DNA from: Dendrobates tinctorius
Taxonomy: Eukaryota
Direction: 5' to 3'
Assembly: GCF_039654945.1 (NCBI RefSeq)
Contig: NW_027361788.1
Location: 42,966,001-43,030,000 of the forward strand
DNA length: 64,000 nucleotides
Below the pieces are notes generated by a model, which saw only the letters and a list, made by a program, of their open reading frames with translations, was not told where the DNA came from and ran no database searches. Made by a program: the position numbers and the translations under genes. Shown one piece after another: positions 1-64,000 of this stretch. Numbering within the stretch: the stretch's first letter is position 1; each line of letters starts with the position of its first letter.

Positions 1-3000
1 GTAATATCATCCTATAGTGTACCCAATTATACTACCATAGTGTACCATGTAATATCATCCTATAGTGTGCCCAATTATACTACCATAGTGTACCAAGTAA
101 TATCATCTTATAGTGTGCTCAATTATACTACCATAGTGTACCAAGTAATATCGTCCTATAGTATGCCCAATTATACTATCATAGTGTACCAAGTAATATC
201 ATCTTATAGTGTGTCAATTATACTACCATAGTATACCAAGTAATATCATCCTATAGTATGCCCAATTATACTACCATAGTGTACCAAGTAATATCATCTT
301 ATAGTGTGCCCAATTATACTACCATAGTGTACTAAGTAATATCGTCCTATAGTATGCCCAATTATACTACCATAGTGTACCAAGTAATATCGTCCTATAG
401 TATGCCCAATTACACTACCATAGTGTACCAAGTAATATCATCTTATAGTGTGCCCAATTATACTACCATAGTGTACCAAGTAATATCATCCTATAGTATG
501 CCCAATTATACTACCATAGTGTACCAAGTAATATCGTCCTATAGTATGCCCAATTATACTACCATAGTGTACCAAGTAATATCGTCCTATAGTATGCCCA
601 ATTATACTACCATAGTGTACCAAGTAATATCATCTTAGTGTGCTCAATTATACTACCATAGTATTCCAAGTAATATCATCCTATAGTATGCCCAATTATA
701 CTACCATAGTGTACCAAGTAATATCATCTTAGTGTGCTCAATTATACTACCATAGTATTCCAAGTAATATCATCCTATAGTATGCCCAATTATACTACCA
801 CAGTGCACAAAGTAATATCATCTTATAGTGTGCCCAATTATACCACCATAGTGTACCAAGTAATATCATCTTATAGTGTGCTCAATTATACTACCATAGT
901 GTACCAAGTAATATCGTCCTATAGTATGCCCAATTATACTACCATAGTGTACCAAGTAATATCATCCTATGGTATGCCCAATTATACTACCATAGTGTAC
1001 GAAGTAATATCATCATATAGTGTGTCAATTATACTACCATAGCATACCAAGTAATATCATCCTATGGTATGCCCAATTATACTACCATAGTGTACCAAGT
1101 AATATCATCCTATAGTGTGCTCAATTATACTACCATAGTGTACCAAGTAATATCGTCCTATAGTATGCCCAATTATACTACCATAGTGTACCAAGTAATA
1201 TCATCTTATAGTGTGCTCAATTATACTACCATAGTGTACCAAGTAATATCATCCTATAGTGTGCTCAATTATACTACCATAGTGTACCAAGTAATATCGT
1301 CCTATAGTATGCCCAATTATACTACCATAGTGTACCAAGTAATATCACCATATAGTGTGTCAATTATACTACCATAGTATACCAAGTAAAATCATCCTAT
1401 GGTATGCCCAATTATATTACCATAGTGTACCAAGTAATATCATCTTATAGTGTGCTCAATTATACTACCATAGTGTACCAAGTAATATCGTCCTATAGTA
1501 TGCCCAATTATACTACCATAGTGTACCAAGTAATATCATCTTATAGTGTGTCAATTATACTACCATAGTATACCAAGTAATATCATCCTATAGTATGCCC
1601 AATTATACTACCATAGTGTACCAAGTAATATCGTCCTATAGTATGCCCAATTAAACTACCATAGTGTACCAAGTAATATCGTCCTATAGTATGCCCAATT
1701 ATACTACCATAGTATACCAAGTAATATCATCTTATAGTGTGCCCAATTATACTACCATAGTGTACCAAGTAATATCATCCTATAGTGTGCCCAATTATAC
1801 TACCATAGTGTACCATGTAATATCATCCTATAGTGTGCCCAATTATACTACCATAGTGTACCAAGTAATATCATCCTATAGTATGCCCAATTATACTACC
1901 ATAGTGTACCAAGTAATATCGTCCTATAGTATGCCCAATTATACTACCATAGTGTACCAAGTAATATCATCTTATAGTGTGTCAATTATACTACCATAGT
2001 GTACCAAGTAATATCGTCCTATAGTATGCCCAATTATACTACCATAGTGTACCAAGTAATATCATCTTATAGTGTGCCCAATTATACTACCATAGTGTAC
2101 CAAGTAATATCGTCCTATAGTATGCCCAATTATACTACCATAGTGTACCAAGTGATATCATCTTATAGTGTGCTCAATTATACTACCATAGTATTCCAAG
2201 TAATATCATCCTATAGTATGCCCAATTATACTACCACAGTGCACAAAGTAATATCATCCTATAGTGTACTCAAGTATACTACCATAGTGTACCATGTAAT
2301 ATCATCCTATAGTGTGCCCAATTATACTACCATAGTGTACCAAGTAATATCATCTTATAGTGTGCTCAATTATACTACCATAGTGTACCAAGTAATATCA
2401 TCCTATAGTGTGCCCAATTATACTACCATAGTGTACCAAGTAATATCATCTTATAGTGTGTCAAATATACTACCATAGTGTACCAAGTAATATCGTCCTA
2501 TAGTATGCCCAATTATACTACCATAGTGTACCAAGTAATATCATCTTATAGTGTTCCCAATGATACTACCATAGTGTACCAAGTAATATCATCCTATAGT
2601 GTGCCCAATTATACTACCATAGTGTACCAAGTAATATCATCTTATAGTGTGCTCAATTATACTACCATAGTATTCCAAGTAATATCATCCTATAGTATGC
2701 CCAATTATACTACCACAGTGCACAAAGTAATATCATCCTATAGTGTACCCAATTATACTACCATAGTATACCAAGTAATATCATCCTATAGTGTGCCCAA
2801 TTATACTACCACAGTGCACAAAGTAATATCATCCTATAGTGTACCCAATTATACTACCATAGTGTACCATGTAATATCATCTTATAGTGTGCCCAATTAT
2901 ACTACCATAGTGTACCAAGAAATATCATCTTATAGTGTGTCCAATTATACTACCATAGTGTACCATTTAATATCGTCCTATAGTATGCCCAATTATACTA

Positions 3001-6000
3001 CCATAGTGTACCAAGTAATATCGTCCTAGAGTATGCCCAATTATACTACCATAGTATACCAAGAAATATCATCCTATAGTGTGCCCAATTATACTACCAC
3101 AGTGCACAAAGTAATATCATCCTATAGTGTACCCAATTATACTACCATAGTATACCAAGTAATATCATCCTATAGTATGCCCAATTATACTACCACAGTG
3201 CACAAAGTAATATCATCCTATAGTGTACCCAATTATACTACCATAGTGTACCATTTAATATCGTCCTATAGTATGCCCAATTATACTACCATAGTGTACC
3301 AAGTAATATCATCTTATAATGTGCCCAATTATACTACCATAGTGTACCAAGTAATATCATCTTATAGTGTGCCCAATTATACTACCATAGTGTACCATTT
3401 AATATCGTCCTATAGTATGCCCAATTATACTACCATAGTGTACCAAGTAATATCGTCCTAGAGTATGCCCAATTATACTACCATAGTATACCAAGAAATA
3501 TCATCCTATAGTGTGCCCAATTATACTACCACAGTGCACAAAGTAATATCATCCTATAGTGTACCCAATTATACTACCATAGTATACCAAGTAATATCAT
3601 CCTATAGTGTGCCCAATTATACTACCACAGTGCACAAAGTAATATCATCCTATAGTGTACCCAATTATACTACCATAGTGTACCATGTAATATCGTCCTA
3701 TAGTATGCCCAATTATACTACCATAGTGTACCATGTAATATCATCCTATAGTGTGTCCAATTATACTACCATAGTGTACCAAGTAATATCATCTTATAGT
3801 GTGCTCAATTATACTACCATAGTGTACCAAGTAATATCGTCCTATAGTATGCCCAATTATAATACCATAGTGTACCAAGTAATATCATCTTATAGTGTGT
3901 CAATTATACTACCATAGTGTACCAAGTAATATCGTCCTATAGTATGCCCAATTATACTACCATAGTGTACCAAGTAATATCATCTTATAGTGTGCCCAAT
4001 TATACTACCATAGTGTACCAAGTAATATCGTCCTATAGTATGCCCAATTATACTACCATAGTGTACCAAGTAATATCATCTTATAGTGTGCTCAATTATA
4101 CTACCATAGTATTCCAAGTAATATCATCCTATAGTATGCCCAATTATACTACCACAGTGCACAAAGTAATATCATCCTATAGTATGCACAATTATACTAC
4201 CATAGTGTACCAAGTAATATCATCTTATAGTGTGCTCAATTATACTACCATAATATTCCAAGTAATATCATCCTATAGTATGCCCAATTATACTACCACA
4301 GTGCACAAAGTAATATCATCCTATAGTGTACCCAATTATACTACCATAGTGTACCAAGTAATATCATCTTATAGTGTGCTCAATTATACTACCATAGTAT
4401 TCCAAGTAATATCATCCTATAGTATGTCCAATTATACTACCACAGTGCACAAAGTAATATCATCCTATAGTGTACCCAATTATACTACCATAGTGTACCA
4501 TGTAATATCGTCCTATAGTGTGCCCAATTATACTACCATAGTGTACCAAGTAATATCATCTTATAGTGTGTCAATTATACTACCATAGTGTACCAAGTAA
4601 TATCGTCCTATAGTATGCCCAATTATACTACCATAGTGTACCAAGTAATATCATCTTATAGTGTGCCCAATTATACTACCATAGTGTACCAAGTAATATC
4701 GTCCTATAGTATGCCCAATTATACTACCATAGTGTACCAAGTAATATCATCTTATAGTGTGCTCAATTATACTACCATAGTATTCCAAGTAATATCATCC
4801 TATAGTATGCCCAATTATACTACCACAGTGCACAAAGTAATATCATCCTATAGTGTACCCAATTATACTACCATAGTGTACCATGTAATATCGTCCTATA
4901 GTGTGCCCAATTATACTACCATAGTGTACCAAGTAATATCATCTTATAGTGTGTCAATTATACTACCACAGTGTACCAAGTAATATCCTCCTATAGTATG
5001 CCCAATTATACTACCATAGTGTACCAAGTAATATCATCTTATATTGTGCCCAATTATACTACCATAGTGTACCAAGTAATATCGTCCTATAGTATGCCCA
5101 ATTATACTACCATAGTGTACCAAGTAATATCATCTTATAGTGTGCTCAATTATACTACCAAAGTATTCCAAGTAATATCATCCTATAGTATGCCCAATTA
5201 TACTACCACAGTGCACAAAGTAATATCATCCTATAGTGTACTCAATTATACTACCATAGTGTACCATGTAATATCATCCTATAGTGTGCCCAATTATACT
5301 ACCATAGTGTACCAAGTAATATCATCTTATAGTGTGCTCAATTATACTACCATAGTGTACCAAGTAATATCATCCTATAGTGTGCCCAATTATACTACCA
5401 TAGTGTACCAAGTAATATCATCTTATAGTGTGTCAAATATACTACCATAGTGTACCAAGTAATATCGTCCTATAGTATGCCCAATTATACTACCATAGTG
5501 TACCAAGTAATATCATCTTATAGTGTGCCCAATTATACTACCATAGTGTACCAAGTAATATCGTCCTATAGTATGCCCAATTATACTACCATAGTGTACC
5601 AAGTAATATCATCTTATAGTGTGCTCAATTATACTACCATAGTATTCCAAGTAATATCATCCTATAGTATGCCCAATTATACTACCACAGTGCACAAAGT
5701 AATATCATCCTATAGTGTACTCAATTATACTACCATAGTGTACCATGTAATATCATCCTATAGTGTGCCCAATTATACTACCATATTGTACCAAGTAATA
5801 TCGTCCTATAGTATGCCCAATTATACTACCATAGTGTACCAAGTAATATCATCTTATAGTGTGCCCAATTATACTACCATAGTGTAGCAAGTAATATCAT
5901 CCTATAGTGTGCCCAACTATACTACCACAGTGCACAAAGTAATATCATCCTATAGTGTACCCAATTATACTACCATAGTATACCAAGTAACATCATCCTA

Positions 6001-9000
6001 TAGTGTGCCCAATTATACTACCACAGTGCACAAATTAATATCATCCTATAGTGTGCTCAATTATACTACCATAGTGTACCATTTAATATCGTCCTATAGT
6101 ATGCCCAATTATACTACCATAGTGTACCAAGTAATATCGTCCTAGAGTATGCCCAATTATACTACCATAGTATACCAAGAAATATCATCCTATAGTGTGC
6201 CCAATTATACTACCACAGTGCACAAAGTAATATCATCCTATAGTGTACCCAATTATACTACCATAGTGTACCAAGTAATATCGTCCTAGAGTATGCCCAA
6301 TTATACTACCATAGTATACCAAGTAATATCATCCTATAGTGTGCCCAATTATACTACCACAGTGCACAAAGTAATATCATCCTATAGTGTACCCAATTAT
6401 ACTACCATGGTGTACCATGTAATATCGTCCTATAGTATGCCCAATTATACTACCATAGTGTACCAAGTAATATCATCCTATAGTGTGCTCAATTATACTA
6501 CCATAGTGTACCAAGTAATATCGTCCTATAGTATGCCCAATTATACTACCATAGTGTACCAAGTAATATCATCTTATAGTGTGTCAATTATACTACCATA
6601 GTATACCAAGTAATATCATCCTATAGTATGCCCAATTATACTACCATAGTGTACCAAGTAATATCGTCCTATAGTATGCCCAATTATACTACCATAGTGT
6701 ACCAAGTAATATCGTCCTATAGTATGCCCAATTATACTACCATAGTGTACCAAGTAATATCATCTTATAGTGTGCCCAATTATACTACCATAGTGTACCA
6801 AGTAATATCATCCTATAGTGTGCCCAATTATACTACCATAGTGTACCATGTAATATCATCCTATAGTGTGCCCAATTATACTACTATAGTGTACCAAGTA
6901 ATATCATCCTATAGTATGCCCAATTATACTACCATAGTGTACCAAGTAATATCGTTCTATAGTATGCCCAATTATACTACCATAGTGTACCAAGTAATAT
7001 CATCTTATAGTGTGTCAATTATACTACCATAGTGTACCAAGTAATATCGTCCTATAGTATGCCCAATTATACTACCATAGTGTACCAAGTAATATCATCT
7101 TATAGTGTGCCCAATTATACTACCATAGTGTACCAAGTAATATCGTCCTATAGTATGCCCAATTATACTACCATAGTGTACCAAGTGATATCATCTTATA
7201 GTGTGCTCAATTATACTACCATAGTGTACCAAGTAATATCATCCTATAGTATGCCCAATTATACTACCACAGTGCACAAAGTAATATCATCCTATAGTGT
7301 ACTCAATTATACTACCATAGTGTACCATGTAATATCATCCTATAGTGTGCCCAATTATACTACCATAGTGTACCAAGTAATATCATCTTATAGTGTGCTC
7401 AATTATACTATCATAGTGTACCAAGTAATATCATCCTATAGTGTGCCCAATTATACTACCATAGTGTACCAAGTAATATCATCTTATAGTGTGTCAAATA
7501 TACTACCATAGTGTACCAAGTAATATCGTCCTATAGTATGCCCAATTATACTACCATAGTGTACCAAGTAATATCATCTTATAGTGTTCCCAATGATACT
7601 ACCATAGTGTACCAAGTAATATCGTCCTATAGTATGTCCAATTATACTACCATAGTGTACCAAGTAATATCATCTTATAGTGTGCTCAATTATACTACCA
7701 TAGTATTCCAAGTAATATCATCCTATAGTATGCCCAATTATACTACCACAGTGCACAAAGTAATATCATCCTATAGTGTACCCAATTATACTACCATAGT
7801 GTACCATTTAATATCGTCCTATAGTATGCCCAATTATACTACCATAGTGTACCAAGTAATATCATCTTATAGTGTGCCCAATTATACTACCATAGTGTAC
7901 CAAGAAATATCATCTTATAGTGTGCCCAATTATACTACCTTAGTGTACCATTTAATATCGTCCTATAGTATGCCCAATTATACTACCATAGTGTACCAAG
8001 TAATATCGTCCTAGAGTATGCCCAATTATACTACCATAGTATACCAAGAAATATCATCCTATAGTGTGCCCAATTATACTACCACAGTGCACAAAGTAAT
8101 ATCATCCTATAGTGTACCCAATTATACTACCATAGTATACCAAGTAATATCATCCTATAGTGTGCCCAATTATACTACCACAGTGCACAAAGTAATATCA
8201 TCCTATAGTGTACCCAATTATACTACCATAGTGTACCATTTAATATCGTCCTATAGTATGCCCAATTATAATACCATAGTGTACCAAGTAATATCATCTT
8301 ATAATGTGCCCAATTACACTACCATAGTGTACCAAGTAATATCTTATAGTGTGCCCAATTATACTACCATACTGTACCATTTAATATCGTCCTATAGTAT
8401 GCCCAATTATACTACCATAGTGTACCAAGTAATATCGTCCTAGAGTATGCCCAATTATACTACCATAGTATACCAAGAAATATCATCCTATAGTGTGCCC
8501 AATTATACTACCACAGTGCACAAAGTAATATCATCCTATAGTGTACCCAATTATACTACCATAGTATACCAAGTAATATCATCCTATAGTGTGCCCAATT
8601 ATACTACCACAGTGCACAAAGTAATATCATCCTATAGTGTACCCAATTATACTACCATAGTGTACCATGTAATATCGTCCTATAGTATGCCCAATTATAC
8701 TACCATAGTATACCAAGTAATATCATCCTATAGTGTGCCCAATTATACTACCACAGTGCACAAAATAATATCATCCTATAGTGTACCCAATTATACTACC
8801 ATAGTATACCAAGTAATATCATCCTATAGTGTGCCCAATTATACTACCACAGTGCACAAAGTAATATCATCCTATAGTGTACCCAATTATACTACCATAG
8901 TGTACCATGTAATATCGTCCTATAGTATGCCCAATTATACTACCATAGTGTACCATGTAATATCATCCTATAGTGTGTCCAATTATACTACCATAGTGTA

Positions 9001-12000
9001 CCAAGTAATATCATCTTATAGTGTGCTCAATTATACTACCATAGTGTACCAAGTAATATCATCCTATAGTATGCCCAATTATAATACCATAGTGTACCAA
9101 GTAATATCATTTTATAGTGTGCTCAATTATACTACCATAGTATTCCAAGTAATATCATCCTATAGTATGCCCAATTATACTACCACAGTGCACAAAGTAA
9201 TATCATCCTATAGTATGCCCAATTATACTACCAAAGTGTACCAAGTAATATCATCTTATAGTGTGCTCAATTATACTACCATAGTATTCCAAGTAATATC
9301 ATCCTATAGTATGTCCAATTATACTACCACAGTGCACAAAGTAATATCATCCTATAGTGTACCCAATTATACTACCATAGTGTACCATGTAATATCGTCC
9401 TATAGTGTGCCCAATTATACTACCATAGTGTACCAAGTAATATCATCTTATAGTGTGTCAATTATACTACCATAGTGTACCAAGTAATATCGTCCTATAG
9501 TATGCCCAATTATACTACCATAGTGTACCAAGTAATATCATCTTATAGTGTGCCCAATTATACTACCATAGTGTACCAAGTAATATCGTCCTATAGTATG
9601 CCCAATTATACTACCATAGTGTACCAAGTAATATCATCTTATAGTGTGCTCAATTATACTACCATAGTATTCCAAGTAATATCATCCTATAGTATGCCCA
9701 ATTATACTACCACAGTGCACAAAGTAATATCATCCTATAGTGTACTCAATTATACTACCATAGTGTACCATGTAATATCATCCTATAGTGTGCCCAATTA
9801 TACTACCATAGTGTACCAAGTAATATCATCTTATAGTGTGCTCAATTATACTACCATAGTGTACCAAGTAATATCATCCTATAGTGTGCCCAATTATACT
9901 ACCATAGTGTACCATGTAATATCGTCCTATAGTGTGCCCAATTATACTACCATAGTGTACCAAGTAATATCATCTTATAGTGTGTCAAATATACTACCAT
10001 AGTGTACCAAGTAATATCGTCCTATAGTATGCCCAATTATACTACCATAGTGTACCAAGTAATATCATCTTATAGTGTGCCCAATTATACTACCATAGTG
10101 TACCAAGTAATATCGTCCTATAGTATGCCCAATTATACTACCATAGTGTACCAAGTAATATCATCTTATAGTGTGCTCAATTATACTACCATAGTATTCC
10201 AAGTAATATCATCCTATAGTATGCCCAATTATACTACCACAGTGCACAAAGTAATATCATCCTATAGTGTACTCAATTATACTACCATAGTGTACCATGT
10301 AATATCATCCTATAGTGTGCCCAATTATACTACCATATTGTACCAAGTAATATCGTCCTATAGTATGCCCAATTATACTACCATAGTGTACCAAGTAATA
10401 TCATCTTATAGTGTGCCCAATTATACTACCATAGTATAGCAAGTAATATCATCCTATAGTGTGCCCAACTATACTACCACAGTGCACAAAGTAATATCAT
10501 CCTATAGTGTACCCAATTATACTACCATAGTGTACCATTTAATATCGTCCTATAGTATGCCCAATTATACTACCATAGTGTACCAAGTAATATCATCTTA
10601 TAGTGTGCCCAATTATACTACCATAGTGTACCAAGAAATATCATCTTATAGTGTGCCCAATTATACTACCATAGTGTACCATTTAATATCGTCCTATAGT
10701 ATGCCCAATTATACTACCATAGTGTACCAAGTAATATCGTCCTAGAGTATGTCCAATTATACTACCATAGTATACCAAGAAATATCATCCTATAGTGTGC
10801 CCAATTATACTACCACAGTGCACAAAGTAATATCATCCTATAGTGTACCCAATTATACTACCATAGTATACCAAGTAACATCATCCTATAGTGTGTCCAA
10901 TTATACTACCACAGTGCACAAAGTAATATCATCCTATAGTGTACCCAATTATACTACCATAGTGTACCATGTAATATCTTCCTATAGTATGCCCAATTAT
11001 ACTACCATAGTGTACCATGTAATATCATCCTATAGTGTGCCCAATTATACTACCATAGTGTACCAAGTAATATCGTCCTATAGTATGCCCAATTATACTA
11101 CCATAGTGTACCACGTAATATCATCTTATAGTGTGCTCAATTATACTACCATAGTATTCCAAGTAATATCATCCTATAGTATGCCCAATTATACTACCAC
11201 AGTGCACAAAGTAATATCATCCTATAGTGTACTCAATTATACTACCATAGTGTACCATGTAATTTCATCCTATAGTGTGCCCAATTATACTACCATATTG
11301 TACCAAGTAATATCGTCCTATAGTATGCCCAATTATACTACCATAGTGTACCAAGTAATATCATCTTATAGTGTGCCCAATTATACTACCATAGTATAGC
11401 AAGTAATATCATCCTATAGTGTGCCCAACTATACTACCACAGTGCACAAAGTAATATCATCCTATAGTGTACCCAATTATACTACCATAGTGTACCATTT
11501 AATATCGTCCTATAGTATGCCCAATTATACTACCATAGTGTACCAAGTAATATCATCTTATAGTGTGCCCAATTATACTACCATAGTGTACCAAGAAATA
11601 TCATCTTACAGTGTGCCCAATTATACTATCATAGTGTACCATTTAATATCGTCCTATAGTATGCCCAATTATACTACCATAGTGTACCAAGTAATATCGT
11701 CCTAGAGTATGTCCACTTATACTACCATAGTATACCAAGAAATATCATCCTATAGTGTGCCCAATTATACTACCACAGTGCACAAAGTAATATCATCCTA
11801 TAGTGTACCCAATTATACTACCATAGTATACCAAGTAACATCATCCTATAGTGTGTCCAATTATACTACCACAGTGCACAAAGTAATATCATCCTATAGT
11901 GTACCCAATTATACTACCATAGTGTACCATTTAATATCGTCCTATAGTATGCCCAATTATACTACCATAGTGTACCAAGTAATATCATCTTATAGTGTGC

Positions 12001-15000
12001 TCAATTATACTACCATAGTGTACCAAGAAATATCATCTTATAGTGTGCCCAATTATACTACCATAGTGTACCATTTAATATCGTCCTATAGTATGCCCAA
12101 TTATACTACCATAGTGTACCAAGTAATATCGTCCTAGAGTATGCCCAATTATACTACCATAGTATACCAAGAAATATCATCCTATAGTGTGCCCAATTAT
12201 ACTACCACAGTGCACAAAGTAATATCATCCTATAGTGTACCCAATTATACTACCATAGTATACCAAGTAATATCATCCTATAGTGTGCCCAATTATACTA
12301 CCACAGTGCACAAAATAATATCATCCTATAGTGTACCCAATTATACTACCATAGTGTACCATGTAATATCGTCCTATAGTATGCCCAATTATACTACCAT
12401 AGTGTACCATGTAATATCATCCTATAGTGTGTCCAATTATACTACCATAGTGTACCAAGTAATATCATCTTATAGTGTGCTCAATTATACTACCATAGTG
12501 TACCATGTAATATCTTCCTATAGTATGCCCAATTATACTACCATAGTGTACCAAGTAATATCATCTTATAGTGTGCTCAATTATACTACCATAGTATTCC
12601 AAGTAATATCATCCTATAGTATGCCCAATTATACTACCACAGTGCACAAAGTAATATCATCCTATAGTGTGCCCAATTATACTACCATAGTGTACCAAGT
12701 AATATCATCTTATAGTGTGCTCAATTATACTACCATAGTGTACAAGTAATATCATCCTATAGTGTGCTCAATTATACTACCATAGTATTCCAAGTAATTT
12801 CATCCTATAGTATGCCCAATTATACTACCACAGTGCACAAAGTAATATCATCCTATAGTGTACCCAATTATACTACCATAGTGTACCATGTAATATCGTC
12901 CTATAGTGTGCCCAATTATACTACCATAGTGTACCAAGTAATATCATCTTATAGTGTGCTCAATTATACTACCATAGTGTACCAAGTAATATCGTCCTAT
13001 AGTATGCCCAATTATACTACCATAGTGTACCAAGTAATATCATCTTATAGTGTGTCAATTATACTACCATAGTATTCCAAGTAATATCATCCTATAGTAT
13101 GCCCAATTATACTACCATAGTGTACCAAGTAATATCATCTTATAGTGTGCCCAATTATACTACCATAGTGTACCAAGTAATATCGTCCTATAGTATGCCC
13201 AATTATACTACCATAGTGTACCAAGTAATATCGTCCTATAGTATGCCCAATTACACTACCATAGTGTACCAAATAATATCATCTTATAGTGTGTCAATTA
13301 TACTACCATAGTATTCCAAGTAATATCATCCTATAGTATGCCCAATTATACTACCATAGTGTACCAAGTAATATCATCTTATAGTGTGCCCAATTATACT
13401 ACCATAGTGTACCAAGTAATATCGTCCTATAGTATGCCCAATTATACTACCATAGTGTACCAAGTAATATCATCTTATAGTGTGCTCAATTATACTACCA
13501 TAGTATTCCAAGTAATATCATCCTATAGTATGCCCAATTATACTACCACAGTGCACAAAGTAATATCATCCTATAGTGTACCCAATTATACTACCATAGT
13601 GTACAATGTAATATCATCCTATAGTGGCCCAATTATACTACCATAGTGTACCAAGTAATATCATCTTATAGTGTGCTCAATTATACTACCATAGTATTCC
13701 AAGTAATATCATCCTATAGTATGCCCAATTATACTACCATAGTGTACCAAGTAATATCATCCTATAGTGTGCTCAATTATACTACCATAGTGTACCATGT
13801 AATATCATCTTATAGTGTGCTCAATTATACTACCATAGTGTACCAAGTAATATCATCTTATAGTGTGCTCAATTATACTACCATAGTGTACCATGTAATA
13901 TCATCCTATAGAGTGCCCAATTATACTACCATAGTGTACCAAGTAATATCATCCTATAGTGTGCCCAAATATACTACCATAGTGTACCAAGTAATATCAT
14001 CCTATAGTATGCCCAATTATACTACCATAGTGTACCAAGTAATATCATCTTATAGTGTGCCCAATTATACTACCATAGTGTACCAAGTAATATCGTCCTA
14101 TAGTATGCCCAATTATACTACCATAGTGTACCAAGTAATATCGTCCTATAGTATGCCCAATTATACTACCATAGTGTACCAAGTAATATCATCTTATAGT
14201 GTGCTCAATTATACTACCATAGCGTACCAAGTAATATCGTCCTATAGTATGCCCAATTATACTACCATAGTGTACCAAGTAATATCATCTTATAGTGTGC
14301 CCAATTATACTACCATAGTGTACCAAGTAATATCGTACTATAGTATGCCCAATTATACTACCATAGTGTACCAAGTAATATCATCTTATAGTGTGCTCAA
14401 TTATACTACCATAGTATTCCAAGTAATATCATCCTATAGTATGCCCAATTATACTACCACAGTGCACAAAGTAATATCATCCTATAGTGTACCCAATTAT
14501 ACTACCATAGTGTACCAAGTAATATCATCCTATAGTGTGCCCAATTATACTACCATAGTGTACCAAGTAATATCATCTTATAGTGTGCTCAATTATACTA
14601 CCATAGTGTACCAAGTAATATCGTCCTATAGTATGTCCAATTATACTACCATAGTGTACCAAGTAATATCATCATATAGTGTGTCAATTATACTACCATA
14701 GTATACCAAGTAATATCATCCTATGGTATGCCCAATTATACTACCATAGTGTACCAAGTAATATCATCCTATAGTATGCCCAATTATACTACCATAGTGT
14801 ACCAAGTAATATCGTCCTATAGTATGCCCAATTATACTACCATAGTGTACCAAGTAATATCATCTTATAGTGTGCTCAATTATACTACCATAGTATTCCA
14901 AGTAATATCATCCTATAGTATGCCCAATTATACTACCACAGTGCACAAAGTAATATCATCCTATAGTGTACCCAATTATACTACCATAGTGTACCATGTA

Positions 15001-18000
15001 ATATCATCTTATAGTGTACTCAATTATACTACCATAGCGTACCAAGTAATATCGTCCTATAGTATGCCCAACTATACTACCATAGTGTACCAAGTAATAT
15101 CATCCTATAGTATGCCCAATTATACTACTATAGTGTACCAAGTAATATCATCCTATAGTATGCCCAATTATACTACCACAGTGCACAAAGTAATATCATC
15201 CTATAGTGTACCCAATTATAGTGTACCATGTAATATCATCCTATAGTGGCCCAATTATACTACCATAGTGTACCAAGTAATATCATCATATAGTGTGTCA
15301 ATTATACTACCATAGTATACCAAGTAATATCATCTTATAGTGTGCCCAATTATACTACCATAGTGTACCAAGTAATATCATCCTATAGTGTGCTCAATTA
15401 TACTACCATAGTGTACCAAGTAATATCGTCCTATAGTATGCCCAATTATAATACCATAGTGTACCAAGTAATATCACCATATAGTGTGTCAATTATACTA
15501 CCATAGTATACCAAGTAAAATCATCCTATGGTATGCCCAATTATACTACCATAGTGTACCAAGTAATATCATCTTATAGTGTGCTCAATTATGCTACCAT
15601 AGTGTACCAAGTAATATCGTCCTATAGTATGCCCAATTATACTACCATAGTGTACCAAGTAATATCATCTTATAGTGTGTCAATTATACCACCATAGTAT
15701 ACCAAGTAATATCATCCTATAGTATGCCCAATTATACTACCATAGTGTACCAAGTAATATCATCTTATAGTGTGCCCAATTATACTACCATAGTGTACCA
15801 AGTAATATCGTCCTATAGTATGCCCAATTATACTACCATAGTGTACCAAGTAATATCGTCCTATAGTATGCCCAATTATACTACCATAGTGTACCAAGTA
15901 ATATCATCCTATAGTGTGCCCAATTATACTACCATAGTGTACCAAGTAATATCATCCTATAGTGTGCCCAATTATACTACCATAGTGTGCCATGTAATAT
16001 CATCCTATAGTGTGCCCAATTATACTACCATAGTGTACCAAGTAATATCATCCTATAGTATGCCCAATTATACTACCATAGTGTACCACGTAATATCGTC
16101 CTATAGTATGCCCAATTATACTACCATAGTGTACCAAGTAATATCATCTTATAGTGTGTCAATTATACTACCATAGTGTACCAAGTAATATCGTCCTATA
16201 GTATGCCCAATTATACTACCATAGTGTACCAAGTAATATCATCTTATAGTGTGCCCAATTATACTACCATAGTGTACCAAGTAATATCGTCCTATAGTAT
16301 GCCCAATTATACTACCATAGTGTACCAAGTAATATCATCTTATAGTGTGCTCAATTATACTACCATAGTATTCCAAGTAATATCATCCTATAGTATGCCC
16401 AATTATACTACCACAGTGCACAAAGTAATATCATCCTATAGTGTACTCAATTATACTACCATAGTGTACCATGTAATATCATCCTATAGTGTGCCCAATT
16501 ATACTACCATAGTGTACCAAGTAATATCATCTTATAGTGTGCTCAATTATACTACCATAGTGTACCAAGTAATATCATCCTATAGTGTGCCCAATTATAC
16601 TACCATAGTGTACCAAGTAATATCATCTTATAGTGTGTCAAATATACTACCATAGTGTACCAAGTAATATCGTCCTATAGTATGCCCAATTATACTACCA
16701 TAGTGTACCAAGTAATATCATCTTATAGTGTGCCCAATTATACTACCATAGTGTACCAAGTAATATCGTCCTATAGTATGCCCAATTATACTACCATAGT
16801 GTACCAAGTAATATCTTATAGTGTGCTCAATTATACTACCATAGTATTCCAAGTAATATCATCCTATAGTATGCCCAATTATACTACCACAGTGCACAAA
16901 GTAATATCATCCTATAGTGTACCCAATTATACTACCATAGTGTACCATGTAATATCATCCTATAGTGTGCCCAATTATACTACCATAGTGTACCAAGTAA
17001 TATCATCTTATAGTGTGCTCAATTATACTACCATAGTGTACCAAGTAATATCGTCCTATAGTATGTCCAATTATACTACCATAGTGTACCAAGTAATATC
17101 ATCCTATAGTATGCCCAATTATACTACCATAGTGTACCAAGTAATATCGTCCTATAGTATGCCCAATTATACTACCATAGTGTACCAAGTAATATCATCT
17201 TATAGTGTGCTCAATTATACTACCATAGTATTCCAAGTAATATCATCCTATAGTATGCCCAATTATACTACCACAGTGCACAAAGTAATATCATCCTATA
17301 GTGTGCCCAATTATACTACCATAGTGTACCATGTAATATCATCTTATAGTGTGCTCAATTATACTACCATAGCGTACCAAGTAATATCGTCCTATAGTAT
17401 GCCCAACTATACTACCATAGTGTACCAAGTAATATCATCCTATAGTATGCCCAATTATACTACTATAGTGTACCAAGTAATATCATCCTATAGTGTGCCC
17501 AATTATACTACCACAGTGCACAAAGTAATATCATCCTATAGTGTACCCAATTATAGTGTTCCATGTAATATCATCCTATAGTATGCCCAATTATACTACC
17601 ATAGTGTACCAAGTAATATCATCATATAGTGTGTCAATTGTACTACCATAGTATACCAAGTAATATCATCTTATAGTGTGCCCAATTATACTACCATAGT
17701 GTACCAAGTAATATCGTCTTATAGTGTGCCCAATTATACTACCATAGTATACCAAGTAATATCGTCCTATAGTATGCCCAATTATACTACCATAGTGTAC
17801 CAAGTAATATCATCTTATAGTGTGCCCAATTATACTACCATAGTGTACCATGTAATATCATCCTATAGTGTGCCCAATTATACAACCATAGTGTACCAAG
17901 TGATATCATCTTATAGTGTGCCCAATTATACTACCACACTGCACAAAGTAATATCCTATAGTATGCCCAATTATACTACCATAGTGTACCAAGTAATATC

Positions 18001-21000
18001 GTCTTATAGTGTGCTCAATTATACTACCATAGTATTCCAAGTAATATCATCCTATAGTATGCCCAATTATACTACCATAGTGTACCAAGTAATATCATCT
18101 TATAGTGTTCCCAATTATACTACCATAGTGTACCATGTAATATCATCCTATACTGTGCCCAATTATACAACCATAGTGTACCAAGTAATATCATCTTATA
18201 GTGTGCCCAATTATACTACCACACTGCACAAAGTAATATCCTATAGTATGCCCAATTATACTACCATAGTGTACCAAGTAATATCATCTTATAGTGTGCT
18301 CAATTATACTACCATAGTATTCCAAGTAATATCATCCTATAGTATGCCCAATTATACTACCATAGTGTACCAAGTAATATCATCTTATAGTGTGCCCAAT
18401 TATACTACCATAGTGTACCATGTAATATCATCCTATAGTGTGCCCAATTATACTACCATAGTGTACCAAGTAATATCATCTTATAGTGTGCCCAATTATA
18501 CTACCATAGTGTACCAAGTAATATCATCTTATAGTGTGCCCAATTATACTACCATAGTGTACCAAGTAATATCATCCTATAGTATGCCCAATTATACTAC
18601 CACAGTGCACAAAGTAATATCATCCTATAGTGTACCCAATTATACTACCATAGTGTACCATGTAATATCATCCTATAGTGTGCCCAATTATACTACCATA
18701 GTGTACCAAGTAATATCATCTTATAGTGTGCTCAATTATACTACCATAGTGTACCAAGTAATATCGTCCTATAGTATGTCCAATTATACTACCATAGTGT
18801 ACCAAGTAATATCATCATATAGTGTGTCAATTATACTACCATAGTATACCAAGTAATATCATCCTATGGTATGCCCAATTATACTACCATAGTGTACCAA
18901 GTAATATAATCCTATAGTATGCCCAATTATACTACCATAGTGTACCAAGCAATATCGTCCTATAGTATGCCCAATTATACTACCATAGTGTACCAAGTAA
19001 TATCATCTTATAGTGTGCTCAATTATACTACCATAGTATTCCAAGTAATATCGTCCTATAGTATGTCCAATTATACTACCATAGTGTACCAAGTAATATC
19101 ATCATATAGTGTGTCAATTATACTACCATAGTATACCAAGTAATATCATCCTATGGTATGCCCAATTATACTACCATAGTGTACCAAGTAATATCATCCT
19201 ATAGTATGCCCAATTATACTACCATAGTGTACCAAGTAATATCGTCCTATAGTATGCCAAATTATACTACCATAGTGTACCAAGTAATATCATCTTATAG
19301 TGTGCTCAATTATACTACCATAGTATTCCAAGTAATATCATCCTATAGTGTGCCCAATTATACTACCACAGTGCACAAAGTAATATCATCCTATAGTGTA
19401 CCCAATTATAGTGTACCATGTAATATCATCCTATAGTATGCCCAATTATACTACCATAGTGTACCAAGTAATATCATCATATAGTGTGTCAATTATACTA
19501 CCATAGTATACCAAGTAATATCATCTTATAGTGTGCCCAATTATACTACCATAGTGTACCAAGTAATATCGTCCTATAGTATGCCCAATTATACTACCAT
19601 AGTGTACCAAGTAATATCATCTTATAGTATGCCCAATTATACTACCACAGTGCACAAAGTAATATCATCCTATAGTGTACCCAATTATAGTGTACCATGT
19701 AATATCATCCTATAGTGTGCCCAATTATACTACCATAGTGTACCAAGTAATATCATCTTATAGTGTGCTCAATTATACTACCATAGTGTACCATGTAATA
19801 TCATCCTATAGTATGCCCAATTATACTACCATAGTGTACCAAGTATTATCATCTTATAGTGTGCCCAATTATACTACCATAGTGTACCAAGTAATATCGT
19901 CCTATAGTATGCCCAATTATACTACCATAGTGTACCAAGTAATATCGTTCTATAGTATGCCCAATTATACTACCATAGTGTACCAAGTAATATCATCTTA
20001 TAGAGTGCTCAATTATACTACCATAGTATTCCAAGTAATATCATCCTATAGTGTGCCCAATTATACTACCATAGTGTACCAAGTAATATCATCCTATAGT
20101 ATGCCCAATTATACTACCATAGTGTACCAAGTAATATCATCTTATAGTGTGCCCAATTATACTACCATAGTGTACCAAGTAATATCGTCCTATAGTATGC
20201 CCAATTATACTACCATAGTGTACCAAGTAATATCGTCCTATAGTATGCCCAATTATACTACCATAGTGTACCAAGTAATATCATCTTATAGTGTGCTCAA
20301 TTATACTACCATAGCGTACCAAGTAATATCGTCCTATAGTATGCCCAACTATACTACCATAGTGTACCAAGTAATATCATCCTATAGTATGCCCAATTAT
20401 ACTACCATAGTGTACCATGTAATATCATCCTATAGTGTGCCCAATTATACTACCATAGTGTACCAAGTAATATCATCCTATAGTATGCCCAATTATACTA
20501 CTATAGTGTACCAAGTAATATCATCCTATAGTGTGCCCAATTATACTACCACAGTGCACAAAGTAATATCATCCTATAGTGTACCCAATTATAGTGTACC
20601 ATGTAATATCATCCTATAGTATGCCCAATTATACTACCATAGTGTACCAAGTAATATCATCTTATAGTGTGCCCAATTATACTACCATAGTGTACCAAGT
20701 AATATCGTCCTATAGTATGCCCAATTATACTACCATAGTGTACCAAGTAATATCATCTTATAGTGTGCTCAATTATACTACCATAGTATTCCAAGTAATA
20801 TCATCCTATAGTATGCCCAATTATACTACCACAGTGCACAAAGTAATATCATCCTATAGTGTACCCAATTATACTACCATAGTGTACCATGTAATATCAT
20901 CCTATAGTGTACCCAATTATACTACCATAGTGTACCAAGTAATATCATCCTATAGTATGCCCAATTATACTACCATAGTGTACCAAGTAATATCGTCCAA

Positions 21001-24000
21001 TAGTATGCCCAATTATACTACCATAGTGTACCAAGTAATATCATCTTATAGTGTGTCAATTATACTACCATAGTATACCAAGTAATATCGTCCTATAGTA
21101 TGACCAATTATACTACCATAGTGTACCATGTAATATGTATACTACCATAGTATACCAAGTATACCAAGTAATACCAAGTATACTACCATAGCTACCATAT
21201 ACTACCATGTAATATCATCCTATAGTGTGCCCAATTATACTACCATAGTGTACCAAGTAATATCATCTTATAGTGTGTCAATTATACTACCATAGTATAC
21301 CAAGTAATATCGTCCTATAGTATGACCAATTATACTACCATAGTGTACCATGTAATATCATCCTATAGTGTGCCCAATTATACTACCATAGTGTACCAAG
21401 TAATATCATCCTATAGTATGCCCAATTATACTACCATAGTGTACCAAGTAATATCATCTTATAGTGTGCCCAATTATACTACCATAGTGTACCAAGTAAT
21501 ATCGTCCTATAGTATGCCCAATTATACTACCATAGTGTACCAAGTAATATCGTCCTATAGTATGCCCAATTATACTACCACAGTGTACCAAGTAATATCA
21601 TCTTATAGTGTGCTCAATTATACTACCATAGCGTACCAAGTAATATCGTCCTATAGTATGCCCAACTATACTACCATAGTGTACCAAGTAATATCATCCT
21701 ATAGTATGCCCAATTATACTACCATAGTGTACCAAGTAATATCATCTTATAGTGTGCCCAATTATACTACCATAGTGTACCAAGTAATATCGTCCTATAG
21801 TGTGCCCAATTATACTACCATAGTGTACCAAGTAATATCATCCTATAGTATGCCCAATTATACTACTATAGTGTACCAAGTAATATCATCCTATAGTGTG
21901 CCCAATTATACTACCACAGTGCACAAAGTAATATCATCCTATAGTGTACCCAATTATAGTGTACCATGTAATATCATCCTATAGTATGCCCAATTATACT
22001 ACCATAGTGTACCAAGTAATATCATCTTATAGTGTGCCCAATTATACTACCATAGTGTACCAAGTAATATCGTCCTATAGTATGCCCAATTATACTACCA
22101 TAGTATACCAAGTAATATCATCTTATAGTGTGCTCAATTATACTACCATAGTATTCCAAGTAATATCATCCTATAGTATGCCCAATTATACTACCACAGT
22201 GCACAAAGTAATATCATCCTATAGTGTACCCAATTATACTACCATAGTGTACCATGTAATATCATCCTATAGTGTACCCAATTTTACTACCATAGTGTAC
22301 CAAGTAATATCATCCTATAGTATGCCCAATTATACTACCATAGTGTACCAAGTAATATCGTCCAATAGTATGCCCAATTATACTACCATAGTGTACCAAG
22401 TAATATCATCTTATAGTGTGTCAATTATACTACCATAGTATACCAAGTAATATCGTCCTATAGTATGACCAATTATACTACCATAGTGTACCATGTAATA
22501 TGTATACTACCATAGTATACCAAGTATACCAAGTAATACCAAGTATACTACCATAGCTACCATATACTACCATGTAATATCATCCTATAGTGTGCCCAAT
22601 TATACTACCATAGTGTACCAAGTAATATCATCTTATAGTGTGTCAATTATACTACCATAGTATACCAAGTAATATCGTCCTATAGTATGACCAATTATAC
22701 TACCATAGTGTACCATGTAATATCATCCTATAGTGTGCCCAATTATACTACCATAGTGTACCAAGTAATATCATCCTATAGTATGCCCAATTATACTACC
22801 ATAGTGTACCAAGTAATATCATCTTATAGTGTGCCCAATTATACTACCATAGTGTACCAAGTAATATCGTCCTATAGTATGCCCAATTATACTACCATAG
22901 TGTACCAAGTAATATCGTCCTATAGTATGCCCAATTATACTACCACAGTGTACCAAGTAATATCATCTTATAGTGTGCTCAATTATACTACCATAGCGTA
23001 CCAAGTAATATCGTCCTATAGTATGCCCAACTATACTACCATAGTGTACCAAGTAATATCATCCTATAGTATGCCCAATTATACTACCATAGTGTACCAA
23101 GTAATATCATCTTATAGTGTGCCCAATTATACTACCATAGTGTACCAAGTAATATCGTCCTATAGTATGCCCAATTAAACTACCATAGTGTACCAAGTAA
23201 TATCATCATATAGTGTGTCAATTATACTACCATAGTATACCAAGTAATATCATCCTATGGTATGCCCAATTATACTACCATAGTGTACCAAGTAATATCA
23301 TTCTATAGTATGCCCAATTATACTACTATACTGTACCATGTAATATCATCCTATAGTGTGCCCAATTATACTACCATAGTGTACCATGTAATATCATCTT
23401 ATAGTGTGCCCAATTATACTACCATAGTGTACCATGTAATATCATCCTATAGTGTGCCCAATTATACTACCATAGTGTACCAAGTAATATCATCCTATAG
23501 TATGCCCAATTATACTACTATAGTGTACCAAGTAATATCATCCTATAGTGTGCCCAATTATACTACCACAGTGCACAAAGTAATATCATCCTATAGTGTA
23601 CCCAATTATAGTGTACCATGTAATATCATCCTATAGTATGCCCAATTATACTACCATAGTGTACCAAGTAATATCATCTTATAGTGTGCCCAATTATACT
23701 ACCATAGTGTACCAAGTAATATCGTCCTATAGTATGCCCAATTATACTACCATAGTGTACCAAGTAATATCATCTTATAGTGTGCCCAATTATACTACCA
23801 TAGTGTACCAAGTAATATCGTCCTATAGTATGCCCAATTATACTACCATAGTGTACCAAGTAATATCATCTTATAGTGTGTCAATTATACTACCATAGTA
23901 TACCAAGTAATATCGTCCTATAGTATGACCAATTATACTACCATAGTGTACCATGTAATATGTATACTACCATAGTATACCAAGTATACCAAGTAATACC

Positions 24001-25150
24001 AAGTATACTACCATAGCTACCATATACTACCATGTAATATCATCCTATAGTGTGCCCAATTATACTACCATAGTGTACCAAGTAATATCATCTTATAGTG
24101 TGTCAATTATACTACCATAGTATATCAAGTAATATCGTCCTATAGTATGACCAATTATACTACCATAGTGTACCATGTAATATCATCCTATAGTGTGCTC
24201 AATTATACTACCATAGTGTACCAAGTAATATCATCCTATAGTATGCCCAATTATACTACCATAGTGTACCAAGTAATATCATCTTATAGTGTGCCCAATT
24301 ATACTACCATAGTGTACCAAGTAATATCGTCCTATAGTATGCCCAATTATACTACCATAGTGTACCAAGTAATATCGTCCTATAGTATGCCCAATTATAC
24401 TACCACAGTGTACCAAGTAATATCATCTTATAGTGTGCTCAATTATACTACCATAGCGTACCAAGTAATATCGTCCTATAGTATGCCCAACTATACTACC
24501 ATAGTGTACCAAGTAATATCATCCTATAGTATGCCCAATTATACTACCATAGTGTACCAAGTAATATCATCTTATAGTGTGCCCAATTATACTACCATAG
24601 TGTACCAAGTAATATCGTCCTATAGTATGCCCAATTATACTACCATAGTGTACCAAGTAATATCATCATATAGTGTGTCAATTATACTACCATAGTATAC
24701 CAAGTAATATCATCCTATGGTATGCCCAATTATACTACCATAGTGTACCAAGTAATATCATTCTATAGTATGCCCAATTATACTACTATAGTGTACCATG
24801 TAATATCATCCTATAGTGTGCCCAATTATACTACCATAGTGTACCATGTAATATCATCTTATAGTGTGCTCAATTATACTACCATAGCGTACCAAGTAAT
24901 ATCGTCCTATAGTATGCCCAACTATACTACCATAGTGTACCAAGTAATATCATCCTATAGTATGCCCAATTATACTACTATAGTGTACCAAGTAATATCA
25001 TCCTATAGTGTGCCCAATTATACTACCACAGTGCACAAAGTAATATCATCCTATAGTGTACCCAATTATACTACCATAGTGTACCATGTAATATCATCCT
25101 ATAGTGTGCCCAATTATACTACCAGTGTACCAAGTAATATCATTGTATAG
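1..25150. repeat. 48-bp tandem satellite array, consensus GTAATATCATCCTATAGTGTGCCCAATTATACTACCATAGTGTACCAA, ~520 copies, continues beyond the left edge
   Basis: Direct 48-nt periodicity throughout (16-aa periodicity in the ORF track). Recurrent variants include ACAGTGCACAAA, GTATTCC, TCGTCC and 1-bp-deleted GTGTCAAT units. Decayed copies continue to ~25,310. Confidence 0.99.
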
Positions 25151-25513
25151 TGTGCCAGATTATACCACCATACAGTGACCAAGTCATACCAACCTATAGT
25201 ACTTCAATAATACTAATATACAGTGACCAAAAATACCAATCTATATTGTACAACTATACCACCATACAGTGCACGAATATCAAACTATAGAATTTCCAAA
25301 TTATAATACCATACGAGGAGGTAGGGGAGAGGGGGAGGGTTGGAGCTTTCACACTGGAAGCATGGATGAATCCATTGCTGTAATTAGAAACCAGTGTGTG
25401 CCTACCTGCTGGTGATTGCAGCCGACAGAAGAGACTAATGACTATGACCAAGGGCATCTTAGTAAACCAGAAACACGTCAGGGGCTGAGCTTTCTATTTT
25501 GATGGACTTTTTA

Positions 25514-26101
25514 GGCTATGTGCACACGTTCGGAAATGCTGCGGAAATGTCCGCAGCATTTCCGCAACTCCCCGCCGCGGGTAAAGTGCATGTGGAATTC
25601 GCATGCGTTTTCCAGCTAAACACAAGCGTTTTGCAAGTGTATTTAGCTTGCAGAATGCTTGCGCTTTCCAAGCGATTTGAAGCATCGCTTGGAAAAGTGA
25701 TTGACAGGTTGGTCACACTTGTCAAGCATAGTGACCAACTTTTTACTATTGATGCTAACTATGCAGCATCAATAGTAAAGATAGGATGTTAAAAATAATT
25801 TTAAAAAAAATTAAAAACTGGTTATTCTCACCTTCTGACAGCCCCCGATCTCCTCAGCGGCGCTCCCGGTACGTTCTGGTCCCAGTGATGCTTTGCGCGA
25901 AGGACCTTTGTGACGTCACGCTCGCGAGAGCGCGGCATCATCTCAGGCCATTCGCGCAAAGCATCACTGGGACCGGAAGATGCTGGCAGCGTGGTGAGAG
26001 GCGGGAAGGACTCCGGGGGCCATCAGAGGGTGAGTATATTACTATTTTTTATTTTAATTCTATTTTTTACAGGATTATGGTACCCAGGGCCTGGAGGAGA
26101 G
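25514..26101. mobile_element. Truncated PIF/Harbinger-type MITE (GGCTATGTGCACAC family)
   Basis: Left end is TTA|GGCTATGTGCACAC with an internal palindrome. The sequence matches the complete copies at 40,901-41,737 and 60,647-61,559; the right TIR is missing. Confidence 0.8.
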
Positions 26102-26220
26102 TGCACAAATAATATCAACCTATAGCATCCCTAAATTTACCACCACAATGTACCCATATGATATCACACTATAGAGTGCTTGATAGTGCCCAAATTATTC
26201 CATAATTTGCACATAGTGTT
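26101..26220. repeat. Degenerate copies of the 48-bp satellite monomer
   Basis: GTGCACAAATAATATCAACCTATAG... and ATAGTGCCCAAATTAT resemble the array monomer. Confidence 0.7.
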
Positions 26221-26292
26221 TCTTTTCTGAACATTTGTTGCTTTACATCTGCATTACAAGTGCAGGCTAATGTTGGGTAACCTCCTGCTCAC

Positions 26293-27568
26293 CTTGCTTT
26301 TTCACGAGTGTTTCTTTCAGGGCTGTTTTTTCTGCATATACTGAAATATAAACCCGACAGTATATTGCACATCGCCATATACATAGGACAGGACTAGCGC
26401 AGTGAATCATGGCTGCTCACGTTTCTGTAGTTCCCGCTCTTCTGCTTCTATCTCCTTGTCTAATTCCTGCTTCTCGGCCTCGCTTTGCTCCCGATCTGCA
26501 CAAGTATAGAGCCGCCATCAGCTGCTGTTTTAAAGCCGTCTTACATTTCAGGATGAAAGGGACCTACGAAGTCCCCAAAGCTTGCTTTGTATCATCATTT
26601 ATTTTATTTTTGTTAGCCATTAAAAGGTATCATAACTACAAGATTATCTTGTTTTTCACACTGAGAGAATTACATTTCAGGATGTGATAGATTGTGAATT
26701 AGGGTCCCGTTACATTTAGCGATGCACCAGCGATCCCGACAACGATACGACCCGGTCAGGATCGCTGGTGCATCGCTAAATTGTCGCTAGGGAGCTGCCA
26801 AACAGGCAGATCTCACCAGCGATGCAGCAGCGGTCGTTACTTACCTGTCACACCGCAGCGATGACGACGACTTCCGCCTGAGTCCATGCGGCGCTAGTCG
26901 GCGCCAGCGGGACGCCAACGAGGAAGAAATGGCCCAGGCCGTTCCAGCACGATCAGCGATATCCAGCAGGGGGGGCGGTTGCAGGTAAGTGTCACATGTA
27001 GCGAGATTGCTAGCGATATCGCTGTGCGTTACAAAATCGGTGACGCTTTAGTGAGATCGCTAGCGATATCGCTATGTGAGAAGGGGCCTTTACTAAATTG
27101 TAGGGAAACGTTTGTACAAGTCCAAACTGAATCTTACAAAAGCGATTTCAATGTAGGAATAAGGACCCCAGCTCATATCATCTGGAAATGGATAGAACGG
27201 TTCTGCTGTAATTAATTATAATGTGATACTCCACCTTTATGACCACTTTACAGATATATGAGAATCACCTAAATAACAAATTCTACTACACATTGAAAAT
27301 GCTGTTATTAGTGAATAGAATACAATAGCATGGAGAATGGACACCCTGTAATACTATATTTCCCCTGAAGGGGCGACATCTCCATCATTCTTGTTACCTT
27401 TCTGGACCATGTTAATCTTCTTCAGGACATCGTCCATCTTTGGGTCCATACGTCCTGTGGTGTAATAAGAAGGTGATACACAAGGGGTCCTCACCTCCTA
27501 TAGGTCCAGTGTATAGCGTACATACCTCCTCCCGACATGCCTGTAGTCTGGCTCAACAGCGTTTCCAT
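26293..27568 (-). CDS. syce1: SYCE1-like synaptonemal complex central element protein, first four coding exons (3' exons not in window)
   Basis: GT-AG exons 27,526-27,572 (ATG at 27,568), 27,398-27,454, 26,421-26,495 and 26,293-26,340, all phase 1. They splice to METLLSQTTGMSGGGRMDPKMDDVLKKINMVQKDREQSEAEKQELDKEIEAEERELQKLYAEKTALKETLVKKQ. This aligns with the remembered human SYCE1 segment GSLEPRVEVLINRINEVQQAKKK...[23 protein letters not shown] and is a coiled-coil-like heptad sequence. Confidence 0.78.
26702..27089. mobile_element. PIF/Harbinger-type MITE in syce1-like intron
   Basis: Imperfect TIRs GGGTCCCGTTACATTTAGCGAT / ATCGCTATGTGAGAAGGGGCCT, TTA on both flanks, AGCGAT/ATCGCT-rich body. 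Confidence 0.7.
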
Positions 27569-27679
27569 GTCACTACATGAGAAACAGAACAGCTCATGAA
27601 TACTCAGCTCAGCAGATTCAGCCTTCGGTATCATCTCTATGCTGATGACACCCAATTATACACATCGTTTACTGACATA

Positions 27680-30452
27680 TCTATCCTGTGTTATACTGTC
27701 TGCTGAGCTGTGTATCTAATCCTATCCTGTGTGATACTGTCTGCTGAGCCGTGTATCTAATCCTATCCTGTGTGATACTGTCTGCTGAGCAACTAATCCT
27801 ATCCTGTGTGATACTGTCTGCTGAGCTGTCTATCTAATCCTGCCTGTGTGATACTGTCTGCTGAGCTGTGTATCTAATCCTATTCTGTGTGATACTGTCT
27901 GCTGAGCCATGTATCTAATCCTATCCTGTGTGATACTGTCTGCTGAGCAACTAATCCTATCCTGTGTGATACTGTCTGCTGAACTGTGTATCTAATCCTA
28001 TCCTGTGTGATACTGTCTGCTGAGCAACTAATCCTATCCTGTGTGATACTGTCTGCTGAACTGTGTATCTAGTCCTATCCTGTGTAGTGTTGAGCGATAC
28101 CTTCCGATATATCGGGAAATATCAGAACGGATTGGATTGGACCGATACCCAAAAAGTATCGGATATCGCCGATTCCGATACCGGAAACCAATGCAAGTCA
28201 ATGGGACAGAAATATCGGAATTAAAATAAACCCTTTCTTTCCTTGTAGGTTAATTCTACATGAAGGAAAACAACTAAGAATAATGTAGAATGCATTGGGG
28301 GAGGTGGAGGAGACATTAAAGGCATAGAGGTTTAGCCCAATCAAATGGAATAGCAGGAATTAATTTTTTTTTAAGACGTTCGGAGTTACAAAGATATTGA
28401 CTATGTTAAAGGGGTTGTGTAGCAATAGAGGGAGACGTTCAGAAAAGGCACATGTTGGCGGAGTGTTGGAATGGAGTACTTCATCTTGCTTGGAGGTTGA
28501 CTGAGCCCCTGACCCGGAGGACACGGCACGGATGCGGGCACCTGTATACACAACAGACTGTGAGTAAAGCTTTGGAACTACATGCCCTGGTGTCCTCCAG
28601 TTATTCCTGCGCCAACCCACTCAGCACTGCTACATCTCTGTGCCTGGCACTGCACAATCTACATTACGTCTCCTCACTACCTCTCCATCCACACTGCCCT
28701 GGGACTACAGCCCTACCTGTGGAGGGCCACAACATCATTGCTGCACCACACCATCTGTCCCAGAGGATCTGTCTGCAGCGTCGGCTTAACATCTTCATTG
28801 CCGAACACCACAGGTGGCGTCACGAATCATTCACTCATAAACTTTAATCATCATTCACACGTTCAACATTTCCCTTTTACAATGGACACCCAGGGCCACA
28901 GACCGGGTCACAGCTACCGTGACAACTCCCATTGAAACCAACGGGCCCGGTACCGAGTACCCCACCAGCCCTGGCGGGCGATCCAACTTGGCGGAAATAC
29001 ATAACAGAACAGGATGTTCGGGCTTTTCACATAATCTCAGTGCATAGCTAGGCTGCAGAATGCTGACAATAAGTAATTTTCCTTCTGTGGCCAGTCTGCA
29101 CGGTTTCCAAGATATCATCTCTTGCTTCTAAGATAAACGTCCAGGGGGGGTGTTCTGGCATTGAAATGAGAACTGGTCGTTTCCTCCTCCCTCACTAGTT
29201 TTACTTTCCATAGATCACTGTTCAGCGTGTGTCTGGGGGAGGAGCAGCTGGGTGGTCTGCTCGCAGCCAATCACAGCCATGCCATTAGTTAACATGCCTA
29301 CATGCCTAACAGGATGTGCCCAAACTTCTTAGGATTCCTCATTGGCTGAATCAAATCAAACTGGCTCAGAGCATTATGGGAACTTCCGATTCCGGTATTC
29401 GATATGCAAAAAGTATCGGAACTCAGTATCGGAATTCCGATACCGCGAATATCGGCCGATACCCGATATTTGCAGTATTGGAATGCTCAACACTAATCCT
29501 GTGTGATACTGTCTCCTGAGCTGTGTACCTAATCCTATCCTGTGTGATACTGTCTGCTGAGCCGTGTATCTAATCCTAACTTGTGTGATACTGTCTGCTG
29601 AGCCATGTATCTAATCCTCTCCTGTGTGATACTGACTGCTGAGCTGTGTATCTAATCCTATCCTGTGTGATACAGTGTGCTGAGCTGTGTACCTAATTCT
29701 TTCCTGTGGAATACTGTCTGCTGAGCTCTATATCTAATCTTGTAATGTGTGATAGTTTGTTGAGCCATGTATCTAATCCTTTCCTGAGTGATATTGTCTG
29801 CTGTGTTATGTATCTAATCCTATCCTGTGTGATACTGCCTTCTGAGCTGTGTATCTAATACTATCCTGTGTGATAGTCTGCTGAGCTGTGTATCTAATCC
29901 TATCCTGTGTGATACCGTCTGCTCAGCCGTGTATCTAAATCCTATCCTGTGGGGTACTGTCTACTGAGCTCTGTATGTAATCCTCTCCTGTGTGATACTG
30001 TCGGCTGAGCTGTGTACCTAATCCTATCCTGTATGATACTGTCTGCTGAACTGTGTATCTAATCCTATCCTGTGTGATACTGTGTGCTGAGCTGTGTACC
30101 TAATCCTGTCCTGTGCGATACTGTCTGCTGAGCTGTGTATCTAATCCAATCCTGTGTGATACTGTGTGCTGAGCTGTGTATCTAATTCTATCCTGTGTGA
30201 TACTGTCTGCTGAGCCGTGTATCTAATCCTATCCTGTGTGATACTGTCTGCTGAGCGGTGTATCTAATACTATTCTGTGTGATACTGACTGCTGAGCCGT
30301 GTATCTAATCCTATCCTGTGTGATACTGACTGCTGAGCTGTGTATCTAATCCTATCCTGTGTGATACTGTCTGCTGAGCTGTGTACCTAACCCTGTCCTG
30401 TGGGATACTGTCTGCTGAGCTGTGTATCTAATCCTGTCCTGTGTGATACTGT
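27680..30452. repeat. 41-bp minisatellite (CTGTGTATCTAATCCTATCCTGTGTGATACTGTCTGCTGAG)n, split by a hAT element
   Basis: Tandem copies at ~27,680-28,084 and 29,496-30,452. Confidence 0.95.
28085..29495. mobile_element. Non-autonomous hAT-type DNA transposon (~1.4 kb)
   Basis: TIRs TAGTGTTGAGC / GCTCAACACTA, 8-bp TSD ATCCTGTG (28,077-28,084 and 29,496-29,503), CCGATA/TATCGG subterminal repeats at both ends. No intact transposase. Confidence 0.85.
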
Positions 30453-31456
30453 CATCCCCTGAGGAAGAAGTACTGCTGTGTAGTATCCGAGCATTCTCTG
30501 TAGGCCTTGGCCTGTATCAGACATGTTTACCTGTTCCTGCACTGCAATCTCCAGCAACTGCTAATGTGGAAGACACGCCCGGAGACCAGATCACTCCAAC
30601 CAATCTGCAGCTGTCTTTTATCCATACAGCACAGGGTGGAGATGAAAGCAGGCACATGATAGGTTGTCCTGAATTTACCTCAGCAATCACCTCATGAGGT
30701 ATTTCTGCCCAGGTCAGAGGCGCAGTCCTCACAGAGTGAGCAGTGCAGGGCAGGTTACTCCGTGTCATCCATAGTCCGGCCTTTCTGTACAGGCCAGGGT
30801 AGCATTACTGCCACCACAGACATCTAAACCCAAAGTCATGGCTTTTGGTTAAAAATTGGGAGCTGAAAAATAAATAACAAAACACATTATTTTCTGGGAT
30901 CTGTAAATCTTCTTCATAGGCGGATGGCGCTGGTGAGGGCCTGTTTTATGCGGGGGGGGGGGGGAGCGGCCATTTTTTTTGGTGCCTTTTGATCATCTTT
31001 TATTGCATTTCCTTTTTTTTAGGGGGTAAAGAGGAGGAGGTGCAATGACCCAAAAGAACTATTCTGGAGCTCAAGTTTCTCTTTTTGGTATTTTATGTAC
31101 AAATTAAATAATTTTACACTTTAATAACTCAGGAATTTAATGGACAAGACCAAATAGGTTTACTTTTAGGCTGGAGTCACACTTAACGGATAAAAATACG
31201 CTCCGTATTTTTCGGCCGTAATACGGAGAAATGGTCCCTAAATAGTGCTCCGTATGTCATCCGTTTTCAAGGTGTGGTCGTGTATTTTGCACATGTAATC
31301 CGTATGGCAACCGTATGCCGAGAATTTCTCGCCGCCTTGCAAAATGGACATATAATGGAGCCCTATGACAGGTTTACAAACAAACGAAAGAATAGATATA
31401 GACACATAGAATGCATCTATATATATATACACACATCATAGAGACACACATATATA

Positions 31457-32677
31457 CACTCACTGGCCACTTTATTAGGTACACCTGTCCAACTGTGTGT
31501 TAAGGCTTAATTTCTAATCAGCCAATCACATGGCGGCAACTCAGTGCATTTAGGCATGTAGACATGGTCAAGACAATCTCCTGCAGTTCAAACCGAGCAT
31601 CAGTATGGGGAAGAAAGGTGATTTGAGTGCCTTTGAACGTGGCATGATTGTTGGTGCCAGAAGGGCTGGTCTGAGTATTTCAGAAACTGCTGATCTACTG
31701 GGATTTTCACGCACAACCATCTCTAGGGTTTACAGAGAATGGTCCGAAAAAGAAAAAAAAAACAGTGAGCGGCAGTTCTGTGGCCGGAAATGCCTTGTTG
31801 ATGCCAGAGGTCAGAGGAGAATGGGCAGACTGGTTCGAGCTGATAGAAAGGCAACAGTGACTCAAATTGCCACCCGTTACAACCAAGGTAGGCAGAAGAG
31901 CATCTCTGAACGCACAGTGCGTCGAACTTTGAGGCAGATGGGCTACAGCAGCAGAAGACCACACTGGGTACCACTCCTCTCAGCTAAGAACAGGAAACTG
32001 AGGCTACAATTTGCACAAGCTCATCGAAATTGGACAGTAGAAGATTGGAAAAACGTTGCCTGGTCTGATGAGTCTCGATTTCTGCTGCGACATTCGGATG
32101 GTAGGGTCAGAATTTGGCGTAAACAACATGAAAGCATGGATCCATCCTGCCTTGTATCAACGGTTCAGGCTGGTGGTGGTGGTGTCATGGTGTGGGGAAT
32201 TTTTTCTTGGCACTCTTTGGGCCCCTTGGTACCAATTGAGCATCGTTGCAACGCCACAGCCTACCTGAGTATTGTTGCTGACCATGTCCATCCCTTTATG
32301 ACCACAATGTACCCAACATCTGATGGCTACTTTCAGCAGGATAATGCGCCATGTCATAAAGCTCGAATCATCTCAGATTGGTTTCTTGAACATGACAATG
32401 AGTTCACTGTACTCAAATGGCCTCCTCAGTCACCAGATCTCAATCCAATAGAGCATCTTTGGGATGTGGTGGAACGGGAGATTCGCATCAGGGATGTGCA
32501 GCCGACAAATCTGCGCCAACTGTGTGATGCCATCATGTCAATATGGTCCAAAATTTCTGAGGAATGCTTCCAGCACCTTGTTGAATCTCTGCCACGAAGA
32601 ATTGAGGCAGTTCTGAAGGCAAAAGGGGGTCCAACCCGTTACTAGCATGGTGTACCTAATAAAGTGGCCAGTGAGTG
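31457..32677 (+). mobile_element. Complete Tc1/mariner element, DD36E (Incomer-type), 1,221 bp
   Basis: Perfect 29-bp TIRs CACTCACTGGCCACTTTATTAGGTACACC, TA on both flanks, single intact transposase ORF. Confidence 0.96.
31605..32645 (+). CDS. Tc1-family transposase, 346 aa, DD36E catalytic triad
   Basis: N-terminal HTH ([19 protein letters not shown]), GRK linker, and WSDES / QQDNAPCH / [11 protein letters not shown] motifs. There are 36 residues between the second D and the E. Confidence 0.96.
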
Positions 32678-32687
32678 TATATATATA

Positions 32688-33968
32688 TATAGTAGGGATT
32701 CAACTCGCTCAGGAGTAACGGGAGTCAATCATGAGGCACGTTCCTTTAAAAGTTCAGAGGGTTTATTGCTCCATAACCCATAAAGCAGCACATAACACAA
32801 TGAATAGCCTTTAGCTCAGGCAAAAGCAAGCATAAGTGTCCATGATTTCAGGCTCAGTCCTGGAGCCTCAGCAAACACAGGAGGCTTATCCGTACTCACA
32901 TACAGCCAATATCCACAGGCCTCACCGGGACCTTCCACATGGCTCAATCAGATCCATGCGCTCTCTCTCATGTGATCTACTCTGGTTACCTTATATGGTC
33001 CGTAGCCACGCCCAGCGGGTCACATGGCTATGACCTCGTCACAGGTCCTTCTAGCATTCACACACATATACTTTATTATGACACTCATAAACACACCCCT
33101 TGGGTGGGTTTGTAGGTAACTGGTCCGCCCATCTCCCTAGTTACCTGGAGACTTCTCCCTGACACATTAAAGCAGCACCTCAGCAGTATCACTGCTGATC
33201 AACACATAAGGCTGGAGTCACACTAACCTGCGCAAAATACGGTCAGTATTTTACATGCGTAATACGGATGACAGACCCCTAAATAGTGCTCCGTATGTCA
33301 TCCGTAATCAAGGTGTGGTCGCGTATTTTGCGCATGTCAGCATCCGTATGTAATCCGTATGGCATCCGTATGGCGAGATTTTCTCGCAGGCTTGCAAAAT
33401 GGACATATAATGGAGCCCTATGACAGTTTTAATAAAGAAATGAAAGAATAGATATAGACACATAGAATGTATGTATATATATATATATGTATTCTATGTG
33501 TCTATATCTATTCTTTCGTTTCTTTATTAAACCTGTCAGTGTGAGTTTACTGTATCGTGCACTGAATTGCCGGCTTTGCTAAAAGACACCGGGTGCGTAT
33601 TTCTCGCAAGTCACACGTGTGGTCCGTGTGCAATCCGTATTTTTTGCGCACCCATAGACTTGCATTGGCGTATTACGGGCGTAGTACGCTGACAATCACA
33701 GCATGCTGCGAGTGGCACGGAGCGGAGGATACGGAGGAGAAATATACGGCTGGTGCGAGTGACCCCATAGAGAATCATTGGTCCGTGTCTAATGCGTGCT
33801 TTTTGCGCCTCTCACGCACCCGTATTCCTCGCCAGTGTGACTCCGGCCTAAGTCTCCATCTCAATGCACCCACTATGAGATACATAACGGCCATTCAGTA
33901 TTCTGCCACTCATCCTCTCTCCTGGGACATCCACACAGCGCCCCCTATCGGACACAGTGGTTACTACA
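32688..33968. mobile_element. Probable solo LTR, interrupted by a MITE
   Basis: Ends T(A)TAGTA...TTACTACA form a TG..CA-like inverted terminus, with minus-strand AATAAA near the left end. It interrupts the symmetry of the host palindrome. No clean TSD is visible. Confidence 0.5.
33210..33848. mobile_element. Harbinger-type MITE, short relative of the host element 31,169-35,802
   Basis: TAA|GGCTGGAGTCACACT...AGTGTGACTCCGGCC|TAA. Both ends match the ends of the host element. Confidence 0.88.
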
Positions 33969-35909
33969 CCACAATATATTTTTATTTCATATAGTTCTAC
34001 AAAGCAGAATAGCCGCTGAAACATTTGCCGGCTTCATTAAAATCCTTCCAAAACCCGACCTGAAATGACACATGGTTTACATACAGTAAACCATTTCATT
34101 TCATGTTTTTTTTTTTATGTCTTTCAATAGTAATTAGATGAGGGTTTGTGTGTAAAATTTAGGTGTAGGTGTTAATTTAAGGGGTTAATTTGCTGTAAAA
34201 AATTGCATGGGCTCCCGCAGTAATTTGTCAACCAGAGAGGTAAAGCAGGTGAGTGAGGGTAGATTTTAATAGCCTTGAGAGGGACCATTGTTTTTGCCCC
34301 CCCCCCCTCCAGCTACAAAAAACTGCCCCCAGACACCCCAGAAAGGCGCATCTATAAGATGTGGCTTTTCTGGCACTTATCCTCTCTATTCCCATTGCCC
34401 TGTAGTAGTGGTAATGGGTTAATAACAAAAGTTTAATGTCACCGTGCGACTGGAAGGTGACATTAAGCCAATTAATAATGGAGAGGTGTCAATAAGACAC
34501 CTCTCCATTATTAACCCTAGACTATGAAATGGTTAAAAACACAGACATTAATTAAAAAGTCTTTTAATGAAATAAAGACACCAAGTTTGACCAATTTTTA
34601 TTACTCTGCGATTACAAAACTAAACCATGATCTGCAAAAACAAAAAAGCAACAATATACTTACCTCTCCGCCGTTCAGTCATGTCCCACGCTGTAATCCT
34701 TCACAAGGGGTTAAATAGTATACAATGAGGACCGGTGCTAATGTGACCAGCCCCACTGTAAACTACTTCAGAATGAATTAGTTCAGCTCTGCGCAGCCTC
34801 TCTGGCTGCCCAGAGATGAACTAATAAGCGTGGGAAAGTTTCTGACTTTTTTCCCACGCTCATCAGTTCACCTAAGGTCAGCCGAGGACTCCCACTGACG
34901 TCACTGAGACTTTTTAATTGTCTGTGTTTTTTAATCATTTCATAGTCTAGGGTTAAGAGTGGATAGGTATCTTATTGACACCTCTCCATTATTAATCGGC
35001 TTAATGTCACCTTCCAATCGCAGGGTGACATTAACCCTGTTATTAACCCATTCCCCACCGCTACAGGGCAATGGGAATAGAGAGGATAAGTGCCAGAAAA
35101 GGCGCATCTTATGGTCCCTCTCAAGGCTATTAAAATCTGCCCTCACTCACCTGCTTTATCTCTCTGGATGACAAATTACCGCGGGAGCCCACGCATATTT
35201 TTTTTTTTTTACAAATTAACCCCTTAAATTAACACCTACCCCTCCTAAATTTTACACACATACCCTCATCTAATTACTAGTGAAAGACATATAAAAAAAA
35301 CATGTAATGAAATGATTTACTGTATGTAAACCATGTGTCATTTCATGTTGGGTTTTGGAATTATTTTAATGAAGTCGGCAAATGTTTCAGCGGCTATTCT
35401 GCTGTGAAGAGCTGTATGAATTATAAATATATGTGTCTCAATGACATGTGTGTATATATGTATTCTATGTGTCTATAACTATTCTTTCATTTCTTTATTA
35501 AACCTATCAGTGTGATTTTACTGAATTGCAAAATGAATTGCCGGCTTTTGTTAAAGGACACCGTCTGCGTATTTATCGCAAGTCACACGTCTGGTACGTG
35601 TGTAATCCGTATTTTTCTCCCCCCATAGACTTGCATTGGCGTATTACAGGCGTAGCATGCTGCGATTGTCTCGGCCCATAAAATACGGCCGAGAAATATA
35701 CGGCTGTTGGGAGCTGGCCCATAAAGAAACATTGGTCCGAGTGCAATGCGTGGTTTTTACGCCTCTCACTTGTCCGTATTTCTCTCTAGTGTGCCGCCGG
35801 CCTTATTTCTGAACTGGGAAGAGGGTACTTTTAACATTTGTTTTCATCTATGGGAACATTTGTGATTTTATTATTTTTGCTTTATTTTTTAGCCTTAGAA
35901 ATTGATCAT

Positions 35910-36296
35910 ACAAAAGAAAAAGCCAGCTCACGCCTCTGGTGCTCCAGGAGCTCAAGAACGGAAACCTGCAATGCAGCAGGAAATGAGTCCAAAATGAATA
36001 GAAGAAATCCAGCTTCTTGTTCCTGAAGAAATTTCCTTTATTGGACAAAGTTATTTAAAAACTAACTTCACATAACAGCATTATGTCACCACCATGTTAT
36101 GGGACATAACAGACGCGTTTTGAGCTTAGCAGCTCTTAATCATTGCTCTTAAGACCTGCTAAGCTCAAGACGCGTCTATCACCACCATGTTATAGGACAG
36201 AACAATGCTGTTATTATGTGAAGTTAGTTTTTAAATAACTTTGTCCAATAAAGGAAATTTCTTCAGGAACAAGAAGCTGGATTTCTTCTATTCATT
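35910..36296. mobile_element. Penelope-like retroelement remnant with inverted repeat
   Basis: Near-perfect inverted arms (~35,991-36,298), a 15-bp direct flank TTAGAAATTGATCAT (35,895-35,909 and 36,297-36,311), and a hammerhead-like core on the minus strand at 36,112-36,144. Confidence 0.65.
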
Positions 36297-37688
36297 TTAG
36301 AAATTGATCATCTATATAAAGGACCAAAATGGCACCGACGGGGCCTTTAGCAGCTCCCTGGCACCCGTCTATGAGAACTTCACAACTGTGCGTTGGGGTA
36401 GCGAATAGGAGTCGGTGTACGCGCTCAGGAGCAATCTAGCTACTTAAATGCTGCTGCCACAGACTGACAGCAGCATCTAAATGGTTAAACAGCAGGGAGC
36501 GAAGCAAGCTCTGGTTGCTGCTGACACAGGCAAATGCAGCTGTATGAGCCCGCTCCGCACACATGCACCCAACTGTGATGTACAGTTACGTCAAGGCAGG
36601 GTTATGTCAGAATAGGAAGCTGTGTGCTCAGATAAAATCTGTGTATGAAGACCTCCGTGCCGCCATGACACCATCATCTTGGCAGCAGTGCAAGTTTTGT
36701 TTCTTGTGGAAATCATTCTGGAGTAGTTCTGCAGCACATTGCTCCATTTATTCAGCTACAGATCTCTTAGATTTTTCAGAATTGCGATCCTAAAAACTTT
36801 GAGAGACGCCATTATAAACATAAACCATCACGAGATATCAGGGTTTAACATTTATTTCATCTTTTAGAATAAGGAAAATATTCTGGAATTATAAAACAGC
36901 AGTTAATTAGGAAAAATCTGTAAATCTAGTAAACCCTCCACCCCTAATTTTTTTTTTTTTAATATGAAAACCCTGAATTGTTAGTACTACCTTTTCTGGA
37001 GCAGCCGCACACTCCGGTTCCCAGGTGCTGGCGGTTGCACCGGGTATTGATGCGCGAGTTTCTCGCATCACACTTACAAGTGTGACCCCGGCCTAATATT
37101 ACACCTCCCTACAAAAGGTGAGAATGCAGTTTTTAAAAAGGAGGTTCAACATGGAGCTGAGCTGCACAGGAAAGGCCTCAGAGGATACACTTGCATTGCA
37201 CGTTTTATAGTAAGGATAAGCTCCATCCTTAGGAACGGATAATACCATTTAACGGATGATACTGGCAGGCTGTGTGTTAAGAACAAGATCCGACATCGGG
37301 AGTTGACGTTACTTGTACAGTTCTGAAACATGTTGGTCATGACCAGCGTATGATAATCCACCAGTCTCATCGCCATGTTTTACTAGTAACGGGGCAGCAC
37401 TAGTTCTTGTATTCTCTGGTAACATTAAGGCGTATGATCATCACAGTGTGGGGTCAACATCTGCCCATCCTAGTCCCCCAGGAATCTGCTTCAATAAAAT
37501 AAAGTGCTAAAAGTGACCAACCCCCTTCAAAAACAGTTAGCAGTTTCCTTCTGCCCAAGGCATGGGCAACATGAAATCTAGTAGGCTCCTTTTCAGAAAG
37601 TCATGTATTACTCTGGAGAGAGAAGCCTAGGCATGGGGAGGTGTCCTGAGCAGCTCCCTTCTGGCTTCTCCCCGCCTGACTCAGTATA

Positions 37689-38150
37689 AGGAGAACCTGT
37701 CAGCAGGATTTAGGCCTATAAATTAAAGGCATGGCTATAATAGCACTGTGATTCTGTAATATGAAACCTGATGTGAAGGGATCAGTCTTATGACGTTTTC
37801 AGAAAATGACATCCTGTGTGCGTCGACGTGGGGGGTAGGGTCTTCTGATTATTCAGTGACCTGCTTCCTTTTTAAAATTCCGTGCCGCTGCTATCATAGT
37901 GTGGGCGGTGCATGCACAGCGGGAGCCCGCGTTCCACAATAAAATGGCGCCAGAGGCAGCACATACACAGTTCAAGATTTCGGGTCAATTCAAAGCACAC
38001 AAGACGTCATTTTTTGAAAACTTCATAAAGCGAGTATCCATCAGCCACTAAGTGGATCCCTTCACATCAGGTATCAGATTAATCAGCACCACAGTGCCAT
38101 TATACCCATGACTTTAGCTTATAAGGCTCAACCCTGCTGACAGGTTCTCT
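37689..38150. mobile_element. Kolobok/T2-type MITE
   Basis: TIRs AGGAGAACCTGTCAGCAGG / CCTGCTGACAGGTTCTCT followed by TTAA; the arms are an extended imperfect inverted repeat. Confidence 0.75.
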
Positions 38151-38974
38151 TTAACAGGTTTCTCAGTATAGAGACGTTGGGGCAGCTGCTTGAAGCCACT
38201 TTTCCTCGTGCCTGGTCTCTTTCAGCAGAGAGTGAGCTTGTCTGGGACAGCATGGAACGACTGCCAGGTTCCATTCATATTCTATTTTACGGCTGATTCA
38301 CAGGTTGCAGTTCTGCAATATCTGGATCCTGGTAAAGATAAGAAGGGGGAATGTAAATATTCTCAACAGACCATTATATTTGGAAATGCCTGAACATGGG
38401 GCTAGAATAAATTAAAGCAGCTGCACGAATTGTGTATTTTCCTTTTGGCATGGCCTCCAGTATTGATAACAGCCCTGAAAATGTCATAAAGGGTTAGTGC
38501 TGGTTCGCTCACTTCTGCATCCAGAGGTCAGAGGAGCCTGCACCATCGCATCTGCTGTGCACCTGTATGGGACGTATGGTCGTCCCTGCAGGTATGGGAA
38601 GACGAGATGTCATCGACCCTACTCATCTCTCCATGTAGAATTGCGAGGAAGAGCATCAGCAGCATTAACCCTGTAAAGGTCACCCCCTTTTCAAAGCTGT
38701 GATTGGTCATCGAGGACTAACTTTAAATAGATGTTCAATAAAACCACAGATTTCAGCAAGATCGGCCAACCATTTAACATGTACATAGGTGTACTGCCAG
38801 CAGCTGGAGGAAAAGGGTCGGACATGTTGGATTTCATCAGGTCTGATCCTTTGTTCTCAGGGTAGATGATAAGAGTCTGGCTGATGACTCCCTATAGTGT
38901 ATGGTATATAAGCAGCAGATTCACAGCGATCAGCAGCGACATCCAGGCACCAAGTGTCTGATAATTCTCCTGAA

Positions 38975-39625
38975 GCCAGGGGCCACAGTCCAGTGGCCCA
39001 GATAAGGAGCCCTCAGCATCACAGGGGCCCAGATAGGCGCACTCATCTTCAAAAGAGCCACAGTCCATGTGGGAGAGATAGGAGCCCTCATCTTCACAGG
39101 GGCCACAGTCCATGGTGCCCAGATAGAAGCCCTCAGCATCATAGGGGCCACAGTCCAGGGGGCTCGGATAGAAGCCCTCAGCATCATAGGGGCCACAGTC
39201 CAGGGGGCTCGGATAGAAGCCCTCAGCATCATAGGGGCCACAGTCCAGTGGCCCATATAAGGAGCCCTCAGCATCACAGGAGTCTAGATAGGCGCACTCA
39301 TCTTCAAAGGGGCCACAGTCCATGGTGCCCAGATAGAAGCCCTCAGCATCATAGGGGCCACAGTCCAGGGGGCTCGGATAGAAGCCCTCAGCATCATAGG
39401 GGCCACAGTCCAGGGGGCTCGGATAGAAGCCCTCAGCATCATAGGGGCCACAGTCCAGTGGCCCATATAAGGAGCCCTCAGCATCACAGGAGTCTAGATA
39501 GGCGCACTCATCTTCAAAGGGGCCACAGTCCATGGTGCCCAGATAGAAGCCCTCAGCATCATAGGGGCCACAGTCCATGGTGCCCAGATAGGAGCCCTCA
39601 GCATTACAGGGGCCACAGTCCCGAT
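38975..39625. repeat. 45-bp minisatellite with 210-bp higher-order unit, downstream of SFT2D3
   Basis: Unit GGATAGAAGCCCTCAGCATCATAGGGGCCACAGTCCAGGGGGCTC. Identical blocks start at 39,121, 39,331 and 39,541 (210 = 4x45 + 30). Confidence 0.95.
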
Positions 39626-39818
39626 CACTCAGACTAACAGGGGCCCATGCTCTGCTACAGTAGAGATTGCCATCCGGTGTCTCAACAGTTATTCCAATAC
39701 CACAACTCCCAGCAAGCCTTGGGTGTCCCTGGCCTTCAGCGTCACATCGGCCGTGGTCTGCGCTCCTCAGTGGGGGCCACACTCGAGCCCTCATCTTCTG
39801 AGGGGCCCTGTATAGACA

Positions 39819-40433
39819 TTACACGGGCAGGGCTTTGGAGACCCCTCTCCTCATCAGACTCCCGCACAGTCCGCTGATGTAGCGCCTCCCCGCGGCGCCG
39901 CCCGGTAACATGCCCAGCAGCAGCGCGGCGCCGGTGACGATCTGCGCGGCGGCCCCCAGTAATGTGAGTGGGGTGCTCCGGAAGCCTAGTGCGGCGTACA
40001 GCGTGCCCCCCAGAGCGGCCAGGTAGAAGAAGGCCCAAGCGTCGGGCTCCCGGAGCATGCGGCTGGGGCCCCGCAGGAGGCCGGCGGCACACAGGCCCAG
40101 AAGCGAGCCCATAGACCAGAGCATCGCGAACTTCCGAGCCCGGAGCAACAACAGGGGCACATAGAGTCCGGCCAGGCCGAAGCACAGAGCGGCCATGCCC
40201 GCGCACACACCGGCCGCCATCAGCCTCTGCGTCCCGGACATCCCGGGCAGGAAAGGATCCGGATCTACAGGACTCCATGACCACGAGAGGCCGCTGCTGG
40301 GAGGAGAGAACCAGGCCCGCCATCTCGGCTCTGAGCTCTGGCGCTCGGCGGGGGAGGAGGCCGCAGAACCGCCGCTGCTGCCGGCCTTATTCTGCGCTAC
40401 GTACTCCTGCAGCTGCCGCCCTAGGTCCGCCAT
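39819..40433 (-). CDS. sft2d3: Vesicle transport protein SFT2C (Got1/Sft2 family), single exon, 204 aa
   Basis: MADLGRQLQEYVAQNK N-terminus, LCFGLAGLYVPLLLLRARKFAMLWSMGS core, ALGFRSTPLTLLGAAAQ and C-terminal KALPV match remembered SFT2D3. Strong Kozak (ACCATGG); intronless. Confidence 0.95.
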   Translation of the reverse strand: MADLGRQLQEYVAQNKAGSSGGSAASSPAERQSSEPRWRAWFSPPSSGLSWSWSPVDPDPFLPGMSGTQRLMAAGVCAGMAALCFGLAGLYVPLLLLRARKFAMLWSMGSLLGLCAAGLLRGPSRMLREPDAWAFFYLAALGGTLYAALGFRSTPLTLLGAAAQIVTGAALLLGMLPGGAAGRRYISGLCGSLMRRGVSKALPV

Positions 40434-40711
40434 GGTGGTGACGGTGTCCGCCTCTGTCAGTGCGAATAAAGCTGGATGAACGTCTCCATGGCAACTTCCG
40501 CCTTCGTCACCTCGCTGGTCTATGACGAGTCCCGCTTGGCGGGATTTCCGCCTCTGTCAGTGGAAATAAAGCTTTTCATCCCGAACAGTGTCAGTTTAAT
40601 AAAGCTTGGGAGAATTTTTTTTTCTACTCTGACCGCTTCCTTACTGGCGAGCGGACATTTTTGCGGAGACTACGAGACACGAGCTCCGCCCAGAGAGCGC
40701 CGGGGAAGAAG
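40434..40711. promoter_or_regulatory. CpG-rich bidirectional promoter for sft2d3/ftsj1 and probable non-coding ftsj1 exon 1
   Basis: Divergent genes. RFX X-box-like GTCTCCATGGCAAC (40,482-40,495), adjacent ETS-like ACTTCCG, E2F-like TTGGCGGGA (40,536), and a strong donor AAG|GTGAGT at 40,711/40,712 that can pair with the acceptor CCTAG ending at 41,877. Confidence 0.7.
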
Positions 40712-40900
40712 GTGAGTGCGCGGTACCGCACGGGATGAACCGGAGCCAAGGCCGTCAGTGTGCACAGGGCAGGGCCGTGGTGCTGCGTCTCCTCTAGATA
40801 GGAGCAGCAGCGATGTAGAGGAAGTGCCCCCTCGGCTTTATTAGGAGGTTGCAGAATGTGTCATGAACCTTTTGTTATAAACCTGGAGACCCCTCCTTTA

Positions 40901-41737
40901 GGCTGTGTGCACATGTTGCGTTTTTTTTTCCGCTGTGAAAACGCATCCCATGCAATCCTATGGGATTCTGCACTGCTGTGCCCATGCTGTGGATATTACC
41001 ACTGTGGAATCACAGCAGAAAAATCTGCAGCATGCTCATTCTTTGTGCGGAATAGCGGCGATTCCGCCGCCATAGGATTGCATCGAAGCGCTCACTTTAC
41101 GCGTGTGGCTGTGCCCACCATGCATAAACGAGCGATAGTACCCAGGGTCTGGAGGAGAGCAGATTCTCCTCCAGGCCCTGGGTACCATATCCCTGTAAAG
41201 AATAAAAATAAAAAATCAGGATATACTCACCCGCTGGCAGCCCCCGGAGTTCTCCTGCCTCTCACCGCGCTCCCGGCATCTTCCGGTCCCAGTAATGCTT
41301 TGCGTGCATGACCTCTCATGACGTCGCTCTCTCGCGAGCGTGACGTCATCTCAGGTCCTTCGCGCAAAGCATTACTGGGACCGGAAGATGTCGGGAGCGC
41401 CGCAGAGCAGATCGGGGGCCGTCGGAAGGTGAGAATAACAATATTTTTAAATTATTTTTTACATTCTATCTTTTACTATTGATGCTGCATAGGCAGCCTT
41501 AATAGTAAAAACCTGGTCACACTTGTCAAGTGCTATGCTTAACAAGTGTGACCAACCTGTCAATCACTTTTCCAAGCGATGCTACAGATCGCTTAGAAAG
41601 CGCTAGCATTCTGCAAGCTAATTACACTTGCAAAACGCTTGTGTTTAATGGGAAAACGCATGCGAAGTTCGCATGCGGTTTACCTGCACGGGAGTGGCGG
41701 AAATTTCCGCAACATTTCCGAATGTGTGCACATAGCC
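40901..41737. mobile_element. Harbinger-type MITE (GGCTRTGTGCACA family) in ftsj1 intron 1
   Basis: TTA|GGCTGTGTGCACA...TGTGCACATAGCC|TAA with an internal palindrome. Confidence 0.88.
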
Positions 41738-41887
41738 TAATATGTCTGGTGCCGTCACTAGGAGGAGTTGGATCATTAGTAGCCCCCCCAAGTCCTGCGA
41801 GCTGCCCTTCCCCTCAAACACATATAGGCAGGGGTCGGCATTGGATGCAGGCATTTACGGCGGGTTTTCTCTCCTAGAAGAAACATC

Positions 41888-44800
41888 ATGGGGCGCTCCT
41901 CAAAGGACAAGAGGGACATTTATTACCGGCTGGCCAAGGAGGAAGGCTGGAGAGCGCGCAGTGCCTTCAAGCTGCTGCAGCTGGACCAGGAGTATCGGCT
42001 CTTCCAAGGTATCCAGTGGCCTCCCTGCTTTGCATCTCCTTTCCACCTCATATCTCCCTCCCCCCCTCCTCACATCTCCGTCCTTTCCCCCCCTCCTCAC
42101 ATCTCCCTCCTTCCCCCCCCTCCTCACATCTCCCTCCTTCCCCCCCCCCTCACATCTCCCTCCTTCCCCCCCCCTCCTCACATCTCCCTCCTTCCCCCCC
42201 TCCTCACATCTCCCTCCTTCCCCCCCCTCACATCTCCCTCCTTCCCCCCTCCTCCTCACATCTCCCTCCTCCCCCCCTCCTCCTCACATCTCCCTCCTCC
42301 CCCCCCCCGTCCTCACATCTCCCTCCTTCCCCCCCCTCCTCACATCTCCCTCCTTCCCCCCCCCTCACATCTCCCTCCTTCCCCCCTCCTCCTCACATCT
42401 CCCTCCTCCCCCCCTCCTCCTCACATCTCCCTCCTTCCCCCCCCCGTCCTCACATCTCCCTCCTCCCCCCCCCCCGTCCTCACATCTCCCTCCTCCCCCC
42501 CCCCCGTCCTCACATCTCCCTCCTCCCCCCCCCCGTCCTCACATCTCCCTCCTCCCCCCCCCCCCGTCCTCACATCTCCCTCCTCCCCCCCCCCCCCCCG
42601 TCCTCACATCTCCCTCCTCCCCCCCCCCGTCCTCACATCTCCCTCCTCCCCCCCCCGTCCTCACATCTCCCTCCTCCCCCCCCCCCTCCTCACATCTCCC
42701 TCCTCCCCCCCCCTCCTCACATCTCCCTCCTTCCCCCCCCCTCCTCACATCTCCGTCCTTCCCCCTCTTTCCCTCCCCCCCCCTCACATCTCCCTCCCTG
42801 TCTGTGATGGCAGCACCTCATCCAGCTTCTGCACACACCCGATAAGATAGATCCTGTCTGTACGGGAGCTAAACATCTGGATATTGTCTTCTATGCTGTT
42901 GACCCTTGTTTAATTCTATGCCAGATCAGCAGGTGTTTTGGTCCTGAGTTACTGATAAATCACACAGATGCAAAGAGGAACTGCAGGTCACTGTTGCCGA
43001 CATCCGTGCTCCTTTTTTGATTTGTCAGCCTGGAGTGATGTCATCGTTGTGATGTATCTCACAAAAAGCAAGACTGGCTAATCAGAAGAGGAGCTGGGGA
43101 TGTCGGTAGATAGGAAGAGGTTCTCAGGGCTCCTGTTCAACAGCCATCAAAACTGACCTGGCCGCTGGACCTGGTCCTGCATGTTTTTTTTCAGTTGTCT
43201 CTACTCAAAAGTCCTCATAGTGCTGGAGTCAGACGCAGAGTACAGACTAAATAAAAAGTTATAGTCATTCTACTAAATCCGTACTCCGCTCTGTGCTCTC
43301 GGGCAGATGCTGTGCACTTCTAAGAATTCTTTTGAGCAATCTGTGAGGGTCTAAGGACTGATCTACAAAGTATTAACGGGCGTACAACTTATTAAAAATA
43401 GCCAGAAGTTTAGTGACTCCTTGACTGTGTGCAAGCATTGCGTTTTTGCTGCTTTTTTTTTTTTAGTGCAGATTTGTCACAAAACCTGTAGGGTTTCCTG
43501 ATTCCAGCAAAGTGAGTGAGAATCCTGAAGTCTCATGCACACAGTGATTATTTGTGACCTGCAGATTTGGTGCAGGTGTAAATCTTCTTGATGTCAGTTC
43601 TTTAAGCTTTTTGCTGCTGATTTCATCCATACTAATGAGCGTGGAAAAATCTGCACCAAAATGCACATTTTTGCTTCTGCGTGTCAAGAGGTGTAGAAAT
43701 GTCTGCACCAAATACTTAATGTGTGCACAGACCCTTTAACAGATAAAGCAGCAGCTCTTGTGTTCCTTCCCCAGGAGTACAGAGAGCGGTGGACCTGTGT
43801 GCGGCCCCCGGGAGTTGGAGCCAGGTTCTTAGCAGGAAGCTCAGGTGAATGGCGTTTTCTATGCCAAATCTGAAGCCCCATGAGGCGTGCAGAAGCTGCA
43901 GCAAGTAATCAGTGTCTTCCCTCCTGTCTCCTCAGGTCCAGCAATGAGACTACAGAAGTGAAGATTGTAGCAGTGGATCTTCAGGCAATGGCTCCTCTAC
44001 CCGGAGTTATCCAGATACAAGGAGATATTACCAAGGTGATTTGTGTTTGGAAGAAACCTTCACCGTCTTCTGCTGAATTTGTCAGTCTGGACTGGAATTG
44101 TAAATAAACTGGTTTCCTATTTTCAGGTCTCCACCGCTCATGAGATCATCCAACACTTTGAGGGTCAGCCTGCGGATCTCGTGGTGTGTGACGGGGCACC
44201 TGATGGTAATATCGGATATCTCTCCCATCGCCTCAGCTTTGCACCATATGTTGCTTGGGTTTGTTAGGATGTTGTTGTTTTATGCAATATCATTTTTTTT
44301 TTATGGCTTGTAGTTACTGGACTGCACGATATTGATGAGTACATTCAGGCTCAGCTTCTACTGGCGGTGAGTGTCCTTCCAGAAGCAAGACCTAGTACCT
44401 TGTGAGAGAATATGGGTACTTACTCACATTTCCACCCTGCTACAACAACCACATTAAATCTGTAATCGATGAAGGAAAAATATTAGCACTGCACCTATGG
44501 AGAACCATATAACAATAGAAACCGTGATAGAAGGATTCTGTGGCTGCATCTGTCCATTACAATTTCCACCAGAACTGTCACCCAACTTTTCCAGAATCCT
44601 GAGTGGCATGTCTGCCTGGTGTACAAAATAATGGGTGGTTTATGGCTTGTGTTCACAAGCTGTAGTAATGCTGTATTTGATTTCCTTGCAGGCTTTAAAC
44701 ATCACAACTCATGTGCTGAGAGCAGGGGGCACATTTGTGGCTAAGGTGAGTGACCTGTTTATTGCCATCTCTCTACCTTTCCTGGCCATATCTCCTGAAG

Positions 44801-46713
44801 ATGAGAACATTTTTTGTTTAAAATTCTCTATTTTTAGATTTTTCGTGGAAAAGATGTCACACTCCTGTATTCCCAGCTCAAGATCTTTTTCCGAGAAGTC
44901 ACATGTGCCAAGCCTCGGAGCAGCCGCAACTCCAGTATAGGTAAAGCACATGTACTGAAATCCTAGAATCTCTGAATGGGCTTCACGGAGATCACCCCCA
45001 AATGCAATAATTCCTCCTTCATAATATATCTGTACAGGGAAGCTCAGAGCTGACAATTGGAGATCATTCTCTATATCAGTGCTGTCATTGCATGTTGTGA
45101 GCCCATAGTTTCACAGCAGCTGTAGGATGCTGATTCCTGCTTTGTATCTGGTACAGTCCAGACTGCAACATTAAAGGTGTTGTTCACTACTAGGACAAGC
45201 CTTCCTCAATCTCAATGTTTGCCCCGTGAAAATAATATTACTTATACTCACCGCCCATGCCGGCGCTGTTCTCGTGGTGTCGGCACTCTCGCGCCCAGGG
45301 CACTGCGGTTGTGATGACACATGAGCCCTGCATCCAATCAGCGCTGGAGTCACTGTCCCCAGCTTCTGGGGTATGAGTAATAAGAGGGAGTGAGCGGCCA
45401 GCCGCAGACCGGACCTCCTCTTGATTACTAATACGCCCAAAGGAGGGGACAGTGACGCCAGCGCTGATTGGGTGCAGGGCTCACGTGTAATAACAACGGC
45501 ACATGAGCACCAGGACCGCAAGTGTCAACACTGCAGAAATGGTTTCGGTGCAGGAGGTGAGTATTTGTTTTTATTTTCACAGGGGCAAACATTCAGATTG
45601 AGAAGGTGTTGTCCTAGTAGTGAACAATCCTTTTAAATATAGATGATCCCATTATACAGAAGAGGCAATCTGGAGTTAATATTGGTTGGTCTCGTGCCAG
45701 GCCTTTTCTCTCTTACACACCTATATCCTAAGAGATGTATGAAGCAGACAGTATTCTTATTTCACTGCATGTTAGTAATTCATTTTTCTCCTGTACAGAG
45801 GCATTTGTTATATGCCAGGGATACAGCCCGCCAGAGGGATATATACCCAACATGTCAAATCCACTACTGGACCACTGCTATAGTGAGTGCCAAATACACA
45901 GATATCTGGATTTTGTGACCTTGATATAGGAACGTGAGATTGAATATTTAATATTTTTTACCTTTTTTTAGATGTGGACTTTAACCAGCTTGAGGGTCCA
46001 AACCGTGTAATAGTTCCATTCCTGGCCTGTGGAGACTTGAGTGCTTACGACTCCGACAAGACGTACCCTCTACAGGTAATGTGACTCAACCCCAGGAGGT
46101 CTTGCTGTACATGGAGGCATCAGGGTAAGGTGACTCAACCCCATGAGGCCTTGCTATGCGTGGAGGCATCAGGGTAAGGTGACTCAACCCCATGAGGCCT
46201 TGCTATGCGTGGAGGCATCAGGGTAAGGTGACTCAACCCAAGTATGCCTTACTATGTGTGGAGGCATCAGGGTATGGTCACTCAACCCCAGTAGGCCTTG
46301 CTGTGCATGGAGGCAGCAGGGTAAGGTCACTCAACACCAGGAGGCCTTACTGTGCATGGAGGCATCAGGGTAAGGTCACTAAACCCCAGGAGGCTTTGCT
46401 GTGCATGGAGCCATCAGGGTACGGTAACTCAACTCCAGGAGGCATTGCTTTACATGGACTCAATAGTACTAAATGCTTCTGGTCTTTTCCCCTACAGCTG
46501 GAAAATGGTAAAGAATACTGCTATGTGCCCCCAAATCAGCCCCCTATTCGTCCGCCATATCAGGAGGCCTGCTTTTTAAAGAAGAACAATCTCCTAGCAA
46601 AAGAAAGGCCAGTTTCACCCATGAACACCCCTTTAACCACGACAAACGGTGAAGATGAAGCGTCAAGTGTTTGTGAGGGGGCCGCTATCCAGAAACTATC
46701 CATTTCCTCTTGA
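41888..46713 (+). CDS. ftsj1: tRNA (cytidine32/guanosine34-2'-O)-methyltransferase (Trm7 homologue), 327 aa
   Basis: Ten GT-AG exons: 41,888-42,008, 43,775-43,844, 43,936-44,035, 44,127-44,205, 44,314-44,366, 44,692-44,745, 44,838-44,940, 45,799-45,882, 45,972-46,075, 46,498-46,713 (984 nt, frame intact). Motifs: [75 protein letters not shown]. Confidence 0.97.
42040..42800. repeat. C-rich polypyrimidine minisatellite (CCTCACATCTCCCTCCTYC(n)) in ftsj1 intron
   Basis: ~27-33-bp units with variable-length C runs, starting ~30 nt after the donor at 42,009. Confidence 0.95.
43423..43734. mobile_element. Decayed Harbinger-type MITE
   Basis: GACTGTGTGCAAGCATT...AATGTGTGCACAGACCC ends; internal inverted GCAGATTTG/AAATCTGC blocks. 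Confidence 0.5.
45175..45632. mobile_element. Kolobok/T2-type MITE in ftsj1 intron
   Basis: TTAA|AGGTGTTGTTCACTACTAGGACAA...TTGTCCTAGTAGTGAACAATCCTT|TTAA; the whole element is an imperfect palindrome. Confidence 0.88.
46076..46460. repeat. 49-bp minisatellite filling the last ftsj1 intron
   Basis: Unit GACTCAACCCCATGAGGCCTTGCTATGCGTGGAGGCATCAGGGTAAGGT, ~8 copies. Confidence 0.92.
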
Positions 46714-47000
46714 TTATTTAGCAGCTGCTGCCTGCGGCTCGTCCACTTCTGCGTCAGCAGGCGAATGGCTCTGATGACGTCTGGTCCACAGGTGCCTGGA
46801 GGACATGTACATGGCTGCTAGGTATCTGTACACGACTTGATTTAATGTACAGGACTGGTGCACACGTCCTGGCAGGCACCTGTCGACAGTTACCAGCGCC
46901 GCTCTGCTACTGATGAGCGTGGCGGAGCAACCCTTTAATATTTAAAAATATTATGTGTTTTAAGTTGATGATTTGTTCAATTTTTTTTTTATGAAAAACT

Positions 47001-47033
47001 TTTATTTATTACAATTTTATTGCAACAAATAAA
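47001..47033. terminator. Back-to-back polyadenylation signals for ftsj1 (+) and the slc51a-like gene (-)
   Basis: + strand AATAAA at 47,028-47,033; TTTATT (minus-strand AATAAA) at 47,001, 47,005 and 47,016. Confidence 0.6.
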
Positions 47034-47208
47034 CAAGGTTTTATCCACCGGCATGTCAGCATGGAGTGTGGGTATAAAGGGCGGACAGGGGAGTGAAATA
47101 TGTGAACGCCAGATATCTTCTCCGGGATATTTCACAAACCTATTTAAAGCTTTGGCCACCAACCAACTTGTCTCTTGTGGGTGCCATCTTTTTCCATGGG
47201 ATTAGCTT

Positions 47209-50200
47209 TCAGACTACTGTTGCATCATTGATGCCAATATAGTTTATCTGAGCTTGTACTTGTAGTCCCCCCTTGGCTGATGCTTGTGGTTTTGCTGCTT
47301 CATAGGCATCTGTAGGAGTCGTGTTCATGTTTCCCATTTCTATGTCTCGGGACTGAGGTTTGGCCATACTTTGTCTGGGTAGGGTCACGTTGTTCTGCAG
47401 GAAGTCATATTTGTCAAGTGGCGCATGCTCGATGTGGCAGAGCGTCTCATCTCCCTCACTCATGTAACCAGCGTTGTTGCCCCTCAGATCCTCCTCTGAG
47501 AGTCTGTACAGGTCCATCAGCATGGTCTGAGAGGATTTATTATGCATCTCCTGCCGGCTGATAGAGTCATTGTCCGAGCACGGCTCCACCCTCCGAAAAC
47601 AGTAACGGGCAAAGAGACTGATGAAAAACATCTCCATTGTTATGGAATAATTGTAGATGGCTGCGGAGCGGAAAAAATGGGAAAACTTACTACGGTGCAG
47701 AAGTCTGATGCAAATTGGACCCCTGAGCATAGAAACAGATATCGACGTGGATGAAATACAAGCTTTACTGGACCTTTTCCACAAATGTCTACATCACCTC
47801 CTCCGATCCTTCCGCTCCATAACGCGCTGTCTGCACTTTCAACTGAATTTTCAACAGTCCCTTAAATAAGATTTTCCACTTACAGGTAGGCATTTTTCCA
47901 ACTGGATAGTTCTCTCACGACCACTTAATCTGGAGAGATTTTATCTAACACCAGAAGGATGATGGATAAACGGTGCCAATAAAACATCCTTTCAAGGGGA
48001 TCTGCCATCAGGCCTCACACTACAAGCTGTAGATCTGATGAGGCTGTTGTACTTACTTTGATACGCCATGCCAGAATTGCTGTATAACACTTTATGAAAG
48101 TTAAAACTCATATCTAACTCCCACCTAATTTAACTAACGGCTCCTCCTTGTCCCTTCTCCCTGTTGTAGCTGAGATCGCCCACTGCTCAGTACAAGCTGC
48201 ATGAATACACTATGACTACCCTCTCACTCTGCACTCATTTTAATACTGGAATTATATCACTATTTGGATACAGATTTTCACAGTAAGCACACTAGCCTCA
48301 TCAGGTCTACGATATCTAATAATGTATGTATTGTGAAATCTGATTTCAGATCTTGCTCAGTGTAACTCATGGCCACATCATGGCGCTGTGTAGATATTAA
48401 ATCTCTGATGACGGCATAATGCCCAACAATAACATCTACCCGTCTATATAGCCAAAATATCATGTGACGTCACTTACTCTGAGAGCGCGTCTCCACCGTG
48501 AAGGGCGGGACACAAGGAATGGCTCCCAGGGCTGACATGGTCTCTAGGATCCCGTTCTGCAGCCCACACAAGACCAGCACCAGGGTGATGCAGATGAACT
48601 TGGATCTTGGACTGTACCCCTCCAAGGCTTTCTTTGTGGCTTTGTAGAACAGCAGGTAGCCGTAGAAAGAGAGGAAAGTAGACAGGCTGATGATGATGTT
48701 GATGTAGGAGTTGGGGTTGGTGTAGTCCACCTGGAAGCCATAAAATAGACCTAAAGAAATGCTTTTTGCCATCTAGAATTGCAGCCGTCGCATACAGATC
48801 TAGGGCTTGTCATCCATATTGAATCAGTAAGTGTAAAATAGATTTTGTATAAAAAGTATATGTAAAACCCTTTTCTCCGAGCACAGGAATGGAGGGACGG
48901 AGCGTAAGACTGGTTTGGTGTGTGTCATGCCCTTCAGTTTAACTGGGTAGTTAGGCTGTGTGCACACGCTGCGGATTTTGCTGCGGTTCCGCAGCGGTTT
49001 TGGCCGCTGCGGACCCGCAGCAGTTTTTGCTGCGATGTACAGTAGCATGATTCCCTATGGGAATCAAAAACCGCAATGCAGACGGTGCGGAATTTTCCGC
49101 GCGGATTATCTGCGGTTTTCAATCCGCAGAAAGAATTGACATGTCAATTCTTTCTGCGGATTCTGCTGCGGTTTGCCATCTCCTCCATTGAGGAGATGAA
49201 AAACCGCAGGGCAAAACCGCAGAGCAATCCGCAGGTCTTTTGACCTGCAGTTTCACCTGCGGATTTTACAAAATCCGCGCGGATGAATCCGCACCTAATC
49301 CGCAGCGTGTGCACACAGCCGCAGCGTGCACTCTAGTCAAATACAGACAAGGTGCAGGTGCAACAGACCTGTAGGTCCGAAATACAAGTTAATTAAATTC
49401 ACCGCACACTCAAACAGACTTTATGAAAATAGGTGTTCATTATATTACATGTGGCCATTACATGACAGGCGCGGGAGCGCTTCCTTCTCTCAGCACACAT
49501 CAGCCATTTATCTTGGTATTTCTTCTTGAGAGATTCTCCTCTCCTTCTGCACCCTTTACAAACCTCCAATATTGGAATAAGCGATAATATGATAAAGGCT
49601 CGGGCTGAGCGGAAACGTCTTTTATTTATATCGCTTCCACTGTGTGCTATATTCCTGTTTGGCTCCCACATGTAATAAAATGAACACCTATTTGCATAAA
49701 GTCTGTTTGAGTGTGCGGTGAATTTAATTAACATGCCCTTCAGTTAGTCATGTGGAAACTAGAGGCACTATGTTAGTGATAATAGAGCAAAGCCGTCCAT
49801 GTTTATTCATACTCACATCCCCGTAGTCATACTTCTCATCAGTCCAGAGAATGAGGCCCATGAAGAACAGAAGGGTCCGCACCACTGACAGCTGGTACAC
49901 GGCAATATTCATCCACCGCAAGTTACTCCTGAGACAGGGAGCAAGACATGCTGGACTGTTCTGTACAAGTATCACGGGAAGTATCAACATCTACATCCTG
50001 CTCGGGGTTAGGCCCAATTCACACATCCTTATTTTCTAAGGAGCAGCACACAGATGGCAGCTATGTGCTGTCCATTATATCATGGACCCATTCATGGTTG
50101 GCGAATCAGCGCTAACTCGGACGTGTTTCCCTTTTTTTGCAGACCGGTGGTCCAGGTGTGTGAAAAGACCGTCTTATATCATTTTTTTTAAAATAAGTTT

Positions 50201-51614
50201 TTCAAAAAAAGCTTTATGGTTTTTAGAGAGCCAGACCCTCAACATCACCCTATGTTTTGCCCCTTTGATAAGCTCGTGAACACTAGAACCCACCTCCTCC
50301 ATTTATGTTTTGCGTCAAAATTGTGTTTTTTTTCTCCCGATGCCCACGCCACAAGTAGGGCATCATTCTAATGAACCCACCTGTTCACAACGATGTTGGG
50401 GAAACAGCAGCAACAGCAGCACGGCGGCGGGTTGGGGGCGACAGTCTGGCCCCCCAGTTCTTCCAACATTCTTGCTTTACCACCGAAGAAATCTGTTATC
50501 AGGTCCAAGAATTTCCAGAGTGTTATGGAGTGATATCTGCAAACAGACAGGAACGGTGATGATGCCACGTCCATAAGTCAGACTGGCAGCTGAGGGGTGA
50601 CAGCTGCAGCAGTGATTGCCCGCAGCAGGAGCGATGGCATTGTGTATGAATGAGATTTATCTGCCTCTCTGGCATTGGGGAAATTATACAGAGCCCCCAA
50701 ATATGCACCCAGCCTACTTCCACTGTAAGACACCTCTGGGGGGGCACTGTTCTTAGAGTATGTAGACAAATGTGTTCAGAGTAATGACAACTTACATGGA
50801 AGCCACGAAGTTACAGATGGAGGAGGAGCGTGGAATGTACATCCCTATAATGGAGGTGATACAGATTACCTGGCCAAGGAGAAATAAAGGAGCTGTTAAC
50901 CCATAATTCACCAAACCAGCCACAGCGTCTTCACTTGACTTTAAATATCGAATGTTGTCTTGCAAATACTCTACAGGGAGCTCCACCTGATTATATTTTG
51001 TTGTGACGAGGATACATTAACCCCTCTTCTCCCAGAGCATACACATCTATATAACTGTACGTATGTTTACTCTTTGCACAGCCCTAAATTCTTACCGGAT
51101 ACACCCCCAGAATCCATAAGTACAGGCAGGTTCTGCGCGTGCTCCGAACATTCCGCAGGAAGAACCCCATCTCCTCCAGAAATAACGCCAGCTGCACACA
51201 CCCGACCAGTACGGGAATGATGAATATCCACAGGTCCTTCTTTATCACTATAGAGGTGAATAGCACAGAAGGGTAGATGGCGGGTAAACAGCAGGGGGCA
51301 CTCTCCTGAGAGTGTGGGAAAGAGGTCCCACCAGATGACACATTAAAGCTAGACGATGACAATAGAGGAAAGTCATAGCCAGCTCAGCAATGACCACATG
51401 TTCAGCCAACGCTACCCAAGACGTGTTACGATGACCATGCTTGCCCAATGTATCGGCCTAGTGCAGCTTATATGAGGGGTGTGAGCTTTTCAGCATCAGC
51501 CTATAGCCCTGTGTACTGTATAAGCTTATGTATAAGCGCCATACTACCTTGGAAAAACTCTGATGATAGGGGGAAACTCCCCCCATCCAAGGAACAGTTG
51601 GCCCCCTTCACCAT
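47209..51614 (-). CDS. Organic solute transporter subunit alpha-like (SLC51A/TMEM184 superfamily), 421 aa
   Basis: Seven GT-AG exons: 51,548-51,614, 51,096-51,247, 50,796-50,869, 50,381-50,536, 49,817-49,928, 48,478-48,730, 47,209-47,660 (1,266 nt, frame intact). Family motifs LFLEE, IGMYIPRS, DFFGG, PPCCCCCCFP, KFICITLVLVLCGLQ, IPCVPP and MEMFF; multiple hydrophobic segments. Confidence 0.92.
48941..49732. mobile_element. Penelope-like remnant with inverted repeat, carrying a nested MITE
   Basis: 14-bp direct flank CATGCCCTTCAGTT (~48,927 and ~49,733), inverted arms ~49,388-49,455 versus ~49,666-49,733, and a hammerhead-like TGATAAAGGCTC-GGGCT-GAGCGGAAACGT at 49,590-49,618. Confidence 0.6.
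48954..49320. mobile_element. Harbinger-type MITE (CCGCA/TGCGG-rich)
   Basis: TIRs GGCTGTGTGCACACGCTGCGGAT / ATCCGCAGCGTGTGCACACAGCC. Confidence 0.85.
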
Positions 51615-52815
51615 GCTGGGCTCCCGTCGTTCCGGTTAATCTTCTGAGCCATCCATCTTTTCTGGGCGGCCTCTTCCCATTTCCTGAGACATCCGCCTCC
51701 TTCTCGGATCCAGAGGTCTCCCTCTACTCGAGGATGCTCCCAGCCTCTGTGCATTAATCATTAATAGGGACTGGTGCAGGCGTCCAGGTAACTGACTGAA
51801 GTCCATAGGTGACATCTACCTGGATACGGCGTCGTTCACACCCACCTTTCCATTGATCATCATTATAGTGCTGCATTATGAATCTGTAGACAAAGATTGT
51901 GATGTGACCCTGAAATCCAAATGTCCTAAACGAGGTCATGTTACTCAGATGCCCCTTACAAAAACCATTTACCTTGAATTTGTCAGGTCCAATAATTTCT
52001 ACAGTAGCGGAAAGTGGAAATTGTTCTCCGGAAATAAATAAAGCTTATTGAGATGTGGTCACAGTCACACCCCTGACCCTGGGTACGAAGCCTCCCCAAA
52101 TAAAAGGGCAATAGGAAATGTCTACTATCACTGTTCAAGAGACCACCACCAATACATTGGACCACTGAAATTTGGGAAATATTGGGAATAATATATATGA
52201 TCTCACAAGTCAATAAGTAACCCCAGAACATGCATGTTTATGGCTGGGCTCCTGGAAAGGCCTGACTTCTGTATGACCCCGTTTACTACACTCTCCATTG
52301 CTAGGTTTTATGGCTGTGGTGTTATTACTGTAGAGCAAAGGAAGGAGCGTTTTATGATTATTGGTGTCTACAAGTCTTTTGGATTATTCCAGGAAATCTG
52401 GAGACCTGACACCAACACCAAGATGGGTAAGTAAATATATATGTACTGTATGGATGGACATATTCACATACGTTATGACTGGGCACTGAACTTGGGTTAC
52501 TCCCTGTGTATAACATACCGGACCTCAGCCCCATCCCATAATGGAGATTGTGAGCTCGGCCTCCCCAACAGCAGGGTCTGACCTTACAAATGTTCTTCTG
52601 GATGACGGGGCAAAAATTCCCTGAGACACCTCCAAAATCTTGTAGAAAACCTTCCCAGAAGAGCGGGAGCCGTTATATTTGAGGAAGGGCGACTCCATAT
52701 TAATGTAAGGGAGGTCAGAAAAAGCCCTGAATATGGATGTGGAGGGGGCATGCACATTTCTCCAAATAGTTTGTGTTTATATAATACAGCTTTCATATAT
52801 ATGTATATGCCTATA

Positions 52816-54331
52816 CACTTAGGTCCAAAATTATTTGGCCAGTGACCGGATTTTGGTGATTTCAGCGCTGCAGGACACAACTGAAGTGGAAACTTTCAGG
52901 TTTAATTAAAGGGGTTGAACAAAAATATAATGTGGCACGTTTAGTAATTGCAGTTATTTTTCTATGGCGCCTCCTTATTTCAGGGGTTCAAAAGCAATTG
53001 GACAAATTAACTTTATCATAAATAAAATGTTCATTTTTAATTCTTTGAAGAGAATACTTTGCAGGTAATGAAATCTGGGACCTTGGATGTTATCATCGCT
53101 GGGTTTCCTCCATTCTGAGGTTTTGCGGCCTTTCCTGCAGTGACTTCAATTGTTGCTTGTGGGTCTTTCTACCTTACGTTTTGTCTGCAGCCTCTGAAAT
53201 GCGTCTCTATGGGCTGAGATCTGGTGATGATGACTCAGCCATTGCAGAATATTGCACTTCTTTGCTTTCGCCGGATGTTTTGGGTCATTGTCCATGTCTT
53301 GTGAAGTACCAACAGATTAACCTATCTGCATTTGGTTGAATCTGAGCAGAGTATCACCCTGTACACGCAAGATTCACCCAGCTGCTTCTGTCTTCAGTCA
53401 CGTCATCAATAAACACTAGCATCACATGGCCTCCACCATGTGTCACAGAGGGTGTGCAGTGCTGAGTATCATGATCTGTATCAAACCTTCTCCATACTTT
53501 CATCTTCCCATCATTCTGGTACAGGTTGATCTTAGTTTCATCTGTCCATAGAATGCTTTTCCAGAACTGGATGACTTCTTTAGATGTTTTTTGGCAAAGT
53601 ATAATCTGGTCTTTATACTTTTAAGGCTGATGAATGGTTTGCACCTTGTGTATTTGCTCTCATGAACTCTTCTCTTTATGCTAGACTTAGATACTGAAAC
53701 AGCAACTTCCTGGAGACTTTTCTTCACTTGGGCAGATGTTGTGAAGGCGGTTTCTTCACCATGGAAAGGATTCTGCGATCATATACCACTGTTGTCTTCC
53801 ATTGACATCCAGGCCTTTTTGAGTTCCCGAGCTCATCAGTGCACTTTTTTTCAAGTGTACCAAACTGTTGATTTCACTCCTCCTAACATTTCTGCTGTCT
53901 CTCTGATGAATTTCCATTTTTTTCAGCCTAATGATGGTCTTTTTCACTTCCATTGAGAGCTCTTTTGGCTGCATGTTGTGGGTTTACAACAACAGCTTCC
54001 AAATGCAAATGCTACACCCGGAATCAGCTCCAGACCTTTTCCTGCTTAATTGATGATGGATTAACGAGGGAAAAGTCCATGCAACCCATTAAAGAGGTTT
54101 GGAGATAATTGTCCAATTACTTTTAGTCCTTTGAAAAAGAGGCAGCTACATATTAAAGATTAGTAATTCCTAAACCCTTATTCCAATTAGGATGTGAATA
54201 CCCTGAAATAAAAGCTAAGAGTCTGCACTTTAAATCTGTATTGATTATATAACTGTATCCTGAATATGATTTGGTAAAAGGCTAAAATTTCAAAATTTGT
54301 GTCACTGTTCAAATATTTTTGGACGTAACTG
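52816..54331 (-). mobile_element. Decayed Tc1-family transposon (~1.5 kb) with frameshifted transposase
   Basis: TA|CACTTAGGTCCAAAATTATTTGGCCAGTGAC ... GTCACTGTTCAAATATTTTTGGACGTAACTG|TA. Minus-strand fragments MQPKELSMEVKKTIIRLKK and KPFISLKSIKTRLYFAKKHL. Confidence 0.88.
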
Positions 54332-55987
54332 TATATCATTGCTTACTTGTTTGCCGTTTTTTTTAAATTTCAGGCCTTTACCTGCACCTCTGCTCCTGTG
54401 GCCCTATGACAACACGGATGGTGGTTCCTCTTAGTGGCATAACATTTTGCCCTATGCTGGCAACATGGTGGCACGATGATGTGTTCCTGTTCGGGGCACC
54501 CATTAAGCTGTTCGACCTCCTGAGCAGGTAAAGCCATTTGTAATAAGTCGGAGCCATCTCAGCGACTTTTTTTCTGAGGACTGAACTACACTGACACATG
54601 TGATTGCAATTCACAGCAAATCCCTATGATAACACAGAAGCATTAAAGTGCAGAATGGGAAGTGTTGTCATCATGAGGATGCAGACATTCATAATCTGGT
54701 AATGAGCAGAATAGTGGGTAGGGTAAATCTTGTGTCTATGGCTGAGGCTTATAGGTGCAGACATTTTTAATTTAATTTTTTTTTTTGTGCCCAATCCGAG
54801 ATCAAAATCTCCTGTATGTGATGTCAGCCCTTTTTGTGTTAGTCATTGAAAAGATATTGTGATTAAAAAAAGCAAAAACTAAAACAACAATATAGATTCT
54901 ATCCCTACCAGTGGGAAGAGCCGTATTTGGCCATGTTGGGGTTAATGCAGTGAGGGGGATGACACTGGGAGCAGGGGATGGGTCCTCTCTGTGCCTGGGT
55001 CAGCACATCCCTTCCTGAATATGTAGAATCTCTGCCCAGTTCTGGAATCTGCCCCTTCTCTCAGGCACTGTGGGGGCATTCAGGGAATAAATGTGGGTGG
55101 TGCCAGGACCTGCGTGTTCAGAGCACAGAGACCCTCACACTCCATCATACAAACCCAGCCACTGGGGCAAGATGCCAGAGGGAAAAGGTACATTGTGCGC
55201 TGCAGCTGAGCATGGCAGACCTAATGGGAAGCGGAATCTGGATCATCTGCATCCAAAGGGGGACCCCTGCATTGTTAGGACCCCTGCACTGACAGCTGTG
55301 TTTGGGAACGGGGGGGACTATGACTAATTAGTCAGGATTTCTGCTCCTAGGATTGCTCTAGGTGGTGGTGCCCACACTGATATGGTATCTGACTCAGGCA
55401 AATATTTACTGGGGATTCAGGGGTCTTTCTGGTGGTGGATTGGCGGTCACACGTTCGCATGTAATTTGGAGTAATTGGTTCTGTTTTCACCCGCAGGGGA
55501 CAAGTCCGAGAGAACTCTGTACAAGGTAAGTGTAGCCTGGGGCCGGGCTTTCGGACGGTGGAAGAGGGGGCTTATAAGAAAAATGAAACAATCACTAAAT
55601 GGGCCAGATGAGATAATATATTTCTTGTATTTCTCTTTCTTGTGCCGCCTTGTGGCTGCCGTACCCATATATCAATAATTTGCTTAGACAAACTTCCCCA
55701 TAGACTTGTAACATGGAGAAATGTAAATCGCGTAATGAAACCTTTCACCAGAGTTCGCAATACGAAGCGTGTACACCTGATGAGGCCGGTGTGTTTACTT
55801 TGATAATCTATGTCAGGATGGCTCTAGTCTACAGCATAATCCCGATATTAATACGAGCATCCCTTGAATCCAGCTAGAGCTCATTTAATATCAGTCAGAA
55901 AAACTTTCATGACGGATGATACTTTTAAAATACATGTAAAAATGGCTGTAAGTATACCAGTCTTAGCAGATCCAAGATATTTATTAA

Positions 55988-56305
55988 GGCTATGTGCACA
56001 CATAGTTTTCGGTGGTGCGGATTTTTCCGCACGGTTTTTGGAAAAACCGCAGGTCAAAAAGACCTGCGGTTTACCCCTGAGGTTTCACACCTCTACAATG
56101 GAGATGTGAAACCGCAGCGGATTCCGCACAAAGAATTGACATGCTGCGGATTGTAACCCGCAGCAAATCCGCAGCATGTGCACAGCGTTTTTGGTTTTAC
56201 GATTGAAAATAATGGTACCGTACAACGCAGCAGAAACTGCTCCGGACACGCAGGGCCAGAAACGCTGCGGATCCGCAGCAGAATCCGCACCGTGTGCACA
56301 TAGCC
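55988..56305. mobile_element. Harbinger-type MITE, related to 48,954-49,320
   Basis: TAA|GGCTATGTGCACAC...GTGTGCACATAGCC|TAA. Confidence 0.88.
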
Positions 56306-58139
56306 TAATAAATCTATGCAGTTTTTATTGTGAAATCTGATGATCGATCCTATTTAAAGAGAGATTAAATTGAAACCTGTTCCTGATTTATTGCGCCTTT
56401 CCGTCCAGAAGGAGAGAGGTCTAGGGTTAGCTTATATGCCAGCGCTTTCTGCACCAAATGAGAAGGAAAAATAGTGAGTGGTCAGGATCCTTTCACTTGC
56501 TAAGATGGGAATCTTGTTCGCCAGTCTTTTCTTGTGACGATCTGAACCTTTATTCCCTCCCCAGAATCTGCCAGAACACAGGCATCGGGTGCAGGAGAAA
56601 AAAACACATGTTAAGAAGCAAAGAGGTAACAAAGTAAAAAAAATTTTGCAAACTGTCAAAATTTGGAAAAGACAAACTGTCATCAATTTACAGGAGGGGA
56701 AGGGATTGTGGGAGGAGCTAGTCATACCGGAGGGGCAGGGATTGTTGGAGGATCTATAGTCATTATACTGGAGGGGCAGGGATTGTGGGAGAAGCTATAG
56801 TCATTATACAGGAGGGGCAGGGATTGTGGGAGGAGCTAGTCATACAGGAGGGGCAGGGTTTGTGGGAGGAGCTATAGTCATTATACTGGAGGGGCAGGGA
56901 TTGTGGGAGAAGCTATAGTTTATACAGGAGGGGCAGGGATTGTGGGAGAAGCTAGTCATGCAGGAGGGGGCAGGGATTGTGGGAGGAGCTAGTCATACAG
57001 GAGGGGCAGGGATTGTGGGAGGAGCTGTAGTCATTATACTGAGAGGCAGGTATTGTGGGAGGAGCTATAGTCATTACACAGGAGGGGGCAGGGATTGTGG
57101 GAGGAGCTATAGTCATACTGGAGGGGCAGGGATTGTGGGAGGAGCTAGTCATACAGGAGGGGCAGGGAATGTGGGAGGAGCTATAGTCATACTGGATGGG
57201 CAGGGATTGTGGGAGGAGCTAGTCATACAGGAGGGGCAGGGAATGTGGGAGGAGCTGTAGTCATACTGAAGGGCAGGGATTGTGGGAGGAGCTATAGTCA
57301 TACTGAGGGGCAGGGATTATAGGAGGAGCTATAGTCATTACACTGGAGGGCAGGGATTGTGGGAGGAGCTATAGTCATACTGGAGGGGCAGGGATTGTGG
57401 GAGGAGCTATAGTCATTATACTGAGGGGCAGGGATTGTCGGAGGTGCTATAGACATTACACTGGAGGGCAGGGATTGTGGGAGGAGCTATAGTCATTACA
57501 CAGGAGGGGCAAGGATTGTGGGAGGAGCTATAGTCATACTGGAGGGGTAGGGATTGTGGGATTAGTTATAGTCATTGTACTGGAGGAGCTATAGTCATTA
57601 TGCTGGAGGGGCAGGGATTGTGGGAGGAGCTATAGTCATACTAGAGCAGGGATTTTGGCAGGAGCTATAGTTATACTGGAGAGGCAGGGATTGTGGGAGG
57701 AGCTATAGTTATACTGGAGGAGCAGGGATTGTGGGAGGAGCTATAGTTATTATACAGGAGGGGCAGGGATTGTGGGAGGAGCTATAGTCCTTATACTGGA
57801 GGGGAAGGGATTGTGGGAGGAGCTATAATCATACAGGAGGGGCATGGATTGTAGAAGGAGCTATACTCATTATACTAAAGGGGCAGGGATTGTGGGAGGA
57901 GCTGTAGTCAATGGACTACATCCCCTCATCCCAGTGAGGATTATACAGAAGGGCTAGGGATTGTGAGAGGAGCCATAATTGTAAAGAAGGGGCAGGGACC
58001 GTGAGAAGAGCCACGGATTGTGGGAGGAGAAAATAGTCATTATACTGGAAACAGATGGTGGAAGGAGCTGTAGTCATTATACAGGAGGGAGTGTGAATAG
58101 TGGGAGGAGCTATAGTGATACACCAAGAGTAGGGATTCA

Positions 58140-58344
58140 GAGAAACGAGGGAGACACAAAAGCGCAAATAGAGTCTTATCGAACGTTACAAAGAGTTACC
58201 AACCAAGAGAACTACTCACCTGGTGAGAGTGAAAGAAAGGCATAATGGTGGCTGCTGCAGATCCACAGGTCAGTGCAGGACCTGGTTGAAGCATACACTT
58301 AGGTAGGAAGGAAGGATCATCCACACGCTGCCGCAAGAAGAATT
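58140..58344. mobile_element. Short insertion, possibly a Penelope-like fragment
   Basis: Non-repeat segment flanked by the imperfect duplication CAAGAGTAGGGATTCAGAGA / CAAGAGTGGGGCTTGTGAGA; contains a minus-strand donor (ACTCACC). Confidence 0.4.
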
Positions 58345-59024
58345 CAAGAGTGGGGCTTGTGAGAGGAGCCATGGTCATTATACAGAAAGGGCAGGGATAA
58401 TGGGAGGAGCTGTAGTCATTATACTGGAGGGGAAGGAATTGTGGGAGACGATATAGTCATTACTCAGGAGGGGCAGGCATTGTGGGAGGTGCTATAGTTA
58501 TTATACTGGAGGGGCAGGGATTGTGGGAGGAGTTATCGTCATTATATAGGAGAGGCAGGGGTGGTGGGAAGAGCTGTAGTAATCATACAGGAGTGTGAAT
58601 AGGGGGAGGAGCTATAGTCAGGAGGGGTTGGAATTGTGGGAGGAGTCAGCCACAGAAGGGTTATGTGTTGTGGGAGGAGCTGTAGTTATTATACAGGAGG
58701 AGCAGTTATTGTGAGAGGGGCTATAGTCATACTGGAGGGGAAAATATAGCGGGAGGAATTGTAGCATTATACAGAATGAGCAGGAATTGTGGGAGGAGCT
58801 ATCATTATAGTGGAGGGGCCTGGATAGCGGAAGGAGCTGTAGTCATTATACAGGAGGGGCAGAATTATAGGGAGTACCTATAGTTATTATACAGGAGGGG
58901 AAGGGATTGTGTGAGAAGATGTAGTCATTATACAGGAGGAGCCTGGATAGCAGGAGACGCTGTAGTCATTATACAGGAGCAGGAACTGTGGGAGAAGCTA
59001 TAGTTATTATACAGGAGGGGCCTG

Positions 59025-59878
59025 TGTTATGAATGGGTCACCGAGGAGAAAAAGGCAAAACAAGCTAAGCCACAGAAAACCAGAGTGGTTGGTAACTATG
59101 CAGATTGCAGATCCCTGATCTTACCACACAACTAGCAGTAGCCGTGAAGCGTGTCTACGATGAACCTAGACGCCTCGTCACGGCCGGAGGACTACATAAG
59201 CCTAAAGCAAGAAAAGGGAAAACTAACTGCCCCAGAGCAGACCCCAAAGGAATAGATAGCCCCCACACATGTATTGACGGTGAACAAGATGAAGGCACAA
59301 ACACAGGCAGGAAAATAGGCTGAGCAAATGATGGGGCCCAAACTAACTAGACAGGAAAGGAATGGGAAGATGCTGTCTGCAACCTGCAAAAAAACCCTAC
59401 AAAAATAATGTCCAACACTTCTGATAGCAAAATTAACCCTGAAGTCACTAGACTTCTTCCACTATATCAGCACTCTGAAACTCTGAGACAGAGCAAAAAG
59501 AGACCGAAATAGTAAGGGACAAAAAGCCAATTAGCCAAATACTGATAAATAAGAGTGGAAATTCAGCTCAGCCCCCAGCCGGGGCTGGCAGACCACACAA
59601 AAAACTGAATAGACCAACAAAATCAAGTGTGAACATTAGCAGAAAAACTTAGCTTTAGATGACTGGGACAGAGCTGAAAACCAAGAGCTGACAAGCCAGA
59701 AGGAATCACCAGCAACTGAATAGGGCGTTGGCTGTCTTAAATCCAATCTGAGAATCCTGAGATCCAATAGTCATCCTCATTCTCAGGTGGCAGATCTCCA
59801 CCGATCAAATCAGCCGCACCACCTCCCGACACTACCAGAGGGAGTCCAGAAGGGGAACCAGAGAATGAACTCACAACA
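59025..59878. mobile_element. Solo LTR (854 bp)
   Basis: TGTTATGA...TCACAACA termini, with GGCCTG duplicated on both flanks, inside the G-rich minisatellite. Confidence 0.8.
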
Positions 59879-60646
59879 GGCCTGGATAACGTGAGGAGCT
59901 GTAGTCATTATACACAAGAGGCAGAGATTATGGTAGGAGCTATAGTTATTATATGGGAGGGGCAGGGATTGTGGGAGGAGCTATAGTTATACTGGAGGGG
60001 TAGGGATTGTAGGAGGAGCTATAGTTATTATACCGGAGCTGAAGGGATTGTGGGAGGAGATTGTAGGGGCGAGGATTGTGTGAGGAGCTATAGTTATTAT
60101 ACCGGAGGGGCAGGGATTGTGGGAGGAGCTATAGTTATTATACGGGATGGGCAGGGATTGTGGGAGGAGCTAATTATACTGGAGGGGCATGGATTATGGG
60201 AGGAGGTATAGTTATACGGGAGGGGCAGGGATTGCGGGAGGAGGTATAGTTATTATATGGGAGGGGCAGGGATTGTGGGAGGCGCTGTAGTCAATGGACA
60301 AATAAAGTCAAATTAAAAAGAGGTCAAGAAACAAGAGGGGGCACAGACCATGGCACTGGTAATTCTCACCCCTCATCCCAGTGGTTCTGCATCGGAACAT
60401 ACGTTTTTTTTTTTTTGCCATGGTTTTTGTATTTTTATATAATACACAGCCCACACAATTTTATTGTTGCCAATTTTAAATACAAGGAGGATAAGGGGTG
60501 AATGATTTTAATTCTAGAACAATCTAATTTCTGTACTATACTAATTTTTCGCCATCCATGTACATTTTCACTTAAAGGGAAAGTGCATCAGAAAATGACC
60601 TATGAATTTTTATATTAAACTTTTTCCTCATAACATTCTACATTGA

Positions 60647-61559
60647 AGCTATGTGCACATGTGCAGAATTGCCGCGGAAATTTCTGTGGCAATTCCGCAA
60701 CTCCCTGCCACGGGAAATACACGGGAAATCCGCATGCAGAGCGTTTTGCAAGCGTAATTAGCTTGCAGAATGCTAGTGTTTTCCAAGCGATCTATAGCAT
60801 CACTTGGAAAACTGATTGACAGGTTGGTCACACTCGTCAAACATAGTGTTTGACAAGTGTGACCAACTTTTTACTATTGAGGCCGCCTATGCGGCATCAG
60901 TAGTAAAAGATATGTTAAAAATAATAAAAAATAAATAAAAAATCGTGATATTCTCACCTTCCGGCGGTCCCCCGCAGCGTTCCCAGGCCTCAGCGATGCT
61001 CCCGGCAAGTCCCGTTCCCAGCGATGCCTTGCGACAATGACCCCAGATGACGTAGCATCTCGCGAAACTGCTACGTCATCACAGGTCATTGTCGCAAGGC
61101 ATCGCTGGGAACAGGACTTGCCGGGAGCATCGCTGAGGCCTGGGAACACTGCAGGGGGGGGGGGGGGGGAGGGCGCCGGAAGGTGAGAATATCATGATTT
61201 TTTATTTTAATTCTATTTTTAACAGGGATATGGTACCCAGGGCCTGGAGGAGAGTCTCCCCTCCTCCAGACCCTGGATACCATCCGCACATTTTCAGCTT
61301 ACTTTGCGCATGGTAGGCACAATCACATGCGGAAAGTAAGCGGAACAATGCATTCTTAGGTGTCCGGAATCCCTGTGATTCCGCAAAAAGAATGAGCATG
61401 CTGCGTATTTTTCCGCAATGTGATTCCGCTGCAAAAAAATATACAGCATTAGCACAGCATGTGCGGAATTCAATGGGTTGCTTATTGTATGTTTTCGAAG
61501 CGAAAAACGTGGCAAAAACGCATAAAATCCGTGGCAATTTTGCACGTGTGCACATAGCC
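60647..61559. mobile_element. Harbinger-type MITE (same family as 25,514 and 40,901 copies)
   Basis: AGCTATGTGCACA...TGTGCACATAGCC|TAA with a strong internal palindrome at ~60,945-61,200. Confidence 0.88.
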
Positions 61560-62955
61560 TAAAAGAATCATAAAATTGTGCAGTTTTTACCATGAGCCTC
61601 TAATCACATGGGCACTCGTTGCCCTGTGGAGATCTGACACTCTGCTACGTTTTTGGGCTCATCTGAACAAGCAGACACTTCAGAACTCCGTTCCGGTCAT
61701 TGCAGTCTCTGGCCCCATAAAGGGTCTGTCTAAATCCCATTTTTCTTTATTGGGAATCAGCAGATTCCACAAACGCACCATAGAAACCGCAATGTGAACA
61801 GGGCCATACACAATAAGTGATTTCACAGCTCACCTCCTCCTCTCCCTGCACAATGACTTCTGCACAGCTCACTGAGCATGCCCACAACTCTCTCCCTTCA
61901 AAGTCAATGTACAGCTCAACCAGAATATACTTTAGCGGATACATTCTCTTTAAAGAAGTGAGATGCTAGAAGTAATGAATATTAAAGCTATACTGCCTTC
62001 CTGTATGTGGTGATCTGACCATTTAATGTTACAGGCCTAAAGCCTGAGGCTGCACTACTGAGGGATACTGATGATGACATATGGTGTGGTGCAGGTACGC
62101 AGGCCTGGCAGGGACCCAACTCCATAACATGGATATTACTTCATAAGCATCTCCTTGTACACCGTTTAGTAACATCTGACCTTCTTCCTGCCCCCTTATC
62201 TCCCCCCAAGGACAGCCGCCGAGAGCGAAGCGGTAATTTCCAGTCCTTTGTGCGAATGGCACTGGAGACGCTGCTGGGTTCATGTCGCAGAAAACGTGAG
62301 ATTCATCACACCTCCACCGAGCACGTGCAGACCAGCAAAACCTTTATGTCCTGGCACCGCCACAGTCTTCCCGTCAGACCCTTTCTCCTGGTGCGAGCTG
62401 ATCGCGGGGTCCGAGTGTGAGAGCGTTAGCAGATGAGCGCACGTGACTTCCACCCTGCCTGACCTTACAGTGTGTGAATGAGGACCTGGCAGTGAGCGCA
62501 GCGTCGTGAGCCCGGAGGCAGCGGGGAAGGCACATACGTGTAGTGGCGCTTTCCTGTCCATACGTGATGTTGTGTGGCTTCTGGAATAAAGAACATGCTG
62601 CAATGGTGTCCGTGTCACTAAACTTTATGGATCTCACACAAAACACAGTTCTTACAAAACAACTTTATTTGCGGAATCCGGGCAGATGGAGAGGTCACGA
62701 CCTTTCTGACCCTAATTTTATCCGCCCGTATTACGCCCAGAGGATACCTAGGATTATGTGGCAGGGGCGGCAGTTTCTAACAACGTCCTCCATGAGGGGG
62801 CATCTTGTTCATTCATTGCCCCAGCTGCAGGCAGGATGCCCCTATACACCCATTATATGCCAGCTGTAAAGGCTCCAGCTCTCGTCTGCGTGGCAGTTTG
62901 GTCACACCATGGTAGGTGGCGACAGATGGCACCGAGGGTTACAGATACCTTCCTT

Positions 62956-64000
62956 TCAGCCAATCAAACGATAGAAAACCCAGCAGCCAAATGTGATCCA
63001 GTGGCCGGCCCAGCTCAGCTCGGACCACTTGGTAATGGTATGGGCCATCCCATAGCCCTGGATAATGAGAGAGGAGGCAAAAATTACACAATGGCTACCA
63101 ATATGGGGCTGCTGCCCTACTGGTAAATGGCTAATTAGAGGGCTTGTCCACCATTGGAGACAATTGTTATTTTAAATACATATATTTTTGACAATTGGTT
63201 TAATTAAAACTTTTGCACAGTTTGTCCCCTGTAATCTCTGTGTTACACTGTCTGCCGCTGGCTGCAGAACGAGGTAACTGAGATGGTCTGTCGGGTAGTC
63301 TGTAACACTTATCTGTTGTTATTTGGGTTCCTTTCAACTGATTTATAGATTATATTAAAGTTGACTATACAGTGAATGAAAAAACCTTTAAAAGCCAAAC
63401 AGGAGCATGTTTCAATTACAAAAATTATGTATAGCCCCTAAATAAATACATTTATGTAACAAAGTCTCTAAAAAGTCAAACCCTTTAAGGCAGCAGCATA
63501 AATTTTCCATTTGGCAGCCTGGATAATGTCAGCTAGAACGTTCGTCACATAGATTAGCCAGAAAACAACCTCACGTTGTCAGTAAGGACAAGTTTTACAG
63601 AATATGAAAGGAAAAGTGACCGCTAGTGGACAACTTATCAGGAACATCATTTTTTTTTACTAATTCATTCATACACTGTTTTACCTCTTCTTCACTGGTA
63701 TCCTCAGAGTCTGTATCAAATAAAGACCCCAAGTACGTCAGCTGAATTATAGCCATGATGCCGAACAGCATGTTAATCAGGAACACCAGAGGGCCCTGGT
63801 AGAAGGCGAAACACGAGAGCTGGTTACAGTCTGACAGGTCACATACAAAGCCAATGACTGCTTAAAGGGGGAGCAGAAAAGCAGCAGATTCTCTAATAGG
63901 GGGTGCACACAGGCAATGTGCAGGGGGGGAAATAAACACGTGACGTGGACCATTCAGTGCTGTCATCCTACCAATGTCTTACCTTTTTGCTATGGTGTGT
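62956..64000 (-). CDS. porcn: Porcupine O-acyltransferase (Wnt palmitoleoyltransferase, MBOAT), last three coding exons
   Basis: Exons 63,983->64,000 (partial, THHSKK), 63,685-63,795 ([37 protein letters not shown]) and 62,956-63,057 ([33 protein letters not shown]). These match the remembered PORCN C-terminus. Confidence 0.96.

What the first reader, a model, noticed from the sequence alone, without database searches (positions are those of the whole stretch)
1..27572. A >25-kb satellite array apparently lies inside an intron of a meiotic SYCE1-like gene
Seen: four in-frame minus-strand exons end at a strong donor (AAG|GTGAG, 26,293/26,292). I found no further SYCE1-like exon before the satellite, which runs off the window. 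The other introns of this gene are only 71, 902 and 80 nt. Known: SYCE1 has many more downstream exons and is germline-restricted. Satellite-inflated introns are known from Drosophila Y-loop fertility genes, and satellite read-through transcription from amphibian lampbrush loops. Inference: either meiocytes transcribe and splice >26 kb of near-pure satellite to make a synapsis protein (vertebrate intron gigantism, with possible timing or RNA-scaffold effects and an array-length polymorphism affecting fertility), or the array has broken the gene.
Basis: partly seen in the sequence, partly recalled or inferred. Interest (0 to 1): 0.85.

Follow-up and report, generated by a model that had tools for sequence, protein, structure and literature searches.

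The report
Satellite-filled intron in frog SYCE1
A poison-frog gene for a chromosome-pairing protein (SYCE1) has at least 25 kb of a 48-base tandem repeat directly behind its fifth exon, and a spliced transcript shows the gene still reads on past it; this is real but fairly ordinary for this repeat-rich genome.

Summary
A 48-bp satellite of about 525 copies fills window 1-25200. Their 74-aa product matches Pfam SYCE1 above the curated cut-off, but only profile positions 1-60 of 152.

One 1019-nt contig from a transcript-like public run removes all three introns at the predicted sites. At the donor at 26293 it continues in frame for about 721 nt, and the first 30 nt of that continuation, the only letters the tool gave, are nowhere in the 64-kb window. 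So the gene is expressed and not truncated. The array most likely sits in an intron of at least 26.3 kb and is spliced out.

The far end of that intron lies outside the window and could not be fetched. A mis-join or a broken duplicate therefore remains possible, together about 0.2.

Nothing supports a timing, scaffold or fertility role. A 26-kb intron is not gigantic for a vertebrate. Unchecked earlier notes of this scan describe other satellite-filled introns in this genome (BCAT2, HGD, CLN3), though not this array. I class it as a new member of a known kind, of modest interest.

The parts
1..25200 (.). 48-bp satellite array of about 525 monomers in a single orientation, running off the left end of the window. 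The gene's sense strand is minus.
   Evidence: monomers are 92% identical to the consensus. Pairwise identity is about 86% and flat with distance, with no higher-order period. Neither strand has AATAAA, GTAAGT or GTGAGT.
25205..25313 (.). Degenerate edge of the satellite, in the same orientation as the array.
   Evidence: local alignment score 64 against a shuffle maximum of 19; identity to the consensus falls to 0.43 after 25207.
25346..26099 (.). Insert of high-copy repeats that splits the degenerate satellite flank. It includes a hairpin (MITE-like) element with arms at 25861-25907 and 25945-25991.
   Evidence: 47-nt inverted repeat. (summed contig depth in the tens to hundreds of thousands in run X17). 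(only sub-threshold hairpin matches in Rfam).
26100..26179 (.). Degenerate satellite copies in the same orientation, 114 nt from the exon 5 donor.
   Evidence: score 59 against a shuffle maximum of 27.
26293..26340 (-).
   Evidence: joint 26340>26421, and the contig leaves the stretch at 26293.
26421..26495 (-). SYCE1 exon 4.
   Evidence: record 29 covers it with 1 different letter.
27398..27454 (-). SYCE1 exon 3.
   Evidence: joints 26495>27398 and 27453>27525 (cut +1).
27526..27572 (-). SYCE1 exon 2, with the start codon at 27568-27566.
   Evidence: It holds the first ATG of the transcript, with G at -3 and G at +4 (read from the sequence).
27573..30530 (-). Intron 1 (2958 nt), which holds two 41-bp tandem arrays at 27681-28085 and 29496-30453.
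30531..30601 (-). SYCE1 exon 1 (5' UTR; its 5' end is only the end of the contig), with donor CAG|GTAAAC.
   Evidence: loose end of 69 nt at 27574; its 30-mer lies at 30533-30562 with 1 mismatch; sequence.

Best explanation
This is the 5' part of the frog's working SYCE1 gene (synaptonemal complex central element protein 1), on the minus strand. It has a 5' UTR exon and four small coding exons. Behind the fifth exon comes an intron of at least 26.3 kb. Apart from 1.1 kb of degenerate repeat and transposon debris, the visible part of that intron is one uniform array of a 48-bp satellite. RNA polymerase II would transcribe through the array as ordinary pre-mRNA. The donor at 26293 is then joined to a sixth exon that lies beyond the left end of the window. 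The satellite looks like a passive, tolerated passenger, because it lacks strong splice and poly(A) signals on the sense strand. Shown here: the array, the exons, the SYCE1 identity, use of the donor, and continuation of the mRNA. Inferred: that exon 6 lies on the far side of the same array, and that the array has no function.
For: Array: one search finds 48 bp x 528 copies at 1-25200. SYCE1 identity: one search gives PF15233 at 30.8 bits against a cut-off of 27, covering profile positions 1-60 of 152, so most of the domain must be encoded downstream.

Transcript: run X2 has one 1019-nt contig (depth 406) with joints at 26340>26421, 26495>27398 and 27453>27525. All three have CT..AC ends, which is GT..AG on the minus strand. 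X2 has no depth in the repeat-free parts of the introns, as expected of RNA. At 26293 the contig goes on for about 721 nt. The first 30 nt continue the frame as EIVRLLKIKR without a stop. That 30-mer has no match in the window on either strand at up to 3 mismatches. The contig's 5' 30-mer does lie in the window, upstream and in the right orientation.

Age and natural boundary: degenerate copies in the same orientation lie at 25205-25313 and 26100-26179, split by a 755-bp repeat insert. Pairwise monomer identity is about 86% and flat with distance. A contig of the DNA-like run X17 carries the edge at 25251-25411 with 2 differences and runs on leftward past the end of the laid stretch. Despite that age, the exons keep an open frame and canonical splice sites, and they were close to the transcript where the output let me compare: 1 different letter in 75 in exon 4 and 1 in 30 in the UTR exon.

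Tolerance: the minus strand of the array has no AATAAA, GTAAGT, GTGAGT or Y8NCAG.
Against: The far end of the intron is outside the window. I could not fetch the record to the left, so neither the position and orientation of exon 6 nor the true array length has been seen. The run with the transcript is only guessed to be RNA, and it is labelled with an organism code (A) whose relation to the window's species is unknown to me. It differs at about 2 of 105 compared letters, so it may be a close relative. The gene set attached to the public record calls no gene over 29.8-39.8 kb, which includes the 5' UTR exon. The array is longer than the average 19-kb HiFi fragment of the D. tinctorius assembly paper (PMC11152451), if this record is that assembly, so a mis-join cannot be excluded from the sequence alone.
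Confidence: 0.78

Rival explanations
1. Assembly artefact. The array and the gene are wrongly joined, or the array is collapsed or expanded. The real intron is different and exon 6 lies elsewhere in the assembly.
For: The array is at least 25.2 kb, longer than the mean read of a 19-kb HiFi library (if this record is that assembly). Its other end is unseen. No annotation spans it.
Against: There is no N in the window. The monomers differ enough (about 86% pairwise, no higher-order period) for long accurate reads to overlap unambiguously. The array edge is a graded, degenerate boundary with a repeat insert, not an abrupt switch. A contig of a different run (X17) carries the same edge at 25251-25411 and runs on leftward.
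Confidence: 0.1
2. Broken gene or truncated duplicate. The satellite, or a rearrangement at it, cut off the 3' part. The mRNA seen comes from an intact SYCE1 copy elsewhere or from a related species.
For: Only profile positions 1-60 of 152 of the SYCE1 domain are encoded here. The transcript-bearing run may be of a relative (1 of 75 and 1 of 30 letters differ).
Against: The array flank looks old, yet all four coding exons keep an open frame, canonical sites and an upstream UTR exon that is also in the transcript. A long-dead fragment would be expected to decay. No second copy of any exon lies in the window. By established knowledge from mouse and human, loss of SYCE1 causes infertility, so an intact gene must exist somewhere, and this locus fits the mRNA.
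Confidence: 0.08
3. Functional satellite intron. The array is kept because transcribing it delays or doses SYCE1, or because its RNA acts as a scaffold in meiocytes or on lampbrush loops.
For: There is only an analogy with the Drosophila Y-loop genes (PMC6508621) and with satellite transcription on newt lampbrush loops (PMC2114352). The sense strand is free of strong processing signals.
Against: At generally cited elongation rates of a few kb per minute, 26 kb costs only minutes of transcription (established knowledge). The satellite RNA folds no better than shuffles (z = 0.35). Rfam has no match. Monomers diverge evenly, as in a neutral array. Unchecked earlier notes suggest intronic satellites are frequent in this genome. 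A 48-bp unit can lack such signals by chance.
Confidence: 0.04

Closest known systems
Vertebrate SYCE1 (Pfam PF15233), central element of the synaptonemal complex
   Same: The N-terminal coiled-coil region matches the family profile from its first position, above the curated cut-off. The coding part is split into many small exons. One of the three transcript-like runs that were laid holds the spliced message at high depth.
   Different: Only the first 60 of 152 profile positions are encoded in the window. The N-terminal 14 residues lie outside the profile match. phmmer found no solved-structure relative at E up to 10, so the sequence is divergent.
Satellite-containing gigantic introns of the Drosophila Y-loop fertility genes kl-3, kl-5 and ks-1 (PMC6508621; PMC11207136)
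   Same: A gene acting in the germline, by inference from the family, with small exons and an intron whose visible part is almost pure tandem satellite. That intron has to be transcribed and spliced out.
   Different: Those introns reach megabases of 5- to 7-bp simple satellites, sit on a heterochromatic Y, form visible loops and need dedicated RNA-binding proteins (Blanks, Heph). Here at least 26 kb of a 48-bp unit is seen. I do not know which chromosome the contig belongs to. Nothing shows a special expression programme.
Read-through transcription of satellites on amphibian and avian lampbrush loops (newt satellite 2, PMC2114352; chicken, PMC11602149)
   Same: An amphibian satellite lying downstream of a promoter that is presumably active in germ cells, so it would be transcribed as part of a longer RNA.
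   Different: There the satellite is transcribed by failure to terminate behind a gene. Here it would be a regular intron between used splice sites. Transcription of the array itself was not observed.
Other satellite-filled introns noted in this genome by this scan (BCAT2 about 18 kb, HGD about 4 kb, CLN3)
   Same: Same genome and the same arrangement, with tandem arrays making up most of an intron.
   Different: The repeat families differ. This one is the longest of those listed, runs off the window, and sits in a gene of a meiotic family. Those notes are unchecked AI notes.

Membership tests
SYCE1 (PF15233) | Match to the family profile above the curated gathering score | tested here: met
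   30.8 bits against 27, E=3.5e-7. Residues 15-74 match profile positions 1-60. The next best family scores 16 bits.
SYCE1 (PF15233) | Complete domain and full-length protein of about 300 aa or more | not testable with these tools
   Only profile positions 1-60 of 152 are in the window. The transcript contig leaves room for up to 314 codons, but only 30 nt of its downstream part were shown. My attempts to fetch a full-length relative failed.
SYCE1 (PF15233) | Germline-restricted expression | tested here: inconclusive
   the spliced contig is present at depth 406 in run X2 and absent from X1 and X14. The tissues of the runs are not given.
Satellite-containing gigantic introns (Drosophila Y-loop type) | Intron composed mainly of tandem satellite DNA | tested here: met
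   25.2 kb of the visible 26.3 kb is the 48-bp array, and degenerate copies start 114 nt from the donor.
Satellite-containing gigantic introns (Drosophila Y-loop type) | Intron length of hundreds of kb to megabases | not testable with these tools
   Only at least 26,292 nt is visible. The array runs off the window and the flanking record could not be read.
Satellite-containing gigantic introns (Drosophila Y-loop type) | Both flanking exons joined in the mRNA, so the satellite is transcribed and removed | tested here: inconclusive
   One search shows that the donor at 26293 is used and the mRNA continues. One search shows the next exon is not in the window. Its place beyond the array is inferred, and satellite-containing nascent RNA was not examined.
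Satellite-containing gigantic introns (Drosophila Y-loop type) | Dedicated expression programme (loop formation, specific RNA-binding proteins) | not testable with these tools
   This needs cytology and genetics.
Lampbrush read-through satellite transcripts | Satellite RNA made by read-through from an upstream gene promoter in oocytes | not tested
No oocyte nuclear RNA was available.

The most novel reading that the evidence does not exclude
The array continues for hundreds of kilobases to the left. SYCE1 would then be a true vertebrate case of satellite intron gigantism. Its transcription across the satellite in spermatocytes or on oocyte lampbrush loops would be rate-limiting or regulated, and array length would vary between individuals with effects on synapsis or fertility.
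Probability: 0.05. Interest if true: 0.8.

Novelty: new member of a known kind. Interest (0 to 1): 0.3.

Why it matters
It gives a concrete vertebrate example of a gene from an essential meiotic family whose pre-mRNA apparently has to cross tens of kilobases of nearly pure satellite and is still spliced correctly. That makes it a convenient natural test of how the transcription and splicing machinery copes with tandem repeats outside the Drosophila Y chromosome. It also shows that automated annotation can miss such genes: the attached gene set calls nothing over 29.8-39.8 kb, which includes the 5' UTR exon. The practical weight is limited. The visible length is ordinary for a vertebrate intron, similar introns are noted elsewhere in this genome, and no function of the array is indicated.

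Tried and rejected
1. Full-length SYCE1 by profile search. A 30-aa exact read-through piece of exon 3 (window:27381-27470:-) found three proteins, and Pfam showed none of them to be SYCE1; all matched at three to five separate places, as repeat-rich proteins do. A 47-aa piece in the search for homologous proteins found no candidate. So I could not locate the downstream exons in the public record.

2. Walking left in the record. The SFT2D3 look-up placed the window at JAYMGB010000046.1 42,966,001-43,030,000, but no tool reads that record by coordinate, and no called gene gives an anchor to the left.

3. Solved structures: no SYCE1 hit at E up to 10.

4. Higher-order repeat: the spacing of about 1.4 kb between repeated TRF rows suggested one, but monomer identity is flat with distance. 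Rejected.

5. Structured or known RNA in the satellite or the gene region: Rfam gave only sub-threshold hairpin matches to plant miRNA families on a MITE-like element. The satellite RNA fold has z = 0.35. Rejected.

6. Earlier notes by sequence or relatives were blank.

7. A processed pseudogene in a DNA run as the source of the spliced contig. Rejected because run X2 has no depth over the repeat-free introns and flanks, while the contig has depth 406.
Full report
**What is in the sequence**

Tandem Repeats Finder reports a single array at window 1-25200 with a 48-bp period, 528 copies and 89% matches. The window holds no N.

Cutting the array into monomers gives about 525 units, 48 bp long in 467 cases. 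Mean identity to the consensus is about 92% all along the array, then falls abruptly to 0.43 after 25207. Monomer-to-monomer identity is about 86% whatever the distance, with only a slight even/odd alternation. There is therefore no higher-order repeat and no local homogenisation.

Degenerate copies in the same orientation lie at 25205-25313 and again at 26100-26179. Their alignment scores are 64 and 59, against shuffle maxima of 19 and 27. Between them sits a 755-bp block of very high-copy repeats that includes a 47-nt-armed hairpin. The satellite tract thus begins 114 nt behind the last visible exon, and its edge looks old and natural.

**The gene**

The introns are 71, 902 and 80 nt, and the final donor reads AAG|GTGAGC.

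The 74-aa product hits Pfam SYCE1 (PF15233) at 30.8 bits against a curated cut-off of 27, E=3.5e-7. The match covers profile positions 1-60 of 152. All other families score 16 bits or less. phmmer against solved structures found nothing. The protein is therefore a divergent but genuine SYCE1 N-terminus, and most of the domain must be encoded further downstream.

**Transcript evidence**

I laid contigs of four public runs on window 25250-27680.

- Run X2 is labelled 'RNA?'. It has depth over the exons and the repeats but none over the repeat-free parts of the introns, as expected of RNA.
- X2 holds one 1019-nt contig of depth 406 with joints at 26340>26421, 26495>27398 and 27453>27525. All have GT..AG ends on the minus strand. 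These are precisely the three predicted introns.
- At its 5' side the contig leaves the stretch at 27574 for 69 nt. That sequence lies in the window at 30533-30562 with one mismatch. It defines a 5' UTR exon at about 30601-30531 with donor CAG|GTAAAC, and a 2958-nt intron 1.
- At 26293 the contig goes on for about 721 nt that lie on nothing in the stretch. On the minus strand the first 30 nt read AAATCGTCCGACTTCTAAAGATAAAACGTG. They continue the frame as E-I-V-R-L-L-K-I-K-R without a stop. From my memory of the human protein, which I did not check with a tool, this resembles the next SYCE1 segment.
- This 30-mer has no match anywhere in the 64-kb window on either strand at up to 3 mismatches. 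The three-frame translation of 25150-26292 shows no such exon either.

So the donor at 26293 is used, the message is not truncated (there is room for up to 314 codons), and the next exon lies outside the window.

**Where the window sits**

The SFT2D3-type ORF at 39822-40433 (minus strand, Pfam Got1) is on record in NCBI GCA_039654945.1, contig JAYMGB010000046.1 of 46.6 Mb. That places window position 1 at record position 42,966,001 on the same strand, with 43 Mb of contig to the left.

The gene set attached to that record calls nothing between window 29.8 and 39.8 kb, a stretch that includes the 5' UTR exon.

Earlier follow-up notes of this scan call the genome the dyeing poison frog. The paper on that genome describes a 6.3-6.8-Gb HiFi contig assembly with about 19-kb fragments, three quarters repeats and enlarged genes (PMC11152451). 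The paper does not print this accession, so I did not verify the species name myself.

**Interpretation**

The simplest account is that this is the working SYCE1 gene. Its intron 5 is at least 26,292 nt long, and 25.2 kb of what is visible is the 48-bp satellite. Four points speak for in-situ intronic residence rather than a break.

- The flank is old and degenerate and is interrupted by a repeat insert.
- A contig of the DNA-like run X17 carries the edge at 25251-25411 and runs on leftward past the end of the laid stretch. X17 differs from the window by about 1-3% in the unique parts, for example 5 letters in 413 and 20 in 582.
- Despite that age, all the coding exons are intact. Where the output let me compare, they were close to the expressed message: 1 different letter in 75 in exon 4 and 1 in 30 in the UTR exon.
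- The 5' UTR exon of the transcript is present upstream in the correct orientation.

On the sense strand the array has no AATAAA, GTAAGT, GTGAGT or pyrimidine-tract-CAG, and 14 ATTAAA. It therefore offers little to the splicing and cleavage machinery. A 48-bp unit can lack such motifs by chance, so this shows tolerance, not selection.

**What is not shown**

I could not read the record to the left of the window. The position and orientation of exon 6 and the real length of the array remain unknown.

The run with the transcript carries an organism code that I cannot relate to the window's species. It may be a close relative. An assembly mis-join (about 0.1) or a truncated duplicate (about 0.08) therefore remains possible.

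**On the proposed functions**

Nothing supports a timing, scaffold or fertility role.

- At generally cited elongation rates of a few kb per minute, 26 kb adds only minutes (established knowledge).
- Five monomers of sense-strand RNA fold no better than shuffles (z = 0.35).
- Rfam finds nothing above threshold.
- The even divergence of the monomers is what a neutral array shows.
- Intron 1 of the same gene already holds two 41-bp arrays.
- Unchecked earlier notes of this scan list other satellite-filled introns in this genome, in BCAT2 (about 18 kb), HGD and CLN3.

**Comparison with known cases**

The arrangement works like the satellite-containing introns of the Drosophila Y-loop genes (PMC6508621). 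It differs in scale, with tens of kb seen here against megabases there. It also differs in repeat type, in chromosomal setting, and in the absence of any sign of a dedicated expression programme.

It also recalls satellite transcription on newt lampbrush loops (PMC2114352). Here, however, the satellite would be a regular intron, not read-through behind a gene.

**Verdict**

The core reading, that the array lies in a SYCE1 intron and the gene is not broken, is well supported but not closed. The functional extras are unsupported. This is a new member of a known kind, of modest interest.

No N stretches were touched. The laid stretch was 2431 letters. 

Noticed in passing
window 30531-30601 and 27573-30530: SYCE1 has a non-coding first exon and a 2958-nt first intron. 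Nearly half of that intron consists of two arrays of a 41-bp repeat (27681-28085 and 29496-30453).
   Followed up: yes
window 31605-32645 (+): An intact 346-aa Tc1/mariner-type transposase ORF (HTH_Tnp_Tc3_2 plus DDE_3) lies about 1 kb upstream of the SYCE1 5' exon. No gene is called there in the public gene set.
   Followed up: partly
window 38892-39794 (-): A 300-aa ORF lies directly behind the SFT2D3-type ORF (39819-40433). It is built largely of 45-bp (15-codon) tandem repeats and has no Pfam match.
   Followed up: partly
window 26644-27135 (SYCE1 intron 3) and 25496-26151: These stretches are extremely high-copy repeats. Summed contig depth reaches 2.1 million in the DNA-like run X17 at 26726-26807, against about 7-9 for unique sequence. 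They also appear abundantly in the transcript-like runs.
   Followed up: no
window 42060-42765: A C-rich 28-bp tandem repeat of 25 copies lies inside the range of the called 409-aa FtsJ-domain gene. It creates long spurious open frames on the + strand.
   Followed up: no
window 56689-60291: Several kb of G-rich arrays with periods of 36, 41, 74 and 118 bp (unit containing GGAGGGGCAGGGATTGTGGGAGGAGC), with strong GC skew. The whole window is unusually rich in tandem repeats.
   Followed up: no
window 29821-39821 (= L001 10616-20615): The gene set attached to the public record has no call over this stretch, which includes the SYCE1 5' UTR exon.
   Followed up: partly
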